In this document: one piece after another, positions 1 through 64,000 of the stretch
Layout of the letters: each line of letters starts with the position of its first letter
How positions within the stretch are numbered: the first letter of the stretch is position 1
Source of the DNA: Anaerolineales bacterium
GTDB lineage: Bacteria > Chloroflexota > Anaerolineae > Anaerolineales > Villigracilaceae
Direction: 5' to 3'
Assembly (NCBI GenBank): GCA_034433295.1
Contig: DAOUAS010000019.1
Coordinates: 3,713-67,712, forward strand
Length of the DNA: 64,000 nt
Program-made: the position numbers and the translations under genes
Notes under the pieces: generated by a model
What the model was told of the DNA's origin: nothing
Database searches by the model: none
The model's input: only the letters and a program-made list of their open reading frames with translations

Positions 1-305
1 CGCGCCCGGAGCCTGTCACGGTGGGTAACGCCTTCCTCGACAAGATTGGCGAGTGGACACATTACCTGATCTACATTTTCGCCATTCTCATGTCATTGAC
101 GGGAATCATGCTTTCGGTGACATATAAACTTGCTCCTGTGGTCTTTGGCGGAGAGGGAAGCCTGCCCAGGGATTTAAGCCCCATGCTGCACGGGCTGATC
201 GACCCCATTCTGGCGTTGCTCATCCTTTTACACATCCTCGCGGCGCTTTATCATCAATTCGTCCGCAAGGATAATTTGCTGGCACGCATGTGGTACGGAA
301 AATAA
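1..305 (+). CDS. cytochrome b561-family membrane protein, C-terminal part (5' end lies outside the window)
   Basis: The reading frame is open to the window edge. It shows hydrophobic helices and the C-terminal motif HILAALYHQFVRKDNLLARM, typical of CybB-type b561 proteins. Confidence 0.55.
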   Translation, partial: RPEPVTVGNAFLDKIGEWTHYLIYIFAILMSLTGIMLSVTYKLAPVVFGGEGSLPRDLSPMLHGLIDPILALLILLHILAALYHQFVRKDNLLARMWYGK

Positions 306-334
306 CCACAGATGTGTCTGCTGGATTTACAGAT

Positions 335-1249
335 ATGTCTACAAAAACAAACACATTATCTCAAACTGAATTTTCCATTCACCCTGCCACGTTGATTGGT
401 CACGTTTCATTGACTGTTGCCAACCTGGAAAATCAAATCCTTTTTTACCGCCAGGCGCTGGGATTCAAACTCCACTGGCGTGAAGGAAACAAGGCGGGGC
501 TTGGCGCTGGCGGCGCGGATTCGCTCCGCCTGACCGAAGAACCGAACCTCAAGAAATATCGCGGCGTGACGGGACTCTATCACTTTGCAGTGTTGTTTCC
601 CAACCGCCGTGAACTGGCGCGGGCGGTGGCGCGTCTGTCCGCGTTGAAAGTCCGCAACTACCCAACCGACCACATCATGACCAAGACCACCTACCTCGAC
701 GACCCCGAAGGTAACGGCATCGAATTGTATTGCGAGTCGCCTGAAGATGGTTCTTGGACGTTGAAGGATGGAAAATACGAGACTCGCCGCGCCGATGGCT
801 CCTGGAGCGACGGACGCGAGCCGCTCGACGTGAAAGCCTTGTTCAGCCACCTGACAGCGGATGACCGTCTTGATGAGCCTGCTCCATCCGAAACCCGCGT
901 GGGACATGTCCACTTGCACGTCCGCAATGTGCAGGAAGCCGTGGATTTCTATCATGGCATCCTCGGTTTCGACTCAATGGGAGTCGCGCCCGAATTCCAG
1001 ATGGGATTCGTTTCCGCGGGCGGATACCACCATCACATCGGGCTGAACACCTGGCAGGGTGTGGACGCTCCGCCTCCTCCCGCCGACGCGGTGGGATTGC
1101 GTCACTTCACCGTTGACATTCCCAATCAACAGGCGTTGGACGATGTTGTGACTCGAGTCACTAAAGCAGGCATCCCATTCAACCAGACCGACGAAGGGCT
1201 TTTGCTGTACGACCCATCCCAAAACGGGGTGGTATTGAGAACGGTCTAA
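335..1249 (+). CDS. VOC-family protein with two glyoxalase/extradiol-dioxygenase-like domains
   Basis: Two repeated VOC modules are present (IGHVSLTVANLENQILFYRQALGF... and VGHVHLHVRNVQEAVDFYHGILGF...). The track ORF starts at 290; ATG 335 avoids overlap with the upstream gene. Confidence 0.8.
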   Translation: MSTKTNTLSQTEFSIHPATLIGHVSLTVANLENQILFYRQALGFKLHWREGNKAGLGAGGADSLRLTEEPNLKKYRGVTGLYHFAVLFPNRRELARAVARLSALKVRNYPTDHIMTKTTYLDDPEGNGIELYCESPEDGSWTLKDGKYETRRADGSWSDGREPLDVKALFSHLTADDRLDEPAPSETRVGHVHLHVRNVQEAVDFYHGILGFDSMGVAPEFQMGFVSAGGYHHHIGLNTWQGVDAPPPPADAVGLRHFTVDIPNQQALDDVVTRVTKAGIPFNQTDEGLLLYDPSQNGVVLRTV

Positions 1250-1252
1250 ACC

Positions 1253-1287
1253 AAAAACGTCTCGCAACAAGCGGGACGTTTTTATTT
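1253..1287 (+). terminator. rho-independent terminator candidate after the VOC gene
   Basis: Hairpin aaaaacgtctcgc / gcgggacgttttt (one G-T pair) followed by a T-run, 4 nt after the stop codon. Confidence 0.6.
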
Positions 1288-1366
1288 GTGGGGATGGCGT
1301 TATAATTCCAATCGAAAACCGTGGTCTCGGTACGTCCTCGAAAAGCATTCGGACTACTCGACCACC

Positions 1367-1399
1367 AATCCAAAATCGGAAATCCAAAATCGGAAATCT
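1367..1399. repeat. 14-bp direct tandem repeat (aatccaaaatcgga x2.3) abutting the surE start codon
   Basis: Read directly: aatccaaaatcgga aatccaaaatcgga aatct, then a, then ATG at 1401. Confidence 0.8.
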
Positions 1400-1400
1400 A

Positions 1401-2174
1401 ATGAAACCCATGCATATCCTAGTCACCAACGATGACGGCGTACAAGCGCCCGGACTTCTCGCTCTTGCGCAGGAGATGCGCAAACTCGGCAAAGTGACCG
1501 TCTTTGCGCCAGACAAAAACTGGTCCGCTTCGGGACATGTCAAAACGATGGATCGTCCCTTGCGCGTGCGCGAAACCCTGCTCGTGGACGGCACTCCCGC
1601 CTTCATGTCTGACGGCGCACCGTCAGATTGTGTCGCCCTGCCCCTGCTTGGTCTGATCGAAGGGAAGATCGATCTTGTCGTTTCGGGCATCAACCCCAAC
1701 GCCAACGTCGGGCATGACGTGACCTACTCTGGCACGGTCACCGCCGCGATGGAAGCCGTGATTGCAGGCGTGAAGGGCATCGCCGTCTCGCTCGATTCCC
1801 CCGAAAGCTTCAAAGGCAAACTCGATTATTCCACCGCCGCAATTGTGGCCCGCAAAGTTGCGAAGAAGATCATAAAGGACGGATTGCCCGAAGGTGTGGT
1901 CATCAACCTCAACGTGCCTTATCTCGAGGAAAAACAAATCAAGGGATACATGATCACCCGTCAGGGACTCCGCGTCTACCGCGATGCGCTCGACGAGCGG
2001 GTCGATCCGCGCGGCAAACCTTACTACTGGATTGGCGGCGAAGCTCCCACAGGCGTGGATGAGCCCGGCACCGACTTCGGCGCCCTCCGCGCTGGCTACG
2101 TCTCCATCACCCCGCTGGAGTTGGACCTGACCCACTACAAGGCGATGGATGTTTTGAAGAAGTGGAAGTTTTAG
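1401..2174 (+). CDS. surE: 5'/3'-nucleotidase SurE
   Basis: The N-terminus MKPMHILVTNDDGVQAPGL and the motif GINPNANVGHDVTYSGTVTAAMEA are classic SurE signatures. Confidence 0.93.
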   Translation: MKPMHILVTNDDGVQAPGLLALAQEMRKLGKVTVFAPDKNWSASGHVKTMDRPLRVRETLLVDGTPAFMSDGAPSDCVALPLLGLIEGKIDLVVSGINPNANVGHDVTYSGTVTAAMEAVIAGVKGIAVSLDSPESFKGKLDYSTAAIVARKVAKKIIKDGLPEGVVINLNVPYLEEKQIKGYMITRQGLRVYRDALDERVDPRGKPYYWIGGEAPTGVDEPGTDFGALRAGYVSITPLELDLTHYKAMDVLKKWKF

Positions 2175-2242
2175 CACAAGTCTGGAATCCATCAGCTCAC
2201 CTGCCCTGTGGGTGCTGATGGCTGTACAAGGAGACCTAAACC

Positions 2243-2524
2243 ATGAACCTCCTCCAAAAACTCTTCGGTGGGTCCGCCAAGCCGACGCAACGCTATTACA
2301 CCTTCTCCGTCAAATGTAACCGCTGCGGAGAAGTCATCGAAGGGCGTGTGGACTTGAACAATGATCTCAGCGTTGAATATGAAGGAGGTGGTGACATCTT
2401 TTACGCCCGCAAAGTCTTGATGGGCGAGAACCGCTGCTTCCAGCGCATCGAAGCCGAATTGAAATTCAATGCCAATCGTGACCTGCTTGAGCAACACGTC
2501 ATAGGCGGACAGTTCGTCTCATAA
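2243..2524 (+). CDS. small hypothetical protein
   Basis: 93-aa ORF with a CNRCG motif, sited in the intergenic slot after surE. I recognise no family. Confidence 0.5.
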   Translation: MNLLQKLFGGSAKPTQRYYTFSVKCNRCGEVIEGRVDLNNDLSVEYEGGGDIFYARKVLMGENRCFQRIEAELKFNANRDLLEQHVIGGQFVS

Positions 2525-2569
2525 AGAATTCGTGCCTCTTAGTGTCCTTCATGGAAAAAAGGAAACACC

Positions 2570-3256
2570 ATGAAACGCCTTGCTTTCCTCCTCATCGTTT
2601 CTTCATCGGTTCTCGCGGCTTGCCTTCCCAAATTCGTTGACCGAAGTCCCTCGCAAGGCGCAGAGCCAGCCCCCACCCTTCAACCTGTGGAAAAAGTTCT
2701 TTCCTCGTTCATTCCCGTCAAGGGCACAGACTACCTGATGGCAGGGATTGTTTCCAATCCTGGTGACCGCGAGAGCAGCTTCAATCCGCTGGATTGGATC
2801 AACAGCAGTGGCTATTCGTCCTACTCGTCCAACACCTACAACTACGTTTTCTTCAACCTGGCGACGGAACAGTATCACCGCCTGCTGCCTTCAAATGAAT
2901 ATGCCATTTTCCAGACTTCTGGATTCCCGACGCTGCAATATGACCCAGATAATCCCGACCAACCTGACCCAACGGTCGAATGGTGGGTGTACAGCGTCAT
3001 CAAAAAGGACACGAATGGCAGCGGGTATCTCGATTACAAGGATGACCTGACCATTGGTCTCTCCGATGTTGGCGGCAACGGATACACGGAACTCATCGAA
3101 AATATAGACTCAGTCCTCAGCCAGGTTTACAAGGATAGCTCCGCGCTGTTCATCATCTACAGCGCCGACGAGAAGAATTACATCGCCAAGATCAACCCAA
3201 CCACGCGTGAGGTTCTCTCCACAACCGAAATGGACCTCGGTAGAGATGTGAAATAA
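2570..3256 (+). CDS. hypothetical lipoprotein
   Basis: Signal peptide with a lipobox-like LAAC. An SD-like aaggaaa lies upstream. Confidence 0.6.
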   Translation: MKRLAFLLIVSSSVLAACLPKFVDRSPSQGAEPAPTLQPVEKVLSSFIPVKGTDYLMAGIVSNPGDRESSFNPLDWINSSGYSSYSSNTYNYVFFNLATEQYHRLLPSNEYAIFQTSGFPTLQYDPDNPDQPDPTVEWWVYSVIKKDTNGSGYLDYKDDLTIGLSDVGGNGYTELIENIDSVLSQVYKDSSALFIIYSADEKNYIAKINPTTREVLSTTEMDLGRDVK

Positions 3257-3262
3257 AACTTC

Positions 3263-4720
3263 ATGCGCCGCCTCACGAATATCCTGCTCATCCTTCTCGC
3301 TGCATACCTCGTCACGCAGGCGGTTTATTCCACGCGCTGGCAGATTGCCCATGACGAAGCGCCGCTCCTCTACGAAGCCTTCCTCATGCAAAGCGGGCAA
3401 ATGCCCTACCGCGACCTCTTCGACTTTCAAATGCCAGGCAGTTTCATTGCCTATTTTGCGCTTGGCTCCCTGAGCGGCTTTAACGCCTTCCGCCTTCGCC
3501 TCCTCGACCTGCTCATCCTCGCCGCGATTCTCACCGTCACCTACTTTGCGCTCAAACGCCTTGGTAAAGCGCCCGCCCTCGCCGCCGCACTTCTCTTCGG
3601 TCTGAAATACCTGCAAGGCGGACCGAGCATGTCGCTCCAGCGCGAATACCTCCTGCTGGTCTTCCTTGCGCCCGCCCTTTATATTTCTCTTTTGGATGAA
3701 ATGACTCCCAGGCTTCGGTTGACGCTGGGAGTTTTGTTCGGTTTATCGGCTTTGATCAAACCCCATGCCGCCATCGGACTCCTCCCCATGCTGGCAGCCG
3801 ACCTATGGGCTTTTGTTAAACGCCCCAACCTGACTCTGCTTCCCACCGCCGTCGGTTTTCTCATCCCCATCGCCGCCGTCTTTGCCTGGCTTGGGTTTAT
3901 AGGGGCATTGACTCCTTTCCTAAACATTGCCACAAACTACTGGGGACTCTATTCCCAAATCAACGGTCAAATGGAAATCACCTCAAGCGCAGAGCGTCTC
4001 TCTCTCCTGCTGACTCAAACCCTCCACCTCGGTGGACATGCCCTCTGGCTCATCCCCGCCGCCATTGGCATTTATTTCAATCAAAACAAAAAGACCTGGC
4101 TTCTCGCGTCTCTTGCCTTTTGCTACGCCATCTACCCCGCCCTCTCTGGACAATTCTTCCCTTATCACTACATCCCCTTCACCTACTTCATCATCCTTCT
4201 GGCTTCACTGACCTTCGACTTTCGACCTTCGACTTTTCCTTCTTTCATCCTTCATCTTTCATCCTTTATCCTTATTATTTCCCTCCTTCTTCCATCTCAA
4301 ACTTTTATTCGCCAACTCCAAGGTAGACCCATCTCCACCTCCACCGATCGCGCCGTGGAAATTACAAACTTCCTCGAAAGGAAATTAAAAGGCGGAGATA
4401 CCGTCCAACCGCTCGACTGGACGGGCGGCTCTCTGCTCGCCATGCTCGAAACCCGCGCCCGCATCGCTACCCCCTACGTCTTTGATTTCTATTTCTATCA
4501 CCACGTCTCCAACTCCTACATCCAGTCCCTCCGCGTCGACTTCATGAACGACTTGCAAGCCGCCAATCCACGTTTCATCATCGAAGTCACAGCAATAGAC
4601 AAGCCTTGGGTCGCGGGTCTCGATACCTCGCGCGAATTCCCCGAACTTCGCGCATATCTCGAAGAGAACTATTTTGTTGCCATTGATAAAGACGATTATG
4701 TGATTTATGAACGCGAATAA
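3263..4720 (+). CDS. polytopic membrane protein, GT-C (family 39/83-like) glycosyltransferase candidate
   Basis: More than 10 hydrophobic segments, with an early loop motif AHDEAPLLY...PYRDLFDFQMPG resembling the DE loop of ArnT/PMT-type enzymes. It also carries an in-frame low-complexity repeat at 4210-4272. Confidence 0.55.
   Translation: MRRLTNILLILLAAYLVTQAVYSTRWQIAHDEAPLLYEAFLMQSGQMPYRDLFDFQMPGSFIAYFALGSLSGFNAFRLRLLDLLILAAILTVTYFALKRLGKAPALAAALLFGLKYLQGGPSMSLQREYLLLVFLAPALYISLLDEMTPRLRLTLGVLFGLSALIKPHAAIGLLPMLAADLWAFVKRPNLTLLPTAVGFLIPIAAVFAWLGFIGALTPFLNIATNYWGLYSQINGQMEITSSAERLSLLLTQTLHLGGHALWLIPAAIGIYFNQNKKTWLLASLAFCYAIYPALSGQFFPYHYIPFTYFIILLASLTFDFRPSTFPSFILHLSSFILIISLLLPSQTFIRQLQGRPISTSTDRAVEITNFLERKLKGGDTVQPLDWTGGSLLAMLETRARIATPYVFDFYFYHHVSNSYIQSLRVDFMNDLQAANPRFIIEVTAIDKPWVAGLDTSREFPELRAYLEENYFVAIDKDDYVIYERE
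4210..4272. repeat. low-complexity repeat inside a CDS (gaccttcgactttt x2, then ttcatcc-type repeats)
   Basis: Sequence gaccttcgactttcgaccttcgacttttccttctttcatccttcatctttcatcctttatcc, translated in frame as LTFDFRPSTFPSFILHLSSFIL. Related motifs occur at 9564-9595, 17243-17298 and 20920-20952. Confidence 0.75.
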
Positions 4721-6257
4721 AATTCTACACCGCATCACGATTTTTTATCTGGCACTCCCATTCATTCTCTTCTGCGTGGGTTGGCTGAGACTGTCCATCG
4801 CCATCCCAATCGCCGCCCTCATCCTCTGGATGATCTGGAAATTTTTTACCCAATCCCCTATTTCCTATTCACCATTCCCTACTCCCCAATCTACCTTTTA
4901 CTTATTACTCGTTTCTGGCGCTTGGCTCCTCCTTTCAGGCATTGGCGGCTACACCTTTCAAAACTGGGATCATCACTGGCGTAACGCCGTCCTGCGTGAC
5001 CTCATCACCTACGACTTCCCTGTCATTTACTCATCTCCCGAAAAGGGACCGATCCAGATGCTGGTCTATTATGTGGGATATTTTCTCCCCGCCGCGTGGA
5101 TTGGAAAACTCCTCGGCTGGCAGGTGGCAAACTTCGCGCTCTTCCTGTGGACATGGCTCGGCGTCCTCCTCGTTACTCTTCAACTCGGCAACGCTCTGAA
5201 GACTTCACCTGTAAAACTGGCGCTTCTCCTCATCCTCTTCAGCGGACTAGACTCCCTTGGCGCGTTGCTCTTTGCCAGCGATTACCCAACCCTCTTCCCG
5301 CCCATCCAGCATCTCGAAATCTGGAGCGGAAACCTGCAATACTCGTCCTTCACCACCCAACTATTCTGGACCTTCAACCAAGCCGTCCCCGCGTGGTTGT
5401 GCATTGCCTTCCTTGCCGATGAATCACCTGCACTTGCGCCGCGCGCAAGTGCAGGTGTTACCAATTACCAATCCACTAATTTACCAATTTCTCCTATTCA
5501 CTATAAACTATTCGTCTATTCCCTCTGCCTCTTCTTCGCCCCCCTCGCCGCCATTGGACTTTTCCCTTACCTCGTCATCGAACTCACCCGGCATATCGAC
5601 TTCAAATCCCCGTTCAAAAACCTTCGCCTTGACGTTCTTCTTGCCAGTGGAATCGTCGTCCTCGTTTCGTTTCTTTACTTCTCGTCCAACACCGCCGCCC
5701 AGGAGCGCGGATTTCAATCCATCGCGCTGAAAGACTTCCTCGCCTTTTTCCTGCTCGAAGGCGGACTCCTTTGGCTGTTAGTGGCTCCGCTCAAGTGGCG
5801 TGACCGGCGCTGGGCGGTGACAGGGTTACTGCTCTCCGTCATCCCCTTCATCCAACTCGGCAGCGGACGTGACTTTGTGATGCGCGCCTCCATCGCCCCG
5901 CTTTTCTATCTTATGGTAATGATGGGTGAAATTATTTTTGATAAAACATCGCCGCGCCTATTACGTGTTACGTGTTACGTGTTACTTTTCATCGGCGCAT
6001 TGACTCCGCTCTACGAAATCAACCGCTCGGTCTATCGTACAGTTCAATACTATTCGCTGGAATCAGGTCAGCGGGCGCAACCAACTTCGGGCATGGTAAC
6101 ACATCTCGAACAGCCTGGCGTCCCAGAGGGTGAACATCCCAACGCCCTCGTCGCGGACGACATCCGCACCCTGAAATTTATGAATGACAAACTCTCGAAG
6201 AATTTCATTGCCAATGTCAGGCGGTCGTTTTATTATCTGTATCTCGCGCCGCGTTAG
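4707..6257 (+). CDS. polytopic membrane protein, unknown function
   Basis: 516-aa ORF with many hydrophobic helices. It overlaps the upstream membrane-protein gene by 14 nt and contains repeats at 5425-5495 and 5961-5985. Confidence 0.6.
   Translation: MNANKILHRITIFYLALPFILFCVGWLRLSIAIPIAALILWMIWKFFTQSPISYSPFPTPQSTFYLLLVSGAWLLLSGIGGYTFQNWDHHWRNAVLRDLITYDFPVIYSSPEKGPIQMLVYYVGYFLPAAWIGKLLGWQVANFALFLWTWLGVLLVTLQLGNALKTSPVKLALLLILFSGLDSLGALLFASDYPTLFPPIQHLEIWSGNLQYSSFTTQLFWTFNQAVPAWLCIAFLADESPALAPRASAGVTNYQSTNLPISPIHYKLFVYSLCLFFAPLAAIGLFPYLVIELTRHIDFKSPFKNLRLDVLLASGIVVLVSFLYFSSNTAAQERGFQSIALKDFLAFFLLEGGLLWLLVAPLKWRDRRWAVTGLLLSVIPFIQLGSGRDFVMRASIAPLFYLMVMMGEIIFDKTSPRLLRVTCYVLLFIGALTPLYEINRSVYRTVQYYSLESGQRAQPTSGMVTHLEQPGVPEGEHPNALVADDIRTLKFMNDKLSKNFIANVRRSFYYLYLAPR
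5425..5457. repeat. perfect 15-bp inverted repeat with a 3-nt loop, inside a CDS
   Basis: cacctgcacttgcgc cgc gcgcaagtgcaggtg, anchored by codons of track ORF 5257. A degenerate copy lies at 61049-61078. It is followed by ttaccaat-type direct repeats to about 5495. Confidence 0.85.
5961..5985. repeat. 7-bp tandem repeat (ttacgtg x3.5) inside a CDS
   Basis: ttacgtgttacgtgttacgtgttac, translated in frame as LLRVTCYVLL. Confidence 0.8.
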
Positions 6258-6268
6258 ACAACAACTCG

Positions 6269-6292
6269 TCCTTCGACTACGCTCAGGATGAA
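6269..6292. repeat. 24-bp dispersed repeat, copy 1 (tccttcgactacgctcaggatgaa)
   Basis: Matches 9540-9563 at 23 of 24 positions. Lies 12 nt after the stop of the 4707-6257 gene. Confidence 0.8.
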
Positions 6293-6364
6293 TTTCGCGC
6301 CCCCGAAAGAGCATCGGCACAATGTGAGCGCAGTCGAAGCGCAGTCAGACGAAAGGACAATCCC

Positions 6365-6751
6365 ATGCCCAGTTTTTCCTCCCCTCCAAATCTACAGGTA
6401 TTCAACCAGCAAGTTTGGGAAATTGCCCGCCGTATCCCGTGTGGAAAAGTCGTCACTTATGGGCAGATCGCAAAGATGATTCCCCCTCCAAATGGCGTTG
6501 AGATCGAAGCCTATGCCGCATTCGCCCCGCGTTGGGTGGGCGGCGCGATGGCAGCCTGTCCCGATGACGTGCCGTGGCAACGGGTCATCAACTCACAGGG
6601 CAAGGTCAGCGAACGGGCGGGGGCGCAGAAACAACGTCAATTGCTCGAAGGGGAGGGAGTCATTTTCGATGCCAAAGATCGCGTGGACTTAAAAAAATAC
6701 GGCTGGAGCGGAAAGGATGAAGACATCTCGCAACAGCCATCGCTTTTCTGA
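6365..6751 (+). CDS. alkyltransferase-like (ATL) / MGMT-family DNA-binding protein lacking the acceptor cysteine
   Basis: MGMT C-domain pattern VWEIARRIPCGKVVTYGQIA...VPWQRVINSQGKVS. The PCHRV cysteine position reads PWQRV. Confidence 0.8.
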   Translation: MPSFSSPPNLQVFNQQVWEIARRIPCGKVVTYGQIAKMIPPPNGVEIEAYAAFAPRWVGGAMAACPDDVPWQRVINSQGKVSERAGAQKQRQLLEGEGVIFDAKDRVDLKKYGWSGKDEDISQQPSLF

Positions 6752-6766
6752 CCGAGTTCATATTTA

Positions 6767-6794
6767 GACTCAAAAGTCAGGAGACTTTTGAGTC
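6767..6794. terminator. perfect 12-bp hairpin between convergent genes (possible bidirectional terminator)
   Basis: gactcaaaagtc agga gacttttgagtc, between the ATL stop (6751) and the holA stop (6830). The U-tracts are weak. Confidence 0.45.
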
Positions 6795-6829
6795 CAACGA
6801 CAGGACGCGAAGCGGTTGGACTCCATCGT

Positions 6830-7792
6830 CTATTTCGTCAGTTCAAAAATCAGGGTATCCAGAGCCAGGTCCAGCGTGACTTGGCTCGTTTTGACTCTCT
6901 CGTCGATTACCAGCAGGTGGCGGTAGATATTTTCCAGCGACTCCATCGTGAAGCGGCTTGCCTGTCCCGTGGTCTTTTCCGCCACGAAGGGATGAACGCC
7001 CAGTGCGCGCGCCACGTCGTCTTTGTTGCCGCGCCCGTCGAGAATTTCGCGCGCTTGAATCAGCAGGCGGAATTGCCGCACGACCATGCCCCACAGGGAG
7101 AATGCGTCTTCGTTTTCCAGCAGGCGGTGAAGCAGTTTTTGCGCGGCTTTGCCGTTGCCGAGTGAAAGCGCGTCCACGAAGTCGAAGGCGCTTTGTTGGG
7201 CAGTGACAATGCAGACCGCGTCCACATCCGAACCTTGCACGGAACGCGACCAGTTGACGTACGCCAGCAGTTTGGCGAGTTCCATGCCCGCCTGTCGCGT
7301 GTCCACGCCGACCATCTCGGCGAGTTTGGCGGCGGCGGCGGGTTCGATTTTCCCGTTTTGATTCTTTGCTTCGTTGACGATCCAGCCAGCCATATCGCGC
7401 TGTTTGGGGAGCATGAACGCTTGCGTTTTGACGAGATCGGTATTTTTCTCAGCCCATTTGATGAGCCAGTGCTTTGCCGTCTCTTTGGGTTCGATGAGTT
7501 CGTGAATCACCAGTTTGACCGTGTCTGGCGCTTTGCTGATGTACTCCTCGAATTTCTTGCGGACGGCGGGGTTATTGTATTTTGACGACGGGTTGGCAAG
7601 CGTCACCAGCCGCTTCGAGGCGAGGAAGGGCATGGCGTTGAGCGCGTTGTTGAATTCCTCATCGGTCATGCTGCGGGATTCAAAATGCGCGGTATTCATC
7701 CCCGCTGTGGTCGGGTCGCTGAACCCTGACTCGAAGTCCTTGAGTTTGCGGGTGATGGCAAATTCGTCGTTGCCGAAAAGAATGTAAATCAT
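6830..7792 (-). CDS. holA: DNA polymerase III delta subunit
   Basis: N-terminus MIYILFGNDEFAI plus a delta-subunit-like helical C-terminal domain. Start moved to 7792 because the track extension (to 7840) is encoded by a repeat element. Confidence 0.8.
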   Translation of the reverse strand: MIYILFGNDEFAITRKLKDFESGFSDPTTAGMNTAHFESRSMTDEEFNNALNAMPFLASKRLVTLANPSSKYNNPAVRKKFEEYISKAPDTVKLVIHELIEPKETAKHWLIKWAEKNTDLVKTQAFMLPKQRDMAGWIVNEAKNQNGKIEPAAAAKLAEMVGVDTRQAGMELAKLLAYVNWSRSVQGSDVDAVCIVTAQQSAFDFVDALSLGNGKAAQKLLHRLLENEDAFSLWGMVVRQFRLLIQAREILDGRGNKDDVARALGVHPFVAEKTTGQASRFTMESLENIYRHLLVIDERVKTSQVTLDLALDTLIFELTK

Positions 7793-7804
7793 AAGGATGA
7801 GTAT

Positions 7805-7888
7805 GTCATTGCGAGGAGGGTATTCTCCCTGACGAAGCAATCTCCGTAAGCAGGAGGTTGCTTCGTCGCTGCCGCTCCTCGCAACGAC
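7805..7888. repeat. nested-palindrome intergenic repeat, copy A (84 bp)
   Basis: Outer arms gtcattgcgagga / tcctcgcaacgac and inner arms gacgaagcaatctcc / ggaggttgcttcgtc. Same architecture as 19567-19650 and 60938-61050. Confidence 0.85.
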
Positions 7889-7894
7889 ATGAAT

Positions 7895-8380
7895 TTATTT
7901 CGTGATGACCTGATGCGCGCCCTTGCGGATTGGGATGATGTCCACGATTTGCTTGTGACCCATGAACGCTTCGGTGGTGACGTTTTCCTGGAGCCATGTC
8001 CCAAGCGGACGGGAGAGCAGCACGCCGACAATTGCAAATGCAACCGCAAACGGCACGAGCAGAATCTTCGTCTGTGTGGATTTGGCTCCTCGAAGCACCG
8101 ACCAGCTCAGGGTCGCGGAGAGCAGGAGGGTGGTTGCCAGATTGGTGCCACATCCCTTATGGATGGCGAGTCTGCTTTCGCCTTCGCGCAGTCGTTCCAG
8201 CGCTTCAGTTGCCGCCGCCCAAACGTCGGGTGTGGAAAAATCCCCAAGCAGGAAAAAACCAGTCGGGTTGGAATGTCCCGCCATGCGCCCTTTATGCGTT
8301 CGTGACAGCATGTGCAAGGTGGCGTGTTCGAGCGCGTGATTGCGCCGTGTTTCGAGAATGAAGGGAAGGTCGAGAATCAT
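7895..8380 (-). CDS. conserved hypothetical protein with a C-terminal hydrophobic segment
   Basis: 161-aa ORF (RRNHALEHATLHML..., KGCGTNLATT). I cannot name a family with confidence. Confidence 0.55.
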   Translation of the reverse strand: MILDLPFILETRRNHALEHATLHMLSRTHKGRMAGHSNPTGFFLLGDFSTPDVWAAATEALERLREGESRLAIHKGCGTNLATTLLLSATLSWSVLRGAKSTQTKILLVPFAVAFAIVGVLLSRPLGTWLQENVTTEAFMGHKQIVDIIPIRKGAHQVITK

Positions 8381-8402
8381 GGGTTGATTATACGTTAATT
8401 CA

Positions 8403-8441
8403 AGACCTGACAGGTTCGCTTCGCGAAAACCTGTCAGGTCT
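8403..8441 (-). other. 14-bp-stem hairpin overlapping the dus stop codon
   Basis: agacctgacaggtt (8403-8416) pairs with aacctgtcaggtct (8428-8441). It lies between two same-strand genes. Confidence 0.6.
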
Positions 8442-9393
8442 CAATGACAGTATAGACCTGATTGAGCATTTCGAGAAACTCCGCCGACGGCATGGGCTTG
8501 AGAATTTGCTTGCGCGTTTCGCGGTCAAGGGTTTTCATCAGTAAATATTGAACGGCGTATTTGCGGAAGAGCCGCTGCCCATCCTCTTCGCCGTAGAACT
8601 CGACGCTCTTCGCCAGATGCTTGCGGACAGTCTCGCGCACCTGTTCGGCTGTGACCTGCTCGCGATTCAGTTTTGAAAATATCCACGGGTTGGCAAGCGC
8701 GGCGCGACCGATCATCACCGCGTCACAGCCTGTGTGACGTTTCATCCGCTCGATGTCTTCGACCCGCTTCACGTCACCGTTGCCGATGACTGGGATTTTG
8801 ACCGCAGCCTTGACCTCGGCAATGGCGTCCCAGTTGGCATTGCCGCCGTAGCTTTGCTCCTTTGTCCGCCCGTGGATGGCGATCAGCGACCCGCCGCATT
8901 CCTCGACGATACGGGCGATGATTTTGTAGTTTTGATTCCGCTCCCAGCCGAGGCGGATCTTGCCCGTGACAGGGACTTTGAGCTTGGCGCTGAGCTTCTT
9001 GAATGTCCGCGCAATTTTCAGCGGGGACTTCATCATGCCGACGCCCGCGCCGCGATGCGAAATAGTCTTGGCGGGACAGCCCATGTTCACGTCGATGAAA
9101 TCTGGCCCCCACTCCTGCACGATTAGTGAGGCTTCCAGGATTTTGTCTGGATTGTCGCCATAGAGTTGAAAGGTGACGGGTCGCTCGACTTCCTGAAAGT
9201 AGAGTTTCTTTGCGGGTTGTTTCGACTTGCTGAGAATTTTCTCCACCTGCACGAATTCGGTATAGCTCATGGCGGAGCCGAACTCACGGCACAGCGAGCG
9301 GAATGGCCAGTCGGAGTAGCCGTCCATCGGCGCGAGAATCGCGTCGCCGTGGATGGGGATGTCGCGGATGTAAAAAGCGGGGGAGTTAGTCAT
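8434..9393 (-). CDS. tRNA-dihydrouridine synthase
   Basis: Dus-family motifs DVNMGCPAK, AIHGRT and VIGNGD. Confidence 0.92.
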   Translation of the reverse strand: MTNSPAFYIRDIPIHGDAILAPMDGYSDWPFRSLCREFGSAMSYTEFVQVEKILSKSKQPAKKLYFQEVERPVTFQLYGDNPDKILEASLIVQEWGPDFIDVNMGCPAKTISHRGAGVGMMKSPLKIARTFKKLSAKLKVPVTGKIRLGWERNQNYKIIARIVEECGGSLIAIHGRTKEQSYGGNANWDAIAEVKAAVKIPVIGNGDVKRVEDIERMKRHTGCDAVMIGRAALANPWIFSKLNREQVTAEQVRETVRKHLAKSVEFYGEEDGQRLFRKYAVQYLLMKTLDRETRKQILKPMPSAEFLEMLNQVYTVIET

Positions 9394-9539
9394 TGGTTAC
9401 TCGATACGGATAAAGTTATTTTTCAAGTATACCTGCTTTGTAGCTGAATCGCTGACTCGTTGATTCGCCGAATCCCAAAACTCCTCTCGCCAACTCCACC
9501 TGCCTGTCATATAATCAAAGTGATTGGGATTTCTTTTCA

Positions 9540-9595
9540 TCCTTCGACTACGCTCAGGACGAACCTTCATCCTTCCTCTTTCATCCTTCGTCCTT
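9540..9595. repeat. 24-bp dispersed repeat copy 2 plus ttcatcc-type low-complexity tail, directly upstream of the TIR gene
   Basis: tccttcgactacgctcaggacgaa followed by ccttcatccttcctctttcatccttcgtcctt. Anchored by codons of track ORF 9524. Confidence 0.8.
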
Positions 9596-10153
9596 ATGTC
9601 ACGACCTCTCCGCGTTTTCCTTTGCCATTCCTCCAAAGACAAAGCCGCCGTGCGCGAGTTGTATCAAAAATTGCGCGCCGAGGAATGGATTGACCCTTGG
9701 CTCGATGAAGAGAAGTCATTGCCAGAGCAGGATTGGCGCGAGGAAATCGAAAAAGCCGTTGAAATTGCGGATGTGGTGATTGTCCTCTTATCGAAACAAT
9801 CCGTCTCACAGGAGGGATTTGTCCAGCGCGAATTGAAACTTGCGCTGGATGTCGCAAACGAAAAACCAGAAATCACGATTTTTATCATCCCTCTGCGTTT
9901 GGACGATTGCCCCGCCCCCCGCCGCTTGCATGGTTGGCATTATGTGGACTATTTCCCTGAAAACCGAAAGCCTTGGGTCATAGAGCGCTTGATTGCCAGC
10001 TTGAAAGTGTGGGCTGAGACGCTTGGCATAACGACTGATACAAAGCAAGAACCAAAAAAGGCAGCGTCCGCCTCTACACAGGAAAAGAAAGCGCCCGAAG
10101 TCAAAGTTGCTCCGAGAAAGCCTTTTACTAGCTTACTTTTGCAAGAGGTCTAA
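9596..10153 (+). CDS. stand-alone TIR-domain protein
   Basis: RVFLCHSSKDKAAVRELYQKL...ADVVIVLLSKQSVSQEGFVQRELKLAL matches the TIR_2-type pattern, including the conserved Glu. ATG 9596 chosen because the upstream extension is repeat-encoded. Confidence 0.8.
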   Translation: MSRPLRVFLCHSSKDKAAVRELYQKLRAEEWIDPWLDEEKSLPEQDWREEIEKAVEIADVVIVLLSKQSVSQEGFVQRELKLALDVANEKPEITIFIIPLRLDDCPAPRRLHGWHYVDYFPENRKPWVIERLIASLKVWAETLGITTDTKQEPKKAASASTQEKKAPEVKVAPRKPFTSLLLQEV

Positions 10154-10243
10154 TGGACGCCTGTCACCGACCAAAGTTGCCCAAAGGGGAATGGCGTGAA
10201 GGTTGTATAATACGTCCGCCAAATTCAAATCATTGGAGTCGCT

Positions 10244-11560
10244 GTGAAATTTGAAAAAATCTGTGTTGTGGGGCTTGGGTACATCGGACTCCCCACTGCG
10301 TCCACCTTTGCCACACATGGCATCCACGTTCTTGGTGTGGATATCGATCAGCACGTCATCGAAACCCTGAACCGGGGTGAAATCCACATTCACGAGCCGG
10401 GTTTGCATGACGCTGTCAAAAGAGCCATCCAGTCTGGCAATTTCAAAGCCGCCGCAAAACTCGAAGAGGCGGATGTCTTCATTATTGCCGTGCCGACGCC
10501 GTTCAAAGAGGATAAACTCGGCGAGTACAACGGTATGACCTACAAGCTGGCTGACATGCGCGCCGTGATCTCGGCCGCTGAAGCCATCGTCCCGTTTTTG
10601 CGGAAGGGGAATCTTGTGATTTTGGAATCGACCTCACCGCCGCGTACCACCGTTGACCTGGTCGCCCCCATCTTGTCGCGTTCCGGACTGACGGCTGGCC
10701 GCGACTTCCATTTGGCTTATTCCCCCGAACGGGTCCTGCCGGGACAGATCATGCGCGAGTTGATCGAGAATGCGCGCGTTATCGGCGGCGTGTCTCCCGA
10801 ATCTGCACAGGCAGGCAGCGACCTGTATGCCACCTTTGTCCAAGGGCAGATCATCCAAACCGACGCGACTACCGCCGAGATGGTCAAGATCATGGAAAAC
10901 ACCACCCGCGACGTGAACATTGCCATTGCCAACGAATTTGCCCGTCTTGCCGAAAAATTTGGTGTGGATGTTTGGGAAGCCATCCGTCTTGCTAACCTTC
11001 ATCCCCGCATCAACATCCTCAATCCGGGGCCGGGTGTCGGCGGCCACTGCATCAGCGTGGATCCCTGGTTCTTCGTCGAGTCCGCGCCCGAAATAACTCC
11101 GCTCATTCATCATGCGCGGCTTGTCAATGATACCCAGCCGCATTTCGTCATCGACAAGGTGAAGCAGGCTTTGGGCGACTTGAAGGGCAAAAAGATCGCC
11201 GCACTTGGGCTGGCCTACAAACCGGATGTGGACGACCTGCGCGAAAGCCCAGCAACGGAAGTGGTTCATCTCCTCCAAAAAGAAGGTGCTCAAGTCAAAG
11301 CATGGGAGCCGTTCAAGCCGTATGCCGATATGCGTGGTATCTACATGGCTTCCAGTCTGGAAGATGCGATTGCCGATGCCGATATGCTGTTGCTGTTGGT
11401 CAATCACACCGAATTCAGGCAGTTGAATCCAGATAAAGTCGCCGGGAAAACAAAATCCCGTCTTCTCATCGACACCGTCAATGGCTGGGATGATGTCGCA
11501 TGGAAGAATGCCGGTTTTGATGTGCGCGTCTTGGGCGTTGGAAAGGTGCGCGTTGCGTAG
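10244..11560 (+). CDS. wecC: UDP-N-acetyl-D-mannosamine dehydrogenase (UDP-sugar dehydrogenase family)
   Basis: N-terminal Rossmann motif KICVVGLGYIGLPTA, catalytic-region GGHCI, and adjacency to wecB. GTG start. Confidence 0.85.
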   Translation: MKFEKICVVGLGYIGLPTASTFATHGIHVLGVDIDQHVIETLNRGEIHIHEPGLHDAVKRAIQSGNFKAAAKLEEADVFIIAVPTPFKEDKLGEYNGMTYKLADMRAVISAAEAIVPFLRKGNLVILESTSPPRTTVDLVAPILSRSGLTAGRDFHLAYSPERVLPGQIMRELIENARVIGGVSPESAQAGSDLYATFVQGQIIQTDATTAEMVKIMENTTRDVNIAIANEFARLAEKFGVDVWEAIRLANLHPRINILNPGPGVGGHCISVDPWFFVESAPEITPLIHHARLVNDTQPHFVIDKVKQALGDLKGKKIAALGLAYKPDVDDLRESPATEVVHLLQKEGAQVKAWEPFKPYADMRGIYMASSLEDAIADADMLLLLVNHTEFRQLNPDKVAGKTKSRLLIDTVNGWDDVAWKNAGFDVRVLGVGKVRVA

Positions 11561-11566
11561 CCGCCC

Positions 11567-12700
11567 ATGAAAATTCTGTCTGTTTTTGGTACGCGTCCGG
11601 AAGCCGTGAAAATGGCTCCCATTGTCACTCTGCTTGCCCAGACCGCGGGAGTGGAATCGCGAGTCTGCGTCACCGCGCAGCACCGCCAGATGCTCGACCA
11701 GGTTTTGGAATTGTTTGCGATAAAACCCGACTATGATTTGGACCTGATGCGTGAAGACCAGACCATGGCGCAGATTAGCGCCGGTATTTTTACGCACCTC
11801 GACCCCATTCTTGCAGACTTCAACCCCGACTGGGTGCTGGCGGTTGGCGATACTACAACGGTTGTCACCACATCCTTGTTGGCTTTTTACCGCAAAATCA
11901 AGTTTGGCCACATCGAAGCGGGACTCCGCACCCACGACAAATGGCATCCCTTCCCGGAGGAAATCAATCGCAGGCTGGCCACCGTCACCGCTGACCTGCA
12001 TTTTGCGCCAACGGAATGGTCGCAGGGGAACTTGTTGCGCGAGGGCATTGAACCCGAAAAAATCTTTGTCACGGGGAACCCCGTAATCGATGCGCTCAGG
12101 TTTGTTTCTGTCCAGCCCGAACCGAGGGAAGTCAGCCGGTTGCTGGTGGAAATACCAAAACCGGGCAAATTGATTCTTGTCACCGCCCACCGCCGCGAAA
12201 ACTTCGGACAACCGCTCGAAAATATCTGCCGGGCGCTCAAGCAAATTGCAACCCGCGGTGATGTGCATATTATTTACCCTGTTCATCTCAACCCGAATGT
12301 GCAGGAGCCTGTCAACCGTATTTTGGCCGGTATAAAAAATATCACCCTCCTGCCTCCGTTGGATTATCTTCCGCTGGTGCATCTGATGAAACATGCAACC
12401 CTTATTCTGACTGACTCTGGCGGAATTCAAGAGGAAGCCCCTTCATTTGGCGTGCCTGTCCTGGTCATGCGGGAGACGACCGAACGCCCGGAGGGAGTGG
12501 AAGCGGGGTCCCTCAAACTGGTTGGAACGGAAACCAATTCCATTGTCCGCGAAGCGAAACTGCTACTGGAAGATGAATCTGCATATGCCAGAATGGCAAA
12601 GGCGGTCAATCCGTACGGGGATGGCCATGCGGCGGAGAAAATTATCCAGTGCCTGCTGGATGCTGGAAACCGATCTCCTCGGTTGTTTTCAAAATTGTAG
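11567..12700 (+). CDS. wecB: UDP-N-acetylglucosamine 2-epimerase (non-hydrolysing)
   Basis: MKILSVFGTRPEAVKMAPI, HIEAGLRT and TDSGGIQEEAPSFGVPVLVMRETTERPE are canonical WecB motifs. Confidence 0.93.
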   Translation: MKILSVFGTRPEAVKMAPIVTLLAQTAGVESRVCVTAQHRQMLDQVLELFAIKPDYDLDLMREDQTMAQISAGIFTHLDPILADFNPDWVLAVGDTTTVVTTSLLAFYRKIKFGHIEAGLRTHDKWHPFPEEINRRLATVTADLHFAPTEWSQGNLLREGIEPEKIFVTGNPVIDALRFVSVQPEPREVSRLLVEIPKPGKLILVTAHRRENFGQPLENICRALKQIATRGDVHIIYPVHLNPNVQEPVNRILAGIKNITLLPPLDYLPLVHLMKHATLILTDSGGIQEEAPSFGVPVLVMRETTERPEGVEAGSLKLVGTETNSIVREAKLLLEDESAYARMAKAVNPYGDGHAAEKIIQCLLDAGNRSPRLFSKL

Positions 12701-12942
12701 GGTATAAAAAGACGGCTATATGCTACACTGTAAAAAATGAAAGACGTTTCGTGTAATTGGAAATTCACTCAAAGTTCAGGGTGTCAAATCACAGGTTAAA
12801 TAGGCAACCATGATCGCCAGATTGCTGAAAACCGTATATATGATGTCGTACGATTTCGCACCTGGCTATAGTCAGGCATGTTTTCTTTATGCGGAGACCA
12901 ACCTGTAATGAGCAAAAAAAACTGAGTATAATAAGGTTAACC

Positions 12943-13890
12943 ATGGCACGCCGTTTTCTTGCAGTTTTTATTACGCTTTGCCTGCTCAGCACCGGTTGGG
13001 CGCCTGTTCGTGCGCAGACTCAGACTACGGAGCCGAAATATTTCAGCGAGACCGGACATAATGTAAAAGGGGATTTTCTAAAATTCTATAACAGCAATGC
13101 CAATGCTGTTTTTTTGTACGGGTATCCCATTACGGAGGAATTTACAGCAAAGAACGGCAGGGTGGTGCAATATTTCCAGCGCGCGCGTTTTGAATATTGG
13201 CCCGACCTGTCCGAAGGACAGCGGGTAGTGGTAACCCCGCTGGGGCGCGAGACGTACGTCTCCACAGGACCGCTGGGTGTATCGAATGCCTTTGCCTGCC
13301 GTACCTATACAGAGACCGGCTTTCCGGTATGTTTTGCCTTTCTTGAGTTTTTCGATCAATATGGCGGCGTAACCCAGTTTGGATATCCCATATCGGGATT
13401 TGAGTATCACGAAAATAAAATAGTCCAGTACTTCGAGAAGGCGCGCATGGAATGGCAGCCATGGAAAGCCGAGGGACAGCGGGTGGTGCTTTCAGACCTG
13501 GGACGAACGTACTTCGACAAACAAGGCGAAGACCCCGGACTGCTTTCACCGGTCAAGCCTTTGAATAATACCAGCACCAATATCGTTAATTTACAGGTAC
13601 GCGCTTTTGTCTGGAAGGCTGTTACCCTTGCCTCTGACTCACAGTTGATCTTTGTCATTGTGCAGGATCAAAATCTCCAGCCTGTGGCAAACGCCAATTG
13701 CGCTACACAGACGAACTGGCCCGACGGGCGCGCCGACACCACCGCTTTGAAGACGAATACCAATGGCGTGGGGATGGTGCCGCTTTCATTTACAAACCAG
13801 CCTTATGGAGGTTTGATCTACGTAAATGTCGCCTGTGACTATAACGGTTTCAGCGCCAATACCACAACCTCATTCAGAATTTGGTATTAG
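12943..13890 (+). CDS. secreted protein with internal repeats
   Basis: Signal peptide MARRFLAVFITLCLLSTGWAPVRAQ. The unit F..F......GYPI(T/S).E.....VQYF(Q/E)(R/K)AR(F/M)E(Y/W) recurs. Confidence 0.65.
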   Translation: MARRFLAVFITLCLLSTGWAPVRAQTQTTEPKYFSETGHNVKGDFLKFYNSNANAVFLYGYPITEEFTAKNGRVVQYFQRARFEYWPDLSEGQRVVVTPLGRETYVSTGPLGVSNAFACRTYTETGFPVCFAFLEFFDQYGGVTQFGYPISGFEYHENKIVQYFEKARMEWQPWKAEGQRVVLSDLGRTYFDKQGEDPGLLSPVKPLNNTSTNIVNLQVRAFVWKAVTLASDSQLIFVIVQDQNLQPVANANCATQTNWPDGRADTTALKTNTNGVGMVPLSFTNQPYGGLIYVNVACDYNGFSANTTTSFRIWY

Positions 13891-13910
13891 AGGTTATCGC
13901 CACGGAACAA

Positions 13911-13937
13911 AAAAGGCGCGATGAGCGCCTTTTAGTT
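13911..13937 (+). terminator. rho-independent terminator
   Basis: aaaaggcgc gatga gcgcctttt, 20 nt after the stop codon. Confidence 0.7.
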
Positions 13938-14348
13938 TGCGTTTCTTTGCGTTTTAATAATGGCGGGGAGCGCATTGTGTTTACTTTGCGAACTATTTCT
14001 TGTACAGTGTGAATGCCACCCAGCCGAGGTTGAAGAAGAATACTGTGGGGTCGAGCAAACCATCAGGGGACGCCGAGACTCGACGCGGCAGAAAGCCGGC
14101 ATGGTGGAAAATCCAGCGGGGGACGGAAGGTTGATTGGCGGACCTGATTTACTCCTTTAGGGTTGGCGGACTTGGACTTGAACGCCTTCAGCTTCTCTGC
14201 GCGACAAAAAATTTCCGCACAGAATTTTATGTCTGTCGGTATAGTCTCGGTGAATTCGATGCGCGCTTCGGTTTGGGTCATTGTTTGCATGGCTCGCTCC
14301 TTTTGGGAAATTCTATCTGCTGAAACCGCAAAAATGGTTAATGACGAT

Positions 14349-15053
14349 TTAACCGCCTTTCTTGCCCATCAAAATCATGGATGTGATGATGACTACATCC
14401 TGTACGAAATGAATCGCCCACGCGATGAGAAGTCCCTGCGTTTCGATGAGACTCAGCGCCAGCAGCCAGCCGAGGAAGCCCGCCATCAAAACGCCGACGA
14501 TTCCGCTGGGTTGCCCAAAATAGTGGGGAAGCCCAAACAGCACGCCCGAAATAAGCAGGATGACTGATACGGATAAGGTTCCGTAAAGCGGCGAGACAAT
14601 TCCGATTCTGAAAATCGCTTCTTCGGAAAATGCATTTGCCATGGAAAATGGAATGGACCAGAGCAGGCTAAACAGAAAGTAGCGATAATTTGCGCCTGAT
14701 TTTTTCAACTGGAAGAACATGAAGATGCCTGTGCCGAGGGTGATGAAAATTCCAATGCTGGTGGCAATCTCCAGCCAGGTTTCGTTGCCTGTGACTCCAA
14801 GCCAAGCAATTTTGCTAATGTGTGCATTGACATCACCTACGCGGAAGAAGCGGGCAAAGTTTTCGGGGTTGAGCAGGTAGGTCAGTAGCAAAACAACGGC
14901 GGCTAGAATCAGTTGCAGGGATTGAAATTTGATTTGGTGATCCACCGTTTTGTCGGTGTGGAAGACGGTTTTGATTTTGGCGGTGACAGGTCGCAGGGAG
15001 AAAATACCTGCAATGCTGAGAACAATGATTGGGATGATGATATATGCAGCCAT
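14349..15053 (-). CDS. CPBP-family intramembrane metalloprotease (CAAX protease/Abi type)
   Basis: Motifs FSEEAIFRIG, GLPHYFG and WAIHFVQD on a polytopic membrane scaffold. Start at ATG 15053, 2 nt after the upstream stop. Confidence 0.8.
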   Translation of the reverse strand: MAAYIIIPIIVLSIAGIFSLRPVTAKIKTVFHTDKTVDHQIKFQSLQLILAAVVLLLTYLLNPENFARFFRVGDVNAHISKIAWLGVTGNETWLEIATSIGIFITLGTGIFMFFQLKKSGANYRYFLFSLLWSIPFSMANAFSEEAIFRIGIVSPLYGTLSVSVILLISGVLFGLPHYFGQPSGIVGVLMAGFLGWLLALSLIETQGLLIAWAIHFVQDVVIITSMILMGKKGG

Positions 15054-15055
15054 AA

Positions 15056-15904
15056 TTATTGCTCTGCTCCGTTTTGTTTCATCCGCCGTTGATAGAGGAG
15101 CAGTCCCGCCGCGCCCATCAGCAGGGACGTGATGATTCCTTCGTTGGTGGGGGTGAAGAGGACACCCGTCACACCTTTGGCTTCGATGAAGCCGTTCATC
15201 AATAGCGGCATACTGACGGCGTTGATGACACAGTGTAGAAGAAAAACTGTCCATGTGGATTTGCTGATGAGCCGCAGTTCGCCGAAAAGAATGGCGGTGG
15301 GGAACATGACGAAGAAGCCGATGGCGAGAAAGACAGGGATGCTGGTGGTCAGGGCGCTTTCCAATGTGGCGCGGTCAAGAAAATAATAATAGTACGGCAG
15401 ATGCCACGACCACCACAAAACGCCCGTGATGAGATGATTCAGCATTGGGTGGATTTTTGTCGCATCGAGGCGCGGGGTGAGATAACTGCGCCAGGCAAAT
15501 TCTTCGAAGAAGTTTTTCATCAGCGAGCCGACGAACATAGTGCCGACGATAGCGAAATACGCGCCGAGGCCTTGCTCGGCAAAGCCATCAGCGGAGATAA
15601 AGCCGAAGAGGGAACCCAAGCCAAAAGTCAGCAGAGCGGCGAGCGGATAGACCAGAATCGCCGCAACATACCACCCAAAGCGTGAGGGCAGATTCAGCCC
15701 GAAGCCAGAATCCTTCCAGCCATCTCCACCCAAAGCGCGGAGTAAAAATCCCGCCAGCGCGGGCGACATCAGCCAGACCAGCGCGCCCAAACTTTGCATG
15801 GGCGGCATGATGCTGCCAGTGACCTGGTTGAGACAGATGCCAAGCCAGCCGCCGACGACGGTGAAGAGCGAGAAAATAATAATATTGCGAACGATTTTGT
15901 TCAT
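15056..15904 (-). CDS. CPBP-family intramembrane metalloprotease, second copy
   Basis: Motifs FEEFAWRSYLTPRL, WWSWHLP and FLLHCVINA. Start at ATG 15904 (MNKIVRNIIIFSLF). Confidence 0.8.
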   Translation of the reverse strand: MNKIVRNIIIFSLFTVVGGWLGICLNQVTGSIMPPMQSLGALVWLMSPALAGFLLRALGGDGWKDSGFGLNLPSRFGWYVAAILVYPLAALLTFGLGSLFGFISADGFAEQGLGAYFAIVGTMFVGSLMKNFFEEFAWRSYLTPRLDATKIHPMLNHLITGVLWWSWHLPYYYYFLDRATLESALTTSIPVFLAIGFFVMFPTAILFGELRLISKSTWTVFLLHCVINAVSMPLLMNGFIEAKGVTGVLFTPTNEGIITSLLMGAAGLLLYQRRMKQNGAEQ

Positions 15905-16024
15905 GGTTCCTCCGTTGGTGATTTTATCCGATGTGTGACTTACGCAGGTTGCCTGCAAAAGTTTTGGAAACCCTGGTTTTGCTGGTGGTAAAATTCAAAA
16001 AGAAATTCAATTCGGAGAATCAAA

Positions 16025-17239
16025 ATGAAAACCCCTGTCATTGTCGATGCAATCCGCACGCCCGTTGGCGCATTGGGCGGCGCGCTCGCTTCCGTCCGTC
16101 CCGACGATTTGGCGGCGCATGTGATCAAGTCCATTCTCGAACGAAATTCGTTTGACCCCGCGCTGGTTGAAGAAGTTTTTATGGGATGCGCGAATCAGGC
16201 GGGGGAGGATAACCGCAACGTGGCGCGCATGGCGGCGCTTCTCTCTGGTCTGCCGCTGGAAGTTGGGGGTGTGACCGTCAACCGACTCTGCGCCTCGGGC
16301 TTGAACGCGGTCAATATGGCGGCCCGGGCAATCAAAGCGGGCGAAGGCGAAATCTACATCGCAGGCGGGGTCGAGTCGATGAGCCGCGCCCCGTATTCTT
16401 TGCCGAAGGCGGAGTCAGGCTTTCCGTTTGGAAATCTCACTGCGTACGATACCGCGCTTGGCTGGCGCTATCCAAATCCCAAAATGAAGGAGATGTACGG
16501 CACAGACGCAATGGGCGAGACGGCGGAAAACATTGCACGCGAACGCCCGCACATCACCCGCGAGAAGCAGGATGTCTTCGCCGTGCGCTCGCATCAACTG
16601 GCGGTTGCTGCCATTGATTCAGGACGCTTCAAGCAGGAGACTGTGCCTGTTGCCATTCCCCAAAAGAAAGGTGATCCGAAACTCGTGGAAACCGACGAAC
16701 GTCCGCGCCGCGACACGACAATGGAATCGCTTGCCAAACTCAAGCCTGCTTTTGCAAAAGAAGGCGGCACGGTCACGGCTGGAAATTCATCGGGATTGAA
16801 CGACGGCGCCGCCGCTTTGCTGGTGATGAGCGAAGAAACCGCCCAACGCCTGAGCCTGAAACCGCTTGCAAGAATTGTGACCTCCGCCTCGGCCGGGTTT
16901 GCTCCGCGTGTGATGGGCTATGGTCCCATCCCCGCCACTCAAAAAGCCCTTGCCCGCGCTGGCTTGAAAATCGGCGACATCGGTTTGATGGAGTTGAACG
17001 AAGCCTTTGCCGTGCAAGCCCTCGCCGTTATCGAAGGCTTGGAGATTGACCCTGAACTGGTCAACGTCAATGGCGGCGCGATTGCCATTGGACATCCGCT
17101 TGGCTGTTCGGGCGCGCGCATTTTGACCACGCTGGTTCACGAGATGCAGATTCGCGGAAACGTCAAATACGGCATGGCGACTTTGTGCGTGGGCGTCGGT
17201 CAGGGTGAAGCGACGGTGGTGGAGTATCTTGGGTTGTAG
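16025..17239 (+). CDS. acetyl-CoA C-acetyltransferase (thiolase II)
   Basis: [12 protein letters not shown] (active-site Cys), NEAFAVQ and [11 protein letters not shown]. Confidence 0.93.
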
Positions 17240-17242
17240 TGT

Positions 17243-17298
17243 GTTGAAGGTTGAAGGTCAAAAGTCAAAAGTCGGGTCGACCTTCGACCTTTGACTCT
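17243..17298. repeat. intergenic low-complexity repeat patch
   Basis: ttgaagg x2 and tcaaaag x2, then gtcgaccttcgacctttgactc. gaaggtc and gaccttc form inverted arms. Shares the accttcgac core with 4210-4238 and 20920-20952. Confidence 0.7.
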
Positions 17299-17311
17299 AT
17301 CTGGAGTTGGT

Positions 17312-18319
17312 ATGAAAAAAATCCCGTTCATCTTGTTGGCTGTGTTTTTGTCTGCCTGTGCCGCGCCAGTCGTTGAACCTGCGCAGGTGATTCAGCTTAC
17401 ACCGACGGTTGTGCCAAGCCCCACATTCACGGCTATCCCGCCCACCGCTGTGCCGACGGAAGGATTTCCGACTTACACGCCGCCCACTGTGGAAGCGGGA
17501 CAGCCCATCGAGATTCGCTTTCCCGCCAATGGGACTTATGTTGATGTGTCTGACAACATTGTGACGGGCGGAAGCAAAACCTACCTGCTTAACGCCATGC
17601 AGGGACAAATTATGTCGGTTTCAATTCTGCCGCAAGCCGACGCTGCCAGCACAATTTCGATGCAAATCAAAGGCGCAGATGGGAGCGTGCTTTGCCCGAA
17701 AGTTGCCGACGAGCAATGTCTGTTCTGGCGGGGAATGCTGCCCGCTTCGCAGGATTATTTCGTCACGCTCACACCCGATGGCAGGGGATTGCAGTACGTG
17801 ATGCGGGTCGCCATCAATCCGCTGAACATGGGATTTCAATATTTCGATTTCAAGCCCGCCGCAGGACTTTCCCTGACTTACCCCGACACCTTTGCGCCCG
17901 CGCTTCCCGTGCAGGGAAATTACAAAACCGAACCCGTATTGACCCTGCAATTAATCGAGACAGACCTGTATGAAAAGTCTAACCTGAGCGAAGTTTATTT
18001 GATGTTCAGTTCGAGCATCGACTCGAAGGTGGTATCCACCTGCACGGAGCCGAATCCAAACGGCGGCGGTCCCGAATATCCCGCTGACGAAGTCACTGTC
18101 AACGGGTTAACCTTCGTCCACACCACAGCCGAAGGCGCGGGCGCGGGCAACTACTATCAGCAGGAAATTTTCCGCACGGTTCATAACAACTCCTGCAATG
18201 AAGTGATTTTCTACATCCACTACACCAATGCCGCCAATTACACGCCGGGAACCGTGACCGAGTTCAACAGGGGTGCGGTGATGAAAAATTTAGAGGCGGT
18301 GTTATCGATGCTTAAGTAG
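17312..18319 (+). CDS. hypothetical lipoprotein
   Basis: MKKIPFILLAVFLSAC lipobox. No recognisable family. Confidence 0.6.
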   Translation: MKKIPFILLAVFLSACAAPVVEPAQVIQLTPTVVPSPTFTAIPPTAVPTEGFPTYTPPTVEAGQPIEIRFPANGTYVDVSDNIVTGGSKTYLLNAMQGQIMSVSILPQADAASTISMQIKGADGSVLCPKVADEQCLFWRGMLPASQDYFVTLTPDGRGLQYVMRVAINPLNMGFQYFDFKPAAGLSLTYPDTFAPALPVQGNYKTEPVLTLQLIETDLYEKSNLSEVYLMFSSSIDSKVVSTCTEPNPNGGGPEYPADEVTVNGLTFVHTTAEGAGAGNYYQQEIFRTVHNNSCNEVIFYIHYTNAANYTPGTVTEFNRGAVMKNLEAVLSMLK

Positions 18320-18361
18320 GGCTACAGCAGCGTTGTGTCTCTACTATGCTAAAATTAACCT

Positions 18362-18985
18362 GTGGACAAGCACAAGTACTACGTCGTTTGGAAGGGACGC
18401 AAGACGGGCATCTTCACGACATGGGCGGAGTGTGAAAAACAGGTGAAGGGCTTTGTCGGCGCGCAGTACAAAGCATTTGGCAGCAGTCACGAGGCCGATG
18501 CCGCTTTCCTGGCTAACTACGATCATTACAAGGGCAAGCCCGCCTCGAGCGGACGATGGAAAACTGCGGATGAGAAACCCATCCTCCCTTCGATCTGTGT
18601 GGATGCGGCTTGCAGTGGTTCGCCGGGAAAATTAGAATATCGCGGGGTGATTACCGAGACAGGCGAGCAGATTTTCCACGCGGGACCTTACGAGCAGGGG
18701 ACAAACAACGTCGGCGAATTCCTTGCCATCGTCCACGTGTTGACCTGGCAGTTCAAGCACAACTCCCATACGCCGATCTATTCCGATTCAGAGAATGCCA
18801 TTGCGTGGGTGATGAATGGTGAATGTAAGACCAACCTCAAGCACACTCCGAAAAACGCTCTACTCTTCGCCCTCATCCGCAGCGCGGAAAATTGGCTGGC
18901 GGAGAACGAACTCCCCGAGGATAAGATTTTGAAATGGGATACCAACCTGTGGGGGGAGATACCGGCGGATTTTGGGAGAAAGTAG
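18362..18985 (+). CDS. rnhA: ribonuclease H1 with an N-terminal hybrid-binding domain
   Basis: N-terminal YYVVWKGRKTGIFTTWAECEKQVKGFVGAQYKAFGS (RNase H1 N-domain) followed by an RNase H fold (VDAACSG...TNNVGEFLAIV...YSDS). GTG start. Confidence 0.8.
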   Translation: MDKHKYYVVWKGRKTGIFTTWAECEKQVKGFVGAQYKAFGSSHEADAAFLANYDHYKGKPASSGRWKTADEKPILPSICVDAACSGSPGKLEYRGVITETGEQIFHAGPYEQGTNNVGEFLAIVHVLTWQFKHNSHTPIYSDSENAIAWVMNGECKTNLKHTPKNALLFALIRSAENWLAENELPEDKILKWDTNLWGEIPADFGRK

Positions 18986-18990
18986 AGCCA

Positions 18991-19027
18991 GTCCTCCGAT
19001 TTTTTCAAGAAATCGGAGGACTTTCAT
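18991..19027 (+). terminator. rho-independent terminator after rnhA
   Basis: gtcctccgattt / aaatcggaggac 12-bp stem, then tttcatt. Confidence 0.65.
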
Positions 19028-19033
19028 TGCTGC

Positions 19034-19543
19034 CTACTCCAGTTCCCGATCCGCTCTGGCGAGGATTTCGCCCAGTTGACCCACCACCCGATCTGGCAGA
19101 GGTTATTCCAGAGGAGCGGACAGAATCTCCTCCACCTTTTTTCTTGCATTCGAATACATCGACGGTTTGCCCAACTGCATTCACTGGTCGAGGGTATGAC
19201 GGTCGAAAATGTCGTTGGTCAAAATCTTTTCTGGGTTGGAATCCACGCCCTGAAAGATGCGCTCGCAGAAGTGGGCGATTTCGTTATCCACCACAATCTG
19301 TTCGAGGACGAGGAGCTGGTCGCCTTCGATCTCACCGAAGCCAATGAGAATCTCCGAACCGACCAGCACAGGCGGAATGTAGGCGATATTCTCATCCCAA
19401 TGGATTTCCGCCCCATTTTTCTCCAACAACTTCAACGCCTGTTTGTTGTGATGGCGGACTCCCGTCTCCTCCAAAATCCGCAGGGTTTCCTTGTGAACTT
19501 GTTCTTTTTCTGACTCGGTCAATAACTGGCTGCTGAAACGCAT
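19034..19543 (-). pseudogene. remnant of an MttB-family (trimethylamine methyltransferase-like) gene
   Basis: The 120-aa ORF joins an MttB-like N-terminus (LTESEKEQVHKETLRILEETGV...) directly to a C-terminal segment (LVLEQIVVDNEIAHFCERIFQGVD). Further C-terminal pieces (ARKKVEEILSAPLE; PLPDRVVGQLGEILARADRELE*) lie in other frames down to 19034. About 0.5 kb remains of an expected 1.4-1.5 kb or so. Confidence 0.6.
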
Positions 19544-19566
19544 AATATTTTCCTTTTATGCCTTCT

Positions 19567-19650
19567 GTCATTGCGAGCCGCCGTTCTTTTGGCGGCGAAG
19601 CAATCTCCTGTCATTGGGGGATTGCTTCGGGCTAACGCCCTCGCAATGAC
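19567..19650. repeat. nested-palindrome intergenic repeat, copy B (84 bp)
   Basis: gtcattgcgag ... cgaagcaatc ... gattgcttcg ... ctcgcaatgac, plus a small gccgcc/ggcggc hairpin. Lies between two divergent gene remnants. Confidence 0.85.
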
Positions 19651-19669
19651 GTGAAGCTTAGGAGTATAT

Positions 19670-20068
19670 ATGACCAAAATCACTTTTATCGGCGCGGGCA
19701 GTCTTGGATTTACAAGTGAACTCGTGCGCGGCGTCCTAACCTTCCCTCTGTTGGAAGATGCCCACATCTCCTTGATGGATATTGACGAAGAGCGGCTTGA
19801 CTTTGCCAATGAGAGCGTCAAAAAACTCATCGCCGCTGGGAATCGTCACGCCAGTCTAACCGCCCTGCTGACCCAACTTTCCAGCGGCATCGAAGAGATG
19901 GCGATTCAAGCCTCGCTTACGGGTGACCCGACCATGATCTACCGCGCCATCTGTCACGACCCGCTGACCGCCTCTGTGTTATCGTTGGCGGAAATCAAGG
20001 AGATGACGAATGAACTCTTTGCCCATCACAAAGATTACCCGCCGCAGTTCAAGCATCATGTGGTCTAG
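19670..20068 (+). pseudogene. internally deleted family-4 glycoside hydrolase (alpha-glucosidase/galactosidase-like)
   Basis: The GH4 N-terminus KITFIGAGSLGF...LMDIDEERL is fused to a GH4 C-terminal segment (DPTMIYRAICHDPLTASVLSLAEIKEM). 132 aa versus the 430-450 aa or so expected. Confidence 0.6.
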
Positions 20069-20912
20069 GATTATTTTCCTGCTCCTTTTCCTCGTGGGAT
20101 GTCAACCCACTTTACCTCAGTTTGCTTCTTCCCAGACAGAGACACTAGTCCCTATGCCTTCCACTGAACCTGCAACTCTCAATCCGCAACCCGTAGATGA
20201 TTGGTGGCATCCCGCCGTTGGACTTACCTGGCAATGGCAACTCGGTGACGACGACATAGACACCTCTATCGAAGCAGATGTTTACGACATTGACCTGTAC
20301 GTTGACCAAGCCATCATTGACGAATTGCACGCCAAAGGGAAGAAGGTCGTCTGCTACATCAGCGTCGGCTCGCGGGAGGATTGGCGTCCCGACAAAGACC
20401 AGTTCCCTGCCGAAGTTTTAGGCAAGGACTATGACGGCTGGGAAGGGGAGAAGTGGCTCGACATCCGCCGCATTGACCTGCTTGCGCCCATCATGCGCGC
20501 CCGCTTCGACCTGTGCCAGTCCAAAGGTTTTGATGCCATCGAGCCCGATAACATGGAAATCTACACCAACGATACAGGCTTTCCGCTGACCTTCGACGAC
20601 CAGTTGAAATATGCCCTATGGCTGGCAGACGAAGCCCACAAACGCGGACTCGCCATCGGGCAGAAGAACGCCTCCGACCAGGTTCTAAAGCTGGTAGAGG
20701 TGTGCGACTTCGCCGTCACCGAGGACTATTTTTACTATGGTGATGCCGAATCCATGCTGCCCTATGTCAAAGCTGGCAAACCTGTCTTCGCCGCTGAATA
20801 CACCGACCTGCCTGGCGACTTCGCCGCCTTCTGCGAAAAGTCAAAACAACTCAATTTCAGCGCCATCCTCAAAAATCGTGAACTGGATGCCTGGATTCAA
20901 ACCTGCCAGTAA
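20058..20912 (+). CDS. GH114-like endo-alpha-1,4-polygalactosaminidase lipoprotein
   Basis: Lipobox LLFLVGC, then WQWQL...DVYDIDLY...KVVCYISVGS.EDWRPD...EKWLDIR, typical of GH114. Confidence 0.75.
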   Translation: MWSRIIFLLLFLVGCQPTLPQFASSQTETLVPMPSTEPATLNPQPVDDWWHPAVGLTWQWQLGDDDIDTSIEADVYDIDLYVDQAIIDELHAKGKKVVCYISVGSREDWRPDKDQFPAEVLGKDYDGWEGEKWLDIRRIDLLAPIMRARFDLCQSKGFDAIEPDNMEIYTNDTGFPLTFDDQLKYALWLADEAHKRGLAIGQKNASDQVLKLVEVCDFAVTEDYFYYGDAESMLPYVKAGKPVFAAEYTDLPGDFAAFCEKSKQLNFSAILKNRELDAWIQTCQ

Positions 20913-20967
20913 CAAGCCAAAGGTCGAATGTCGAAAGTCAGAACCTTCGACCACCCAATTGAAGACC

Positions 20968-21796
20968 ATGAAACCCTTTGATATTCTCGTTGCGGGTGAA
21001 ATCAACCCCGACTTCATTCTCTGCGGGTAGCCATTATTGGCAAGTGCGGTGACGATGTTTTTGGGCGCTTCATGCTTGATGAGTTGCAAAAAAGAAATGT
21101 GAATGTGGATCATATGATCGTGTCACCATCTGAATCCACGGGATTGAGTGTGATTCTTAATCAGCCCTTCGACGTTGCTCAGGGAGACCGTGCAATTTTG
21201 TCTTACTCTGGGCTGATGGCTGAAATACAAGCCTCGGACATCCCCGACAACATATTGAGTCAGGCGCGTCACCTGCATGTGGCAAGTTATTTCCTGCAAA
21301 CGAAATTGCAACCTGATTTGCCCAGCTTATTCTGTCGCGCCGTTCGCTGGGATTGACCACACCCCTCGATACGAACTATAATCCATCGGAAAAGTGGCTG
21401 GGTTTCGATGAATTACTTTCGGACACGAACGTCTTCCTGCCGAACGAGACGGAGGCGAAGTCGCTCACAGCGGCGGAAAATATCGACGAAGCAGCGATCA
21501 GGCCTGGGCGGAAGGTCGAGGCGGCGGCGATCAAGCTTGGAGCGGAGGGAGCGTTTGGCGTGAGGCAGTCCCAAAAAGTCAGGGTCCCTTCCATTCCCGT
21601 AAACGTCGTGGATACCGTCGGCGCGGGTGACAGTTTCAACGCGGGATTCCTCTACGGATATTTGCAGGGTTGGTCGCTGCAAAAAGCGCTGCGGTTGGGC
21701 ATTATTTGCGGCGGACTTTCAACACGGCAAGCGGGCGGCGTGAATGGACAGCCAACTTTGAAAGAGGCTCTGAAGCGCCTGCGATTTTTTGCCTGA
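20968..21796 (+). pseudogene. fragmented PfkB-family carbohydrate kinase
   Basis: Three collinear pieces in three frames. First, 20968-21030 (MKPFDILVAGEINPDFIL, then TAG). Second, 21030-21356 (AIIGKCGDDVFGRFMLDELQ...LPSLFCRA). Third, 21341-21796 (RSLGLTTPLDTNYNP...TVGAGDSFNAGFLYG). About 40 aa are missing between pieces 1 and 2, and there is a 1-nt frame slip near 21340. Confidence 0.75.
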
Positions 21797-22022
21797 TCGC
21801 AATCCTCCGCAATTGGCCGAATCGCGTCTCTAGGACCTCGTGCGTTGGCGAAGCGCCTTGGAGGATGGAAGGTTGACGGCGCGGGAGTGCGTTTTTGGAC
21901 GGGCTGACATTCGCCTTATCGAATGCGCGGGTGGAAATTTTGCGAATGGGCGCGCATACCCGGCACCGGACTTATGGGAGAATGTCCGTTGTGCGGGAGC
22001 GGGTATAATTTGAAGCAGAGTC

Positions 22023-24623
22023 ATGCAAACCGATAACGGCATTCAAACTTCACTCAAAGATGCAACGCGACTCTCCGCGGCTTCCTGGGCTGTCCTGGCT
22101 GAGCGTGTTGGCGGTACATGGATGATTCAAGCCGCGTATCGCCTCGGCAGGCCGGCTCAAAACGAATTGACGACTCTTATGGCAAAGCCATCCATAGATG
22201 CCTGGTTGTGTGGAGCGTTGAGCGGCGGGCATTTGCGTTCCGGGGCCATCCCTGAAGGGATGGGGCTGGAAGCCGGCCGCCTCTTTGTCTTTCCTGTCAG
22301 CGGGTCGTCGCAGGCGGTGATTGTCGGCGCTGAAGATCAATCTGCCGAAGCCCAGCGGATCTGGAAACTGACAGCCTCGCTCCTGTCACCGCAATCCGCT
22401 TCTCCCGGTCAGCCTTTTCTCCCCGACCTGCAATCAGGCCTTGTATCCGATCTGCCGCTTGCCATCGGAAAGATGCTGTCTGTGTTTGTTCAGGCATCGG
22501 CTTGTCAGGGGGCATGGCTCGCAATTCGCCGCGGCGACTCACTCGACATCCAGTCCGAATGGAACGATCCCAAGGCTCAGGGTGTATCCATGTTGATCGA
22601 CGAGAATCCGATCCTGCGGCGTGTCAACCGCTCTTTGTATGATGTGGTTATTACCCGCGAACAACCCAATTGGGACAACCTCCCATACGGTTCGCTAAAA
22701 TCGGGCACGAAGGTTTGGGTGTGCCTGCCGTTGGTCATTGGTCAGCGCCTGATTGGCGTGGCGGCAATCTGGCGGCAGAAGGAATTTTCCCGCAGCGAGT
22801 TGGGTCAGTTGCGCGAATTGGCGTCCCGGATTTCGCCTTCGGTCGAGGTGCTGGTTACGTTTTCCGAAATGGCGGCGCACCTGCGAAGGCTGGGGCTGCT
22901 TAACGACTTTGTACTTACGGTTTCCTCCGCCCAAAACCTCGATCAAATTGCGCGGCGCGTGTTTGGTTTGCTTTCCCGCGCGTTCAATACCGAATTGATT
23001 GCCCTCTTCCTGCGTTCCAGCGACGGTCGTGTGCTGCGCGACTATCGCATGTTGGAGGGAAAACTGAATGTGATTAGCGCGTCGCTGGCTGGGCACTCCA
23101 TCCAACCCATGCTCAAGGATGGGCGGGTGCGCCGTATCGCGGATACGGTCAAGGAAGGATTCGTGCCGCTCAACAAGGGGGCGCGTTCCATGCTGATGGT
23201 TCCGCTCAAATATCGCGGACAGGCCATCGGTGTCTTGATCATCGAGAACCTGCGCGCCGAAGCCTTCAACAAGTACGACGAACACCTGATGGTGGTCATC
23301 ACCAGCCACCTTGCGGGACTGATCGAATATACCCGCCTGCGCGAGGAGGCCGAGGGACGCGCCCGCAGCCTGGGCTTGATTCATGAGGTCGTCCAACAGG
23401 TCATTGGGTTGAGCGATAAAAAGGAGGTTGCCTACATTTCGGCCGATCTCGTGGCCCGGTATTTTAAATACGAACTGGCTGCCATCCTGCTGGTGGATGA
23501 TGCCGGGCGGTTTTCCATTCAGGGGATTGGCGGCACCCAGTCTGAGACGGTGGTTCGCGCGCTTGCCGGGCGTGATTTCCTTGAAAGCAATGGGATTGCA
23601 GGGCGGGTTTTGAAAACCGGCGAAAGCATCCTCGTCAACGACACACGACAGGAAAAATCATATATCCCGCTCAAAGGCTGGGATGCGCGTTCTGAAATGT
23701 GCGTTGCCCTAAAGGACGGCGAAAGTATTCTTGGAATTATCGATGTCGAAAGCCGCGAACAGAACGTGTTCTCGCACAACGACCTGATTGCCGTCGAGTC
23801 GCTGGCTGGAATTTTAACCTCGGTGATCACCAGCGCAAACCAATATCAAAAATTGCAGGAGACCATCCGTCAATTAAGGGCGACCGAGACGGAACTGAAT
23901 GCGCGCATGGAAGCCCAGCGTTTCGCGGAAAACCGCCTGATTCAGGCGGCTAAACTTGCCGCCGTTGGAGAAATGGCGGCCGGCATTGCTCATGAATTGA
24001 ACAACCCCCTCACCACGGTTACAGGGTTCTCGGAACTTGTATTGGAGGACCTCCCGCAGGATTTTTCATACAGGACCGAACTGGAAATGGTCTCGCGCGA
24101 AGCCCACCGGGCCAGCGACGTTGTCCGCCGCCTTTTGGATTTCTCCCGCCAAGGCGAGCGTGCCCGCGCGCGCGCCGACTTGAATGAGATCGTCAACGAT
24201 GTTATTGCGCTCACCCGCCACTTGATCCAGGCCAATCGTATCAGCCTCGCCCTTCAACTTGACCCCGGACTGCCGTGGGTCACCATTGACCGCAACCAGA
24301 TGAAACAGGTATTGCTGAATTTGATTCACAACGCCCTGCAAGCCATGCCCAGGGGCGGCGGGGAATTGACCGTTGCCACCGGTACCGCCATGCGGGAGGA
24401 GCGTGATTGGGTGTTCATGTCCGTCAGGGACACCGGTGTGGGCATCCCTCACGCTGACCAAAATCGAATCTTTGAACCATTCTTTACCACAAAAGGAGAT
24501 CGCGGCGGCACAGGGCTGGGACTTTCAGTCACCTATGGAATTGTCACAGACCACGGGGGAACCATCGAAATAGCCAGTGAGCCACATAAAGGCTCTACCT
24601 TCATTGTCTGGCTGCCGATCTAA
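22023..24623 (+). CDS. cytoplasmic multi-GAF sensor histidine kinase
   Basis: Several GAF-like modules, then HisKA (AAGIAHELNNPLT) and HATPase_c (LIHNALQAM, DTGVGI, GTGLGLS). No TM segment seen. Confidence 0.88.
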   Translation: MQTDNGIQTSLKDATRLSAASWAVLAERVGGTWMIQAAYRLGRPAQNELTTLMAKPSIDAWLCGALSGGHLRSGAIPEGMGLEAGRLFVFPVSGSSQAVIVGAEDQSAEAQRIWKLTASLLSPQSASPGQPFLPDLQSGLVSDLPLAIGKMLSVFVQASACQGAWLAIRRGDSLDIQSEWNDPKAQGVSMLIDENPILRRVNRSLYDVVITREQPNWDNLPYGSLKSGTKVWVCLPLVIGQRLIGVAAIWRQKEFSRSELGQLRELASRISPSVEVLVTFSEMAAHLRRLGLLNDFVLTVSSAQNLDQIARRVFGLLSRAFNTELIALFLRSSDGRVLRDYRMLEGKLNVISASLAGHSIQPMLKDGRVRRIADTVKEGFVPLNKGARSMLMVPLKYRGQAIGVLIIENLRAEAFNKYDEHLMVVITSHLAGLIEYTRLREEAEGRARSLGLIHEVVQQVIGLSDKKEVAYISADLVARYFKYELAAILLVDDAGRFSIQGIGGTQSETVVRALAGRDFLESNGIAGRVLKTGESILVNDTRQEKSYIPLKGWDARSEMCVALKDGESILGIIDVESREQNVFSHNDLIAVESLAGILTSVITSANQYQKLQETIRQLRATETELNARMEAQRFAENRLIQAAKLAAVGEMAAGIAHELNNPLTTVTGFSELVLEDLPQDFSYRTELEMVSREAHRASDVVRRLLDFSRQGERARARADLNEIVNDVIALTRHLIQANRISLALQLDPGLPWVTIDRNQMKQVLLNLIHNALQAMPRGGGELTVATGTAMREERDWVFMSVRDTGVGIPHADQNRIFEPFFTTKGDRGGTGLGLSVTYGIVTDHGGTIEIASEPHKGSTFIVWLPI

Positions 24624-24626
24624 TTT

Positions 24627-26198
24627 ATGGAAACACCCCTCATCCTTGTTGTTGACGATGAACCCGGCATTGCGCTTTTATGCCAGCGCCTGCTTACGCG
24701 CTCAGGCTATAAAGTCGAAACCCAAACCGATCCCCGAAAAGCCATCGATTACTTGAAGGAAAATAGAATCGACCTCCTCTTGGTGGACATCCGTATGCCG
24801 GAAGTGGATGGCTTCGAGGTTATTCAACACGCCCAGCGGCTTCAACCCGATGCCGCAATGCTCATCATGACCGGGCATGGAACGGTCGAGACCGCGATCC
24901 GCGCCCTGCGACAGGGGGTGGACGGACTGATTCTAAAACCGTTCAGCGCTGGCAGCGAACTGGTGGATGCCGTCAAACTAGCGCTTTCCGACAGTCAGCA
25001 AAAGCGTGACGCCGCCCGCATGCACGCTCTGCGACCTCTCTTCTCTGTCACAGAATCGCTCCTTTCGGAAACCCGCCGCGAACCGCTGCTCGACCTGATC
25101 GTAAACGTCATTTGCGAACACCTGCATTGTTCAGGCGCCGCTTGTTTTCAAAAGAAGGAGGATGGCGCTTTTTCATTACTGGCTTCCTGTGGCAGGGATT
25201 TTCCATCCGCCTTCATGGAATTGGTGACGCATGTGGATGGACTGTCTTCCCCGGTGTTGGTCAATGCGAATGGCCCGGGCGACCCCGAGCTGCGCAAAAA
25301 CATCTCCGCCCTTGGGTTGGGCGCTGTCATCCTCGTGCCGATTCTCCGTCCAAACCTGTGCATGATGCTGTGCGCCGTGCGCGCTGTCAATGAGCCGCCG
25401 CTTCGTGAAGCGGACCTGGAGTTGTTCCAGATTCTTTCGCGTCAGGCTGCTGTTGCGCTTGAAAATTCCCGCCTGTATGCCGAACAACTGGAATATGTCC
25501 GAAAGATGGAGGAATCCCAAAAGGCATTATTGCAAGCGGAAAAAATGGCCGCCGCAGGCAGGTTGAGCGCCTCCATTGCCCATGAAGTCAACAACCCGCT
25601 GCAGGCGGTTCAAAACTGCCTGCATCTGGCAGGACGGGATGATTTTCCCAGTGAAAAGCGAGCGGAATACTTCGATTTGGCCCGAGCCGAACTGGAGCGT
25701 CTGATCCTGACTGTTCGCCGCATGTTGGACTTCTACCGCCCCGGCGCAACCCTGCAGGAAAATGTCGATCTCACAGAGATGCTGCAGTACATCCTGAATC
25801 TGATGTCGAAACAGTTGTCTGAATTAAATGTCAAGATAGTGGTCGATTTTCTTGGGGACATTCCTGCTGTCAGGGCGGTTGGTAGTCAAATTCAGCAGGT
25901 GTTTATTAACCTAATCCTGAACGCAATGGATGCCATGCCTGAAGGCGGAGTCCTGACCATTACCCTTCGTCCGCTCAAGGGTGGTGTTGAGATCAAGTTC
26001 CAGGATCAGGGCAGGGGGATTCCCGTGGAAAAGCAGGAAAACATTTTCGAGCCATTTTTTAGCACAAAGGAAGGAGGCACGGGGTTGGGGCTGACAGTGA
26101 GTTACAATATAGTCACCGCGCATGGCGGCACGCTGGAGTTGCTGCCAGAACGCGGTCCCGGCGCTTGTTTTCGTATTTTTCTACCGATAGGAGGCTAA
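24627..26198 (+). CDS. receiver-domain histidine kinase (REC - GAF-like - HisKA - HATPase_c)
   Basis: REC (LILVVDDEPG...LLLVDIRMPEVDG...LKP), H-box SASIAHEVNNPLQ and G2 box GTGLGLTVS. Confidence 0.88.
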   Translation: METPLILVVDDEPGIALLCQRLLTRSGYKVETQTDPRKAIDYLKENRIDLLLVDIRMPEVDGFEVIQHAQRLQPDAAMLIMTGHGTVETAIRALRQGVDGLILKPFSAGSELVDAVKLALSDSQQKRDAARMHALRPLFSVTESLLSETRREPLLDLIVNVICEHLHCSGAACFQKKEDGAFSLLASCGRDFPSAFMELVTHVDGLSSPVLVNANGPGDPELRKNISALGLGAVILVPILRPNLCMMLCAVRAVNEPPLREADLELFQILSRQAAVALENSRLYAEQLEYVRKMEESQKALLQAEKMAAAGRLSASIAHEVNNPLQAVQNCLHLAGRDDFPSEKRAEYFDLARAELERLILTVRRMLDFYRPGATLQENVDLTEMLQYILNLMSKQLSELNVKIVVDFLGDIPAVRAVGSQIQQVFINLILNAMDAMPEGGVLTITLRPLKGGVEIKFQDQGRGIPVEKQENIFEPFFSTKEGGTGLGLTVSYNIVTAHGGTLELLPERGPGACFRIFLPIGG

Positions 26199-26200
26199 CA

Positions 26201-26935
26201 ATGAAGTCCAATATTTTGGTCGTTGACGATGAGCCTGTTGCGCGCCAGTCTCTGACGGATATTCTCAAATTGGAAGGATACAACGTTTCATCCGCTCCCA
26301 ACGGGCAGGCCGCTGTCGAATATGTCCGCACGCATCCCATTGATTTGATGATCGTGGATCTGCGAATGCCCGGCATGGACGGCCTTGAAGTGGTGCAGGT
26401 GGTCAATCAGGTTTCGCCTGAAACCGAGGTGATCTTGCTCACGGCTTTCGGTTCCACCGAAACGGCAATCCAAGCCTTGCGTTTGCGAATTCATGATTAC
26501 CTGTTGAAACCCGCCTCGCCTGCCCAAGTTTTGGCAAGTGTCAAGAAGGGACTGGCGCGTCATGAAGCCCGGTCTCGCGCGGGCAGCGCCGCCCTCAGCA
26601 CCGACGTGGATGAAACCGTGGAGGTCTTTTCACTCAAGGATGGGACAACGGTTGACCTTTCCCGCCGCCAGATCAAACACAAGAGCAAGGTGGAACATCT
26701 GACACCCGCCGAAGGCAGATTATTGCGAATTCTGATCGAGAATGAAGGCAAGGTGTTTTCACACCGTGAACTGGTTCTGCTGGTTCAAGGGTACGATACT
26801 TCGCAGCGTGAGGCGCCGGAAATTTTGCGTCCTCTGGTCAGCCGGTTGCGTCACAAACTGGATCAGTTCCCGTCCTTGTCGGAGCGGGTGGTTAGTGTGC
26901 GGGGCACGGGATATTTATACGAGGGGAATAAGTGA
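26201..26935 (+). CDS. OmpR-family response regulator (REC + winged helix)
   Basis: MKSNILVVDDEP...LMIVDLRMPGMDG...YLLKP, then LTPAEGRLLRILIENEGKVFSHRELV...VRGTGY. SD ggagg lies upstream. Confidence 0.88.
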   Translation: MKSNILVVDDEPVARQSLTDILKLEGYNVSSAPNGQAAVEYVRTHPIDLMIVDLRMPGMDGLEVVQVVNQVSPETEVILLTAFGSTETAIQALRLRIHDYLLKPASPAQVLASVKKGLARHEARSRAGSAALSTDVDETVEVFSLKDGTTVDLSRRQIKHKSKVEHLTPAEGRLLRILIENEGKVFSHRELVLLVQGYDTSQREAPEILRPLVSRLRHKLDQFPSLSERVVSVRGTGYLYEGNK

Positions 26936-26979
26936 AATGACAGACTCCAAAGGCGCCGAAAGCCGTTGGAGTCTTTTTT

Positions 26980-27927
26980 CTATTCATATGGACCGAACAC
27001 GTCCTTGGGTAATCCAGGCGCGCGAATCCAGGAAAGCCAGCCCGTTTTTCCGCTATGCGTTGGCACGGTTGGGACTTCAAACATAACCAGGATAAGACTG
27101 ACGCCAAGTCCAAATGCCCCCAGCCATTGAAACAAGGTCAAATTTTCGCCCAGCCAGATATGGCTGAACAGGATTGCAATCAGCAGTTCGGCAAGTCCGA
27201 GCAGGGCGGTTTGCATTCCGCCGATCTTCTTCACGCCGAGGAAAAGAGCAATGCGAGAAAACATGGTCACGAAGGTCAATCCTGCAATCGGCTGCCAGGG
27301 GATGTTGGCGGCAGGCCAGGCGCGGTCGAAGATCAGGTAGGCAGGGACAACAACAGCGCTCATCGCCAGCAATGTGTAAAGCGCAACTGTTGGCGCGGGG
27401 ACTTCAAAAAGCACGCGCTGATTGATGGGGAGATGCATGGCATAAAGCACCGAGGCTCCAATCATCATCAAAACCCCTGTTGTGTCCGCCGGATTGTTCG
27501 GAATGCTTGTGAGCAGCAGAACGGCAACCGTGGCCAACCCCACTCGAAAGAATGTCAGGCGGCTGGGGGGTTGGTGATCGAGAATGAGCCAGAGCGCTAC
27601 AAAGAAGGGGTAAAGAGAGTAAAGCAATTGCCCAATGCTGGCATCCAGTCTTTGCAGCGCAAGGTAATACAAAAGCGAACCCAGTCCGTTGATTGCGCCT
27701 GCCAGCCCGCAGCCGATTAACCCCACCGGAAATATATATAGATATTGGCGATAGAACAGAGCTACGACCAGAAAAAGAATGCCAGCCGCAAAGCCGGTAC
27801 GTAAAGCCACAACGGCAAAAGGCGTAAATCCCAGGGTGATGGCCAGTTTTCCGAAAACGGGAGCCAGACCGAGGAATACTGCGGAACTGAAGGCGGCCAA
27901 AATGCCGGCTGTATGTTTTTTTTTCAA
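26980..27927 (-). CDS. DMT-superfamily (EamA-like) transporter
   Basis: Ten hydrophobic helices in two repeated halves, typical of EamA. Confidence 0.75.
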   Translation of the reverse strand: MKKKHTAGILAAFSSAVFLGLAPVFGKLAITLGFTPFAVVALRTGFAAGILFLVVALFYRQYLYIFPVGLIGCGLAGAINGLGSLLYYLALQRLDASIGQLLYSLYPFFVALWLILDHQPPSRLTFFRVGLATVAVLLLTSIPNNPADTTGVLMMIGASVLYAMHLPINQRVLFEVPAPTVALYTLLAMSAVVVPAYLIFDRAWPAANIPWQPIAGLTFVTMFSRIALFLGVKKIGGMQTALLGLAELLIAILFSHIWLGENLTLFQWLGAFGLGVSLILVMFEVPTVPTHSGKTGWLSWIRAPGLPKDVFGPYE

Positions 27928-27968
27928 AGATACCAGCCTTTAAGGTCGTCAATCAAGGAGGTGGGCGC

Positions 27969-29624
27969 TTATTTTATTAATGCTTTTACTTCTTCCAGGA
28001 ATTCATCGTTGAGAAAATCACCCTTTTGCATCAGGGATTGAATCTGACCGCTCAGCCTGTTCTTTTCATCGGGCGTCAGTTCCTTGGCGGTTGCAACGAT
28101 TACAGGAATGGTGGCTGTCTCCTGCTTTGCGCGCAGGGCTTCAATCACCCCAAAACCATCCAGCTCGGGCATCATCAAATCCAGCACGACAAGGTCCGGT
28201 AATTCGCGCTGGATTAGATCGAGACCTTCGCGTCCGTTGGTGGCCTCCAAAATGGTGAAACTTCCCTGCGATTGCAAAATGCGGCGAATCAAGCGGCGGG
28301 CCTCTGCGGTATCCTCCACGATAGCGATCTTGGGGAAACGTTCCGGCGCGACCTGGCTCAGGGCCGAGAGCAGGCCTTCCTGCGGGGTTTGTTCGCTGGT
28401 CATCAATTTAACGTCGCGCGACCAGTTGTCACCAAGAACGCCAGCCTCCGCTGGCATGGTGTGACCCGTGCAATTCACCACCACAGTGTCACTGGGCTTG
28501 ATGATGCCGGCGCGAATCAGCTTGAAGAGCCCGGCAAAGGCCACGGCTGCGGCAGGTTCGGCGGAAATTCCCTCCATTTTTGCCAGAACGTGCATGGCGC
28601 GGAAGGCATCCTCGTCACTCACACTCTCGAAAGCGCCATTGGTGCTATTCACATAATCGCGTAAAAATTGGTAGGAACGGCCGGGGTCGCCGGTGGCAAG
28701 CGTTTCGATGCGGGTTTTGGGCGAGGTGACGGTCTCCGCCTTTTCCAATCCCTTCTTCCAACTGGTCACCATGGGGGCGCAGCCTTCCGCCTGGATGGGG
28801 GCGAACGCGGGAATGTTTTCGATCCAACCCATGCTTTTCATTTCGCGGAAACCCTTGTAAATGCCGATGGGTCCCATGCCGCCGCTGATGGCCTGCACGT
28901 ACCAGTCGGGTGTGATCCAGGGATAACCTGTGTTTTCTGTATCCTGGATGGCGGTCAGTTGTTCGGCAATTTCGAATGCAATGGTCTTCATCGCTTCGAT
29001 GGAGGTAATGGTGCGCGCCCCCATATCCTGATACAAATGGCGTTGTTGCGCGAACTCGGCCGCAACCTGTTTGCATTGATCGTAGGAACCTGTGATTTTG
29101 ATGACCTGGCTTCCATACAGCGCGATTTCGCGCATTTTCATGGCAGGCACTAGGCTGGTGACGAAGGCCCATAGTTTCATCCCCGCGCGGGATGCGTAGG
29201 CCGAATAGGAAATTGCAACGTTGCCAGTGGAAGCTGCCACCATCTCGGTGATGCCAGCCTCCTTCAGCGCGGCAATTGTCACCGCCGCCTGCCTGTCCTT
29301 GAATGAGGATGTCGGACCCTGACGCTCATCCTTGATGTAAATATTGGGACAGCCCAGCATCATGCCCAGATTTACTGCGCGGATGAGCGGAGTTCCGCCT
29401 TCGCCGAGCGACAGGCTTATGTTTGGATTGCGGACGGGCAACAATTCACGATAGCGCCAGAGATCGAAGGGGCGTGAAGCCAGTTTGGGAAGCAGGGTCT
29501 TTCCGATGATTTCATAATCGTATTCCGCTTCACGCCACTGACTGTTGCACTTGGGGCATGTGGTTGAAGTTGGGTAGTATGGCGCCAGATGCCCGCAATC
29601 GACGCACTTGATGAGAAAGGACAC
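27969..29624 (-). CDS. threonine-synthase-like PLP enzyme fused to a C-terminal receiver (REC) domain
   Basis: N-terminal Zn-ribbon (CVDCG...CPKC), PLP-lysine motif SSFKDRQAAV and a fold-type-II body. The last 125 aa or so are KIAIVEDTAEARRLI...LVVLDLMMPELDG...IPVIVATAK...MQKG, i.e. REC. Confidence 0.85.
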   Translation of the reverse strand: MSFLIKCVDCGHLAPYYPTSTTCPKCNSQWREAEYDYEIIGKTLLPKLASRPFDLWRYRELLPVRNPNISLSLGEGGTPLIRAVNLGMMLGCPNIYIKDERQGPTSSFKDRQAAVTIAALKEAGITEMVAASTGNVAISYSAYASRAGMKLWAFVTSLVPAMKMREIALYGSQVIKITGSYDQCKQVAAEFAQQRHLYQDMGARTITSIEAMKTIAFEIAEQLTAIQDTENTGYPWITPDWYVQAISGGMGPIGIYKGFREMKSMGWIENIPAFAPIQAEGCAPMVTSWKKGLEKAETVTSPKTRIETLATGDPGRSYQFLRDYVNSTNGAFESVSDEDAFRAMHVLAKMEGISAEPAAAVAFAGLFKLIRAGIIKPSDTVVVNCTGHTMPAEAGVLGDNWSRDVKLMTSEQTPQEGLLSALSQVAPERFPKIAIVEDTAEARRLIRRILQSQGSFTILEATNGREGLDLIQRELPDLVVLDLMMPELDGFGVIEALRAKQETATIPVIVATAKELTPDEKNRLSGQIQSLMQKGDFLNDEFLEEVKALIK

Positions 29625-29659
29625 GGTAAATTAAACTCCTGTGGACGTATTATGCGGTT

Positions 29660-32600
29660 TTATGTGCGAACTCGTTCGAGCGACCGCTGAATGGATGTAA
29701 GCAGTTCTTTTTCGTTGAAGGAGCCCTTCGACAATAGTCGTTGACCGAATTCGTTTAACTGCTGTTTTTGTTCGTTTGTAAGTTCCATGCCGCTAATGAC
29801 GATCACCGGAATGTCGCGCAGTTTTTCGGATGCTTGCATGTTTTCCAATATCTTGAAGCCGTCCATTTCGGGCATGAACAGATCCAGGATCACGGCATGG
29901 GGAGGTTTGCCCGACGAGATGATATCCCAACCCACGCGTCCGCCTTCCGCGAGTATGGGCTTGTATCTTCCGTCGTCGATCAGCATTTTGCCGAGCAGCC
30001 GCAGGTCATCGGGGTTATCGTCGATCACCAACACATCGCGGATCGAGCCGTCGGTGTTCAGGCGATCCAGGGCATTGACGAGGTCTTCCTCCAAAATGGG
30101 TTTGACCAGATAATCTGTCGCCCCAAGGTTGAATCCCTTTTCGAGTTCTTCGACGATACTGCAGATAATGACGGGAATGTTGCGCGTGTCGGGGTCGCCT
30201 TTCAGGTTGTCCAAAACCTGCCAGCCATCGATGTTTGGCATCATAATGTCCAACGTTACCGCAAAAGGTCTGAGTTCCTTGACGCGTTCCACCGCTTTTG
30301 AAGGATCGGTCAATGGGACCACCTGATACCCCTGCGGGTGTAAATAGCGTTCGTATAGTCCAATAACCTGCATATCATCATCGATTGCCAGCACCACTTT
30401 ATTGCTGCCATCGGTGATGCTTTCGTGTTCCTTGTGGAAAAGGGGCAGGGTAAAGTGGAACGTGCTTCCCCTTCCAATTTCGCTTTCGACCCATATCTTG
30501 CCACCATGCATGTTGACAATGTGCTGGCAGATCGACAATCCGAGGCCGGTGCCGCCGGTTTTGCGGGTGGGGGAATCGTCCACCTGTGAGAAGGGTTGGA
30601 AGAGCTTTGCCTGATCCGGCTCGGCAATACCCGGACCTGTATCGGTGACGCTCACGCGAACTTCGTTGTGTCCGCTGGTTCCAGGCTTCAGCCCAACTTC
30701 CACGCTGATGATGCCTTCATCGGTGAATTTGGCCGCGTTCGAAAGCAGGTTGATCATCACCTGGCGGATGCGAATGGCGTCGGCCCGCACTGTTGGCAGG
30801 TTGGGCTGAATCGTGCGCTGCAATTGAATGGGCTTGTCCTTGATGAGCCCGGTCATGGTGGAAAGGACGCTGTTGGTGATATCGGAGATGTTCACTTCGT
30901 CGAAAGCCAGTTCCATCTTGCCGGCTTCGATCTTGGAAAGGTCCAGCACATCGTTGATCAGACCAAGCAGGTGTTGTCCCGAATTGTAGATGGCTGTCAG
31001 GTCCTGTTGTTGTAATTCGGTGACGGGACCGTCGATGCCCTTGATGATTACGCGCGAGAAACCGATGATCGAGTTGAGGGGTGTGCGCAATTCGTGGCTC
31101 ATATTGGCCAGGAACTGGCTCTTCATGCGGTCGATTTCGCGCATTTCCATAACAGCCTGCTGTGACAGTTCGAAGGAGCGCGCATTGTCGATGGCCACCG
31201 CCACCTGGTCTGAAAGTGTTTGAAGCACGGCTATGTCGTCTTCGGTTAGTGCGCCGGCAGACTTGGATTGAATGTCGATTACCCCGATGATGCGGCTTCC
31301 GATCCGCAGGGGGAGCGCGGCTTCCGCCCGCGTTTCAGGCAGCAGGGGGTTGAATTTGTGCGTTGGGCTTGCCGTGACGTCGTTGACCACGACAGCCTGT
31401 CCATCCATGGCCACTTTGCCGACGATGGATTTGTCGTTGATCTGTAGCGTATGCTTCCTTTCCTTCATTTCCTTTCCGGCTTCGCCGGTCGCTTCGCGCA
31501 GGACGGCATTGAAGCCGGTTTCCTCGACGATGAAAATGCCCGCATGGTAGAAGCGGAAACGTTCATTGATCAGGTTTACGGTTCGGGCGAAGATCGTGTT
31601 CAAGTCCAGCGTGGATGTGACCAGCCTGCTGATTTCCGCGGACGCCGCAAGGTACTCATTGCGGCGTCTGATTGCCTCTTCGGACTTTTTACGCTCTGTA
31701 ATGTCACGCGCCACCCAGAAGACATTGTTGTCATCGAGTTTGGTGAGCTTTGCCAGAAACCAGAAGACCTCGTTTCCCACTTGCATGTCATACTCGATCT
31801 GGGTGGGCTCGTCGTTTTCCAATGTCCGTCTGATTGCTTCTAGAAATTTATCGGCTGTTTCCCCGGGAAGCACATCGTGGACCAATTTGCCCAGCAACTC
31901 TTCCGGAGGCTTGATTAAACGCGACGGGTTTGTGGGCGCAATGCGCACATACCGGCCATCGCGGTCATAGACCAATACGATGTCTTCCATTGCCGAGAAT
32001 AAGGCGCGCAGGTCCGCTTCGGATTTGGCAAGGGACTCCTCCGATTTCTTGCGCTCTGTAATATCCTGATGCACGGAAAGGAAACCAAGAACTTTTCCGT
32101 TCTCATCGAGGATTGGACTGTTCGTTCCTGCGATGAAGACAAGGCGACCGTCCTTTGCCTTGTTGACGATTTCACCTGTGACGGTTCCTCCGCTCAAAAG
32201 CCTGTCCCAGAAGTGTTTGTATTGCACCTCTGTGATAAGCCCGGATTTCAGGATGCGCGGAGTCTTCCCCAGCGCTTCTTCACTGGTGAAACCGTATATT
32301 TTCTCGAATCCCGGGTTGATATATTGGATGGCGCCGTTGGGGTCGGTGATGAATACTGCATTGTCGGTCCTGTCGATCCCAAGTTTGAATTTTTGAGCTT
32401 CCTGGAACAGGCGCGCGTTTTCCAGCGCCAGCGATAACTGGTCTGTGACCTGTTTTATAAGCAGTTCGTCTTCCGGAGTCCACTGTCGCTGTTCTTCGGT
32501 CAGGATGCGCAGCGTAGCCCAGTCCTGGTAGCCGCTCTGGATATTGACGGAAAAAGTGGTTGTGGCGCTGTCCTCGTTGCGCACAGGCAGGGATTCGGCA

Positions 32601-32827
32601 AAAACCATTGTGGCAATATCGCGTCCGGTTGTTTGCGGACTTGGCGCCACTTCGGGTTTTGCCGGAGCGGGAGCCGGCGGCTGATGGGGTGGGATACCCG
32701 CAGATTCGATGGACGATAGAACCTTCCTCTCCTTTTTGGAAGGTTCCGGTTTTGCCGCGCTCTCTTCAGGAGTAAGCCCTTTGAATAAATTGTCAATTCG
32801 CTTGTTTATTTTCGGTTTCTTTGACAT
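29660..32827 (-). CDS. hybrid sensor histidine kinase (half-GAF module - PAS - PAS - GAF - HisKA - HATPase_c - REC - REC)
   Basis: H-box MSHELRTPLNSIIG, G boxes DTGPGI and GTGLGLS, and two receivers (VLAIDDD...VTLDIMMPNIDG; VLVIDDN...VILDLFMPEMDG). The GAF has the cluster signature FRFYHAGIFIVEE...TRAEAALPL...IGVIDIQS. The N-terminal QWTPEDELLIKQVTDQLSLALENARLFQE matches the sensors' second module. Confidence 0.9.
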   Translation of the reverse strand: MSKKPKINKRIDNLFKGLTPEESAAKPEPSKKERKVLSSIESAGIPPHQPPAPAPAKPEVAPSPQTTGRDIATMVFAESLPVRNEDSATTTFSVNIQSGYQDWATLRILTEEQRQWTPEDELLIKQVTDQLSLALENARLFQEAQKFKLGIDRTDNAVFITDPNGAIQYINPGFEKIYGFTSEEALGKTPRILKSGLITEVQYKHFWDRLLSGGTVTGEIVNKAKDGRLVFIAGTNSPILDENGKVLGFLSVHQDITERKKSEESLAKSEADLRALFSAMEDIVLVYDRDGRYVRIAPTNPSRLIKPPEELLGKLVHDVLPGETADKFLEAIRRTLENDEPTQIEYDMQVGNEVFWFLAKLTKLDDNNVFWVARDITERKKSEEAIRRRNEYLAASAEISRLVTSTLDLNTIFARTVNLINERFRFYHAGIFIVEETGFNAVLREATGEAGKEMKERKHTLQINDKSIVGKVAMDGQAVVVNDVTASPTHKFNPLLPETRAEAALPLRIGSRIIGVIDIQSKSAGALTEDDIAVLQTLSDQVAVAIDNARSFELSQQAVMEMREIDRMKSQFLANMSHELRTPLNSIIGFSRVIIKGIDGPVTELQQQDLTAIYNSGQHLLGLINDVLDLSKIEAGKMELAFDEVNISDITNSVLSTMTGLIKDKPIQLQRTIQPNLPTVRADAIRIRQVMINLLSNAAKFTDEGIISVEVGLKPGTSGHNEVRVSVTDTGPGIAEPDQAKLFQPFSQVDDSPTRKTGGTGLGLSICQHIVNMHGGKIWVESEIGRGSTFHFTLPLFHKEHESITDGSNKVVLAIDDDMQVIGLYERYLHPQGYQVVPLTDPSKAVERVKELRPFAVTLDIMMPNIDGWQVLDNLKGDPDTRNIPVIICSIVEELEKGFNLGATDYLVKPILEEDLVNALDRLNTDGSIRDVLVIDDNPDDLRLLGKMLIDDGRYKPILAEGGRVGWDIISSGKPPHAVILDLFMPEMDGFKILENMQASEKLRDIPVIVISGMELTNEQKQQLNEFGQRLLSKGSFNEKELLTSIQRSLERVRT

Positions 32828-33581
32828 ATTCCATTAACTCCTGGGCGAGCACGTGATATTGCGTTGTGCCTCGCGCGGCGGGTTTGTAGCGGGAGATCGG
32901 CAATCCTGCAATCGAACTTTCGCGCAGTTTTGTGTCCATTTCGATCACCGTGCTGAATACGCCTTCGCCAAATGTCGAACGAAGCTGCTCATGGATGTTG
33001 CGGTGCGTGCGGTTCCTGTTATCGAGCATTGTAACGAGAATGCGATATGCAAGGTTGGGATTGTCGTCTTCGCGAATGCGGCGTACGAGATTCATCATGT
33101 TGCGAAGAGCGTAGGCGGAGAAATACTCGGCCTGCGTGGGGATGAGCAGAAGGTCTGCCGACGCAAGGGCGTTTTGTGTAATTGCGCCAAGGGAGGGGGG
33201 GCAATCGAGCAAAACATAGTCGTACGGCAGGTTGGGCGTTCCGGCGATGGCTCGCTTGAGGATGGTGGTGTAATTTGTTCGCACGGGCAGGAATTGCTCG
33301 CATGTTTCGATCCGCAGGCTGGACGAAATCAGGTCCAGGTTTTCGACTTCCGTCCTTCGGCGCACATTCAGCAGCGGGACGTTGTCAAGAAGTATGTTGC
33401 TGGATGTGCTTTCGGACTCTCCCGGCTCGAACCCGAGAGCCAGCGTCAGGTTGGCTTGCGCATCCAGGTCGATAAGGAGGACACGACAGCCCAGTTCGCC
33501 AAGCGCGGCTCCCAGTGAGATGGTGGTTGTGGTCTTTGCAACGCCGCCTTTTTCATTGGATACTGCAATTGTTTTGGTCAT
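32793..33581 (-). CDS. ParA/MinD-family ATPase (orphan; no ParB nearby)
   Basis: Deviant Walker A KTIAVSNEKGGVAKTT and Walker B YVLLDCPP. Overlaps the kinase start by 35 nt. Confidence 0.88.
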   Translation of the reverse strand: MTKTIAVSNEKGGVAKTTTTISLGAALGELGCRVLLIDLDAQANLTLALGFEPGESESTSSNILLDNVPLLNVRRRTEVENLDLISSSLRIETCEQFLPVRTNYTTILKRAIAGTPNLPYDYVLLDCPPSLGAITQNALASADLLLIPTQAEYFSAYALRNMMNLVRRIREDDNPNLAYRILVTMLDNRNRTHRNIHEQLRSTFGEGVFSTVIEMDTKLRESSIAGLPISRYKPAARGTTQYHVLAQELMEYVKETENKQAN

Positions 33582-33598
33582 GGTTTACTTTCTCCAGT

Positions 33599-35845
33599 TT
33601 AATCGTCTTCCGATGGTGATACGCCTTTTTGCGGGATGATTTCAACGCGCGTGACGCCCAAAGCGCGCTTTAGTTCCTCAACCGCCGTCCTCACCATTTC
33701 CTGCGGGTCATTGGTACTGCGGATCTTGGTGGTGATGTCTGTTACGAGACGTTCACGCGAGGCGCGCGCGGATGTTTCCTCGAAAAGCCGGGCGTTATCC
33801 AACGCAAGACCGAGGCGTTCTGCGACCGCCCGCACGATATTGACTTCATCGGTTCTCCAATGCCTGCCCCCGGTGATGGGACGGATATCGAGGGTTCCGA
33901 TTGTCTGATTGCGCAATTTGATCGGGACAGTCAATGCGCCGTTTTCATTTGCATCCGGAAGTTCGTCCCTGGCTTTGTTTGCGGTGATGACCTGTCCGCC
34001 GGTCAGGGTTTGATGATAGCCAACAATGCCGGAGGCAGACTTCTTTTGCCACGAATCGGCAAGATATTCCCGGAAGATGGATTGCGATTCTGCGAGAGCC
34101 TCCTGAGCCTCCTGCAATAGGCGGACATTGTCAATGGAGATGGCGATTTGGTCTGCCAGCAGACTGAGGGTGGAGATATCCGTGTCGGTGAAGGCGTTTG
34201 GAACAGTGCTTTGCACGTCCAATGCGCCGATGATCTTGCCGCGCGCGGTGAGCGGCAGGGCCATTTCAGCGTGTGTGTCGGGCAGATCGGGGTTGTTGAA
34301 AAACACAGCATCTGAACCGGTATCCAGCGCAATGCGGGGGACACCGGTTGCAGTCACCATGCCTACGATGCCGACCTGTCCGACTTCGAGTTTGTGTTGT
34401 CTGTCCAGCATCTTTTGTCCGCCGGGACTGTTCGCCGCGCGCAGGATAGCATAGTTACCACTTTCGTTGAGAAGGAAGATGCCAACGTGATAGAACCCGA
34501 AACGTTCGCTCACAGCTCGTGTAACAAGAGGAAGGAGGAGTTCCAAGTCCTTTTCTGTCGAAAGGTATTGACCGATTTCTGCAATTGTCCGCAGGTCTCT
34601 GGCGCGTTTTTCGCTTTCCTTCGAAGTCTGTTCGAGTTCGGCGCTGCGATGTTCCAATTCCAAAGTGCGCTGTGCCACCCGGTCTTCCAACTCCGTCACC
34701 AGGTTTTGCAGTTGCCCAGCCATGCTGTTGAACGAATTGGTGAGCAGACCCACCTCATCCTTGGATGGGTTGGACACGCGCTGAGAGTAATCTCCGCTTG
34801 CCATTTTGTCGGCTGCTTCCTGGAGCCTGTGGATGGGCCTGGAAATTTGGTAAGTGGCGAACAAGGCCAATATGACATTGCCGATTATTGCGAAGAAGGC
34901 AAATACGCCGCGTTGATCGGAGATGAGTTGATCCTTTACCACTAACAGATCGCCCAGGTTAACAGCGATGCCGACCACGGCCCGGGTATCTGCGCCGATG
35001 GTAACTGGAGTCAAACCCAGGGCGTGGGGGGCGCCTCCCGGCGTCGTGAACAATTCCCCGGCAACGACCACTTGCCCATTCAAAGCCTGTTCGATGGATT
35101 TTGGCTCCAGCATGTAGGAGGAAAAATACGTCAATCCCGTGGCATCCTCGAAATCGGTGGCAACGATCTCCCCATCGATAATCAACGCCAGGTCGAGGCT
35201 GTGACCGGAAATGACGTTGATCTTCGAAAGCATCTTGTCATCCATCAGGCGGCTGCCGATGACCGCGCCGATCACCTTGCCGGAATTATCATGGACCGGG
35301 GTGGCGACCGAAATGTAGATTTGTTGTGGTTCGTCTCCCATGACAATGCCGCTGGCATTGAAACCCAGCAACGCCAGTTCGAGCAGACGATCTTCTCCGG
35401 CGGAGTTTTCTTCGGATACATCGAACAGCCGCCTGCCCTGGGCGTTTACTGTGTCTACGTCGTCGAAGTCGAGACGGGCGGCTGCAATCAACAGATCGGA
35501 TTGAACGGGCTTGATGTTCCCCCTTGTCAGCGCGTCCAACAACCCCGGAGTGTTGGAGAGCGCCACAGCATTATTGAGCATTTCCCGTTCGATTTCTTCG
35601 AAGCGGATCCGAATGATCTGCGCTTCCTGTTCGACATTTCGACGCCCGGCTTGGATCATGAAGCTATTCATGCCGATATTGGTTGCCAGAACCATTCCAA
35701 GCAACAGGAAACTGAATATCACGAAGACCAGAATGTTCAGCCTCGCGCCCAGTGTTGTTTTCTTGATGAGTTCCAAAAGCCGCATCAGTCTCTGCTCCTT
35801 TGCAGTCATCCAGACTTCGTCAGGACGGCTGCAAAATACGATCAA
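33599..35845 (-). CDS. membrane sensor paralog 1 (TM - extracytoplasmic domain - TM - HAMP - S-helix - GAF - half-GAF - tail), no output domain
   Basis: HAMP SRPIHRLQEAADKMASGDY...DEVGLLTNSFNSMAGQL, S-helix LEDRVAQRTLELE, GAF FGFYHVGIFLLNE...THAEMALPL...IGALDVQS. The start may instead be an internal Met. Confidence 0.85.
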   Translation of the reverse strand: MIVFCSRPDEVWMTAKEQRLMRLLELIKKTTLGARLNILVFVIFSFLLLGMVLATNIGMNSFMIQAGRRNVEQEAQIIRIRFEEIEREMLNNAVALSNTPGLLDALTRGNIKPVQSDLLIAAARLDFDDVDTVNAQGRRLFDVSEENSAGEDRLLELALLGFNASGIVMGDEPQQIYISVATPVHDNSGKVIGAVIGSRLMDDKMLSKINVISGHSLDLALIIDGEIVATDFEDATGLTYFSSYMLEPKSIEQALNGQVVVAGELFTTPGGAPHALGLTPVTIGADTRAVVGIAVNLGDLLVVKDQLISDQRGVFAFFAIIGNVILALFATYQISRPIHRLQEAADKMASGDYSQRVSNPSKDEVGLLTNSFNSMAGQLQNLVTELEDRVAQRTLELEHRSAELEQTSKESEKRARDLRTIAEIGQYLSTEKDLELLLPLVTRAVSERFGFYHVGIFLLNESGNYAILRAANSPGGQKMLDRQHKLEVGQVGIVGMVTATGVPRIALDTGSDAVFFNNPDLPDTHAEMALPLTARGKIIGALDVQSTVPNAFTDTDISTLSLLADQIAISIDNVRLLQEAQEALAESQSIFREYLADSWQKKSASGIVGYHQTLTGGQVITANKARDELPDANENGALTVPIKLRNQTIGTLDIRPITGGRHWRTDEVNIVRAVAERLGLALDNARLFEETSARASRERLVTDITTKIRSTNDPQEMVRTAVEELKRALGVTRVEIIPQKGVSPSEDD

Positions 35846-35846
35846 T

Positions 35847-36683
35847 TTACGGGGTTGGGATGAACCCGAGCGCCTTTAATTCAGCCTGTCCTTCATCGGA
35901 GGACAACCAGTCGATCAGCGGTTTGATTTCGCTTTCATGTTCCGCCAGATAGCCGATGCCGGCCGAGCCGAGGATGGGGTAGGATGCATTATTTGGCAGA
36001 ATGCCGTTGATGGCAATCGTTTCCACTTCCGCATTTTCGGCCAGCACAGGCGGCAGGGCGGCAATCCCAACCGCTCCCCTTGTGCCTTCCACTGAGAAGA
36101 TCATATCCGACTGGCTGAAGAGAGTTTTGGCTGTTTCAGAAAGGGCTGTTTCGCCTATCATGGCTTTTCGCAATCCCTTTGTGCTTGAGTCGTCCTCATC
36201 GCGCACATACAGGACAAGATCAAGGTTTGCCCCCCCTACCTGGGACCAGTTTGTGACCTTACCCGAAAAGATTTCAGTGATCTGACGTTTGTTCAGACTT
36301 GAAACGCCGGTTACAGAGGGATGAACGATAATCGATTGCCCAATCAGACCCATTTCGTAGTATTTGATGTTTTTGGCGATTTCTTCATCCTTGGGTGGGC
36401 GCGCCATTGCCGCCGCATCCAGCAAACCTTCGAGGATGCCGGTAACGCCGCTGCCGGTGCTGTTGCCGGACATGACTTCGAGTTTATAGCCGGGGGTTGC
36501 CCGTTCAAATGCGGGCGTCAGAACTTCGAGTACGCTTGTAATCGTTCCCGAGCCCGATATCTTCAATACCACCAGCCGGGAGGGCGTTGGGGTTGGCGGT
36601 TGCGAAGAGAAGCCCGCGCACGAGGTTGAGAATAGCGCGCCGGTCAATATCAGAAAAATAAAACGTATATAACGGTTTTTCAT
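35847..36683 (-). CDS. PstS-like (PBP_like_2) periplasmic substrate-binding lipoprotein, orphan
   Basis: Lipobox LFSTSC plus LKISGSGTI and NSTGSGVTG motifs of the phosphate-binding-protein fold. No ABC permease or ATPase anywhere in the window. Confidence 0.75.
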   Translation of the reverse strand: MKNRYIRFIFLILTGALFSTSCAGFSSQPPTPTPSRLVVLKISGSGTITSVLEVLTPAFERATPGYKLEVMSGNSTGSGVTGILEGLLDAAAMARPPKDEEIAKNIKYYEMGLIGQSIIVHPSVTGVSSLNKRQITEIFSGKVTNWSQVGGANLDLVLYVRDEDDSSTKGLRKAMIGETALSETAKTLFSQSDMIFSVEGTRGAVGIAALPPVLAENAEVETIAINGILPNNASYPILGSAGIGYLAEHESEIKPLIDWLSSDEGQAELKALGFIPTP

Positions 36684-39148
36684 TCCAAATCCTTCACGTT
36701 CGTTGCTTGCAGGTTGATGTAAATATCCGCATCATGTAGCAGGTGGCTTAATTCGTTTGCAGTGGTCCGGAGAATGTTTTCGGTGCGGAAAGAAGCGGAA
36801 ATTTTCGAAGCAATATCTGAAATGGCGCGTTCCATTTCGGCGCGCCGGGATGTTTCATCGAAGAGGCGGGCGTTTTCAGCGGCAAGCGCCACCCGCTCCG
36901 CAACGATCTTGATCAAATCGACCCGGTCCTGGCTGACAGGTTCATCCTTTGGAAGTTGAACGGATAGCGAGCCTATTGTCTCTCCTCGCACGATAATGGG
37001 GATGTTGATATCCGAGGCTGTGCCAGTATTCCCCACATCCTCATTTGCCTGCAGGGGAACGGCGCCGGAGACGGAATATCGATACCCGCCAAGTTGTTCC
37101 TCCCTTGTCAACCGTCCCCAGGTTTCACGAACATATTGACGTTGAATGACCTCGAACTCCAGGATCGCCTTTTGCGCCTGGTCGAAGAGACGCGCGTTTT
37201 GAATGGCAAGGCTTACCTGGTCTGCCAGCGCTGATAGGGTTTTGAAGTCTTCGTCGGTGAACGCGCCGACCTCGGTGCTTTGAATATCAAGGGCGCCGAC
37301 AACCTGGTTGCCGGCTTTGAGCGGCAGCGCCATTTCGGAGTGGGTGAAGGGAAGTTCAGGGTTGGTGAAATAGATCGCGTCCTCGCCGACATCGAGCGCA
37401 ATGCGCGGTTTGCCGGTTTGCGTCACATATCCGACGATGCCTTGCTCCCCGATTTTCAACTGGTGTCCGCGGGCGAGCATTTTCATGCCACCTTCGCTGT
37501 TGGCCGCACTAAGGACGGCGTACAGGTCGTTCTTGTCGTTCAGGAAAATTCCCACATGATAAAAACCGAAGTTTTCGCTGATTGTCCTCGAGATTTGAGG
37601 CAGGAGAACCTCGAGGTTGTGGGTGGCGTTGATAACGCGGGCTACGTTGGTGATGGCTTCGAATTGTTTTCCTCTGCGGACACCTTTTTCAAGCGCGTCC
37701 TGCAGTTCTGATGTGCGCTCGGACACCCTTTGTTCAAGCGTGTTGACCGAGCCTTTGATGGCGTCGGTCATTATGTTCAGTGTTTCTGCCAGGATTCCGA
37801 TTTCATCCCGGTTTTTGATCTCCGCTTTTGCGTTGTAATTTCCTCTGCCGATTTCGCCGGCAATGCCTGTCAGGGATTTCAGCGGGGCGGTCAATCGGTT
37901 TCCAATGACAAGCGTCGAAACGGATGCCATGGACAGGATCAACGCCACGAGCAAAACGCTGGTGGTGATGATATTTCTTGTTTCCTGAAGAATCTGGGCT
38001 TTGACTGTGGTTGATTCGAGCAGCAACTCTTCGGACGGCACTGTGATGATCAGGCTGTATCCAAGCGTCGGAATTTGCTGATACGCCACGAATCTCTCGA
38101 CCCCGTTTACATTCACCGGGATCACAATATCGCTGCCGAGGGAGCGTTGTTCCAGTACCTGCCGAAAATCCCCGGAAACTTTTTCCAATTTTGTTTGGTC
38201 TAATATTTCTCCCAGAGACGCCGTTTCTGGCGTGAAGCCAAAATCGCCGTAACCGGCTTCGGGCAGGGCGATCAAGCGGTTCTCGCTGTCGATCAGGAAG
38301 GCGTATCCTGTTTCTCCAATCTTGATCTCGGAAACCAGGCTTGTGATTCTCTCCAGTTGAATATCCATGGCCGAAACGCCCTGAAATTTTCCGCCGCCGT
38401 CGAAGACCGGTACGCTGGCTGTTATCACCAGCCCGTTCAGCGCCGCATCCTGATAGGGCGCGGACCATACCACACTTTGATCGGGGTTTTGCCCCGGCGA
38501 TGCCGCAACATACCAGGGGCGTCCGGTTACATCGAAGTCTGCCGGCACGATATTTGCTAGGTCGATGTTGGGGAAGTAGATGGTTTCCTTGAACGTCCCC
38601 CCGAAATAGACAGCGATGATGTCGGGGTTGTCCTTGAGAATGGAAGGCACGATCAACTCGGTTTGCTTTATCACATTTAGTCTAGAGGTAAATTCATCCG
38701 TAAGTTCGGCGCCGGCGGGTATGAAAACCGAGGCGGTCTCCGAATTCGGATTATCCCATGCCCCGGCGGGTGTTTGGACAAGGGCTTCCTTTGCATTCCA
38801 ATAGATTCCGCTATTCAACCTGGATTCCCCGGCGAACATTTGTTTTTCCGTTTTGCCCAACATGGAAATGTAATCCCTCATCGACTCGAAAAAGACATTA
38901 AGGATTGCGGCCTGTTCCCGGCTGGTGGTCTGGAGTTTCTCCTCTGCCTTGTTGCGAACGCTCGATTCGAGCTGGGCGGTCAGGACTGCGTTTGATTCCT
39001 GCGTGCGAAAATAAACGTAATAACCCATGCCCACAATGGACGCAAAGGTGATCAGTAGGTTGCCCAGGATCAGTTTGGCGCGCAAGTTCATGCGGCTGAA
39101 GGGCATTTTTCGGGTGTTTCCAGGTTTAGACGAACGAAGCATGCTCAT
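36680..39148 (-). CDS. membrane sensor paralog 2 (TM - dCache - TM - HAMP - S-helix - GAF - half-GAF - tail)
   Basis: dCache_1-like GRPWYVAA...LVITASVPVFD..GKFQGVSAMDI...GETGYAFLIDSENRLIA, HAMP RDEIGILAETLNIMTDAI, S-helix LEQRVSERTSELQ, GAF FGFYHVGIFLNDK. Confidence 0.88.
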   Translation of the reverse strand: MSMLRSSKPGNTRKMPFSRMNLRAKLILGNLLITFASIVGMGYYVYFRTQESNAVLTAQLESSVRNKAEEKLQTTSREQAAILNVFFESMRDYISMLGKTEKQMFAGESRLNSGIYWNAKEALVQTPAGAWDNPNSETASVFIPAGAELTDEFTSRLNVIKQTELIVPSILKDNPDIIAVYFGGTFKETIYFPNIDLANIVPADFDVTGRPWYVAASPGQNPDQSVVWSAPYQDAALNGLVITASVPVFDGGGKFQGVSAMDIQLERITSLVSEIKIGETGYAFLIDSENRLIALPEAGYGDFGFTPETASLGEILDQTKLEKVSGDFRQVLEQRSLGSDIVIPVNVNGVERFVAYQQIPTLGYSLIITVPSEELLLESTTVKAQILQETRNIITTSVLLVALILSMASVSTLVIGNRLTAPLKSLTGIAGEIGRGNYNAKAEIKNRDEIGILAETLNIMTDAIKGSVNTLEQRVSERTSELQDALEKGVRRGKQFEAITNVARVINATHNLEVLLPQISRTISENFGFYHVGIFLNDKNDLYAVLSAANSEGGMKMLARGHQLKIGEQGIVGYVTQTGKPRIALDVGEDAIYFTNPELPFTHSEMALPLKAGNQVVGALDIQSTEVGAFTDEDFKTLSALADQVSLAIQNARLFDQAQKAILEFEVIQRQYVRETWGRLTREEQLGGYRYSVSGAVPLQANEDVGNTGTASDINIPIIVRGETIGSLSVQLPKDEPVSQDRVDLIKIVAERVALAAENARLFDETSRRAEMERAISDIASKISASFRTENILRTTANELSHLLHDADIYINLQATNVKDLE

Positions 39149-41982
39149 CCCTGCGATTCCTTACTTTCATTGCTGTTCTTTAGTTGAAGGACAACATTCG
39201 ACCCGGGCATAATGCGTCCCAACTCCTCCACCGCTGTTCGCAATACATTTTTGAGATTGGCGGCTTCGCTGATCTTGCCTGTAATATCGCCGAGGGTTTG
39301 TTCCCTGGCGGCTTGACGCTGGGCCTCTTCGATCAGGCGGGCGTTATCCAGGGCAATTGAAAGGCGCTCACATACTGTTTCAGCGAGATTGATTTCGTCG
39401 GCGGACCATTCGCGATTTTTAATCGGCGCCTTGATATTAATGCTTCCGATAACCTGCCCACGGAGTTTAATGGGCAGGACAATGGAGGCTTCCTGGGTGA
39501 TGCCGTCTGCGTGGAAAATCAAGACTTCACCGCGTTTCATGGTCTGTTCAATTTCATCTGATTTAACCGCCCTGGTTATTTTTTGTCCGCTGGTTATATT
39601 TTGACGGTAGCCGACAAAACCCTTTTGTCGGCTGAATACCTTCCAGCCCTCCTGGATGTTTTGGCGGTAAAGCGCCTGTGCTTCATTCAAAGCCTGCTGT
39701 GTCTGAGCAAAGAGCCGGGCATTTTCCAGCGCAATTGCGATCTGGTCTGCAAGAATACCGAGAGTGCTGGCGTCGTTTTCGGTGAACGCTCCCGCCCTTT
39801 TACTTTGCACGTCAAGCACGCCCACCAGACTATCCCTTACTTTAAGCGGCAGGGCTATTTCCGAGCGTGTTTCTGGCAGGTCGGGATTGTTAAAGTAAAC
39901 TGCATCCTGTCCAACATCGAGCGAAATGCGTGGGTAACCGGATCGGGCAACGTATCCGACGATGCTGTTTTCGCCAAGTTCGAGTTTGTGTCCGCGCTTC
40001 AGCATGTTTTGTCCGCCCGCGCTATTTGAGGCTTGCAGTACTGCATATTGATTCGAATTGTCGACCAGGAAGATGCCGACATGGTAGAAATCAAATCGTT
40101 CGCTCACCAGGCGGGTAATCAGCGGCAACAGGTTCTCGAGTTTTTGTTCGCTGGTGATGATCTTTGAAATCTCGCCAATGGATTGGAGTTCGTTTGCCCT
40201 CCTGATGCTTTGCTGGCGCGAGAGTTCCAGGTCGGCTGTGCGCTCCGCCACGCGTTGTTCCAGCCCGGTTAGTGTCTGGCTCAATTGGCGGGTCATGCGA
40301 TTGAATGTGTCGGCCAAAATGCCGATTTCATCTTTGGTGTTTACTTCGGCTTGCGCATTTAAATCTCCCGAAGTAATTTTTTCAGCGACTTTGGTAAGAA
40401 TACCAAGCGGGGATGTCAGGATTTGCGAAGCCACAAACCCGGCAAGAATGCCGAAGACGACCAGCAGCATCGAAGTGAGCGTATTGGTTTTGTTCTGCTC
40501 CCTGATCGAGGCAAGGTAAGTTTCGGTGGGCTGTTGAACCAGGACAGCCCATGGAAGGTTTTTTAGGAAAACGCCGGCATTGATGGCTTCGGACTGGTGT
40601 AATTCCGAGTAGCTGTAAAAGAATGGCTCCTGTGCAAGATTGTCCATTCCGGCAACAATTGCATCATCTGTTGCCATGATCGCATTTGCCGGAAGCCGCC
40701 CATCTGATTGCAGAGCCACAAATTCTACTTCGCTGAAATCCCTGTATGTTTTGAAGAGGTTATCGCGCTCGCCTGTGTAACCGGTCCGCAGATAGGTGTT
40801 TACGTCGACAACCGATATGATTGTGTCATTTCCGCCCGTATCCAGCGAACGGACAATGGATTGGATGATGGTCCCATAATACTCGATTCTCAACACACCG
40901 ATGGTCTCCCCGTCGAGATTTTTGATTGGCGCGCTAAAGTATATGCTTGGCTTTTTCCCGCGAAATGTGATGTTGGACACATAAGGCAGACCGCTCTTCA
41001 TCGGCCGGGTGAAGTGGGTGAACATGGATTCATCCCTGCCCGTGTAGTCTTCGAAGGTGTCCAGGACATCCATCCCGTTTGAATCCAGGACGGCGATCGA
41101 GCGAATGAAGACCGGGTTCTTGCGCGACAGGAACAGCAAGGCCTGGCTTGCGTTTTTTTCCTCGCCGGGCTGGGACGGAGGCTCAAGATATTCGATCAGC
41201 GAAATTTGCTTTGCGTCTGCGTGTATGGCATCCGTTTGGGCGTTGATGAAATCATCGAGCGTGTCCGCCGCAATGTTTGCGAGTGCGGATAATTGTGCTT
41301 CGCTTTGCCTTTGCAGCGCCGCCGTCGAATACCGGCTGTTAATGACGCTCAGCGCGATGAGCGGAACGATTGTGATGAGAATGAAGGCGATGACAATCTT
41401 GGTCTGGAGGGTGTATGACCTGAAGTTCCTTAGGATAAAGAAGGCATACACAACGGATATTGCCCCGGCTAGGATATTTGTGTAAGTGGGGTCGTTGGGC
41501 AGGCTGGCGCGGGGTAGATATAGGTCGACCAAAATGACAAGGACAGTAATGATGAATGCGCTGACGATTGCGCGCCTTGCCAGCATAGGAGGAAGTGCAA
41601 TGGAGGAAATGCCGGATACAAGGACGAGGATGATAATGGCAAGCCCAAGCCCCTGTCCATAGGCAAGGAAAGGCAGCATACAGGATAAAATCAAAAGTGC
41701 CGCAATTAATATGCCGATGCCCTGTGTGGCGCGCCCGCGTGAAACTTGCAGGGCGCTTGTGAATGCCGCCGCAGATGCAATTCCTGTTATTAGAATTCCC
41801 CACAAGCCGGCCAGCCCATTTTCATAATAGGCAACCGGGGTCAGGATCACGGTGATCACCAGGAATAAAACGCCGGTGATCAGGCTGATCACTAATGCGT
41901 TTTTCCTGCGGGCTTCCTCTTCTGATGATGCGGGCGGGCGATTGGCTGGGTAATCCATATAGGTTCTCGTCTTGTTTGGCAA
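39145..41982 (-). CDS. membrane sensor paralog 3 (about 6 TM - extracytoplasmic domain - TM - HAMP - S-helix - GAF - half-GAF - tail)
   Basis: Long polytopic N-terminus, HAMP SPLGILTKVAEKITSGDLN...KDEIGILADTFNRMTRQL, S-helix LEQRVAERTADLE, GAF FDFYHVGIFLVDN. Confidence 0.88.
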   Translation of the reverse strand: MPNKTRTYMDYPANRPPASSEEEARRKNALVISLITGVLFLVITVILTPVAYYENGLAGLWGILITGIASAAAFTSALQVSRGRATQGIGILIAALLILSCMLPFLAYGQGLGLAIIILVLVSGISSIALPPMLARRAIVSAFIITVLVILVDLYLPRASLPNDPTYTNILAGAISVVYAFFILRNFRSYTLQTKIVIAFILITIVPLIALSVINSRYSTAALQRQSEAQLSALANIAADTLDDFINAQTDAIHADAKQISLIEYLEPPSQPGEEKNASQALLFLSRKNPVFIRSIAVLDSNGMDVLDTFEDYTGRDESMFTHFTRPMKSGLPYVSNITFRGKKPSIYFSAPIKNLDGETIGVLRIEYYGTIIQSIVRSLDTGGNDTIISVVDVNTYLRTGYTGERDNLFKTYRDFSEVEFVALQSDGRLPANAIMATDDAIVAGMDNLAQEPFFYSYSELHQSEAINAGVFLKNLPWAVLVQQPTETYLASIREQNKTNTLTSMLLVVFGILAGFVASQILTSPLGILTKVAEKITSGDLNAQAEVNTKDEIGILADTFNRMTRQLSQTLTGLEQRVAERTADLELSRQQSIRRANELQSIGEISKIITSEQKLENLLPLITRLVSERFDFYHVGIFLVDNSNQYAVLQASNSAGGQNMLKRGHKLELGENSIVGYVARSGYPRISLDVGQDAVYFNNPDLPETRSEIALPLKVRDSLVGVLDVQSKRAGAFTENDASTLGILADQIAIALENARLFAQTQQALNEAQALYRQNIQEGWKVFSRQKGFVGYRQNITSGQKITRAVKSDEIEQTMKRGEVLIFHADGITQEASIVLPIKLRGQVIGSINIKAPIKNREWSADEINLAETVCERLSIALDNARLIEEAQRQAAREQTLGDITGKISEAANLKNVLRTAVEELGRIMPGSNVVLQLKNSNESKESQG

Positions 41983-41984
41983 GT

Positions 41985-42953
41985 TTAGGGCAGATAGGAT
42001 GGGTTGAGCAGTTCGAGCGGGTCGATCAATTGGGTGGTCGTGCCGATCGAAATAAGATAGTCGGATGTCATCTGCGTAACCGAGTAAATGGAATTTGTCC
42101 CTTCGATATCGAATAATTCCCTGTTTTCCTCTGCAGTGTAAAGCCTCTGATTATCATCGGGTTGTATTTCATCGGCGCTTACCCCAAGATATTTGGCGGC
42201 AATTTCGCGGGTTTCTCCCTGGTGTTGCATTCGGTACTCCACGGCTTGAAACCATGCTTTGAGGAAGGCGCGGATGTCCTCCGGCCTTTCATCCACAACC
42301 GCCTTGCTGAAAACGATCGTATCCGGAAAGAGGCGCATTTTTTGATTTGGGTAGATGATCCTGTTCCCATCTGCAATTGCCTTGGATAGGTGCGGCTCCC
42401 ATGTGTATACCGCCTGTACGCGTCCGCTCTTCAGCGCCTCCGAAGCGTCTTCCGGGTTGACGTTTACGATGGTTACATCGCTGACGCTCATTAAACCGCT
42501 CTTCAACATTTGAGACACCATTAGTTCGTATTGTGTTCCAAGGAGGACGCCGATAACCTTCCCATTTAAATCCTGGATCGAAGCAATCTCCGGGCTTGCG
42601 ACGATCGAGTCCGCGCCCCCATCGTCATTAAGCCCGACAACTTTCATCGGATAGGTATGGTGAATATTGATAACATCACCAACTGCAATCAACGCCCCGT
42701 CAATTTGCCCTGAGGCAAGGTCAGGGTAGATCTCTGGATAGACATCGTAATATACCGGTTCGACTTCGACCCCATACTTCTCGAAAAAACCTTTCTCCTT
42801 GGCTACCAGGAGCGTGTAATCGCCCCACCACTGCGTATATTCCACCCGGAGCGGTGGATTTGCGCGTTCTTCAGCCTGAAGCGGCGCGCATGAAGTGGGA
42901 ATGGTTGTCATTAAAACTGTAAGTAGGACGGTGTTAAAAAATTTTTTTTTCAT
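41985..42953 (-). CDS. NMT1/SsuA-like periplasmic substrate-binding lipoprotein, orphan
   Basis: Signal peptide with Cys (TIPTSCAP) and an overall pattern like nitrate/sulfonate/bicarbonate-type binding proteins (WWGDYTLLVAKEKGFFEKYGVEVE...). No transporter partner genes. Confidence 0.7.
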   Translation of the reverse strand: MKKKFFNTVLLTVLMTTIPTSCAPLQAEERANPPLRVEYTQWWGDYTLLVAKEKGFFEKYGVEVEPVYYDVYPEIYPDLASGQIDGALIAVGDVINIHHTYPMKVVGLNDDGGADSIVASPEIASIQDLNGKVIGVLLGTQYELMVSQMLKSGLMSVSDVTIVNVNPEDASEALKSGRVQAVYTWEPHLSKAIADGNRIIYPNQKMRLFPDTIVFSKAVVDERPEDIRAFLKAWFQAVEYRMQHQGETREIAAKYLGVSADEIQPDDNQRLYTAEENRELFDIEGTNSIYSVTQMTSDYLISIGTTTQLIDPLELLNPSYLP

Positions 42954-42967
42954 CGGTTTCGCTTGTA

Positions 42968-44908
42968 TTAACCTTGTTTTTCCGTCGAAAACGGTTCGAC
43001 TTGTACCAGCACATCCGAGCCGCCGAGAGCCTTGCTAAGCTCCTGCGCGGCGGTTTGCAGGATCGTCTCGAAGTGAGTGGACGCGCCGATTTTGGATGAA
43101 ATATTATTGGTCAAGCGTTCGACTTCCGCGCGGTGTTGAGTGGACTGGAGCAGGGTCGCGGTTTCGATCGCCAAAGACAGGCGCTCCGAAACCGCCTGAG
43201 CGATATCGGCGTCGTCATTTGTGAATTCCCGATTGTGTGAGCGCAGGTGCATTATGCCGATAATTTGTCCGCGCAGGCGAATTGGAATTGTGAAACTGGA
43301 CGGCTCGCCTTTCCGGGTGTAAAAAACGGCGGAACCCTTGGAAGTTGCCTCCCGGATTTGTTCGCTTTCGAGTCCGGTTTCGAGGGGCATGATGGCTGAA
43401 TCGATTAATTGATAGCCCATGCCCAGCGACTTCGGACGCATGACTTTCCAGGCATCCTGAACGTTTTTTTCCAGCACACTTCGCGCTTCGGCGAGCGCTT
43501 TGTTCGCCTTTTGAATAGAGAGCGTATTGCTGATGGCTGCGGATACCTGGTCTGCGAGAGCGGACAACACCTCCATATCATCCTCGTTGAAAGCATTCGA
43601 CTCAGCGCTCTGCACGTCCAATGCGCCGATAACTCGATCATCATACCTGAGAGGGAGGACCGCTTCTGAACGGGTCTCCGCGAGATCCGGATTGTTGAAA
43701 TGGACCGGGTCGTTGCCTACATCCAGGGCGATGCGCGGGCGTCCCGTGGCTGTGACGAAGCCTACAATGCCTGTCTGACTGACTTCGAGTTTATGTCCGC
43801 GAGCCAGCATCCTCTTTCCCCCTTCGCTGTTGGAGGCATGCAAAATCGCAAACTCCCTGTTTTCGTCCAACAGGAAGATTCCTGTGTGATACACGTTGAA
43901 TTGTTCGCTGACCACCTGTGCAATACGCGGTAGAAGGACCTCCAGTTCGTGGATGGATATGATTGCATGATTGATTCTTGTGATTGCTTCGAATTGACGC
44001 GCGCGCCGCTCGCTGTTCGCCTTTGCATTTTCGAGGTCTATGGTTTTTTCCGCAATTCGTTGCTCGAGGGTTTCGATTACCCTGCGAAGTTCGCCGGAAA
44101 TCGTGTTAACCGCCCGGATGAGATCAAAAGATTCCTTATTCTTCCCGGCCAAGGTGATTGGTATTTCTTCGAGGTTGCTTTCAGACAGGCGCGAAATTCG
44201 AGCCGCGACTTCGTTCAATACAACAGAATGACGGGAGAAGGGGTATCCCAGAAGCCAGGACAACAATGTAATCAGAGGGATCGACAGCCCGAAATAGAGC
44301 AATATCTTCCGGACCACCCCCTGTTTTGCTTCTATCACAGTATCTGCGCTCATGTCCACGGCGAGGATTGATTCGAGACTGCCATCCTTGTTATAAATGG
44401 GAACATAGGCTGAAATGACGCTTCCAAACTCGTCTGTGTAAACATCGCTCTCCACCACGGTGCCTGCCGGTGAGGCGAAGGTCGCCTGCAATAAGTTACT
44501 CGGCTCTTTGTAGGGCGTTGTTCCGGGCGGATTAGGCGTATAATCCGGGCGGCCGGCGTCGAGGTAGAAATAGATGACGCCGGCCGGGCTTTGCCGCATG
44601 GTGTAGATATGGATCACGTCGCTGCTGGCATCGATCATGCCGGAAAGCATCGTTTGATATTTGATATAGGATTCTTCCCCGACATCGGCCGCATCGGTTA
44701 TTGTGGATAGTTCCTCGGGCTTTAACTGGAACGCGGCAATTTCGGCAATGTCTCTTAATCGCAGCTTGATGTCGTCCAGCGCCTGCCTGCTGACGCTAAA
44801 ATAAAATATACCGGCAACAACAATACTGACCAGAATTCCCAGGGTGATCATTCCCAGGGTAATTGTGGTTTGCAGGCTGGTGTAGATTTGTTTCGACCGG
44901 TTTTTCAC
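42968..44908 (-). CDS. membrane sensor paralog 4 (TM - Cache/PDC-like - TM - degenerate HAMP - S-helix - GAF - half-GAF - tail)
   Basis: YTDEFGSVISAYVPIYNKDGSLESILAVDMS (PDC-like), S-helix LEQRIAEKTIDLE, GAF FNVYHTGIFLLDE...TRSEAVLPL. Confidence 0.85.
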   Translation of the reverse strand: MKNRSKQIYTSLQTTITLGMITLGILVSIVVAGIFYFSVSRQALDDIKLRLRDIAEIAAFQLKPEELSTITDAADVGEESYIKYQTMLSGMIDASSDVIHIYTMRQSPAGVIYFYLDAGRPDYTPNPPGTTPYKEPSNLLQATFASPAGTVVESDVYTDEFGSVISAYVPIYNKDGSLESILAVDMSADTVIEAKQGVVRKILLYFGLSIPLITLLSWLLGYPFSRHSVVLNEVAARISRLSESNLEEIPITLAGKNKESFDLIRAVNTISGELRRVIETLEQRIAEKTIDLENAKANSERRARQFEAITRINHAIISIHELEVLLPRIAQVVSEQFNVYHTGIFLLDENREFAILHASNSEGGKRMLARGHKLEVSQTGIVGFVTATGRPRIALDVGNDPVHFNNPDLAETRSEAVLPLRYDDRVIGALDVQSAESNAFNEDDMEVLSALADQVSAAISNTLSIQKANKALAEARSVLEKNVQDAWKVMRPKSLGMGYQLIDSAIMPLETGLESEQIREATSKGSAVFYTRKGEPSSFTIPIRLRGQIIGIMHLRSHNREFTNDDADIAQAVSERLSLAIETATLLQSTQHRAEVERLTNNISSKIGASTHFETILQTAAQELSKALGGSDVLVQVEPFSTEKQG

Positions 44909-44941
44909 TGATACTCCTTTGAAAATCCTTGCGGGGGAAAT

Positions 44942-46660
44942 TTATCTTTTTCCCTGGAATTGAATGGCAATGTCGGTGTCCGGCAGAGCAGTACCCAATT
45001 CCTGCATGGCGGTTTTCAAGATCGTTTCGATTTGGGTGCTGGCGCCAATCCTTGCCGAAATTTCGCCAATCACTCTTTCCTTTTCGGCAGCTCTCTGGCT
45101 TTCGACCAGCAGGCGTGAATTTTCAATGGAAAGCGCCGCGCGTTCCACAATTGCCGCGACAATATCGATATCGTCGCGGGTCCACTTTCGGTTGTCGTCT
45201 GCCTTGACGTTGAGGATTCCCACGATTTCGCCGCGCAATTTCACAGGTATCATCATGTGGGAGCCCCGTTCGTCCTGATCCAAAATGACCACTCCTGAAT
45301 TTATCACTTCGGTTGCGCCCGGCAGAGCTATTGCCTCTGTGTAAATACTTGCGCTCATTCCAGTCCGGCGTATGCCCGCGATTTTCTGGAGATTGGTGAA
45401 TTTTTTCCAGCCCGCTTGCAGGTTTCGCTGGTATAGCATTTGCGCTTCGATAAGCCTCTTTTGTGTCTCTTCATAGAGGCGGGCGTTGGCAATCGCCACA
45501 GAAACCTGGTCTGCCAGCGTGAAAAGAATGCCGATGTCTTCTTGTTTGAAGGCATTGGGCTCGGTGCTTTGGATGTCGAGGACACCAATCACCTGTCCGC
45601 CGGTTTGGATCAGGGGGAGTGCCATTTCGGAGCGGGTTTTTGGAAGGTCGGGGTTGGCGATATAGGTAGTGTCGGTATCTGTATCCAGCGCGATTCGGGG
45701 TTTTGCCGTTCCTGCCACATAGCTGACAATGCCAATGTGCCCAATTGGCAATTTATGGTTTCGATCGAGCATTCTTTGTCCTTCTTCACTGTTGGCTGCG
45801 CTGAGAATGGCATATTCCCTGGCAGGGTCGAGTAGAAATATGCCGATGTGATAGAAACCGAAATGCTCGCTGATTGCCTGGGCGACCTGTGGCAGGAGGT
45901 CTTGCAGGTTTTGGGTGGATATGATTGCATGTGTAACCTGAGCAATCGCCTGAAACATTTTGGCGCGATGTTCGTTGATTTGATTGGCGCCGGCCAGGTC
46001 CCGGGTTCTGTTCTCCACGCGTTGTTCGAGCATAAGTTTTTCGTTTTGGAGCATGTCCAGCGTGGCCTGGGCGCGATCCTGCGCTTTCCCAAATTCGTCC
46101 TGAGTCAGACGGATACCGTTTACCATTAGGACCGCAAGCAGCAACACGGCAGTGCTTCCGCTTGCCCAAATTTCAATACCTCCTTCAGGGACATCAGGGT
46201 TGGTGATGGTCATTGAACCGCTCAAGACCAGCCAGCCAGTGATCAAATAGGACAACATCGTCAGCCCGGTGATTGCCCAGCCGGCTTTCCAGGAAAACAA
46301 CAGGGAAGCCATGACAATGGCTCCCAGCATGAATACGCGGGAATCGCCCCAGATTCCTGTCTCCAACAATCCCGCCACCCCAAGTATGAAGATTAGCCCG
46401 ATAAACAACCCGGCCTTTACCACGTATGGAACCCCTATGATCGTCACAAGCAATAATACCGCGTAAAGCCCGATATAAATGGCGGAATAAATGGGCGCGG
46501 ACGTCGTCATTAAGCCAGGGATCAGGGCGGCCAGCCCAAATATGCACGCCCCGATCAGGGTGAGCCGCAGAAAACCGGCGCGCCAGTTTGTGTACGAAAA
46601 ATTTACGTTGTATGGCGATTGATTCATTTTCCGTTCTTCCGGCTGAAAAACATTGACCAC
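44942..46660 (-). CDS. membrane sensor paralog 5 (about 6 TM - S-helix - GAF - half-GAF - tail)
   Basis: Polytopic N-terminus without a large loop or HAMP, S-helix LEQRVENRTRDLA, GAF FGFYHIGIFLLDP...TRSEMALPL. GTG start; an internal ATG (MNQSPY) is also possible. Confidence 0.85.
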   Translation of the reverse strand: MVNVFQPEERKMNQSPYNVNFSYTNWRAGFLRLTLIGACIFGLAALIPGLMTTSAPIYSAIYIGLYAVLLLVTIIGVPYVVKAGLFIGLIFILGVAGLLETGIWGDSRVFMLGAIVMASLLFSWKAGWAITGLTMLSYLITGWLVLSGSMTITNPDVPEGGIEIWASGSTAVLLLAVLMVNGIRLTQDEFGKAQDRAQATLDMLQNEKLMLEQRVENRTRDLAGANQINEHRAKMFQAIAQVTHAIISTQNLQDLLPQVAQAISEHFGFYHIGIFLLDPAREYAILSAANSEEGQRMLDRNHKLPIGHIGIVSYVAGTAKPRIALDTDTDTTYIANPDLPKTRSEMALPLIQTGGQVIGVLDIQSTEPNAFKQEDIGILFTLADQVSVAIANARLYEETQKRLIEAQMLYQRNLQAGWKKFTNLQKIAGIRRTGMSASIYTEAIALPGATEVINSGVVILDQDERGSHMMIPVKLRGEIVGILNVKADDNRKWTRDDIDIVAAIVERAALSIENSRLLVESQRAAEKERVIGEISARIGASTQIETILKTAMQELGTALPDTDIAIQFQGKR

Positions 46661-46718
46661 ACGGACAACCTGTCCAAATTTTGGTGTACTTTCTCTTTAA
46701 AGATATTGTATAGCATGT

Positions 46719-49064
46719 TTATAGTTCGTTTGTTGAAGAAGCATTGTCATCATTAAACTGCAATATTACTTCTGAACTGCCGAGAATCCGTTCGATTTCC
46801 TCGGCGGCGGCATGAAGGACGTTTTCGAGACTCGTCACTGAGCCGACGCGTCCCGTCGCATCGAAGATCGTGCGTTCCTTGATCGCCCGCCGCTGACTAT
46901 CCTCGATCAAACGGGCGTTTTCCAGCGTGATCCCGGCCCGGTTTGCGGCGGCTTGTGCGATGGCGGCTTCCTCATCTGTCCATGGCTGGCTGGCATCTCT
47001 CTCCAGTCCTACGACCCCAATGGTCTGGTTTAATACCTTTATGGGAATCAGAAGGGTTGTTTGTCCGTTGTGTTCCTGTCGTTTTTTATCTTCCTTGAAG
47101 AGAACAGGTTTGCCATTTTCGAGTTGTTTCAACAATTCCTCTGGAATATGACTTGACGCGGGCTTTGTCTGGATCCCGTCATATTCGTATCCCGGGCGCT
47201 CGCGCCAATCGATGCTGGAACGCCATGCATTTTGGGTTTGCATACGGTAGGTTTTGTCCAATTCGGACAGGGCTGTTTCGACCTGTTCCACTAACTTGGC
47301 ATTTTCGATTGCCGCGGCTAGTTGGTCGGCAAGTAATTGAAAGACCTTTACATCCTGCTCGCCAAATGCCGCCTCCACGTTTGCCTGGATATCCAAGGCT
47401 CCAATGATAATTCCGCGGCTTTGCAAAGGGAGGGTGATTTCGGACCGGGTTTCCGGCAGGAGCGGGTTTTGGAAGTGGATGGTGTCCTTGCCGGTATCGA
47501 GGGCAATAAGCGCCTGTCCGGTTTGAGTTGTGCTGCCAATCATCCCTCTCTGCCCCACCTTCAACTTAAAGTTTTGTTCAAGCAGTTGACTTGCAGCTGC
47601 GCCGCTTGCAGCTCGTAAAACCGCAAATTCCCCGCGTTCGTCAATCAGAAAGATGCTTACGTGGTAGTGTTGAAATCGTTCGCAAATCAAGTTCGCCGAT
47701 ACATTGAGAAGGGTATTCAGGTCGTGAATGATGGTGATCTCACGCGCCACTTCCGCAATCGTCTCAAGTTCCAGGGAACGACGTTCCAGATGCCGGGACC
47801 TGTCCGCGACTTTTTCTTCCAGGGTTTCGAGTGTCTGAGCAAGATCGTGGGACATTTCATTGAACGCGTTAGCCAGATCTTCCAGTTCATCGCCGGTTTG
47901 GATGTTGATGGTCTCTTTCAATCTGCCGCCGATCAATTGCAGATTTTCGGCCGATAATTGACTTGCATGCCTGGTCAGGCGGCGAAGCGGCACTGTGATG
48001 GATCGGGTGAGAAGGAAGAGAAGGGCCCCAAAAACGACCACCGTCAACCCCGAGTAAAGAATAAGGGTATTCTGTGGCGTCGAGGCCTCTCTTAAAATTT
48101 CATCTCGTGGAAACGCCAATCCCAAAGACCAGCCTGTGTTCATTCCAATTGGCTGGTATGCAACGAACATGGGCTTCCCCTGCGGGTCCATTACTTCGGC
48201 AAAGCCGGCATTCTCCTTTAGCATCGAATTGACCAAATCCCCCCACCCCTCGGCCTTTGGCGAATGCGCGGCATTACGCATGGACGTTTCCATGGGCTCG
48301 TAATCTCCCCCTGCATTTTCGCCGATTCCCAGAACCTTGCCGTTGGAGTCCAGCAAAAAAGCATAACCTTTTTGTCCGACTTTTATTTGACTTACAATTT
48401 CCTGCGTTTGCGAAAAAGCAATATCTGTTGTGGCAATTCCTCTTAATGCGCCTGACTTGTCGTAAAACGGCACGCTCCAGGTTACCATCCAAATTTTCGC
48501 GCCACCGATGTCAAAGTAAGGGGGGGATAAAATGATTCCGTTCGAATCTTTGGCAAGCCTGTACCAATCCTGGGCCGGGTAATTGTTTTCCGGCGTCCCC
48601 AACTGCGTAAACTGTAATTTGCCTTCGTCCGTTCGGCTGTAATAGGGCGCCCAGTATTGCATATCCGGCGTGAATTTATAGGGCTCATATGCGATGGTCG
48701 AGCCGACGACCTGTTCGTTTGGGGAGAGTATTTTTACTATGATATTTTTGCTTGCTTCCTCATCGAGTTCAAGGGCTTCAGCAGCGGCGCCAAGGTCGAT
48801 TGCCGTGCCCCGCGTCCAGATCAGGTTTGCGCGGATGACTTCGGCTTTTGCTTCGGCTTGGGTCACCAATTCGTTCTTTAAAGTGGCAATCAATGCTGTT
48901 CGTGCCGCCCGGATGCTCAGGAAGGTGGATATAGTAAAAGCCAGTGAAAGCAGCAGAATAATCATTGCAGGCAGTTTGACATCCAGATTTATTTTGCGCC
49001 TGAAGAAGACTCCGGGCGCGGAAGCGTTTGACTTGGGCAAGGTGTGGGTGGAGGGATTGCTCAT
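46719..49064 (-). CDS. membrane sensor paralog 6 (TM - dCache - TM - HAMP - S-helix - GAF - half-GAF - tail)
   Basis: dCache_1-like QDWYRLAK...MVTWSVPFYDKSGALRGIATTDI...GQKGYAFLLDSNGKVLG, HAMP DELEDLANAFNEMSHDL, S-helix LEEKVADRSRHLE, GAF FQHYHVSIFLIDE. Confidence 0.88.
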   Translation of the reverse strand: MSNPSTHTLPKSNASAPGVFFRRKINLDVKLPAMIILLLSLAFTISTFLSIRAARTALIATLKNELVTQAEAKAEVIRANLIWTRGTAIDLGAAAEALELDEEASKNIIVKILSPNEQVVGSTIAYEPYKFTPDMQYWAPYYSRTDEGKLQFTQLGTPENNYPAQDWYRLAKDSNGIILSPPYFDIGGAKIWMVTWSVPFYDKSGALRGIATTDIAFSQTQEIVSQIKVGQKGYAFLLDSNGKVLGIGENAGGDYEPMETSMRNAAHSPKAEGWGDLVNSMLKENAGFAEVMDPQGKPMFVAYQPIGMNTGWSLGLAFPRDEILREASTPQNTLILYSGLTVVVFGALLFLLTRSITVPLRRLTRHASQLSAENLQLIGGRLKETINIQTGDELEDLANAFNEMSHDLAQTLETLEEKVADRSRHLERRSLELETIAEVAREITIIHDLNTLLNVSANLICERFQHYHVSIFLIDERGEFAVLRAASGAAASQLLEQNFKLKVGQRGMIGSTTQTGQALIALDTGKDTIHFQNPLLPETRSEITLPLQSRGIIIGALDIQANVEAAFGEQDVKVFQLLADQLAAAIENAKLVEQVETALSELDKTYRMQTQNAWRSSIDWRERPGYEYDGIQTKPASSHIPEELLKQLENGKPVLFKEDKKRQEHNGQTTLLIPIKVLNQTIGVVGLERDASQPWTDEEAAIAQAAANRAGITLENARLIEDSQRRAIKERTIFDATGRVGSVTSLENVLHAAAEEIERILGSSEVILQFNDDNASSTNEL

Positions 49065-49069
49065 AATAC

Positions 49070-50800
49070 CTAATCCGTCATTGGTTTCTGCTCAACCGCA
49101 TTAGCATCCGGCGAGGTTTGCAGTTGTATGAATGCGCGTGTTGTGCCCAGCGTCCGGCCGAGTTCCTCCACGGTGGTTTGCAGGATATGGCCAAAATCGG
49201 TGGAGGCGCCAATCTGCGAACTGATTTGCGCGATGGCTTCCTCTTGTTCGGCGCGCCGCCTGGTTTGTTCGAGCAGGCGCGCATTTTCCAGGGCGAAGGC
49301 GGCCCGTTCTGAAATGGACTGTATGATGGTGATTTCGTCCTCGGTCCATTTTCGATCTGTTTCTGCGGCTTCGATGTGGATGATACCAATCACTTGATCC
49401 CGGAATTTGACGGGAACCGCCATGGCGGGCGGCGTATTTTTGGAGAGTTGGTTTTGCGCGATTTCGCCTGTTGCAAGCGCTTTTTCGATGCTTGGGCTGG
49501 AAATTGGCTCTGAGATTGAGATTGTTCCATCTGCATTGTATGAATAGCCGACTGAACCATGCTTGGGCGCGAATCCCTGACCGAATTTGGGAACCCTGCC
49601 CGAGACGCCAAATCCGGCCCTTTCGCTCGCCAGCGAGTGATTGATTGCAATGGCAACCTGGCTGGCAACCGCGCTGATAAGATCCGTGTCTTCATCTACA
49701 AAGGCGGCTGGCAATGTGCTTTGTATATCCAGTACGCCGATGATTTGCGAACCATATTTGAGGGGAACAGCCATTTCGGAACGCGTTTGGGGAAGATCGG
49801 GATTGTTGAAGAAAATCGCATCCGAGCCGGTATCGAGCGCAATGCGCGGTCGTCCCCCCTGCGAGACATATCCGACGATGCCGGCGCCCCCCACCCTCAT
49901 CTGATGCTGACGTTCGAGCATGCGTTTCCCGCCCTGACTGCTGGCGGCTCGCAGTACGGCAAATTCGCGGTTCTCATCCAGAAGGAATATGCCGACGTGA
50001 TAAAAATCGAGTCTTTCGCTGATGATTCGAACCGCGCGGTCCAGCAAGTCCTGAAGGTTTTGCCCCATGTTCGAAGAGATTTCCTGGGAAACCTCTGAAA
50101 CAACCTGCAAGCGCGTTGCACGCTTTTGCATTAGTTTGTTTGTTTCGCTCAATTCGCGGGTGCGCGCCTCCACCCGGCTTTCAAGTGTTTGGTTGACCTC
50201 CTTGAGTTCCAGGTTGCTTTTCAGGTAGGCATTCTTGTTCTCTGTGGCAATTTGCAGCAGCGAGTAATGTCTGCGAAAAATTGCGACAATGGCAGTCATG
50301 ATTGTTGCGAAGAAGAATGAATTGGCGTAGGTATATTGAAGGCTGGTCTTGTACGGATTGTCCAGAATTCCATATACCTCCGCGATACCGGTCGCGGCAA
50401 ATGAGCCTACCATCAATACTCCCAACAATATGGGGAACAATAAGTTATTTCTGCTCTGAATGTTTGCCAGGAGGAAAAGCCCCAAATTTCCAATCCACAG
50501 CAGGTCGTGAACGCCTTTTCCTTCAAAGATGGCGACAAAGCAAATCGAAAGCGCTGTGACGATGGGAAATACATTCAAAAACCGGTACCGATGCTGAAAA
50601 GCCTGGTATAAGGTAAACAAACCAACGGCACTGGCAATTGCAATCGCGATCAATGTAGCCGGGCTGCGATATACCAGCAGCGGGAATAACGTGGAGATCG
50701 CTGCCAGTGTCAGGGCAATCAATAATTCGGCGCGTTGTCCCAAGTCTTCCCCTGTGGGGTCTTTGAACAGATAGTCGCGGAGTTTGCTGAATATGTTCAT
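49070..50800 (-). CDS. membrane sensor paralog 7 (about 6 TM - S-helix - GAF - half-GAF - tail)
   Basis: S-helix LESRVEARTRELS, GAF LDFYHVGIFLLDE...TRSEMAVPL...IGVLDIQS. Confidence 0.85.
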   Translation of the reverse strand: MNIFSKLRDYLFKDPTGEDLGQRAELLIALTLAAISTLFPLLVYRSPATLIAIAIASAVGLFTLYQAFQHRYRFLNVFPIVTALSICFVAIFEGKGVHDLLWIGNLGLFLLANIQSRNNLLFPILLGVLMVGSFAATGIAEVYGILDNPYKTSLQYTYANSFFFATIMTAIVAIFRRHYSLLQIATENKNAYLKSNLELKEVNQTLESRVEARTRELSETNKLMQKRATRLQVVSEVSQEISSNMGQNLQDLLDRAVRIISERLDFYHVGIFLLDENREFAVLRAASSQGGKRMLERQHQMRVGGAGIVGYVSQGGRPRIALDTGSDAIFFNNPDLPQTRSEMAVPLKYGSQIIGVLDIQSTLPAAFVDEDTDLISAVASQVAIAINHSLASERAGFGVSGRVPKFGQGFAPKHGSVGYSYNADGTISISEPISSPSIEKALATGEIAQNQLSKNTPPAMAVPVKFRDQVIGIIHIEAAETDRKWTEDEITIIQSISERAAFALENARLLEQTRRRAEQEEAIAQISSQIGASTDFGHILQTTVEELGRTLGTTRAFIQLQTSPDANAVEQKPMTD

Positions 50801-52641
50801 GCCAATCCCTGGCTTTTTCTGCCCGTGTCTGGATTTTCTTCGCTTGTTCCGGGCGCATTTTCATTATTCGGCTGATCCAGTAGTTGGAATGTAACGGAAG
50901 CATTTCCAATGACCTGCCCCAATTCCTGCACCGTTTCCCGCAGGATGAAATCTGTCTGGGAGACCGCGTTGATGCGGGCTGAAATATCAGAGATGAGCGT
51001 TTCCCGCGCGGCATGTTGTTGCGATTCCTTGTAGAGACGCGCGCTTTCCAATGCCCCTCCCAATTGATCCGACAATGAAATTGCCAGATTGGTCTCCTCC
51101 TGGGTCCAGGCTTCTGAAATTTCGGTCTTTTTGAGGCGGACGGCGCCAATCACTTGACCGCGCACCCTGACCGGCAGGATGATGGTAAGCCCGTCGCTTT
51201 CCAGGGTGGGGGTTCCAGTCTCGAATGCCCTAGCGAGATTGGGATTGACTTGATCGGAACTGATCGGCACAGTAGCGGGTGTGGTCGCCAGGAAGCCGAT
51301 ACGCTGTTGCGTCCGAAGGAGTTTGTTCCACGCCCCGCGGCTTAATTCGGCATATCCCATGCGCGCAGACTCAATCGCCTTTTCCGCTTCATCGAACAGG
51401 TTTGCGTTTTGAATGGCGATTGCGATCTGTTCTGCAAGGATTTGCAGTGTGGAAACATCCTCTTCGGAGAATGCCTGCGGCTCCGTGCTTTGGACATCCA
51501 ACGCGCCAAGCATCTGTCCCCCGACGATCAGTGGAAGGGCCATTTCAGAGCGTGTTTGAGGCAGATCGGGATTGTCGAAATAAACGGCATCCTTGCCGAC
51601 ATCCAGCGCGATGCGGGCTTTTGCGTTCTGTGTTACGTACCCTACTATACCTACTTCTCCGACTTTAAGCCGGTGCTGTTTTTCCAACATGCGCCGGCCG
51701 CCGTCGCTGTTGCTGGCGCTTAGTACCGCATATTCCTTGTGTTCATCCAGCAGGAATATTCCCACGTGGTAGTATCCAAAATTTTCGTGAATCAGGTAGG
51801 CGGTTTGCTGAAGGAGTTCGGAAAGGTCGCGGAAGGACGTAATTGCCTTCCCCACGTCGGCAACCGCCTTCGATAATTTGCTTCTGTGTTCCAGTTGTCT
51901 GGTGCGTTCATTGACGCGGTTTTCAAGCGAAGCAATGGATGACCGCGCGTTGGCGGCGAGCATTCTAAGATTGAAGGACAGGGTGGCAAGTTCGCCTTTC
52001 AGTTTCCTGTCGTCAAATCGAAAATTGAGATTGCCCGCTGCAACTTCATTGGCGTAGTTGGCGAGTGCATGAAGGGGACTCAGAGTGAGCAAAATTGCCG
52101 CGGCGCCCAGCAGCGTGCTTATGACAAAAGCGATCAAAGATTGTGTCTGGAGTTCTCGCGTCAAAATGTCAACCTTGCTGTTCTCTTTTGGTGGCTTTCC
52201 TACAACCACCGACACAGGGCCGGTTGGTGACGCCCGGTACGATGCTGCCAATTTCCCCGTCTTTTCGTCGAGGAGGCTCGTGGAGGAACCTTGAAAGAAG
52301 GCCTCGAGCGTGGATGAGGAAAAGTCCCCACCGGCAGATTGTCCGATTTTGTCCGGGTTTGAATGGGTCAGGTATGTCCCATCAGGGGCAATGAGGTAAA
52401 AACTTTCGCCTTCGAACAGAGTGGACATGTTTGCCGTCAACACCTGTTGTTCGTCGGGGTTTGCCTCCAGTTTTTTGGCATAGGCGAGGGCATGATCGCT
52501 CATTACGCTCAGTTGCCCGGCAACGGCGCTTTTGCTGATTTGCTGTCGTGCGGCAATAAAGACACTGCCGGCCAGGATCAGGCTTATGAGTAGAAATAGT
52601 AGAATCAATTGCCGGGTTATGGGGCTTTTTAATTGGTTCAC
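50797..52641 (-). CDS. membrane sensor paralog 8 (TM - extracytoplasmic domain - TM - HAMP - S-helix - GAF - half-GAF - tail)
   Basis: HAMP-like LHALANYANEVAAGNLNFRF, S-helix LENRVNERTRQLE, GAF FGYYHVGIFLLDE...TRSEMALPL. Confidence 0.85.
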   Translation of the reverse strand: MNQLKSPITRQLILLFLLISLILAGSVFIAARQQISKSAVAGQLSVMSDHALAYAKKLEANPDEQQVLTANMSTLFEGESFYLIAPDGTYLTHSNPDKIGQSAGGDFSSSTLEAFFQGSSTSLLDEKTGKLAASYRASPTGPVSVVVGKPPKENSKVDILTRELQTQSLIAFVISTLLGAAAILLTLSPLHALANYANEVAAGNLNFRFDDRKLKGELATLSFNLRMLAANARSSIASLENRVNERTRQLEHRSKLSKAVADVGKAITSFRDLSELLQQTAYLIHENFGYYHVGIFLLDEHKEYAVLSASNSDGGRRMLEKQHRLKVGEVGIVGYVTQNAKARIALDVGKDAVYFDNPDLPQTRSEMALPLIVGGQMLGALDVQSTEPQAFSEEDVSTLQILAEQIAIAIQNANLFDEAEKAIESARMGYAELSRGAWNKLLRTQQRIGFLATTPATVPISSDQVNPNLARAFETGTPTLESDGLTIILPVRVRGQVIGAVRLKKTEISEAWTQEETNLAISLSDQLGGALESARLYKESQQHAARETLISDISARINAVSQTDFILRETVQELGQVIGNASVTFQLLDQPNNENAPGTSEENPDTGRKSQGLA

Positions 52642-52677
52642 AAAACGCCTCTTTGTCTTCTATCGTTCATCTTGAAA

Positions 52678-54348
52678 CTACCTTGGCTTGAGCGAACCCG
52701 TATTTTTTCTTGCCGAGGCGCCCTCTGCCTGAAGCGATCCAATTGCTATTTCAGCCTCCTTGAGGTCGAATACCCTGCGTAATTCGGTTGCGGTGGTGCG
52801 CAGAACAGATTCTATGTCAAGGGTCTCGCGAATGTGGGCGGAGATACTGGCAATCACCTGGTCGCGCAAGGCGCTTTTCTGTGTTTCGTCCACCAGGCGG
52901 CTGTTTTCGATTGCCAGAGCCACTTGATCGGCCACTTTTTCCACCAAAACGCGTTCCCGTTCGGACCATGTGATCGATGAGCCTTTCCTTTTCAGTATGA
53001 TCTTTCCAATCTGTTGTCCATGCAAAACCAACGGAATACGGAGTCCGTGTTGATCCTCCTGTCTGTTGCTCGCAAAGATTGGACGCACCCCGGCTGGGGT
53101 GTATTGAAAAGCCGGTTTGTGACGGCTTGTAAACTTTGTCCAGGTTTCGCGTGTTTGGACGGATGTGTTCAATTCCAGTTGACTTACCAGGTTTTTGGTC
53201 TCGTTGATCAGACGGGCATTATCCAGGGAGATTGCCACAAGATCGGCAAGCGTTTGCAATACCTCTGCATCCTGCTCGGTAAAGGATTTGGGCTGGTCTG
53301 AATGCATGTCTAATATGCCGATTATGTTGTTGCGCACGGTCAATGGCAGGGCCATGCGCGAACGTGTGAGCGGAAAATTGGCGTCGCGAATAAAGTTGAC
53401 TTCGTCCACATCCGACGCAATGTAGGGGGTGTTGTGTTCGATGACCCTGTAGGCCAGATTAAACCTGTCCGGTTCTATGCGGTATCCCTGTCCGATGAGT
53501 TTTTTTGCGTCTTGTGAAGACGCCGCCTGCAGATAGGCGTGTTTTTTCCTTTCGTCCAAAAGATATAAGCCCACATGATAGTACCCGAAATATTCAGAGG
53601 TTAGATCCGTGGCGGTTTCGATCAATTGAGAGACATCCTGTATTTCCGCAATCGTTCTGGATATGGATGCGGAGGAGCGTAATTGCGCGGTTCGAGAGGA
53701 TAGTTCCTCCGTGCGCTCGATTACCCGGCTTTCCAGCCGGGCCCGTTCGTTCGCAAGCGACTGGACCGTGTTTTGCATGTCTGTTGTGACATCTGAAAAC
53801 GCCTTTTTGAGGTGGCCAACCGCAATGACGATGATCGCGCCGATAATGGAAAAACCAACGACATATTCAACCCAATCGAGCCATGTGATTTCCAGTCTGG
53901 GAGAGAGACTGGATTGACGGATGCCGAGTTGTTGCAGTAGAGCGACCGCGCCAATTGTGAAAACGCTGAGCGCAAAGGCAGCTATGTCGACTCGCTGTTC
54001 GAATAACAAGGCGGCCAGAACTATGAATGCGATGAAAAAAACGCTTCCGTCAAACCAGGGACCCCAGCTCAAAATGTTGTTTGCGCCAACGGCATATGTG
54101 ATAAAAAGCAAAGTATAGGCGCGCGCCAGATATTTTGTTTTTAATACGGTCACCAATAACAATGCAAAATAAAGGGAAATGAAAAGCGCGCGTTCGTTTG
54201 TAGAAGATGTGGGAAAGAGAAATAAAATGGCCGCAAATCCCAGAATGCAAGCAATACGGAGAGTGACGGTGACGAATCCGTCCCGCCGGCTTTGATAATC
54301 GAGAGCGCCCGATACAGGCACGGTTGGTATGTTATCCATTATCGTCAC
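52678..54348 (-). CDS. membrane sensor paralog 9 (about 6 TM - S-helix - GAF - half-GAF - tail)
   Basis: S-helix LESRVIERTEELS, GAF FGYYHVGLYLLDE...TRSRMALPL...IGILDMHS. Confidence 0.85.
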   Translation of the reverse strand: MTIMDNIPTVPVSGALDYQSRRDGFVTVTLRIACILGFAAILFLFPTSSTNERALFISLYFALLLVTVLKTKYLARAYTLLFITYAVGANNILSWGPWFDGSVFFIAFIVLAALLFEQRVDIAAFALSVFTIGAVALLQQLGIRQSSLSPRLEITWLDWVEYVVGFSIIGAIIVIAVGHLKKAFSDVTTDMQNTVQSLANERARLESRVIERTEELSSRTAQLRSSASISRTIAEIQDVSQLIETATDLTSEYFGYYHVGLYLLDERKKHAYLQAASSQDAKKLIGQGYRIEPDRFNLAYRVIEHNTPYIASDVDEVNFIRDANFPLTRSRMALPLTVRNNIIGILDMHSDQPKSFTEQDAEVLQTLADLVAISLDNARLINETKNLVSQLELNTSVQTRETWTKFTSRHKPAFQYTPAGVRPIFASNRQEDQHGLRIPLVLHGQQIGKIILKRKGSSITWSERERVLVEKVADQVALAIENSRLVDETQKSALRDQVIASISAHIRETLDIESVLRTTATELRRVFDLKEAEIAIGSLQAEGASARKNTGSLKPR

Positions 54349-55999
54349 CTATTGATACTTCGATGTCGACCTCCGAAGCCTCCAGGGCGCGTCCCAGTTC
54401 GCGGACTGTTGTTTGAAGGATGCTGTCCATTGTTGTGGAGGCCCAGATTTTTGCCGTGATTTCGTTTGCCAGTCTCTCGCGTATGGCGACGGACTGACTG
54501 TCTTCCACCAGGCGCGCGTTCTCCAGGGCGAAGGCGGCCTGGGTGGCGATGGATTCTACAAGTTTTTTTTGTTCAGGCGTCCACGTTTCCGGGTTGGACA
54601 TTTCAATTTGTCCTATCACCTGTTCGCGCAGGGATAACGGAACTCTAAGTTCCTGTTCATTGCCAAGGTCCATGCTGCCAAGCGTATACTCATAACTTTT
54701 TTCCGACGCAAGGGACTGCCAGACCCCGTGCAGGTATTGTTCCTGGGTTGCGCTCATTTCACGAATGCTTTGTTGAGCTTCGTTGAACAGTCGGGAGTTT
54801 TCGAGTGCGATTGCAACCTGGTGCGCCATGTTCTGGTAGGTATCTGCGTCCTGTGTGACGAATGTATTTTCCTTCGACGAGTGCATTTCCAGGGCGCCGA
54901 TGACACGGTCGCCAACGACCAGGGGGGCTGCGACTTGCGAGCGGGTGTATGGAAGTAACGGGTTATCCGTCCGCGCAAGTTGTTTGGTTGCCGAAATCTT
55001 ATGCCATGCCTCCGTGTAAAATGTTTCGGGGCGATTATCAGATTGGGTGGATTCCTGATTGGTGTCCGCGACAATATAGGTTTGCTTGGCGCGTATGACA
55101 GTGCTTACCGGTCCCCTGCCATTAATATCCACGTGATGTTTGTTTTCAAGCAGTAATTTGCCGGCCTCTCCGGTTGCTGCCTTTAGTTCGGCCCACTGTC
55201 CTGAGGCATCGACCAGATAGATGGCGGTGTAGTAACATTCGAACTCGTCGCCTATCAAATGCGCGGCGCGAGTCAAAAGCGCGTCGGGGTCGAGGATGGC
55301 TGTAATCATGCGCCCGATTGCATTAACCTTCTGCATCTGCCGGGTGCGTTCGATCACCCTTCTTTCAAGGTTGTTGCGTTCGTCTCTAATGAGATTGAGA
55401 TTCGAATCGATTTGTTTTTGCGATTCGAGAAAGGCATTTTCGAGACGTTGAAACCCCAGGATCACAAGCACCCCGACCATGATAACCATGAGAGAGCCGG
55501 TTATCCAGTCCAGAATGACGGCCTTGGAGGTGAAAGGAGCAATCGGGGATATCGTATTGCTCAACATCAGCCATCCGGTTGTGGCGGTGGTGAGAATTGA
55601 TACTGCGATTGAAATGATCCCGGCGCGGGGAGAAAGGAGCAATGTCGCAAGTACAATTGCGGATATGAAGAAGAATGTGCCGTCTCCCAGGATGCCATAC
55701 CTAAGCAGTTCTGCCACTCCCAATGCGTAAAAACTCAGGAGGAAAACGCTGATGCGGATGGCATACGAGAATTCTATAACGGTAACAATTCCCGTTAACA
55801 CAAATGCCGCGATAAATATTGCCTTGAGCAGGTTGCTTTCACTGGCGCTGTTGAGGGCGGGTATCAAGACTCCAAGCCCCATCGCAAGCGCAACGAGCAG
55901 GAGCGGCATGACAAATCGCTCGCGCCAGTTCTTATATAACAGGCGGGTTGCCTCCGCGGGATTGGAAGGTGGATTTAAGGAAGAATTGTTTTGGGTCAT
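54332..55999 (-). CDS. membrane sensor paralog 10 (about 6 TM - S-helix - divergent GAF with an insertion - half-GAF - tail)
   Basis: S-helix LERRVIERTRQMQ. GAF FECYYTAIYLVDA...(about 40-aa insert)...TRSQVAAPL...IGALEMHS. Confidence 0.82.
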   Translation of the reverse strand: MTQNNSSLNPPSNPAEATRLLYKNWRERFVMPLLLVALAMGLGVLIPALNSASESNLLKAIFIAAFVLTGIVTVIEFSYAIRISVFLLSFYALGVAELLRYGILGDGTFFFISAIVLATLLLSPRAGIISIAVSILTTATTGWLMLSNTISPIAPFTSKAVILDWITGSLMVIMVGVLVILGFQRLENAFLESQKQIDSNLNLIRDERNNLERRVIERTRQMQKVNAIGRMITAILDPDALLTRAAHLIGDEFECYYTAIYLVDASGQWAELKAATGEAGKLLLENKHHVDINGRGPVSTVIRAKQTYIVADTNQESTQSDNRPETFYTEAWHKISATKQLARTDNPLLPYTRSQVAAPLVVGDRVIGALEMHSSKENTFVTQDADTYQNMAHQVAIALENSRLFNEAQQSIREMSATQEQYLHGVWQSLASEKSYEYTLGSMDLGNEQELRVPLSLREQVIGQIEMSNPETWTPEQKKLVESIATQAAFALENARLVEDSQSVAIRERLANEITAKIWASTTMDSILQTTVRELGRALEASEVDIEVSIGDDNG

Positions 56000-58900
56000 C
56001 TCGAATCTTCCTTGTCGGGCATGGGATTAATTTGCACTTTTGTGTAGCGCGCTCCGGTGAGTCTTGTTAATTCATTGGCCGTTGTGACCATGATGGATTG
56101 AATGTCTGTCGACCGGCGTATCTTGCTGGTCACTTCATAGATCAGGTGGTCGCGTTCCGCCTGGACGCGTATCTGTTCCACCAGACGCGCGTTGGCAATG
56201 ATGGCGGCAAGGCTTCCGCCAAGAGTGCCGAGCATTTCCTCGTCGTTTTCGGTGTAGGCGTCCACAATTTCGCTTTCGACATTCAACACCCCCAACAACT
56301 CATTGCGATAGGTGAGCGGAACTGCCAATTCTGAGCGCGTATTCGAACTGACCATGATGTAGCGCGGGTCCTCCTCTACATTTTTGATGCGAAGCGGGCG
56401 TTTGTGGGCTGCAACCCATCCAGTGATTCCTTTCCCTATCGGCACTTCCACGCGCGAAATGTTTTCGGCGTAGCCCGTGGAGGCCTTCGCTTCAAGGGCG
56501 TTCTTCTCTTCGTTTAAAAGCAGGATGGTGACGCGGTCACCGCCCAGCGTTACCTGTAGTCCGTCCACTGCGCTCTCCAAGGCCTCCTCCAGTGTCGTGC
56601 CTGATGCCGCGGTGCTGGTGATGTGATGCAACAGGCGATGCTGGGATAGGTGCTCCTGGGTTTCGGAGAACAGTTCCGTATTGACCACGGCAACAGCCAT
56701 CTGATCTGCCAGGATTTGGAGGCTGCGCAATTTGTCCTCTGTGAAAGCGTAGGGCAGGGTGCTTTGGACATCTATTTCACCCAGAATGCGCTCCCCGACC
56801 TTCAATGGAAAAGCCGCTTCCGAACGGGTGTTGGGGAAAAGTGGATTTGTCTGGTAGGTGGCATCTCTGGCTATATCATTCACTACCAGGGGTTCGCCAT
56901 TGCTGCTTACGAAGCCGACGATGGATTTGGACCCAATGCCGATTTTGTATCCCGTGCGTTTCAACTGGGCGCCCGCTTCTCCGGTTGCTTCGCGAACCAC
57001 TGTAAACTCTCCCTGCAGGTCATGAAGATACACCGACGCATGATAAAAGTCGAATCGTTCCCGAATGAAATTGACGGCCTTGATCAATAACTCGTCGAGA
57101 TTGAGCGAACCGCTGATGTCGCGCGCGATCTCGGCGGCGGTTTCAAGTTGAAGCGCCTTCTGCCTGCTTTCATCCAGCAGGCGGACATTGTGAATGACAC
57201 CCGCCACCTGCCCGGCAATGGTGGATAGGAATTTCAAATCATCGTCGTCGAAGGCATGTTCTTTTTCGGCGTCCTGCACGACCATGACGCCAATCGGGCT
57301 GTTTTGTACAAGCAAGGGCGCGCCCATCCATGAACGGATTGGTCTTCCTGCGGGCTTTACCCCTAATTCGACCATTCTTTTTTCGGCATTTTCCAAAATC
57401 ATGAGCGGCTGACGCGTGCGGACCAGGATCGATGTTAGCCCTTCACCCAAAGTTTGCGACCCGGATGGGGAAATCTTCCCGCCCTCATAGTTGAATGTAA
57501 CATTCAGCGTATTGCTTTTCTCGTCGTAGAGCGCCACTGTCAGGTTGTGGTCGCCGATCACCAGTTGTATTTTTTCGAGGAGATTCAAATGGAAGTTTTT
57601 GAAGTCCGATGAAGTCGGCATCGTTTCGTTGATCGAAACAAGCGCTTCGACCTCACGCAGGTGCTTTTCCGTTTGCTTGACAGCTTCCATTTTTCCCAAC
57701 GCAATGGACATCAGATCTGACAGATTGACGTAAGGCTGAACTGCGGCGCTGGAAAGACTCTGTTCCGCTCCGCCAAGCATCAAAATGGCGGCCAATTCGC
57801 CTCCCTTGCGTATCGGGAAAAAGGCCGCGCTCTCCAGGTTTATTGCTTGCATGAAATTTTTTAACGGGACCGGAAGCGTTTCGCTGGCAGGTGTGGCAGG
57901 CGCTTCACCCTGAAGCAGGTAAGTCTCGATTTCTTCCATATCTGCTTCGATGGTTTCCGGCATGGGGGGGGGGGCTGTTTTTGCGTAGTTTGCAGGCTGG
58001 ACTATCCTGAGGGTTTCGTCCTGGACACGAAGGATCGCCGAGTGAAAGGAGGACTTTCCAAGAATAAGGTTCCCGACTTCGAAAATTTCCTGTTCCGTAT
58101 CTGCTTTCGCAATCAGCCGGCTTGCGCGATAGAGATGAGAAAGTTCTTCGAAGTTTACCTGACTCGTTTCGGCCAAACCGGCCGCCTGAATGGCTGTTGC
58201 AATCTGATTGGACAACATGTGCAGTGTTAAGGCGGTTTCGGGGCTAAGCGGGTTGTCCTCTGTGCTTTGGACATCCAGTACGCCTAGCACCAGGGTGCCC
58301 ATTGAAATCGGAATGACCGTTTCGGAATGGGCATTGGGAAGTGGTTCTGATTGCAGGTTGAGCGCGTCATCCCGCCCTTTATATAGCGTATGCGGCTGGT
58401 TATGGGTACAGACCCATCCGATCAACGTTGCCGGGTCTATCGCCAGACGGTTTTTCCGTGGAGGGGGTTCTCCAAAACCGGATTTGAATTCGGCATACCC
58501 GCCGCTCCGGTCCACAATATAAATGTTTGCCTGGAGGAAGCCGAATTGTTTGACGAGTAATTCGACCGTTTTTTCGAATGTCTGGTTCAGGCTTGCGGTG
58601 TCTGTGATATTCCGGGTTACTTCTGCTGTGGTGCGGATGTGGCGCTCCCCTTCATCCACCTTGTGTTCGAGCGACCGGTATAACTTGCCAAGTTCGTCCG
58701 CCATTTGATTGAAGGAATTGGCCAGGACGCCGATTTCGTCGTTGCTTTTCACTTCGGCGCGGCGGCTCCAATCCCCGCTGGTAAAACTATGTGTGATTTC
58801 TGAAAGGGCGCGCAACGGTTTAACAACGCGATTAATTCCAATGATCAACACCAGTCCCATTGCCAGAAGTGTGAGCAGGGTTAATATGGACGTAAAGGGA

Positions 58901-59850
58901 AGCAGGCTGGAAATCTCCCCATAGATGTCGCTGGACTTCACTTGAAGCACCACGCCCGTTTGCATTTTGGGAAACCATCTTAGTTGGGCAAGCGCATTCT
59001 CCCCTTCGGTCGATGCGATTTCCAGCGTCCTTGTCGATGGCGCGGACTGGGCGGTTAATTCTGTAAAAACGGCATTGACGGTATCTCGCGAAGCAAATTC
59101 CACGGGTGCGAATCCCCCGGTGGCGGGGTCGCTGTGGATGAATTGACCGTCTGGCAGGACAAAGTACGTGGTTGCCAGCGGCGACAGCCCAGTCAACGGT
59201 TGTGTAAGTTTCTGCAGGCTTTTCTTTTCGGTGATACCCACCAGATACCCAAGCATGGACCCGCGCGCGGTTTTATATGGCTGTGCGGTTATCAGAATGA
59301 ATTCGTTTTCATACAAGGGGGGAATCCCATAAAGAGCGGTCGAAGGATGTTCTTTTGTGGTTCTTTCCAGGATGGAGGCGTCGAATTTCAATCCCTGCCA
59401 CGAGGCTTTACTCGAGATTTTTATGTTTCTGTTCGAGTCCAAGAGGAGAAACTGATTGAAGGAAGGGGCGTCCTCCTGCGTGCCGAGGCTGTTGAATTCC
59501 ACAATGATGCCATTGCGAATCTCGCGGAATTCGCCGCTTTTGGGGTTTGCGTGAAGCGCGAGTTCCGTCAAAATCCTGAAATCACTGCTTTCGAGTAGAC
59601 GATTGAGGTACGTCTCCTTGTTTGCAATTTCGCGCTCAATGGCTTCGATTTGTGTTGCAAGCAGGTGCTGGGATTGGGTAATCGCCTGTTCCTGCAGAAG
59701 CGCGCGGGTGCGGAGGTAGGCGGCGCCCGCCATTAAGGCAAGGGGAATGAAAGTGAATATTAAGAGCGTTCGTACGAGAGTCCCCGCCAGGCTGCCCTTA
59801 AATCTTCTGCGGCTGGTGTCATAAGTGGGCGTCGCTTGAGTGGTTGACAT
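55996..59850 (-). CDS. membrane sensor paralog 11, giant form (TM - extracytoplasmic domain - TM - HAMP - five GAF-like modules - tail)
   Basis: HAMP KPLRALSEITHSFTSGDWS...NDEIGVLANSFNQMADEL. Five successive GAF-like blocks, the fourth carrying the family signature FDFYHASVYLHDL...TRSEAAFPL...LGEIDVQS. Same C-terminal tail type. Confidence 0.85.
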   Translation of the reverse strand: MSTTQATPTYDTSRRRFKGSLAGTLVRTLLIFTFIPLALMAGAAYLRTRALLQEQAITQSQHLLATQIEAIEREIANKETYLNRLLESSDFRILTELALHANPKSGEFREIRNGIIVEFNSLGTQEDAPSFNQFLLLDSNRNIKISSKASWQGLKFDASILERTTKEHPSTALYGIPPLYENEFILITAQPYKTARGSMLGYLVGITEKKSLQKLTQPLTGLSPLATTYFVLPDGQFIHSDPATGGFAPVEFASRDTVNAVFTELTAQSAPSTRTLEIASTEGENALAQLRWFPKMQTGVVLQVKSSDIYGEISSLLPFTSILTLLTLLAMGLVLIIGINRVVKPLRALSEITHSFTSGDWSRRAEVKSNDEIGVLANSFNQMADELGKLYRSLEHKVDEGERHIRTTAEVTRNITDTASLNQTFEKTVELLVKQFGFLQANIYIVDRSGGYAEFKSGFGEPPPRKNRLAIDPATLIGWVCTHNQPHTLYKGRDDALNLQSEPLPNAHSETVIPISMGTLVLGVLDVQSTEDNPLSPETALTLHMLSNQIATAIQAAGLAETSQVNFEELSHLYRASRLIAKADTEQEIFEVGNLILGKSSFHSAILRVQDETLRIVQPANYAKTAPPPMPETIEADMEEIETYLLQGEAPATPASETLPVPLKNFMQAINLESAAFFPIRKGGELAAILMLGGAEQSLSSAAVQPYVNLSDLMSIALGKMEAVKQTEKHLREVEALVSINETMPTSSDFKNFHLNLLEKIQLVIGDHNLTVALYDEKSNTLNVTFNYEGGKISPSGSQTLGEGLTSILVRTRQPLMILENAEKRMVELGVKPAGRPIRSWMGAPLLVQNSPIGVMVVQDAEKEHAFDDDDLKFLSTIAGQVAGVIHNVRLLDESRQKALQLETAAEIARDISGSLNLDELLIKAVNFIRERFDFYHASVYLHDLQGEFTVVREATGEAGAQLKRTGYKIGIGSKSIVGFVSSNGEPLVVNDIARDATYQTNPLFPNTRSEAAFPLKVGERILGEIDVQSTLPYAFTEDKLRSLQILADQMAVAVVNTELFSETQEHLSQHRLLHHITSTAASGTTLEEALESAVDGLQVTLGGDRVTILLLNEEKNALEAKASTGYAENISRVEVPIGKGITGWVAAHKRPLRIKNVEEDPRYIMVSSNTRSELAVPLTYRNELLGVLNVESEIVDAYTENDEEMLGTLGGSLAAIIANARLVEQIRVQAERDHLIYEVTSKIRRSTDIQSIMVTTANELTRLTGARYTKVQINPMPDKEDSR

Positions 59851-59859
59851 TAAAGATGG

Positions 59860-60312
59860 TTAGTTGTATTCCCAGACCGGCTCCCCGCTCAGAATACGGC
59901 GGATTTGATCCGGAAAACGGTCGGGGTCGAGCGGTTTGCCCAGAAAGCCGTCGAAACCGGAATCCTTCGCCTTGGTCATTTGCTCGAGGCTGGCTTCCGC
60001 CGTCACGGCGATAATGGGCACGGTCTTGAAGCGTTCGGATGCGCGGATTTTTTTCAACGCGCCGTAACCGTCTTCGTAAGGCAGGCGGATGTCCATCAGG
60101 ATCAGGTCGAGGCGCGGCAGGGTGTCGGCATATTCCACAACCTCGTAGCCGGAGGTTTTCCACTCGCAGTGGATTCCCAGGTAGCCAAGCATGCGCGCGA
60201 TCAGCACAAAATTCGAAACATTATCCTCGACGACCAGCACAGCCGCATCTTTGGGGATGTTGGGTTTGCGGATGGGTTGGGTGTCGGATACGGCAGGTGT
60301 TTGATCAGACAT
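59860..60312 (-). CDS. single-domain response regulator (CheY-like)
   Basis: VLVVEDN...LILMDIRLPYEDG...IIAVTA...FLGKP. No output domain. Confidence 0.88.
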   Translation of the reverse strand: MSDQTPAVSDTQPIRKPNIPKDAAVLVVEDNVSNFVLIARMLGYLGIHCEWKTSGYEVVEYADTLPRLDLILMDIRLPYEDGYGALKKIRASERFKTVPIIAVTAEASLEQMTKAKDSGFDGFLGKPLDPDRFPDQIRRILSGEPVWEYN

Positions 60313-60700
60313 TTGTGCTCCTTAAAAGAAATCGCTCGATCTGTTGGGATAAGGTGTCTATATCTATCGGTTTTTGGATATAACCGTCACATCCGGCCCC
60401 CAATGATTTTTCGCGATCGCCACGCATTACATTTGCTGTAACCGCAACAATGGGGATTTTCGAGAATTTTTCGATGGATTTGATCCTGGCTGTCAGGGTG
60501 TAGCCGTCCATATCCGGCATATTGATATCCATCAGTACCAGTTCGATTTTTTCGCGCTCGAGTTTTTCCAGCGCCTGCGTGGCGTTGACAGCCTCGACGA
60601 CGGCGTATCCTTCCGCCTCCAGCACTCTGCGAATTAGGCTTCTGTTGTCCGGGTTGTCTTCCACATAAAGTATAGTACTTTTTTTGATTTCCAGTGCCAT
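60305..60700 (-). CDS. single-domain response regulator (CheY-like), first gene of the string
   Basis: ILYVEDNPDN...LVLMDINMPDMDG...IVAVTA...YIQKP. SD GGAGA lies 10 nt upstream. Confidence 0.88.
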   Translation of the reverse strand: MALEIKKSTILYVEDNPDNRSLIRRVLEAEGYAVVEAVNATQALEKLEREKIELVLMDINMPDMDGYTLTARIKSIEKFSKIPIVAVTANVMRGDREKSLGAGCDGYIQKPIDIDTLSQQIERFLLRSTNV

Positions 60701-60774
60701 GCGAATTTAATCTCCGGCTTGAATTCTACTTTAAAGGGAAAATCGATCACATAACAGCAACCTTACAAAAGAAC
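60701..60774 (-). promoter_or_regulatory. leader/promoter region of the sensor gene string
   Basis: Bounded upstream by the tRNA terminator. SD ggaga at 60711-60715 and a TAGAAT-like -10 candidate on the minus strand. I could not find a convincing -35. Confidence 0.3.
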
Positions 60775-60802
60775 AAAAAGTCGAGGTAGAGAGGGCCTCG
60801 AC
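60775..60802 (-). terminator. rho-independent terminator of tRNA-Gly
   Basis: Minus strand reads gtcgagg ccctctcta cctcgac ttttt, 9 nt after the tRNA 3' end. Confidence 0.75.
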
Positions 60803-60811
60803 TTGAGTTTG

Positions 60812-60883
60812 AGCGGGTGATGGGACTCGAACCCACGATATCATGCTTGGGAAGCATGCGTTCTACCACTGAACTACACCCGC
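60812..60883 (-). tRNA. tRNA-Gly (anticodon CCC), CCA not encoded
   Basis: Minus strand: GCGGGTG TA GTTC AGTGGTA GAAC G CATGC TTCCCAA GCATG ATATC GTGGG TTCGAGT CCCAT CACCCGC T. This gives a full cloverleaf of 72 nt. Confidence 0.9.
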
Positions 60884-60937
60884 TTGCGGAAACGAGTGGA
60901 ATTATACGCCAGGTGGAAAAGGCATGTCAAGCGAAGC

Positions 60938-61050
60938 GTCATTGCGAAGGCGGCGCTTTTCTGCCTGAAGCAATCCCTTTTCCGGTAGGAGATTGCTTCG
61001 CCGCTTGTCTGCGCTCTAAATGCAAAGCGACGGGTATTGCGGCTCGCAAC
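60938..61050. repeat. nested-palindrome intergenic repeat, copy C (longer, about 113 bp)
   Basis: gtcattgcgaa (60938) ... gaagcaatc (60967) ... gattgcttc (60991) ... gctcgcaac (61042). Coordinates anchored by codons of track ORF 60817. Confidence 0.8.
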
Positions 61051-61078
61051 ACTTGCACCAGCGCGCAAGTGCAGGTGT
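61049..61078. repeat. degenerate copy of the 5425-5457 palindrome
   Basis: acacttgcaccagcgcgcaagtgcaggtgt. The right arm gcgcaagtgcaggtg is identical to 5443-5457 and the left arm is eroded. Confidence 0.7.
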
Positions 61079-61090
61079 GACATCATGATT

Positions 61091-62104
61091 CTATTGGTTG
61101 CGTTTCAGGAGCATATTTGCCAGTTCCAGCATGGACTCTCCTGCCGCGCCGCATGGGTTGGCTTTGCCCAGATATTCCAACGCGGTTTGGGTTTCCCTTT
61201 CAGAGATTTTCTCTGCGTAGGATTTTCCACCTTCCTCTTCGAGGAGAGCCGCAACCGCCTTGACTTCGCCTACCGTAATGGGACCCTGCTTCCATCTTTC
61301 GGCGAACTTCCCGCGTTTGCCGAGGGCGTAAAGCACGGGCAGGGAGTTTTTTCCTTCAACCAAATCGCTGGCGGCGGATTTGCCCGTCACGGCTTCGTCG
61401 CCCCAAATGCCGAGGATGTCATCCTGCACCTGAAAGGCTAGCCCGAGGTGGTGTCCAAATTGACGATAAGCTTCCTGTTTCGCTTCTTTCGCATTTCCCA
61501 GCAGGGAACCAATGTGCGTGCAAGCCGAGAGCAGGGCGGAGGTTTTCCCGCCGACCATGGGCCAATAATCTTCGAGATCGAGGTCGTTGCGTTCTTCGTA
61601 AGACATATCCAGATATTGGCCGCGGGTCAGGCTGAGACAGGCATCATGCAGAATGGCGGCGGCCTGCACCACAGTCGAAGCCGGGTGATGTTTGATCAAA
61701 TCCATCATTGCCTGATTTGAGATGACAAAAAGCGCGTCCCCGACGTTGATTGCCATCGGCACGCCCCATTTCGTCCAGACGGTTGGCCTGCCGCGCCGCT
61801 TGTCCGAGTTATCCTGCACATCGTCGTGGACCAGACTGAAGTTGTGGATCAGTTCCACGGCGGCGGCGGCGGGCAGGGCGGGTTTCCAATTGCTTCCAGC
61901 CGAAGCGGCGGACAACAAAACCATCAGCGGACGAATCCGCTTGCCCGTGGCTTCCTTCCCCGCGCCTTCGCCCGTCCAGCCCATGTGATAGGTGAGCATC
62001 TGGTGGAAGGGAAGCGTGTTCCCGGCATCCAGGCGTGATACCTGGTTTTGGAGTTCCTTTTCGATCTCCGGCAGCATGATTTCGATGTGTTGTTTCAGGT
62101 TCAT
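61091..62104 (-). CDS. polyprenyl diphosphate synthase (trans-isoprenyl diphosphate synthase family)
   Basis: First Asp-rich motif LVHDDVQD...RRGRPT and second motif FQVQDDILGIWGD. Confidence 0.9.
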   Translation of the reverse strand: MNLKQHIEIMLPEIEKELQNQVSRLDAGNTLPFHQMLTYHMGWTGEGAGKEATGKRIRPLMVLLSAASAGSNWKPALPAAAAVELIHNFSLVHDDVQDNSDKRRGRPTVWTKWGVPMAINVGDALFVISNQAMMDLIKHHPASTVVQAAAILHDACLSLTRGQYLDMSYEERNDLDLEDYWPMVGGKTSALLSACTHIGSLLGNAKEAKQEAYRQFGHHLGLAFQVQDDILGIWGDEAVTGKSAASDLVEGKNSLPVLYALGKRGKFAERWKQGPITVGEVKAVAALLEEEGGKSYAEKISERETQTALEYLGKANPCGAAGESMLELANMLLKRNQ

Positions 62105-62191
62105 GTTTTCCTTTCCATGCCACGTTCAAGGCGTCATTCCCGGCGGCGGGGATGACGCGTGGAGCAATTTTTTCGGCTCTGGCTCGGATGA

Positions 62192-62806
62192 TTACAGGAT
62201 TCGACGGGTTTGCAATTCCTTTTTCAATTGCTCAGGTGATTTGAAATGTACGGTTTCCATGCCCAGTTTCCTGGCTGTGACAATGTTAGGCTCCGAGTCG
62301 TCGATCAGCAGGCATTGATTTGCCGGCCTGCCGACACGCTGAAGGCAAAGTTCGAAAATCTCCGGCTCCGGCTTGATCAATTTTACGTCGCCGGATACCA
62401 CAATGTCATCGAGTAGATTCAGGAATTCATATTCGTGGCGGACAACGGTGAAGGTCTCGGCAGACCAATTGGTCAGCCCGTAGAGCGGATATCCCTTCCT
62501 CTTCAATGTCTGTAGGATTTCAACCGTACCGCCGATTGCTCCGGTCAGCGATTCCTTCCAGTTTTCATGATAAGCGCTGATTAAATCTGCGCGGTGCGGA
62601 TACTGCTTCGAATGCAGGGCAACGGCCTCTGCGAATGGACGCCCCTTGTCCTGTTGCGCGTTCCATTCCATGAACTTGATCTCGGCGAGAAATTCCTCCA
62701 TGGCCTGCGGCTGACCGGGGAAGTAGCGGGAGTATAAATTGCGCGGGTCCCATCCGATGAGCACGCCGCCAAAGTCGAAGATGATAGCCTTGATTTCAGA
62801 TGTCAT
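62192..62806 (-). CDS. HAD-superfamily hydrolase (subfamily IA-like)
   Basis: Motif I AIIFDFGGVL, plus LTNW and LLIDDSEPN. The ATG at 62806 overlaps the upstream stop (ATGA). Confidence 0.8.
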   Translation of the reverse strand: MTSEIKAIIFDFGGVLIGWDPRNLYSRYFPGQPQAMEEFLAEIKFMEWNAQQDKGRPFAEAVALHSKQYPHRADLISAYHENWKESLTGAIGGTVEILQTLKRKGYPLYGLTNWSAETFTVVRHEYEFLNLLDDIVVSGDVKLIKPEPEIFELCLQRVGRPANQCLLIDDSEPNIVTARKLGMETVHFKSPEQLKKELQTRRIL

Positions 62807-63732
62807 TGATTTTCCTTGAGTCTCCATACCTCGTACCCCGCAAAACCTGTGGAGCCGAGTTTCGCAAATTGTTTTTCCGTCCACTTTGAAAACAAACCCG
62901 TATTCGGGTCGGACGGATCATAGAGCAGGGCTTCATCGATGATGAAACCTCGTTCTTCAGTATTGTAATTGGTGACCGAATATGCGCGTCCCTGGCTGTC
63001 CACCCGGTTGACGACGAGCATATGCTCGAAGTTGCCACCCGTGCCAGCGTAGATATAAACGAAGTCGCCGGGCAGGAGCGGATTGGCGGCCCAGTCCACC
63101 TGGTCGATCCGCACTTTGTATCTTGTGTCCGAAAAATATTCTGACGGGAAAGCTGATGCGAGGACCGCGCGATCTTTATCCAAATCCGGATTGATCAAAA
63201 AGAAATCGTGCGGAATCAGGAATTCGTTGAGAATCCCCGCCTTTTGCAGGATGGCGATAGACAGCGGTCCGCAGGTGGTGCTGGGATCGGAGAAGCGCAG
63301 TTGATTGACCAGCCCGGACATTTTTTTGCTTTCGCTGTAGGTGGGCGCGATAAAGAAAAGCGAAGTCTCGTACAGCCCGATTTGTTCCTGTTCCGTCAAC
63401 GGCCCGACGATGGCGATTTCCCCGCTGGCGACCATCATTTCCGCCGCGGTCAACGTGGCGGTTGGGGAGGGAGGGATAAAAGATGTGGGAGTTGCGCTGA
63501 CAATTGATTCGGCTATGACGATTGTTGCGGCTGTGGTCGAAGCGGGCGTGGAGGTCGGCGGAGCGGAAAGCGTAACCACTTGCGCCGGGGCGTTCGGCGT
63601 TCCGGTCGGTAATCCATCGCCGAAGACGTTGAATTGCGGGGTGATGAAGAACATCGCCGCAAAAAAAAGACTGGCAAGCAGTGCGCCAATCCCAAGTCCG
63701 TAGCCGAGATACTTCATATCGGTGGAACGCAT
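62803..63732 (-). CDS. membrane-anchored hypothetical protein with a possible Cys/His (papain-like/NlpC-P60-like) signature
   Basis: N-terminal TM (YGLGIGALLASLFFAAMFF), a Thr/Pro/Ala-rich linker, then TTCGPLSIAIL ... GDFVYIYAGTGGNFEHMLVV. An alternative start lies at 63717. Confidence 0.55.
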   Translation of the reverse strand: MRSTDMKYLGYGLGIGALLASLFFAAMFFITPQFNVFGDGLPTGTPNAPAQVVTLSAPPTSTPASTTAATIVIAESIVSATPTSFIPPSPTATLTAAEMMVASGEIAIVGPLTEQEQIGLYETSLFFIAPTYSESKKMSGLVNQLRFSDPSTTCGPLSIAILQKAGILNEFLIPHDFFLINPDLDKDRAVLASAFPSEYFSDTRYKVRIDQVDWAANPLLPGDFVYIYAGTGGNFEHMLVVNRVDSQGRAYSVTNYNTEERGFIIDEALLYDPSDPNTGLFSKWTEKQFAKLGSTGFAGYEVWRLKENQ

Positions 63733-63837
63733 GGGGCATATTTTAGCCGAAATATGGAGATGCCGTTTGGCTTTTTTATGGATGTTGGAGTATCATCCAT
63801 AAATCTGCCGTTCTCTACAACTCAAAACCGAGGCAAC

Positions 63838-64000
63838 ATGTCATCCACAGACAAGTACATTCTCGCAATCGACCTGGGGACATCAGGACCCAAAACAGCC
63901 TTGTTCTCCACACAGGGCGAGTTGATTGGCAGTGAATTCGAAGAAACAAAGGTAATGCTTTTGCCCGGCGGCGGCGCGGAACAGTCACCCGACGAGTGGT
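63838..64000 (+). CDS. FGGY-family carbohydrate kinase, N-terminal part (runs off the window)
   Basis: My own translation: MSSTDKYILAIDLGTSGPKTALFSTQGELIGSEFEETKVMLLPGGGAEQSPDEW. It shows the canonical FGGY N-terminus (DLGTSG.K; EQ.P..W). Confidence 0.8.
   Translation, partial: MSSTDKYILAIDLGTSGPKTALFSTQGELIGSEFEETKVMLLPGGGAEQSPDEW

Follow-up and report, generated by a model that had tools for sequence, protein, structure and literature searches.

Several signalling enzymes, including the methylesterase CheB, the diguanylate cyclases PleD and WspR, and RpfG, join a receiver to a catalytic domain and are encoded alongside a cognate kinase. In CheB and PleD, the receiver controls the attached enzyme. 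Fold-type-II PLP enzymes such as IlvA (biosynthetic threonine deaminase) and cystathionine beta-synthase (CBS) are tuned by a C-terminal regulatory domain, which binds a metabolite. Among the two-component outputs that have been studied, transcription factors, c-di-GMP enzymes and chemotaxis proteins make up nearly all. Fusions of receivers with ordinary metabolic enzymes form a recognised class (Galperin 2018, PMC5847659), and we found no PLP enzyme as output in that listing of receiver-metabolic enzyme fusions. The winged AAT-fold PLP decarboxylases LdcI/CadA, AdiA and SpeF carry an N-terminal receiver-derived domain that is described as an oligomerisation module in a paper which makes no mention of its phosphorylation (PMC8503589). 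The fusion described here, encoded on the minus strand of a 64-kb window (the whole stretch of DNA analysed), combines a zinc-ribbon, threonine synthase (ThrC)-like PLP domain with a C-terminal receiver. Its features are as follows.

27969 to 29624, minus strand: whole fusion gene, 551 aa, zinc ribbon, ThrC-like PLP domain, connector and receiver (ORF and Pfam domains)
27969 to 27971, minus strand: stop codon of the fusion gene
29541 to 29612, minus strand: N-terminal four-Cys zinc ribbon, residues 5-28 (C7, C10, C23, C26; Cys conservation)
28464 to 29411, minus strand: fold-type-II PLP catalytic domain, PALP residues 72-387 (Pfam, AF2, Foldseek, motifs)
29298 to 29300, minus strand: codon of the PLP lysine K109 (SFKDRQA motif)
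28983 to 29027, minus strand: rebuilt substrate loop, residues 200-214 (motif conservation)
28332 to 28463, minus strand: connector, residues 388-431, fixed length of 42-46 aa (alignment of fused proteins)
27972 to 28331, minus strand: C-terminal receiver, residues 432-551 (Pfam and full-length match to solved receivers)
28179 to 28181, minus strand: codon of the phospho-acceptor D482

As in CheB, PleD/WspR and RpfG, the expected common logic is phosphorylation-dependent activity. The fusion differs from CheB, PleD and RpfG in its PLP output, in its C-terminal receiver and in that some of its relatives have two receivers; the enzyme comes first and the receiver last, the reverse of the CheB/PleD-type order of N-terminal receiver and C-terminal output. 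A PALP domain followed by a C-terminal regulator is also the order of IlvA and CBS, and of ThrC-like proteins fused to a LeuA allosteric domain, although the regulator of the fusion would answer phosphorylation by a kinase. Like the fusion, LdcI/CadA, AdiA and SpeF unite a PLP amino-acid enzyme, a CheY-like domain and a dedicated membrane transporter, but they are of fold type I with the extra domain at the N-terminus, whereas the fusion is of type II, keeps the phospho-acceptor set and has a kinase gene next to it. The principle of a receiver-linked enzyme is thus already known from the metabolic-enzyme receivers (PMC5847659) and the winged decarboxylases (PMC8503589), and it is the ThrC-like PLP output domain that is new. 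Literature searches returned no described PALP-receiver pairing, in line with a previous sequence-only reading of this DNA, which knew of no described example of a PLP enzyme joined to a receiver.

The fusion ORF begins at a GTG start with AGGAG 11 nt upstream. Pfam recovered both PALP (residues 72-387, 218 bits, E=2.1e-64, cut-off 35) and Response_reg (residues 433-534, 67.8 bits, E=1.2e-18, cut-off 30.2) above their cut-offs in this one 551-aa frame, which bears out the proposed fusion. The CxxC...CxxC ribbon that had been pointed out corresponds to C7/C10/C23/C26, and the SSFKDRQ PLP-lysine motif is present with K109 as its lysine. The receiver strings could all be located as well: IVED contains E437/D438, VVLDLMMPELDG contains D482, VATAK contains T512 and QKG contains K534. 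The predicted extent of the receiver, about 27969-28350, agrees with the 27972-28331 found here.

Residues 432-550 align end to end with residues 4-120 of the 122-aa receivers 4ja2 and 3dge (E=2e-20), and the AF2 model shows the expected (beta-alpha)5 alternation of secondary structure. The phosphorylation quintet of CheY (D12, D13, D57, T87, K109) is present as E437, D438, D482, T512 and K534. The residue after K534 is G, where P is usual; the second receiver of the kinase encoded upstream has G there too and is also the closest local relative of this domain (35% identity, E=4e-23). Given the Pfam match, the full-length alignment and the intact quintet, the receiver looks complete, as the sequence-only reading had held, and, judged by these residues, phosphorylatable.

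The fusion has hundreds of independently assembled orthologues in Anaerolineae; they fall into at least three clades, and identity drops to about 47%. Clustering at 90% identity gives more than 120 distinct clusters with the PALP+Response_reg layout of about 550 aa, drawn from NCBI, JGI, ENA and Logan assemblies; 45 GTDB species loci have this layout as well, and so does another large clade, with an identity of about 51-54%. Across 47 fused orthologues, all four zinc-ribbon Cys and K109 in SFKDRQA are 100% conserved. The motifs S132-T-G-N135, the glycine loop S247-G-G-x-G-P, E356-P-A and T/S386-G-H-T are each conserved at 98-100%, and E/D437, D438, D482, T/S512 and K534 at 98% or more. This motif conservation of 98-100% in 47 orthologues indicates that the enzyme half and the receiver half are both under purifying selection. 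The connector has motifs of its own in 52 fused proteins from two clades, P-x-E-x-x-[IV]-L-G-D and the fusion-specific P414-E-E-G-L-L-S-A-L-x-Q424, with P414, L397 and G398 at 100% and G417 and A421 at 96%. The gene is a widely conserved, genuine Chloroflexota gene. A sequencing frameshift or misassembly that turned two genes, one thrC-like and one for a receiver, into one, the danger that had been named for the fusion, has a negligible chance of explaining these data: the frame is uninterrupted, and the same layout, with a connector of fixed length, is common to hundreds of independent assemblies. We count this explanation as refuted.

The PLP domain is modelled by AF2 with a pLDDT of about 80-95, superposes on the ThrCs of M. 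tuberculosis and B. subtilis with a Foldseek TM of 0.83, and has only ThrCs as its best matches in both sequence and structure. Canonical ThrCs (TIGR00260; 1UIM/1V7C from T. thermophilus, 2D1F from M. tuberculosis, 6CGQ from B. subtilis, 2ZSJ from A. aeolicus) have the same fold (TM 0.80-0.83, about 27-32% identity) and share the SFKDR lysine context, the STGN loop and the EPA and TGH motifs. The N-terminal zinc ribbon is shared with the PRK08197-type Zn-ribbon ThrCs. The fusion differs from canonical ThrC in lacking T88, N154, S155, R160 and N188 (T. thermophilus numbering), in having SGGxGP in place of the GNAGN loop, in falling into a clade of its own and in carrying the C-terminal receiver. 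We take these five residues to form the site for the substrate phosphate of O-phosphohomoserine; their role in the T. thermophilus enzyme was reportedly set out by Omi in 2003 and Murakawa in 2011. In an alignment of five solved ThrCs (1uim, 2d1f, 2zsj, 6cgq, 1e5x), T88 and N188 are invariant, and so are N154, S155 and R160 in the four in which the loop is aligned. At these positions the fusion has V136, G202, A203, S208 and G249-M250. The substitutes are conserved across the 47 fused orthologues, in which the loop G-A-[RK]-...-E-x-M-K-T is kept.

The fusion protein scores 160.8 on the curated ThrC model TIGR00260 (cut-off 167.1), less than half of the roughly 336 reached by canonical Zn-ribbon ThrCs; some orthologues lie slightly over this cut-off, such as P0293 with 187.6. 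Its scores on PRK08197 (261.6, cut-off 303) and PRK05638 (200.9, cut-off 421) are also too low. A neighbour-joining tree, calculated without bootstrap support values, places the fusion in a separate SGGxGP clade and the PDB ThrCs together with P0254, P0262 and P0267 in another. The canonical Zn-ribbon ThrC representatives come from Parcubacteria or metagenomes. Given the phosphate-site replacements, the sub-cut-off scores and the separate clade, ThrC activity is unlikely, and the PLP enzyme is probably ThrC-derived but a threonine synthase no longer. The description of this half as threonine-synthase-like thus holds for its ancestry, fold type II and ribbon; it probably fails for the activity, since comparison of the active site with bona fide ThrCs finds all five substrate-phosphate residues replaced. 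With the pocket rebuilt, a substrate other than that of ThrC is likely. A conserved basic residue, R/K204, is left in the rebuilt loop, so the substrate could still be phosphorylated or otherwise anionic.

Cysteate synthase (TIGR03844; CapA2, 9K3C) is likewise derived from ThrC, with a changed reaction, and comes second only to ThrC in structural similarity (TMq 0.58). It has no receiver, and as an identity for the enzyme half it was rejected: the fusion scores 116.3 against a model cut-off of 324.9 and matches PDB 9k3c at E=7e-8 only. A tblastn search with T. thermophilus ThrC of all collected loci and the window returned the fusion genes only, and neither hom nor thrB is among the scanned ORFs of at least 200 aa in the window.

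The SGGxGP subfamily extends beyond the fusion, and its unfused members occur as stand-alone enzymes. One of them, P0404 from Planktothrix tepida, has the same motifs. In that organism it coexists with a canonical ThrC2 (PMC12172450); it is a third paralogue and matches the uncharacterised ThrC3 of that study. A 'unique lineage' ThrC of Microcystis aeruginosa has both threonine synthase and deaminase activity (PMC12172450). It resembles the fusion in being non-canonical and coexists with a canonical ThrC, which illustrates that ThrC paralogues can shift activity, but it belongs to a different subfamily: as the Planktothrix member has no close relatives in Microcystis, Nostoc or Synechococcus, we rejected the assayed Microcystis enzyme as a member of the SGGxGP group. 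C-terminal regulatory modules recur in the wider ThrC-like group, as LeuA allosteric domain and PadR fusions.

The fusion gene lies between a kinase gene and a permease gene, downstream of a long series of sensor genes, as follows.

29660 to 32827, minus strand: hybrid histidine kinase, 1055 aa, PAS-PAS-GAF-HisKA-HATPase-REC-REC, upstream of the fusion (Pfam, synteny)
26980 to 27927, minus strand: EamA/DMT permease, 315 aa, downstream of the fusion (Pfam EamA, E=6.6e-24)
32793 to 33581, minus strand: ParA/MinD-like ATPase between the sensor string and the kinase (Pfam AAA_31, E=1.5e-47)
33599 to 59850, minus strand: upstream sensor string of 11 Cache/HAMP/MASE11-GAF proteins that have no kinase domains, with two periplasmic binding proteins (Pfam)

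The kinase gene stops 35 nt before the fusion gene, and no terminator-like site was found in this gap, the promoter/terminator scan being at chance level. A gene with a HisKA-HATPase core is immediately upstream of the fusion at every locus examined except L087, where a REC-kinase is immediately downstream. The permease gene starts 41 nt after the fusion gene; its product matches the carboxylate/amino acid/amine transporter model TIGR00950 weakly. Of the 39 informative genome loci, 37 have EamA directly after the fusion, as do L083 and L087. At the P0122 locus, a relative with two receivers is followed by two stand-alone receivers and EamA is absent; the layout of the two-receiver relatives is more suggestive of a network that relays phosphate or acts as a sink for it. 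The ParA/MinD-like ATPase is found upstream in most related loci. The sensor-string proteins have a C-terminal module in common and are presumed to be inputs to the kinase. A search of the upstream Cache sensors for an amino-acid-binding motif gave one partial match, a weak lead. The conserved gene order is consistent with the idea, put forward from the sequence, that the fusion is the output of the neighbouring sensor system, and the upstream hybrid kinase is its probable phosphodonor.

On balance we lean towards a kinase-controlled PLP enzyme that acts on an amino-acid-like compound moved by the permease and is switched by phosphorylation of its receiver. The zinc-ribbon enzyme, a ThrC descendant with a rebuilt pocket, would most likely use a different amino-acid-like compound; the upstream sensor histidine kinase would most likely phosphorylate Asp482, and this would most likely act as an allosteric switch of enzyme activity. 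The EamA permease would probably import the substrate or export the product. The switch is proposed by analogy to the C-terminal domains of IlvA and CBS and the receivers of CheB and PleD; the allosteric route is without structural support from AF2, in whose model no interface between the domains is placed with confidence (pLDDT below 50 in the linker at residues 390-420, pTM 0.68). Nor is the phosphotransfer route to D482 plain, because the neighbouring hybrid kinase carries two receivers of its own, and Pfam detected no Hpt domain in it. We find it improbable that the fusion is the real, or a second, threonine synthase of the organism, with threonine synthesis placed under two-component control. 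Its best matches are ThrCs, its PLP-binding residues are intact, P0293 passes the TIGR00260 cut-off, and NCBI and JGI label orthologues threonine synthase. The EamA family, moreover, includes threonine/homoserine exporters such as RhtA. These points, to which can be added a divergent cyanobacterial ThrC lineage that makes threonine in vitro (PMC12172450), are outweighed by the conserved replacement of all five phosphate-site residues, the low TIGR00260 score, the separate clade, the position of the Planktothrix member as a third paralogue beside canonical ThrC, and the absence of hom and thrB from the scanned ORFs; the assayed Microcystis enzyme, in turn, is outside the subfamily.

The PLP domain could also be mainly a ligand sensor, in which an amino acid bound as an external aldimine tunes the gain or loss of receiver phosphate, so that the protein would be a metabolite-gated phosphate sink or a connector in a multi-receiver relay. 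PLP-fold domains do sense in the MocR/GabR regulators, and the PLP domain can have no role but sensing in other Zn-ribbon ThrC-like proteins, those that carry a PadR DNA-binding domain. The C-terminal position of the receiver, as in hybrid kinases, the two receivers of the adjacent kinase and its lack of a detected Hpt, and the relatives followed by stand-alone receivers (P0122) or by a REC-kinase fit such a role. We nevertheless hold it to be unlikely, since the permease linkage fits a substrate or product better than a signal, the unfused subfamily members are stand-alone enzymes, and neither the catalytic lysine nor any of the PLP-binding motifs varies, although MocR proteins retain the lysine too. 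Even less credible is a receiver that has lost signalling and serves oligomerisation only, like the wing domain of LdcI, AdiA and SpeF. In those enzymes a PLP enzyme, a receiver-derived domain and a cognate transporter do come together, and the domain is needed for decamers or dodecamers (PMC8503589), but in the fusion the phosphorylation site is kept across clades, with each of its five residues conserved at 98% or more, the receiver scores well over its Pfam cut-off and a kinase gene is directly adjacent at every locus examined.

If the kinase-controlled enzyme is the correct reading, a receiver gating a PLP amino-acid enzyme with its own permease would link sensing to amino-acid chemistry quickly and independently of transcription. 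A bolder version, which we regard as doubtful, makes the kinase, the PLP enzyme and an EamA exporter a stimulus-driven signal-to-secretion device of filamentous Chloroflexota, with a new reaction on the ThrC scaffold. The output of the two-component system would then be a secreted metabolite instead of gene expression. The exported compound, small and derived from an amino acid, might for instance act as a signal between cells, or it might be a D- or non-protein amino acid or the product of a detoxification. The fusion occurs in Anaerolineae, a little-studied group that is difficult to culture and common in soils, sediments and wastewater. The family is large, with hundreds of sequence clusters, and its database label 'threonine synthase' probably misleads metabolic reconstructions.

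The unfused subfamily members had no shared partner gene pointing to their chemistry in the contexts examined. One of them adjoins genes for a radical-SAM enzyme and a TauE exporter, and others adjoin an amino-acid symporter and a binding protein.

The fusion is encoded by an unbroken minus-strand open reading frame of 551 codons (29624 to 27969), with a GTG start and an AGGAG 11 nt upstream. In Pfam, PALP (residues 72-387, E=2.1e-64) and Response_reg (residues 433-534, E=1.2e-18) both score far over their curated cut-offs, bearing out the PLP-enzyme-plus-receiver architecture proposed by the sequence-only reading. Among PDB sequences, residues 51-391 match threonine synthases (ThrC), with M. 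tuberculosis 2D1F on top (E=6e-42), and residues 432-550 match single-domain receivers end to end, e.g. T. maritima RR468 (E=2e-20). The motifs quoted in that reading are all in place, both in the enzyme (C7-x2-C10...C23-x2-C26, SSFK109DRQ) and in the receiver (IVE437D438, VVLD482LMMPELDG, VAT512AK, QK534G). Across 47 fused orthologues, strong purifying selection acts on both halves, and the receiver holds a complete phosphorylation site.

Conserved elements among 47 fused orthologues
Four zinc-ribbon cysteines: 100%
S-F-K109-D-R-Q-A: 100%
S132-T-G-N135: 98-100%
Glycine loop Q244...S247-G-G-x-G-P-x-G254: about 100%
G281-C282-A-P-M: C282 98%
T311-G-D-P-G-x-x-Y318: 85-100% (T311, P314, G315 100%; D313 85%)
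E356-P-A: 98-100%
N384-C-[TS]-G-H-T389: 96-100%
Receiver E/D437, D438, T/S512, K534: each at least 98%
Receiver phospho-acceptor D482: 100%

The connector between the domains keeps a length of 42-46 residues across two clades that are only ~51% identical, and carries a fusion-specific motif, P414-E-E-G-L-L-S-A-L-x-Q424 (P414 100%, G417 and A421 96%); it is no loose tether. AlphaFold2, run on a 56-sequence alignment, gave a model with a mean pLDDT of 80.9 (PLP domain ~80-95, receiver core ~80-94), low confidence for residues 390-420 and the last helix and, at a pTM of 0.68, no confident placement of the domains relative to each other. In a Foldseek search of the PDB, ThrC structures rank first (TM 0.80-0.83, normalised to target), followed by cysteate synthase CapA2, serine dehydratases and TrpB; the 50 matches listed are all PLP enzymes and none bears a receiver.

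In a first homology search, the matches fell into more than 120 distinct clusters at 90% identity from NCBI, JGI, ENA and Logan assemblies, all ~550 aa and all PALP plus Response_reg, the named ones being Anaerolineales or Chloroflexi MAGs. When GTDB species were surveyed with one genome each, ~45 Anaerolineae species had a full-length match, down to 52% identity, in groups including Anaerolineales, Villigracilaceae, Promineifilaceae/Leptofilum and Bellilinea. With the closest unfused relative as query, a second large fused clade came to light (~548 aa, ~51-54% identical to the window protein), from Aggregatilineales, Phototrophicales and other Anaerolineae. A third form of ~710 aa (708-715 aa; P0122, P0123) ends in two tandem receivers. 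An exhaustive representative search yielded six full-length clusters at 50% identity that have the fusion. A frameshift joining two genes, the weakness that the sequence-only reading had foreseen, or a misassembly, is ruled out by the unbroken frame and by the same architecture across so many assemblies and species; an artefactual origin is next to inconceivable.

The sequence-only reading had likened the enzyme to an archaeal-type threonine synthase or a related fold-type-II PLP enzyme; comparison with bona fide ThrC makes a threonine synthase improbable. The PLP lysine is kept, T. thermophilus K61 aligning with K109 when counted along the alignment. T. thermophilus T88, N154, S155, R160 and N188 lie in the ThrC motifs ASTGNT, NSVNPxR and GNAGN; these residues reportedly grip the phosphate of substrate or product. 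All five solved ThrCs aligned, the plant enzyme included, have T88 and N188, and four of four aligned chains have N154, S155 and R160. In the window protein these positions become V136, G202, A203, S208 and G249-M250. The loss is not decay, since the new loop, D-x-G-A-[RK]-x5-E-x-M-K-T, is conserved in its turn (G202 and R/K204 98%; E210, M212, K213 and T214 100%). The PLP domain is catalytically equipped, with a remodelled distal pocket. The missing Asn/Ser/Arg phosphate cradle argues against O-phosphohomoserine as substrate, but R/K204 (98%) and the frequent R316 leave space for a different anionic group on the substrate.

Scores against the curated threonine synthase models
Window protein: TIGR00260 160.8 (cut-off 167.1); PRK08197 261.6 (cut-off 303)
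Second-clade fusion P0293: TIGR00260 187.6; PRK08197 295.1
Canonical zinc-ribbon ThrCs with the full signature (P0254, P0262, P0267): TIGR00260 ~336; PRK08197 297-321

In a neighbour-joining tree of 58 ThrC-like sequences, computed without support values, the fusions and a few unfused proteins form a clade apart from canonical ThrC, marked by SFKDRQA and SGGxGP. Best-match annotations favour a real threonine synthase under phospho-control, a reading made unlikely by the residue swaps, the curated-model scores and the tree; the enzyme is probably not a threonine synthase. Public databases already contain the fusions, with names that are generic or probably wrong. TIGR00260 scores of fused orthologues span 144-188, and because they straddle the cut-off of 167.1, NCBI names are split between 'threonine synthase' and 'pyridoxal-phosphate dependent enzyme'. 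Systematic mis-annotation of the family in Anaerolineae genomes is likely.

The closest unfused proteins fall inside the fusion clade. Those that have a name are cyanobacterial (Planktothrix tepida A0A1J1LK38, here P0404; P. mougeotii; Pseudanabaena PCC 6802) and carry the SFKDRQA/SGGxGP motifs; neither kinase nor EamA gene was found in the gene contexts of these closest relatives. Kim et al. 2025 (PMC12172450) describe three ThrC-like proteins in P. tepida PCC 9214: one near an assayed Microcystis enzyme, the canonical ThrC2, and ThrC3, whose similarity to the Microcystis enzyme is only 34.5%. Closest to P0404 come a handful of small clusters (73-75% identity), then Chloroflexota fusions (59-66%), with no Microcystis, Nostoc or Synechococcus proteins among them, from which we infer that P0404 is ThrC3. 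The subfamily would then be without any assayed member, and in P. tepida, the one complete genome considered, would stand in addition to canonical ThrC. No canonical thrC was found in the flanking sequence examined at the fusion loci. A more distant unfused member, P0133 (46% identity; locus L088, 2091-4989), is followed in the same orientation, with gaps of 0-42 nt, by genes for a radical-SAM/SPASM enzyme, a TauE-family exporter and an Fe-dependent alcohol dehydrogenase, while a 619-aa ORF without Pfam match lies 14 nt upstream; this group may be a small biosynthetic cluster.

In the window, the fusion is the second-last gene of a long minus-strand string.

Genes of the string
33599-59850 (-): eleven Cache/HAMP/MASE11-GAF proteins without a kinase domain; the string also has two periplasmic binding proteins
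32793-33581 (-): ParA/MinD-like ATPase (AAA_31, E=1.5e-47)
29660-32827 (-): hybrid kinase, 1055 aa, PAS-PAS-GAF-HisKA-HATPase-REC-REC
27969-29624 (-): fusion gene, 35-nt gap after the kinase
26980-27927 (-): EamA/DMT permease, 41-nt gap after the fusion

Neither the 35-nt nor the 41-nt gap has a minus-strand terminator-like site. The kinase-fusion-EamA order is kept across ~40 species, with a convergent OmpR-type regulator, a REC-kinase and a GAF-kinase next in about half of their loci.

Gene order at fusion loci
Window clade (L001-L045): hybrid kinase, fusion, EamA; EamA present
L032, L036, L038, L039, L083: kinase-containing sensor, fusion, REC-kinase; EamA present in L038, L039 and L083, absent from L036; the L032 contig ends before it
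L087: fusion, REC-kinase, EamA; upstream sensor/kinase gene absent, EamA present
L085 (10001-13000): kinase-containing sensor, two-receiver fusion, two stand-alone receivers, GNAT acetyltransferase; without EamA

A HisKA-HATPase core gene lies directly upstream of the fusion in all loci examined except L087, where a REC-kinase lies directly downstream. EamA follows the fusion in 37 of the 39 genome loci with enough downstream sequence. Of five local receivers compared, the fusion receiver is closest to the hybrid kinase's second (35% identity over 116 aa, E=4e-23), and both have K-G in place of the usual K-P. The permease is a generic DMT protein; it matches a carboxylate/amino acid/amine transporter model weakly and nothing in the PDB. 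No other amino-acid-metabolism gene was found among the ORFs of at least 200 aa that were scanned in the 64-kb window.

The connector is conserved and fixed in length, a sensor kinase is always adjacent, and a permease frequently so. In the likeliest mechanism, the adjacent kinase would phosphorylate D482, phosphorylation would alter PLP-domain activity, and the permease would carry the enzyme's substrate or product. In fold-type-II enzymes that are regulated, IlvA and CBS for example, a regulatory module usually comes after the catalytic PALP domain, the order seen in the fusion; other zinc-ribbon ThrC-like proteins likewise carry a C-terminal LeuA allosteric or PadR domain. The PLP domain might instead sense a ligand and so gate a phosphate sink or relay, as the C-terminal receiver, the relatives with multiple receivers, the PadR fusions and the absence of a detected Hpt domain suggest; permease linkage and stand-alone enzyme relatives make this rather improbable. 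That the receiver does no more than promote oligomerisation, like the wing domain of LdcI and AdiA (PMC8503589), is very unlikely given its intact phospho-site and the adjoining kinase.

That receivers occur fused to ordinary metabolic enzymes is recognised (Galperin et al. 2018, PMC5847659), and PLP decarboxylases with a receiver-derived domain are known (PMC8503589). The sequence-only reading could point to no described example, and our literature search, with incomplete coverage of subscription papers, likewise turned up no account of a bona fide receiver on a ThrC-like or PALP enzyme.

The fusions of other zinc-ribbon ThrC-like proteins (P0204, P0223, P0207, P0266, P0253) involve C-terminal PadR DNA-binding, C-terminal LeuA allosteric or N-terminal inositol-monophosphatase domains; PALP-PadR is possibly a PLP-based transcription factor.

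The eleven consecutive sensors also lack a cyclase or other known output domain. The C-termini of ten of them are homologous to one another over ~155-200 aa (27-47% identity, E=1e-16 to 1e-42) and form a module with '...LALENARLFEE..RAxxER....ILxTAxxEL...', which resembles half of a GAF domain joined by a helix to the beginning of a second one; a giant 1284-aa sensor has only the last ~66 aa of this module, and hybrid kinase residues 66-149 match part of it. The dCache_1 sensor at 36680-39148 (-) has FDVTGRPWY at residues 205-213, resembling Y-x4-R-x-W-Y, the amino-acid-binding motif published for such sensors; the string's other Cache proteins lack it. This weakly hints that amino acids may be among the inputs. 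The ParA/MinD-like ATPase keeps its place between sensor string and hybrid kinase in most related loci, which suggests a part in organising or localising the sensor array.

Elsewhere in the window, a stand-alone 209-aa TIR-domain protein (9524-10153 (+), TIR_2 E=7e-25) is encoded amid housekeeping and sugar-nucleotide genes. Finally, GC and AT skew are strongly negative at 3263-6257 (+) (GC skew -0.31 at 4001-6000), where the genes of two large polytopic membrane proteins without Pfam match lie; this is no anomaly because it stems from their Leu/Phe-rich coding.

Follow-up and report, generated by a model that had tools for sequence, protein, structure and literature searches.

A conserved Anaerolineae operon unites eleven output-less membrane sensors and one soluble histidine kinase

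Introduction

How could eleven membrane sensors without any enzymatic output pass on their signals, if the gene string to which they belong encodes one soluble histidine kinase? The question is raised by a stretch of 64,000 nucleotides from an Anaerolineales bacterium (hereafter the window), for which an earlier note had suggested that the sensors signal by contact with this kinase. The window contains one multi-sensor signalling system, conserved within the class Anaerolineae and encoded by an operon of ~34 kb, and we found no published description of such a system in the literature. Module homologies, architecture, synteny and a natural fusion place sensors and kinase in one pathway, and the operon looks like an undescribed way to funnel many sensors into one kinase.

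Results

Organisation and conservation of the operon

A single transcript of ~34 kb probably covers the whole system (Table 1). The candidate promoter precedes the first receiver gene by ~200 nt, and no other promoter-like site was seen in 59500-61500. Pfam Response_reg assignments bear out the five receivers counted previously in the string, while no Hpt domain was found by Pfam in any string protein. Scores for NCBIfam families stay under the respective cutoffs for the SsuA-like binding protein (SsuA_fam, 156 bits, cutoff 163.5), the ThrC-like enzyme (threonine synthase, 262 bits, cutoff 303) and every match of the ParA-like ATPase.

Table 1. Positions of the features of the operon and of the convergent neighbouring module in the window
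Feature	Position	Strand	Basis
Candidate operon promoter, perfect sigma-70 consensus TTGACA-18 nt-TATAAT	60901..60930	-	12/12 match
Stand-alone receiver, 131 aa	60305..60700	-	Pfam Response_reg 105 bits; syntenic upstream of S1 in metagenome loci
Stand-alone receiver, 150 aa	59860..60312	-	Pfam Response_reg 75 bits; syntenic
Sensor S1, 1284 aa: TM, dCache, HAMP, four GAFs, TAIL	55996..59850	-	Domain/profile searches
Sensor S2, 555 aa: MASE11, GAF1, M2, TAIL	54332..55999	-	
Sensor S3, 556 aa: MASE11, GAF1, M2, TAIL	52678..54348	-	
Sensor S4, 614 aa: TM, HAMP, GAF1, M2, TAIL	50797..52641	-	
Sensor S5, 576 aa: polytopic TM, GAF1, M2, TAIL	49070..50800	-	
Sensor S6, 781 aa: dCache/PDC, HAMP, GAF1, M2, TAIL	46719..49064	-	
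Sensor S7, 572 aa: MASE11, GAF1, LINK+M2, TAIL	44942..46660	-	
Parts of S7: GAF1; LINK+M2; TAIL	~45461-45946; ~45101-45460; 44945-45094	-	
Sensor S8, 646 aa: TM, GAF1, M2, TAIL	42968..44908	-	
NMT1/SsuA-like periplasmic solute-binding protein, inside array	41985..42953	-	Pfam NMT1; recurs in related loci
Sensor S9, 945 aa: polytopic TM, dCache, HAMP, GAF1, M2, TAIL	39145..41982	-	
Sensor S10, 822 aa: dCache, HAMP, GAF1, M2, TAIL	36680..39148	-	
PstS-like periplasmic binding protein, inside array	35847..36683	-	Pfam PBP_like_2; recurs in related loci
Sensor S11, 748 aa: TM, weak Cache, HAMP, GAF1, M2, TAIL	33599..35845	-	
ParA/MinD-like P-loop ATPase, 262 aa, deviant Walker A KGGVAKT	32793..33581	-	Pfam AAA_31 162 bits, CbiA, ParA
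Conserved basic peptide MSKKPKINKRIDNLFKGLTPEE, kinase aa 1-22	32762..32827	-	43 orthologues
Nmod, kinase aa 89-146, beta-hairpin + long helix entering PAS1	32390..32563	-	HHalign, AlphaFold2
Kinase PAS1-PAS2	31673..32389	-	Pfam PAS_4/PAS_9, two stretches
Array-subtype kinase GAF, immediately before H-box	31160..31642	-	Sensor GAF1 profile
Kinase core and receivers: HisKA (SHELRTPL), HATPase_c, REC1, REC2	29687..31126	-	Pfam
Threonine-synthase-like (ThrC-like) PLP enzyme, 551 aa, N-terminal Cys4 ribbon, C-terminal receiver	27969..29624	-	Pfam PALP 218 bits + Response_reg 68 bits
EamA-family transporter, last gene of the string	26980..27927	-	Pfam EamA
Convergent kinase-kinase-OmpR module	22023..26935	+	Pfam; not array-subtype GAFs
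Kinase 3xGAF-HisKA-HATPase	22023-24623	+	
Kinase REC-GAF-HisKA-HATPase	24627-26198	+	
OmpR-type response regulator	26165-26935	+	

The gene order REC-REC-sensors-ParA-kinase-ThrC-like/REC-EamA is conserved in related genomes. In all 69 that could be judged for co-conservation, having at least 3 kb of sequence upstream, TAIL-bearing sensors precede the kinase with the ParA-like gene in between, as in the window; kinase and array are therefore co-conserved in relatives, and a lack of such co-conservation, one of the outcomes that the earlier note would have taken as a refutation, is not seen. The ThrC-like gene follows the kinase in 76 of 79 loci and the EamA gene is present in 67 of 79. The upstream border, REC-REC-S1, is conserved, and the number of sensors per array starts at 3 and reaches 11 or more.

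The string had been described as holding a single kinase and no DNA-binding output. Both statements are correct for the same-strand string (the latter by Pfam) but not for its surroundings, where a convergent module of two GAF-containing kinases and an OmpR-type regulator follows the last gene at a distance of 45 bp to 5 kb. Their GAFs reach at most 52 bits on the sensor GAF1 profile, and the module is syntenic in at least 49 of 79 loci. These two co-conserved kinases could be alternative partners of the sensors.

A soluble kinase with the GAF subtype of the sensors

The kinase ORF (29660-32827, minus strand) encodes 1055 aa, and all the peptides quoted earlier occur in its translation. Pfam gives the order N-terminal module, PAS, PAS, GAF (aa 396-556), HisKA (568-636; 76 bits), HATPase_c (113 bits), REC, REC (Response_reg, 114 bits in 2 stretches). 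Its predicted solubility agrees with the hydropathy profile, in which no hydrophobic segment appears (maximum 19-residue Kyte-Doolittle mean of 1.08), and none of the 84 syntenic orthologous kinase ORFs of related loci contains a TM segment. The middle PAS/GAF region is variable among orthologues, as is the number of array-type GAFs.

The array signature claimed for the kinase GAF was recovered with a profile built from the first GAF of the eleven sensors, on which it scores 179.5 bits (i-E 1e-54). On the same profile the sensors reach 205-255 bits, the best GAF of the neighbouring kinases 52 and the other GAFs of S1 59-76. Identity between kinase GAF and sensor GAF1 averages 39% (30-46), compared with 43.5% (30-60) among sensor GAF1 domains and 19-31% for other GAFs of the window. 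Furthermore, 36 of 162 GAF columns reach at least 80% conservation in kinase and sensor sets alike, including NPxLPxT..E.A.PL. Within genomes, kinase GAF and sensor GAF1 showed no meaningful co-variation or excess similarity (38.72 vs 38.50% identity, 165/5000 permutations).

The kinase N-terminus (32393-32575, aa 85-145) had also been matched to the second module of the sensors, M2, and a profile-profile comparison with 116 kinase orthologues upholds this (HHalign Prob 98.9%, E 1.9e-17), the alignment spanning 61 columns with the shared motif R-x-W-T-x-D-E. The same half-GAF module (Nmod) aligns to the C-terminal end of ordinary GAF1 with E 2.9e-8 over 41 columns. In the reverse HMM test, second modules had a median of 27.4 bits and GAF1 ends one of 17.9; the two ranges overlap. 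Nmod is N-terminal in 119 of the 120 orthologues listed, the exception being an N-terminally truncated entry, and AlphaFold2 models it with moderate confidence (pLDDT 62-77) as strands 90-97 and 103-109 followed by helix 118-146. Sharing of both the GAF subtype and the half-GAF module is thus real and specific.

The sensor cassette

The eleven kinase-less sensors are confirmed, each with the same cassette: a GAF1 of one subtype, a linker helix (LINK), M2 and a C-terminal TAIL, with no enzymatic output. In S1 the third GAF is the array-type GAF1 and the fourth is a full GAF replacing M2. Inputs are diverse (dCache, MASE11, other TM bundles), two periplasmic binding proteins are encoded among the sensors, and TM-like segments occur in 11/11 by Kyte-Doolittle hydropathy.

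M2 is a compact GAF-like domain, corresponding to GAF1 columns 70-163. In the AlphaFold2 model of S7 aa 388-572 (pLDDT 87.8), whose top PDB fold matches are all GAF domains, a 45-residue helix passes from M2 into the TAIL. The best structural matches of this M2-TAIL model are phytochrome GAF/PHY, NLH1, Lcd1 and PDE GAFs; no close solved relative exists (best PDB sequence match, 32.9 bits).

The TAIL, which the earlier note had not singled out, is the feature truly distinguishing all kinase-less proteins. It is a conserved segment of ~55 aa that ends all eleven window sensors and 250/250 sensors of related loci, none of which has an output domain; it is present in every kinase-less member and absent from the kinase. 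It looks like the opening helices and strand of a further GAF, aligning to GAF1 columns 2-44, and is unrelated to the kinase DHp (HHalign probability 0.4%). The M2+TAIL profile also matches every GAF-GAF junction in giant GAF-only proteins of up to 21 repeats.

A sister lineage with sensor and kinase fused

In at least 100 Anaerolineae protein clusters, the sensor cassette (dCache-HAMP-GAF1-LINK-M2) and the kinase core occur in one polypeptide, with the architecture TM-dCache-TM-HAMP-GAF1 (233-248 bits)-LINK-M2-GAF-GAF followed by the same HisKA-HATPase-REC core. The three fusion loci examined all have the fusion at the same operon position. Such a Rosetta-stone fusion is a classic argument for placing sensors and kinase in one pathway. 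The kinase of this lineage comes with its own sensor and has no Nmod, yet kinase-less sensors are retained, so that Nmod cannot be a universal docking site. The arrangement looks like a reciprocal exchange, with cassette and kinase core on one side and the N-terminal peptide protein and TAIL on the other.

The ParA-like ATPase and the kinase N-terminus

The 3' end of the ParA-like gene overlaps the kinase start by 35 nt. Within the basic peptide that opens the kinase, K3, K4, K6, I7, R10, L11, L14 and F15 each reach 90% conservation or more across 43 orthologues; aa 23-88 form a variable Pro/Ala-rich disordered linker, the pLDDT being below 50 for aa 18-88. A basic N-terminal peptide with a disordered linker is the signature of ParA/MinD ATPase-activating proteins (PMC7993993), and in the window type the product of the gene directly after ParA matches it. 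Fused-type loci keep the same KRLxxLF motif, but there the peptide is mostly acidic.

Discussion

We propose that the sensors would touch the kinase directly within a membrane-associated complex and so control it in trans, the interface likely being the homologous GAF-type modules and/or the TAIL. The ParA-like ATPase may position or organise the kinase through its basic N-terminal peptide, as the ParA-partner signature suggests. From the gene content, the kinase would phosphorylate its own two receivers, the two free ones and that fused to the ThrC-like enzyme, whose product may exit the cell via the EamA transporter. We give this full scheme, with eleven sensors feeding this one kinase, a probability of about one half.

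Several points speak against the contact model: the kinase has no TAIL, Nmod is modelled with moderate confidence, the fused lineage keeps kinase-less sensors, the kinase GAF shows no meaningful excess similarity to its own sensors, and two co-conserved kinases lie nearby. Duplication and recombination inside the operon can also explain shared modules, array-type GAFs varying in number among kinase orthologues. Such modules might record common descent only, a reading that we consider possible but unlikely: one ancestral membrane sensor kinase would have been duplicated, truncated and recombined, leaving the GAF and half-GAF of the kinase as leftovers, and the sensors would act via another TAIL-recognising partner, be it the ParA-like ATPase, the free receivers, one another or, in the fused lineage, the soluble multi-GAF protein. 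The alignment of M2 and TAIL to parts of GAF1 (columns 70-163 and 2-44), the full GAF of S1 where other sensors carry M2, and the match of M2+TAIL to all junctions of the giant GAF-only proteins fit such a history. So do the apparent reciprocal exchange, the TAIL, which every kinase-less protein has and the kinase lacks, and the lack of within-genome GAF co-variation. However, the retention of Nmod at the N-terminus in 119/120 orthologues listed, despite varying neighbour modules, and the GAF1-subtype residues conserved in both sets at 36/162 columns (at least 80%) argue for selection rather than decay, and common descent is in any case compatible with use as an interface.

It seems improbable that the common GAF subtype instead reflects a common small-molecule ligand in the GAF1 pocket, so that the kinase reads the molecule and not the sensors. 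The ligand, a diffusible metabolite or nucleotide, might be what the ThrC-like enzyme makes, which would give feedback. The most striking common motif, NPxLPxTR(S/A)ExAxPL, lies before the last hairpin and is conserved in both sets and would lie where many GAFs close their ligand pocket, and a PLP enzyme (76/79 loci) and an EamA exporter (67/79) are encoded downstream; but transmission by sensors without output, the half-GAF and the TAIL would all be left unexplained, and with a best PDB sequence match of 32.9 bits there is no close solved GAF relative from which a ligand could be deduced. We find it very unlikely that the kinase senses independently, while the kinase-less proteins scaffold a ParA-positioned assembly or signal to the convergent module. 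Its own two PAS domains and GAF, the co-conservation of the two-kinase and OmpR module in at least 49/79 loci, and the giant GAF-only proteins, which have up to 21 repeats and look more scaffold-like than sensor-like, would agree with such independence; against it, the sensors bear classic input domains and HAMP, the GAFs of the neighbouring kinases are not of the array subtype (at most 52 bits), and the cassette has been fused to this kinase core and not to the neighbours.

For the proposed control in trans, the parallel drawn in the earlier note with many MCPs feeding one CheA is apt as an analogy, though not in its components, Pfam having found no MCP signalling domain, CheW or CheA (Hpt/P5) in any string protein. 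As in chemosensory arrays, many membrane receptors with variable inputs (dCache, HAMP) share an invariant non-enzymatic cytoplasmic end, and one soluble kinase per cluster is accompanied by CheY-like single receivers in the operon. The ParA-like ATPase in the cluster strengthens the analogy, recalling the ParA-like receptor-cluster positioning by PpfA-TlpT in Rhodobacter sphaeroides; TlpT bears a positively charged N-terminal extension (PMC7993993), as does the likely ATPase partner here. Unlike in those arrays, a GAF cassette with TAIL forms the invariant end in place of a helical hairpin tip, a HisKA-type hybrid serves as the kinase, methylation enzymes are lacking, and the output is apparently enzymatic (the REC-fused PLP enzyme) instead of a motor. 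The ATPase has a deviant Walker A motif like those partnered by ParB, MinE, PomX and McdB, and the next gene encodes a protein that begins, much like PomX and others (PMC7993993), with a conserved Lys/Arg-rich peptide of ~22 aa leading into an unstructured stretch rich in Pro and Ala. The presumed activators nevertheless differ from ParB, MinE, PomX and McdB: the one in this operon is a hybrid histidine kinase, that of the sister lineage a soluble multi-GAF protein.

Regulation of a separate kinase by a kinase-less GAF protein has precedents. NreA of Staphylococcus carnosus regulates NreB by direct binding (PMC12423327), and the GAF of rice OsERS2 alone binds and inhibits the kinase MHZ1/OsHK1 (PMC6981129). 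Both cases involve one sensor per kinase, whereas 3 to 11 or more paralogues occur here, and both lack a GAF subtype shared by sensor and kinase, a TAIL and a ParA; NreA, moreover, is a soluble single GAF. In RetS-GacS of Pseudomonas aeruginosa, an example of a multikinase network, a sensor modulates another kinase via a heteromer of homologous domains (PMC8498467). The contact is made there through DHp dimerisation domains, which the present sensors do not have. Finally, GAFs joined by long continuous helices are also found in phytochromes, the cyanobacterial adenylyl cyclase CyaB2 and PDE2/5/6; in these tandem-GAF proteins the output sits on the same polypeptide, whereas the sensors of the operon stop after the first helices and strand of a next GAF.

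Domain composition and gene context of the hybrid kinase

As judged by its Pfam matches, the hybrid histidine kinase encoded downstream of the sensor array belongs to the HisKA hybrid kinases and is unremarkable among them. It contains two PAS domains, one GAF domain (aa 396-556), HisKA (76.4 bits against a cutoff of 26.9, aa 568-636), HATPase_c (112.7 bits against 26.4, aa 683-796) and two C-terminal receiver stretches (Response_reg, 113.9 bits), all well above the curated cutoffs. The H-box SHELRTPL and, for the acidic pocket and acceptor Asp of the receivers, the motifs IDDD...TLDIMMP...CS...KP and IDDN...ILDLFMP...SG...SKG are present in the translation, in which every peptide quoted in the earlier note was also found. 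The kinase lacks any hydrophobic segment (maximal 19-residue hydropathy 1.08), in agreement with its earlier prediction as soluble, and all eleven upstream kinase-less sensors (S1-S11) have transmembrane-like segments.

The genes of the string, i.e. the same-strand run holding sensors and kinase, overlap in many places by 4-35 nt. The gap of 390 nt that precedes the first receiver gene contains a perfect sigma-70 consensus (12/12; TTGACA, 18 nt, TATAAT), from which the string as a whole may be transcribed, and a promoter and terminator scan of the kinase end of the string gave no site above chance. Because of the gene overlaps, the consensus promoter and the lack of internal promoter- or terminator-like sites, a single long transcription unit is plausible. 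The ThrC-like enzyme, a threonine-synthase-like PLP enzyme, carries a Cys4 ribbon at its N-terminus and a receiver at its C-terminus and scores 262 bits with the NCBIfam threonine synthase model, whose cutoff is 303. Genes for periplasmic solute-binding proteins lie directly upstream of S9 (41985-42953, SsuA/NMT1-like) and S11 (35847-36683, PstS-like); both are found again at similar positions in related loci, so that particular sensors may sense by way of a binding protein.

Features of the gene string, of the convergent module and of related loci carrying a fused kinase
Feature	Coordinates	Strand	Remarks
Candidate promoter	60901-60930	-	sigma-70 consensus
Two stand-alone receivers	60305-60700, 59860-60312	-	first genes of the string
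Sensors S1-S11	59850 down to 33599	-	two periplasmic binding protein genes interspersed
TAIL of S7	44945-45094		example of the sensors' C-terminal segment
TAIL of S11	33602-33770		example of the sensors' C-terminal segment
ParA-like ATPase	32793-33581	-	3' end overlaps kinase start by 35 nt
Hybrid histidine kinase	29660-32827	-	1055 aa; Pfam
Conserved basic N-terminal peptide	32762-32827	-	kinase aa 1-22, MSKKPKI[DN]KRLDKLFKGI.PEE
ThrC-like PLP enzyme with receiver	27969-29624	-	downstream of kinase
EamA-family transporter	26980-27927	-	after ThrC-like enzyme
Convergent module	22023-26935	+	3xGAF kinase, REC-GAF kinase, OmpR-type regulator; ends 45 bp from EamA stop
Soluble 10-GAF protein	L162:10001-15364		starts MADDELKRLLEGLFSD, ends in M2 half-GAF and TAIL; no kinase; after ParA
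Fused kinase, 1429 aa	L162:15370-19659		TM-dCache-TM-HAMP-GAF1-LINK-M2 half-GAF-GAF-GAF-HisKA-HATPase-REC
Further fused-kinase contexts	L163:10001-14416, L164:3344-7096, L165:10001-13834		agree with L162

The cassette of the sensors

The C-terminal halves of all eleven sensors were aligned and HMMs of the separate parts were built from the window sequences. Behind diverse inputs (dCache, MASE11 or other transmembrane bundles, mostly with HAMP) they carry one invariant cassette, formed by an array-subtype GAF domain of about 162 aa (GAF1), a linker helix with a conserved Trp (LINK), a second module (M2) and a C-terminal segment of about 55 aa (TAIL). With these HMMs all four parts were found in 11/11 sensors, save that S1 has a complete GAF instead of LINK and M2, and TAIL was not found in the kinase. 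The last 56 residues of M2 form the beta-beta-helix unit that the earlier note had called a half-GAF. Both the kinase GAF and every sensor GAF1 match Pfam GAF/GAF_2/GAF_3 above the cutoffs, over profile positions of about 1-133. By sequence no close solved relative of the sensor GAFs was found in the PDB, the best match reaching 32.9 bits.

Profile-profile comparison (HHalign) on alignments from related loci relates M2 to GAF1 columns 70-163 (probability 99.1%) and aligns TAIL, weakly and in register, to GAF1 columns 2-44 (probability 53%, E 1e-4), which comprise the first two helices and the first strand. The AlphaFold2 model of the S7 C-terminus (pLDDT 87.8) was built on an alignment of 30 short fragments from a protein search with the sensor C-terminus, a set used for the alignment and not for surveying architectures. 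In it, a long helix leads into a sheet of five strands accompanied by one short helix; a 45-residue helix then passes out of M2 and into TAIL, and TAIL adds a second helix before an unstructured end (the last 14 residues). The PDB structures that match the model best are without exception GAF domains (phytochrome GAF/PHY, NLH1, Lcd1, PDE), with modest scores: E from 4e-3 and TM of 0.3-0.46. From the alignments, the model and its best PDB matches, M2 is predicted to be a compact GAF-like domain and TAIL resembles the stub of a further GAF.

Two other views of TAIL were considered. A circularly permuted GAF, in which M2 and TAIL complete one domain in cis, fits the sequence alignment but is not supported by the AlphaFold2 monomer, where M2 is a self-contained five-stranded domain and TAIL merely prolongs the helix and adds another; in a dimer or in trans such a completion may still occur. 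The view that TAIL is a DHp without its histidine and pairs with the kinase DHp, in the manner of RetS-GacS, was rejected at an HHalign probability of 0.4%.

Modules common to kinase and sensors

On the sensor GAF1 profile the kinase GAF scores 179.5 bits, the sensors themselves 205-255, the best GAF of the neighbouring kinases 52 and the non-array GAFs of S1 59-76, which bears out its earlier assignment to the array subtype. Its identity to the sensor GAF1 domains, 39% (30-46%), falls within the spread seen between the sensors (30-60%, mean 43.5%); other GAFs reach 19-31%. Conservation of at least 80% in both 119 kinase orthologues and 250 sensors was found for 36 of the 162 GAF columns, including the motifs FYH.GIF, IVG.V, NP.LP.T..E.A.PL and LADQVA.AI.NAR. 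Within genomes, kinase GAF and sensor GAF1 showed a co-variation difference of 0.2 identity points, reached by 165 of 5000 permutations; this is too small to speak either way on concerted evolution or gene conversion.

The N-terminal half-GAF of the kinase (aa 89-146, in agreement with the coordinates of the earlier note) aligns to M2 over 61 columns with an HHalign probability of 98.9% (E 1.9e-17) and to the end of GAF1 over 41 columns (E 2.9e-8); the motif R-x-W-T-x-D-E is present in this module and in M2 and absent from GAF1. An M2 half-GAF HMM built from the window failed as a discriminator, the end of the kinase GAF scoring about as high as the N-terminal module (38 vs 36 bits), and therefore the profile-profile comparison and a reverse HMM were used. 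In the reverse test the HMM of the N-terminal module gave medians of 27.4 bits for M2 segments, 17.9 for GAF1 ends and 16.2 for the end of the kinase's own GAF, with overlapping ranges. The match to the second module of the sensors, proposed from the sequence, is thus real and specific, though not sharply so. In AlphaFold2 the kinase module is not a complete GAF but only its last beta-hairpin (90-97, 103-109) and helix (118-146), at pLDDT 62-77, and is continuous with a PAS domain that is predicted with confidence.

Conservation in related loci

A scan of one genome per species (GTDB) gave 407 kinase relatives, and the best 80 loci, used for module mapping, are almost all labelled as Anaerolineales, Anaerolineae or Chloroflexi MAGs, including Candidatus Villigracilis. 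Upstream of the kinase, TAIL-bearing sensors were found in 69/69 loci whose upstream sequence spans 3 kb or more, and a ParA gene lies between array and kinase in 65/69 by a strict automatic criterion and in essentially all by eye. Downstream, the ThrC-like gene is found in 76/79 loci and EamA in 67/79. Each of the 250 sensors recovered from related loci closes with TAIL, no more than 27 residues ahead of its stop codon, and no output domain was found in any of these 250. The number of sensors varies from 3 to 11 or more per locus, the window having 11 for one kinase. Furthermore, a metagenome scan with S1 revealed a fixed upstream end, namely two receivers, an S1-like multi-GAF sensor and then further sensors. 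The earlier note had made its proposal depend on kinase and array being kept together in relatives; because all 69 judged loci keep both, the proposal stands in this respect.

A lineage with the sensor cassette fused to the kinase

In other relatives the kinase itself carries a sensor cassette. In L162 the gene order is kinase-less sensors, ParA, a 10-GAF protein, the fused kinase, a PALP enzyme with receiver, and EamA. The fused kinase scores 243 bits for GAF1 and 69 bits for the M2 half-GAF, and the surroundings of its H-box closely match those of the window kinase; full GAFs occupy the place where free sensors have TAIL. It sits before the PALP enzyme with receiver, the same operon position as that of the window kinase, with kinase-less sensors upstream. 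This architecture comprises at least 100 clusters at 90% identity, and those named come from Anaerolineae. A sister lineage thus wires the complete sensor cassette in cis to the same kinase core. Such a Rosetta-stone fusion is the strongest evidence here that cassette and kinase share one pathway, and it also shows the exit helix of M2 to be a signalling output.

The fused lineage keeps kinase-less sensors while its kinase is without the N-terminal half-GAF; therefore the half-GAF cannot be a universal docking device. In this lineage the protein after ParA has a full GAF1 behind its N-terminal peptide. Recombination has evidently exchanged modules often.

Run against 1.84 billion representative proteins, a profile of the M2 half-GAF plus TAIL had 114,072 matches at E<=1e-3; the number reaching E<=1e-30, in clusters at 50% identity, was 13,014. 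This very large family is annotated only as 'GAF domain-containing protein'. The top matches, among those listed, are giants of 1140-3952 aa with 7-21 matched repeats. Six giants were examined, all with GAF domains only apart from one that also has MASE11, and several of them end in the M2 half-GAF and TAIL. The family includes GAF-only giants that lack an output domain and reach 3952 aa and some 20 tandem GAFs, and one GAF-only giant is named as Anaerolineales. At least one, the 10-GAF protein of L162, is soluble, is encoded after ParA and has the N-terminal motif KRLxxLF.

The kinase N-terminus and the ParA-like ATPase

The half-GAF was found at aa ~60-150 in 119 of the 120 listed kinase homologues, the exception being an N-terminally truncated entry. 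Homologues are 1048-1809 aa long, and the region between the half-GAF and the final GAF varies, with extra PAS and GAF domains. Ahead of the half-GAF lies a basic peptide (MSKKPKINKRIDNLFKGLTPEE in the window kinase) in which K3, K4, K6, I7, R10, L11, L14 and F15 are conserved at 90% or more, followed by a variable Pro/Ala/Lys-rich stretch; AlphaFold2 (43 sequences) predicts aa 18-88 to be disordered. The ATPase encoded directly upstream matches Pfam AAA_31 (162 bits), CbiA and ParA and has a deviant Walker A motif, KGGVAKT, in its translation, and no NCBIfam equivalog cutoff was reached.

A short, conserved, positively charged N-terminal peptide plus an unstructured Ala/Pro-rich region is the signature of ParA/MinD activators, present in ParB, MinE, PomX and McdB and also in TlpT, whose ParA-like partner PpfA positions a cluster of chemoreceptors (PMC7993993). 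The kinase N-terminus has both elements, a conserved charged peptide at aa 1-22 and then a disordered region. Because of this signature and of the ATPase gene directly upstream, the kinase may be the partner or cargo of the ParA-like ATPase. In the fused lineage, the protein encoded after ParA also begins with the motif KRLxxLF, although the peptide there is mostly acidic.

Discussion

We view the system as two-component signalling that employs accessory sensors and is arranged in the manner of a receptor array. In gene content it resembles chemosensory arrays, with many receptors that lack an output, a single soluble kinase, receivers of the CheY kind and a ParA-like ATPase. Unlike them, it gave no match with any of the families tested: the MCP signalling domain (PF00015) was not found in the 11 sensors at E<=0.01, Hpt and CheW have no match in the string proteins, and CheA is absent, the kinase being of the HisKA type. 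The parallel drawn earlier with many MCPs feeding one CheA works as an analogy; the accompanying statement that the string holds no Hpt agrees with the Pfam search. As in complexes of the NreA-NreB type, non-kinase GAF sensors are encoded together with a kinase. NreA-NreB (PMC12423327) and the GAF domain of OsERS2 with MHZ1/OsHK1 (PMC6981129) are precedents for a GAF sensor that binds and controls a separate kinase. In contrast to DHp heteromers of the RetS-GacS type, the sensors have no DHp, as Pfam gave no HisKA match in the 11 sensors and TAIL is unrelated to the kinase DHp.

In the reading that we favour, sensors and kinase would form a membrane-associated assembly that lets the sensors control the kinase in trans, in which homologous GAF-type modules and/or TAIL may provide the sensor-kinase contacts and ParA may organise the soluble component. 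The kinase would then feed several receivers, one of which would control the PLP enzyme, whose product may be exported. All protein-protein contacts in this scheme are ones that we infer, from the observed homology, architecture, synteny and fusion. To direct control of the kinase by the sensors we assign a probability of about 0.5; should it hold, the specific GAF-GAF or half-GAF interface advanced in the earlier note is the less likely way in which it operates.

The same observations bear on other explanations. In the main rival, the modules shared by kinase and sensors would be no more than a trace of their origin from one ancestral membrane sensor kinase, and the conserved TAIL would bind something else; we consider this rather unlikely. 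A shared ligand could account for the common GAF1 subtype, in keeping with the jointly conserved columns, and leaves aside the resemblance of the kinase half-GAF to M2; we regard it as improbable. Finally, the kinase-less proteins might be explained by a scaffold or by a neighbouring kinase. The convergent module is syntenic in at least 49/79 related loci, so the statements of the earlier note on an only kinase and on no DNA-binding output, made for the gene string, hold only there; beyond it lie two kinases and an OmpR-type regulator. The GAFs of this module are not of the array subtype by the GAF1 profile, and we find this explanation quite improbable.

Direct control of the kinase by the sensors would be part of a wider and tentative reading, which we think rather unlikely as it stands, namely a new kind of receptor array in which GAF1-M2-TAIL receptors and a ParA-positioned kinase with the same modules would integrate numerous extracellular cues into an amino-acid-derived signal that is made and exported. 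If true, dozens of paralogous output-less membrane receptors would assemble with a soluble hybrid kinase and, in the most specific version, TAIL (the first third of a GAF) and the kinase half-GAF (the last third) would dock as one GAF-like fold in trans. The receiver-controlled ThrC-like enzyme and EamA would then make and export a signal in filamentous Anaerolineae.

To our knowledge, chemotaxis arrays are the only case in which it is well understood how a cell combines many signals into a single phosphorylation output. The GAF cassette, TAIL, the HisKA hybrid kinase and the ParA-like ATPase seem to solve the same problem, and the natural split and fused forms of the pathway provide a ready experimental handle on whether GAF modules can signal to one another in trans. 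The receiver-fused ThrC-like enzyme and the exporter hint that a metabolite is secreted under regulation. Sludge, sediments and groundwater harbour the lineage in abundance, and, as far as we know, it has hardly been studied experimentally. In the one full-text library consulted, on MASE11, on Anaerolineae with GAF and ParA, on Villigracilis, on kinase-less sensors and on fusions of receiver and threonine synthase, we found no published description of the operon, of TAIL or of the receiver-fused ThrC-like enzyme, an absence that does not prove novelty. It is large, conserved and apparently unstudied, and its central mechanistic claim is one that we infer.

Other features of the window

A 209-aa TIR-domain protein (TIR_2, 88 bits; 9524-10153, +) is encoded among housekeeping genes. 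Flanking a GH114 gene are two short ORFs, probably gene fragments or pseudogenes: 19670-20068 (+) has a partial GH4 glycosidase match covering the first 66 of 183 profile positions, and 21353-21796 (+) matches PfkB kinases over the C-terminal 133 positions only. At 14349-15958 (-) two adjacent overlapping ORFs, each of the Rce1-like CAAX protease family, are tandem paralogues. Two polytopic membrane proteins of 485 and 516 aa (3263-6257, +) have no Pfam match, and at their genes both GC and AT skew reach their most negative values for the window, with a GC skew of -0.305 at 4001-6000.

Follow-up and report, generated by a model that had tools for sequence, protein, structure and literature searches.

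Here we describe an array of eleven paralogous membrane sensors with C-terminal GAF modules and no recognisable output domain of their own. The array was found in a 64,000-nucleotide stretch of an Anaerolineales genome (the window), within a tightly packed 20-gene operon (block 26980-60700, all on the minus strand). As a system the sensors are probably not output-less: the operon also encodes three REC proteins, a ParA-like ATPase and a soluble hybrid histidine kinase whose GAF is of the sensors' own subtype. Our tentative proposal, with a little under an even chance of being right, is that these kinase-less receptors control the shared operon kinase in trans, as chemoreceptors do CheA. The features are listed below in the direction of transcription.

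60901..60930 (-), candidate promoter: perfect match to the sigma-70 consensus (TTGACA-18 nt-TATAAT), about 200 bp upstream of REC131; assigned by consensus alone, with one such match expected by chance in the scanned region
60305..60700 (-), REC131: single-domain response-regulator receiver, first gene of the operon (ORF)
59860..60312 (-), REC150: single-domain receiver of CheY-like architecture (Pfam Response_reg, 6.4e-21)
55996..59850 (-), G11 (1284 aa): TM, periplasmic domain (weak dCache match), TM, HAMP, four GAFs, tail
54332..55999 (-), G10: MASE11 (about 6 TM), S-helix, GAF1 with a 24-aa insert, minimal mod2, tail
52678..54348 (-), G9: MASE11, S-helix, GAF1, mod2, tail
50797..52641 (-), G8: TM, periplasmic domain of about 140 aa, TM, HAMP-like segment, S-helix, GAF1, mod2, tail
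49070..50800 (-), G7: 4-TM domain without Pfam match, S-helix, GAF1, mod2, tail
46719..49064 (-), G6: TM, MCP-like PDC/dCache, TM, HAMP, S-helix, GAF1, mod2, tail
44942..46660 (-), G5: MASE11, S-helix, GAF1, mod2, tail
42968..44908 (-), G4: TM, periplasmic domain of about 165 aa without Pfam match, TM, S-helix, GAF1, mod2, tail
41985..42953 (-), SBP2: lipoprotein-type solute-binding protein, SsuA/NMT1 family, 2 bp upstream of G3
39145..41982 (-), G3: 7 TM, periplasmic domain (weak dCache match), TM, HAMP, S-helix, GAF1, mod2, tail
36680..39148 (-), G2: TM, dCache_1, TM, HAMP, S-helix, GAF1, mod2, tail
35847..36683 (-), SBP1: lipoprotein-type PstS-like (PBP_like_2) binding protein, 1 bp upstream of G1
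33599..35845 (-), G1, final sensor of the array: TM, periplasmic domain (weak dCache/CHASE4 matches), TM, HAMP, S-helix, GAF1, mod2, tail
32793..33581 (-), ParA/MinD-family ATPase (AAA_31) with the deviant Walker A KGGVAKTT
29660..32827 (-), soluble hybrid histidine kinase: basic N-terminal peptide, Pro-rich linker, orphan half GAF (residues 83-146), two PAS, cassette-type GAF (residues 381-592), HisKA, HATPase, two REC
27969..29624 (-), threonine-synthase-like PLP enzyme with a C-terminal REC fusion
26980..27927 (-), EamA-family transporter, end of the co-directional block

The eleven sensor ORFs (G1-G11, 555-1284 aa) of the first-pass annotation are all present in the ORF list with the positions and lengths reported there. 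That annotation held them to be old, maintained duplicates that differ at synonymous positions near 34480, 37545, 40070 and 49985. Indeed, where the amino acid is the same, only 30-50% of codons (median 39%) are identical between copies; the FYHVGIF-coding stretches lie at 34475, 37544, 40069 and 49985. Each sensor has a full-length orthologue in other genomes with 68-80% identity (48% for G4), and its best paralogue in the window reaches 28-47%. Because orthologue identity exceeds paralogue identity, the sequences identify the sensors as old and maintained duplicates. The sensor order in locus L001 is that of the window, and the G1 orthologues in loci L002 and L003 are 68-69% identical.

Membrane segments are predicted in all eleven sensors, either as two TM flanking a periplasmic domain or as 4-8 TM. 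HAMP domains score above the Pfam cut-off in G1, G2, G3, G6 and G11, and G8 is a near-miss (24.4 bits against a cut-off of 25). The N-terminal halves were described as unalignable with each other, and they are not all unrelated: those of G1, G2, G3, G6 and G11 share dCache_1 or MCP-like PDC matches (only G2, with 87.7 bits, and G6, with 49.4, pass the dCache_1 cut-off of 45), and MASE11 is common to G5, G9 and G10.

The C-terminal cassette common to all eleven consists of an S-helix, a GAF domain (GAF1), a shortened GAF (mod2) and a tail of about 45 aa. It aligns over about 370 columns with 26-48% pairwise identity, and the motifs quoted for this four-part unit (LExRVxERT, FYHVGIF, NPxLPxTRSE, IGxLDxQS and W(T/S)xDE...ALENARL) were recovered. 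Pfam detects one complete GAF and a second partial GAF stretch per sensor, and four GAF stretches in G11, where the last GAF is complete and the tail nevertheless follows. GAF1 is the best-conserved part (2.9 bits per column); its pocket region is strongly conserved, and it includes the near-invariant NPxLPxTRSE loop. In the AlphaFold (AF2) monomer model of G10, mod2 is a beta-hairpin (250-268) followed by a long helix; the G7 monomer model has a pLDDT of 78. S-helices form parallel dimers and are normally located between an input domain and the signalling domain that follows it (PMC1592074).

The tail was described at first as a segment of about 50 aa. It is present, and a PDB profile search identifies it as the N-terminal stub of a further GAF, truncated after the first alpha1-alpha2-beta1. 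Its conservation (2.1-2.5 bits per column) is like that of the GAF alpha5 helices, compared with 1.3 for the variable half of mod2 and 1.2 for the residues past the tail. Among the 300 strongest couplings, residue pairs inside the tail are over-represented 6.5-11.5-fold, which marks the tail, by its sequence covariation, as a self-contained unit. Of 447 complete tailed cassette ORFs from 80 loci, 75% have their last residue no more than 15 positions from the tail match; those that clearly depart from this rule are orthologues of the window's two GAF kinases.

No catalytic or DNA-binding output was found in the eleven sensors by Pfam, NCBIfam, PDB profile or AlphaFold/Foldseek searches; HisKA, HATPase, GGDEF, EAL, HD-GYP, cyclase, MCPsignal and DNA-binding domains gave no Pfam match at E<=0.01. 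The cassette GAFs also have no NKFDE cyclic-nucleotide motif, no conserved Cys and no bilin-binding Cys. The description as eleven paralogous GAF-ended membrane sensors without recognisable output was thus upheld by every check put forward with it: Pfam profiles (GAFs in all, HAMP in five, no output domain), TM prediction, profile and structure searches of the C-terminal region, the homologue search and the survey of related genomes.

The gene order of the operon is REC-REC-eleven sensors (with the two lipoprotein binding proteins)-ParA-like ATPase-hybrid histidine kinase-threonine-synthase-like/REC fusion-EamA. Eighteen consecutive co-directional genes are separated by gaps of -35 to +58 bp; the REC131 gene overlaps that of REC150, and the ParA-like gene overlaps the kinase gene by 35 bp. 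The operon context and REC131 were absent from the first-pass annotation. SBP1 and SBP2 are candidate co-sensors, and no ABC permease or ATPase was found among the scanned ORFs near SBP2. Neither CheA, CheW, CheB or CheR nor an HPt protein was found among the scanned ORFs.

The hybrid kinase is the only kinase of the operon, and no TM segment is predicted in it. With the cassette profile, its kinase-proximal GAF reaches 215.6 bits, compared with 66 bits for the window's other GAF kinase. This GAF shares 30-42% identity with the eleven GAF1s, as the paralogues do among themselves, and has the NPxLPxTRSE loop. It represents the cassette GAF in a twelfth copy, here fused directly to HisKA. Residues 83-146 carry the half-GAF motif of mod2, WTxxDE...LSLALENARLFQE (beta-hairpin/helix). 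A basic N-terminal peptide, M[PS]KK..[KN]RL[DN]xLF, opens 58 of 60 kinase orthologues when the listed N-termini are read by eye, and 23 of the same set by strict pattern match. Partners of ParA/MinD ATPases generally act via a positively charged, disordered N-terminus (PMC10241942).

The survey of related Chloroflexota genomes recovered the array and its downstream block in Anaerolineales. Among 54 loci from different species with enough downstream sequence, gathered by similarity to G1 (the sensor beside ParA) and so biased to that end of the array, all 54 encode the ParA-like ATPase (57-90% identity), the threonine-synthase-like/REC fusion (66-95%) and EamA, and 53 encode the hybrid kinase. 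The number of sensors varies between genomes; the surrounding frame is constant. The REC131-REC150 pair heads the array wherever its start is in view. REC131 orthologues do so in at least 8 loci, and in L001 the first gene matches REC131 at 94% identity. Across 11 loci REC150 keeps 71-99% identity, far above the conservation of the sensors.

Homologues also occur fused to kinases. The cassette profile matches fused GAF kinases with E=0, such as P0124 (dCache-HAMP-GAFx8-PAS-HisKA-HATPase); P0125 is PAS-GAFx7-HisKA-HATPase-REC-REC. In P0212 and P0223 (MASE11-GAFx4) the tail stands at the end, as it does in 44 of the best 150 family representatives, in quite different architectures.

If the receptors act on the kinase in trans, the eleven genes would encode dimeric membrane receptors, each joining a variable input part to the conserved cytoplasmic cassette, that serve as the input layer of the operon and themselves bring neither an enzymatic nor a DNA-binding output. 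They would modulate the kinase by hetero-association of homologous GAF/helical modules. The kinase would then phosphorylate its own REC domains, the two single-domain RECs and/or the threonine-synthase-like/REC fusion, a possible phosphorylation-controlled output. The ParA-like ATPase would probably position the kinase or receptor-kinase clusters through the basic peptide, a role suggested by that peptide and by the kinase gene directly following the ParA-like gene. The two lipoproteins would probably present ligands to the adjacent receptors.

We infer this coupling because the eleven sensors lack an output domain and have an S-helix, which normally precedes a signalling domain, and because one packed operon, syntenic in 53-54 of 54 loci, joins them to a kinase without TM that bears both cassette modules. 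The fused (Rosetta-stone) receptor-kinase homologues and the conserved tail, at which most tailed ORFs stop, argue in the same direction. Against it, the shared operon may in part be gene order inherited within a single bacterial order rather than a sign of function, the threonine-synthase-like gene may be a housekeeping gene there by chance, and a kinase with PAS and GAF inputs of its own could work without the receptors. The lack of an HPt protein among the scanned ORFs also leaves the phosphorelay incomplete past the kinase. To our knowledge, signalling through GAF-GAF heterodimers formed by separate proteins has little precedent.

Several known systems resemble the array in part. Chemoreceptor arrays (MCP/CheA/CheW with ParC/PpfA) likewise combine many paralogous membrane receptors, with swappable sensor domains (dCache, HAMP) on one invariant cytoplasmic module, with one shared kinase, single-domain RECs and a ParA-like ATPase in the operon. 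However, the sensors described here have a GAF-based module in place of MCPsignal and a HisKA-type hybrid kinase in place of CheA, and the resemblance is a functional analogy only. The membrane multi-GAF kinases such as P0124 are true homologues with the same N-terminal logic and GAF subtype, whereas the window sensors stop 45 residues into a GAF, without HisKA/HATPase, and the kinase is a separate soluble protein. RetS and LadS act on a separate kinase, GacS, through homologous dimerisation modules, but they are themselves kinase-family proteins, are found one at a time instead of as an array of eleven, and lack the GAF cassette. The tandem GAFs of PDE2/5/6/10 and cyanobacterial CyaB are also joined by a long helix, and Foldseek aligns the sensor model to 3lfv, 3mf0, 1ykd and PDE6, with low TM-scores over both domains (0.31-0.37); the sensors differ in lacking NKFDE and a catalytic domain and in their degenerate second GAF. 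In cyanobacteriochrome/phytochrome GAF arrays (8w26, 6oap, 2lb5) the junction from alpha5 to the next alpha1-alpha2-beta1 aligns residue by residue with mod2 and tail, but there the next GAF is complete, and the sensors have no bilin-binding Cys or PAS-GAF-PHY.

An unlikely alternative is that the receptors signal through the C-terminal stub to a partner other than the neighbouring kinase, encoded elsewhere or among the RECs, and that co-location is inherited order. The strongly conserved, co-varying tail, its terminal position in such different architectures and the hub-like conservation of REC150 fit this proposal; the constant company of kinase, ParA and receptors, the two cassette modules in the kinase and the fused homologues do not.

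Distinctly unlikely is that the sensors are autonomous small-molecule receptors whose GAF1 binds a cytoplasmic metabolite or messenger, with ligand buffering or inside-out membrane/periplasmic control as the output. The conservation of GAF1 and of its loop, shared with the kinase, is consistent with this, as are its closest matches, the metabolite-linked GAFs of PtsP (EI-Ntr; 3ci6/3trc) and NifA. These are the best single-domain structural and sequence matches (Foldseek E 1.2e-9 and TM 0.77-0.85 to target for 3ci6; weak partial matches to the PtsP and NifA (TIGR01817) models), but at only 20-23% identity, and N-terminal in soluble enzymes or regulators, they do not allow ligand identity to be transferred. 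NKFDE and a conserved Cys are lacking, the S-helix and HAMP before GAF1 point to flow from the membrane to the GAF, eleven different sensor domains on one invariant cassette fit many inputs to one output better than a single input with many membrane outputs, and buffering leaves the conserved tail unexplained.

We regard as very unlikely that the receptors are spatial or scaffolding elements that arrange clusters in the membrane together with the ParA-like ATPase, for instance along the filaments that cultured Anaerolineae typically form, with the ATPase rather than the kinase as direct target. A gene for this ATPase always lies between those of the last receptor and the kinase, and such ATPases (ParC/PpfA) position chemoreceptor clusters in other bacteria (PMC10241942). 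However, it is the kinase and not the receptors that carries the basic peptide typical of ParA partners, and a make-up of Cache, HAMP and S-helix modules equips the receptors to signal in response to ligands, which goes beyond scaffolding. Decaying kinase remnants or an assembly artefact are effectively refuted: the tail does resemble a multi-GAF kinase cut just past beta1 of a GAF, but the eleven ORFs are intact, have orthologues in the same order in L001, differ in codon usage and end, as most tailed ORFs from other genomes do, at a conserved tail.

The family is large, with 22,185 clusters at E<=1e-30 and more than 4,500 G7 homologues at E<=1e-10, and its database name is only "GAF domain-containing protein". 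The homologue search for a characterised output found no close homologue with a described mechanism, and the literature search found no paper on the family; the system is widespread in Anaerolineales yet unstudied. With a kinase in the operon and homologues that end in HisKA-HATPase, the favoured in-trans control would therefore turn a sensor without output into a receptor separated from its kinase.

The eleven membrane sensor genes G1 (33599-35845) to G11 (55996-59850), numbered by rising coordinate, were recovered in an ORF listing as minus-strand ORFs of 555-1284 aa with exactly the boundaries drawn in the first-pass annotation. All eleven encode a complete GAF domain and a second partial GAF stretch, and G11 has four GAF stretches (Pfam). 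The scores of 64-200 bits in 11/11 compare with cut-offs of 22-29 for PF01590, PF13185 and PF13492. By hydropathy scan, each protein is predicted to have either two TM helices with 130-360 aa of periplasmic domain between them or a set of 4-8 TM helices. Pfam matches to dCache_1 or MCP-like PDC sensor domains occur in G1, G2, G3, G6 and G11, the dCache_1 cut-off of 45 being passed by G2 (87.7 bits) and G6 (49.4 bits) only. MASE11 is present in G5, G9 and G10 (Pfam). HAMP (PF00672) exceeds its cut-off of 25 in G1, G2, G3, G6 and G11 (44-58 bits), narrowly misses it in G8 (24.4 bits) and has no Pfam match in G4, G5, G7, G9 and G10. G3 (39145-41982, minus strand) unites a polytopic membrane domain and a periplasmic sensor in one receptor, residues 29-214 comprising seven predicted TM helices ahead of the periplasmic domain and a final TM helix.

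The shared C-terminal cassette described in the first-pass annotation is alignable throughout over about 370 residues (26-48% identity) and contains the motifs quoted there. It starts with an S-helix, a coiled coil some 40 aa long that has the ERT signature at its centre and lies between two signalling domains (PMC1592074). LExRVxERT or a near variant (QRT, ART, EKT, NRT, DRS) immediately precedes the complete GAF domain (GAF1) in G1-G10, and the signature is weaker in G11 (LEHKVDEGE). A shortened second GAF (mod2) and a tail of about 45 aa (the stub) follow. Modelled by AlphaFold2 (AF2) from 39 aligned sequences, the G7 cassette (mean pLDDT 78) has, like that of G10, a continuous helix in the S-helix region, here a long N-terminal one bearing LESRVEART. 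A canonical GAF is predicted at residues 54-201 and a disordered 20-residue linker after it. The small GAF-like module has strands at 223-227, 230-234, 253-255, 264-271 and 274-282 and a helix at 241-249. It is followed by a 46-residue helix (292-337), a further helix (341-356) and a low-confidence end. In the G10 model (pLDDT 83) mod2 is reduced to a beta-hairpin (250-268) and a long helix. The AF2 models have GAF topology, and every PDB match returned by Foldseek is a GAF domain or a tandem-GAF protein, with the PtsP GAFs 3ci6 and 3trc as the best single-domain matches.

The tail, listed at first reading as about 50 aa of sequence, is present but can be identified as the beginning of a GAF domain. 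In a PDB-sequence profile search the alpha1-alpha2-beta1 start of cyanobacteriochrome/phytochrome-type GAFs matches the last 45 or so residues position by position, and the segment before them aligns with the beta5-beta6-alpha5 end of the preceding GAF in 8w26, 6oap and 2lb5. Each receptor therefore breaks off 45 residues after the start of another GAF. Even G11, whose second GAF is complete, has the same stub behind it. Column conservation over 472 cassettes is 2.1-2.5 bits in the stub, 2.5 bits in the GAF alpha5 helices and 2.9 bits in GAF1, and falls to 1.3 bits in the variable half of mod2 and 1.2 bits after the stub. Among 447 complete tailed cassette ORFs from 80 loci, 75% stop no more than 15 residues beyond the tail match, the clear exceptions being orthologues of the window's two GAF kinases. 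Judged from these alignments, the stub is a conserved element and not debris, and it poses a concrete structural question, the role of a GAF cut after beta1.

A circularly permuted GAF, formed by mod2 and the stub and closed in cis, was dropped as the main reading. The last strand is an unpaired, low-confidence coil in the G7 and G10 AF2 monomer models, and mean-field direct-coupling analysis of 472 cassettes (Meff 307) found no enrichment of couplings between the tail and the mod2 strands. Both tests are weak negatives, because the alignment is shallow and the models are monomeric. Couplings within the tail are enriched 6.5-11.5-fold in the same analysis, so the stub behaves as a self-contained helix-helix-strand unit. 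The strongest single pair is elsewhere, within GAF1. It joins residues 118 and 161 of the G7 cassette (window positions about 49735-49737 and 49864-49866), which belong to the GIVGYV helix region in one case and to the IGVLDIQS strand in the other. Their coupling score of 7.3 is almost three times that of the next pair, and they probably form a specific side-chain contact at the GAF1 pocket.

The sensors had been described as having no recognisable output domain, and this is upheld by Pfam at E<=0.01, with cyclase and DNA-binding domains unmatched in 11/11. HisKA and HATPase_c, the defining pair of sensor histidine kinases, are likewise unmatched in 11/11, and the neighbouring kinases strongly match both in the same kind of search. 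The MCPsignal hairpin (PF00015) is unmatched in the eleven, the sole overlap with methyl-accepting chemotaxis proteins being the periplasmic MCP-like PDC sensor domain of G2 and G6. The domains of c-di-GMP and cyclic-nucleotide turnover (GGDEF, EAL, HD-GYP and nucleotide cyclase) are also without a Pfam match. NCBIfam matches to DgcA, SiaA and GepA span GAF or HAMP segments only and are far below their cut-offs. A hidden output domain was rejected, as only GAF, HAMP and sensor domains were found by Pfam in all eleven, NCBIfam in G1 and G7, a PDB profile search and Foldseek with the G7 AF2 model. The output of the receptors is likely encoded next door.

The receptor genes occupy the central part of a larger unit that runs from two receiver (REC) genes to an EamA transporter gene. 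The order is REC131, REC150, G11-G4, SBP2, G3, G2, SBP1, G1, ParA-like ATPase, kinase, ThrC-like/REC fusion and EamA, and the eighteen consecutive minus-strand genes from REC150 to EamA are separated by gaps of -35 to +58 bp. The elements accompanying the receptors are as follows.

60901-60930, minus strand: candidate promoter TTGACA-18-TATAAT, a perfect sigma-70 consensus match only, about 200 bp upstream of REC131
60305-60700, minus strand: REC131, a 131-aa single-domain REC protein that overlaps the start of REC150 and was not mentioned in the first-pass annotation
59860-60312, minus strand: REC150, a 150-aa REC protein, 71-99% identical across loci
41985-42953, minus strand: SBP2, an SsuA/NMT1-like binding protein with a lipoprotein-type signal peptide, immediately upstream of G3
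35847-36683, minus strand: SBP1, a PstS-like binding protein with a lipoprotein-type signal peptide, immediately upstream of G1
32793-33581, minus strand: ParA/MinD-family ATPase, between G1 and the kinase gene
29660-32827, minus strand: soluble hybrid histidine kinase
27969-29624, minus strand: threonine-synthase-like PLP enzyme with a C-terminal REC fusion, scoring 261.6 bits with PRK08197, short of the 303-bit cut-off
26980-27927, minus strand: EamA transporter, end of the co-directional block

The candidate promoter sits in the sole long intergenic gap near the operon (778 bp to the REC150 start). No ABC permease or ATPase genes were present among the ORFs scanned near SBP1 and SBP2, and the two binding proteins are probably ligand-presenting co-sensors. 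Together the ThrC-like/REC fusion and EamA may make up an enzyme/exporter pair under phosphorylation control, or the former may simply be a housekeeping ThrC.

The operon was compared in 54 related loci having enough downstream DNA. The ParA gene, the ThrC-like/REC fusion (66-95% identity) and EamA, which always follows the fusion, are present in 54/54 loci and the kinase in 53/54. The REC pair heads the receptor array wherever its start is visible. The number of receptors and their sensor domains differ between genomes. A divergent two-component cluster (22023-26935, plus strand) encodes two kinases, of GAF-GAF-HisKA-HATPase and REC-GAF-HisKA-HATPase architecture, and a regulator of the OmpR type. 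In 44/54 loci the regulator is syntenic on the opposite strand, and so is the REC-GAF kinase in 41/54. The GAF-GAF kinase has the same junction of a GAF end and the next GAF start as the receptor tail. Further away, three successive plus-strand ORFs of 228, 485 and 516 aa (2570-6257) have no Pfam match, and in the overlapping stretch 4001-6000 the skew is unusually negative for both GC (-0.31) and AT (-0.20).

The cassette belongs to a large family. More than 4,500 homologues of the G7 cassette were found at E<=1e-10; every one listed has the same length and, where named at all, is called 'GAF domain-containing protein'. A scan of species-representative genomes gave 469 relatives. Of the best 80, nearly all carry Anaerolineae/Chloroflexota labels (Bellilinea, Longilinea, Brevefilum, Ca. 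Villigracilis, Anaerolinea), and one is labelled Ca. Peribacteraceae. The cassette profile matched 22,185 50%-identity clusters at E<=1e-30, and architectures were examined in the best 150. These are giant multi-GAF proteins, the longest of 3,952 aa, and the search reports up to 21 matched GAF stretches in one protein. In some the cassette is fused to a kinase, as in P0124 (dCache-HAMP-GAFx8-PAS-HisKA-HATPase) and P0125 (PAS-GAFx7-HisKA-HATPase-REC-REC). No paper on the cassette family or the operon was found in a literature search.

The kinase lacks a TM segment in a hydropathy scan. The kinase-proximal GAF, at residues 381-592, reaches 215.6 bits with the cassette profile and leads directly into HisKA. 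It is 30-42% identical to the eleven GAF1s and is thus a twelfth member of the family. Residues 83-146 bear the mod2 hairpin/helix motif. The evidence suggests that these receptors without a kinase and this kinase without a receptor are parts of one system. Under the S-helix/HAMP logic a signal would pass from the membrane into GAF1, the receptors would associate with the shared kinase through homologous GAF/helical modules and modulate it in trans, and phosphotransfer from the kinase to the REC proteins would follow. The conserved operon, the one kinase, which has no membrane sensor and shares both cassette modules, the S-helix/HAMP logic and the fused homologues together favour this trans-control. 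It is our preferred, though tentative, reading, and all of its contacts are inferred. Functionally the system would be like chemoreceptors and CheA, although the receptors are not members of that family.

The stub may instead bind a partner other than the neighbouring kinase. Of the best 150 family matches 44 end in the stub, the remainder running about 200-600 residues further, and the architectures of these 44 are unrelated to the operon, one example having PAS and GAF repeats after a periplasmic-binding-protein domain. P0212 and P0223 (MASE11-GAFx4) are further examples of an end in the stub. Set beside a kinase that itself carries both cassette modules, such a partner is unlikely.

Another rival reading is autonomous ligand binding by GAF1. 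The NKFDE motif of cNMP-binding tandem GAFs (PDE/CyaB type) was found in no cassette by pattern search. There are 0-1 Cys per cassette, never at a conserved position, and the bilin Cys of phytochrome and cyanobacteriochrome GAFs is lacking, as is the conserved pocket Cys of free methionine-R-sulfoxide reductase (fRMsr). The Foldseek hits 3mmh and 3ksf reflect the GAF fold in general. The cyclic-nucleotide, bilin and fRMsr types are excluded for GAF1 because the defining residues are missing, and ligand binding by GAF1 on its own seems quite improbable.

A more specific form of docking would have the receptor stub (alpha1-alpha2-beta1) and the orphan half GAF of the kinase (beta5-beta6-alpha5) form one mini-GAF in trans. 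The half GAF, tethered by a Pro-rich linker, would then be an invariant socket for eleven different receptors. It is better conserved in orthologous kinases (...WATLxVxDE...W[TS]xDExLLVKQVTDQLSLALENARLFQE) than in the receptors, and the Pro-rich linker usually precedes it there; a Bellilinea-like subgroup has a different, non-Pro-rich segment between the basic N-terminal peptide and the half GAF. AF2 predicts order (pLDDT about 85) in the G10 mod2, which consists of hairpin and helix only and is thus a reduced GAF element of the same sort. Such split-domain docking is a long shot. If true, it would connect receptors with a histidine kinase in a new way and give the chemoreceptor array a counterpart built on GAF domains.

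The ParA-like ATPase, encoded beside the kinase of the favoured trans-control reading, has a deviant Walker A motif (KGGVAKTT, pattern KGGxxK[ST]) and matches AAA_31, CbiA and ParA-family profiles. Its gene overlaps the kinase gene by 35 bp. Kinase residues 1-23 (window 32759-32827, minus strand) are a basic peptide, MSKKPKINKRIDNLFKGL, followed by a Pro-rich low-complexity linker, and M[PS]KK..[KN]RL[DN]xLF was read by eye in 58/60 kinase orthologues (23 by strict pattern match). ParA/MinD partners generally stimulate the ATPase through a basic, disordered N-terminus, and ParC/PpfA position chemoreceptor clusters (PMC10241942). The kinase peptide looks like such a partner peptide, and its adjacency to a ParA-like ATPase fits these known systems. 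As a rival reading, a chiefly spatial role of the receptors with this ATPase is very improbable.

Decay or artefact has next to no probability. The FYHVGIF codons lie where they were first compared, and codon identity between copies is only 30-50% at positions sharing the amino acid. The closest paralogue of each copy in the window is 28-47% identical, and every copy has full-length orthologues elsewhere at 68-80% identity (48% for G4), the best genome match to G1 being 68%. One related locus, L001, has orthologues of G11 to G5 in the same order and then more cassette genes and an SBP2 orthologue. Codon divergence and orthologues in other genomes rule out recent duplication or misassembly and confirm the view that the duplicates are old and maintained.

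The proteins do not amount to a categorically new kind, because every domain in them is known and their fused relatives are multi-GAF kinases of an ordinary sort. The novelty lies in the arrangement. GAF receptors that lack an output and close with a conserved truncated GAF form an expandable array, a dedicated kinase, which is soluble, and a ParA-like ATPase go with it, and the whole is conserved throughout a bacterial order. With its few partners encoded next to one another, the system lends itself to direct testing. Wastewater sludge, anaerobic digesters, sediments and groundwater all harbour abundant Anaerolineales, whose signalling is, to our knowledge, essentially unstudied. The operon would be a major signalling hub, with up to eleven or more receptors and varied sensor domains in at least 54 species-level genomes. 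Trans-control, if true, would be a second, independently evolved solution of the 'many receptors, one kinase' type in which GAF modules replace the chemoreceptor hairpin, and it would show that proteins annotated merely as 'GAF domain-containing protein' can form the input layer of a two-component system.
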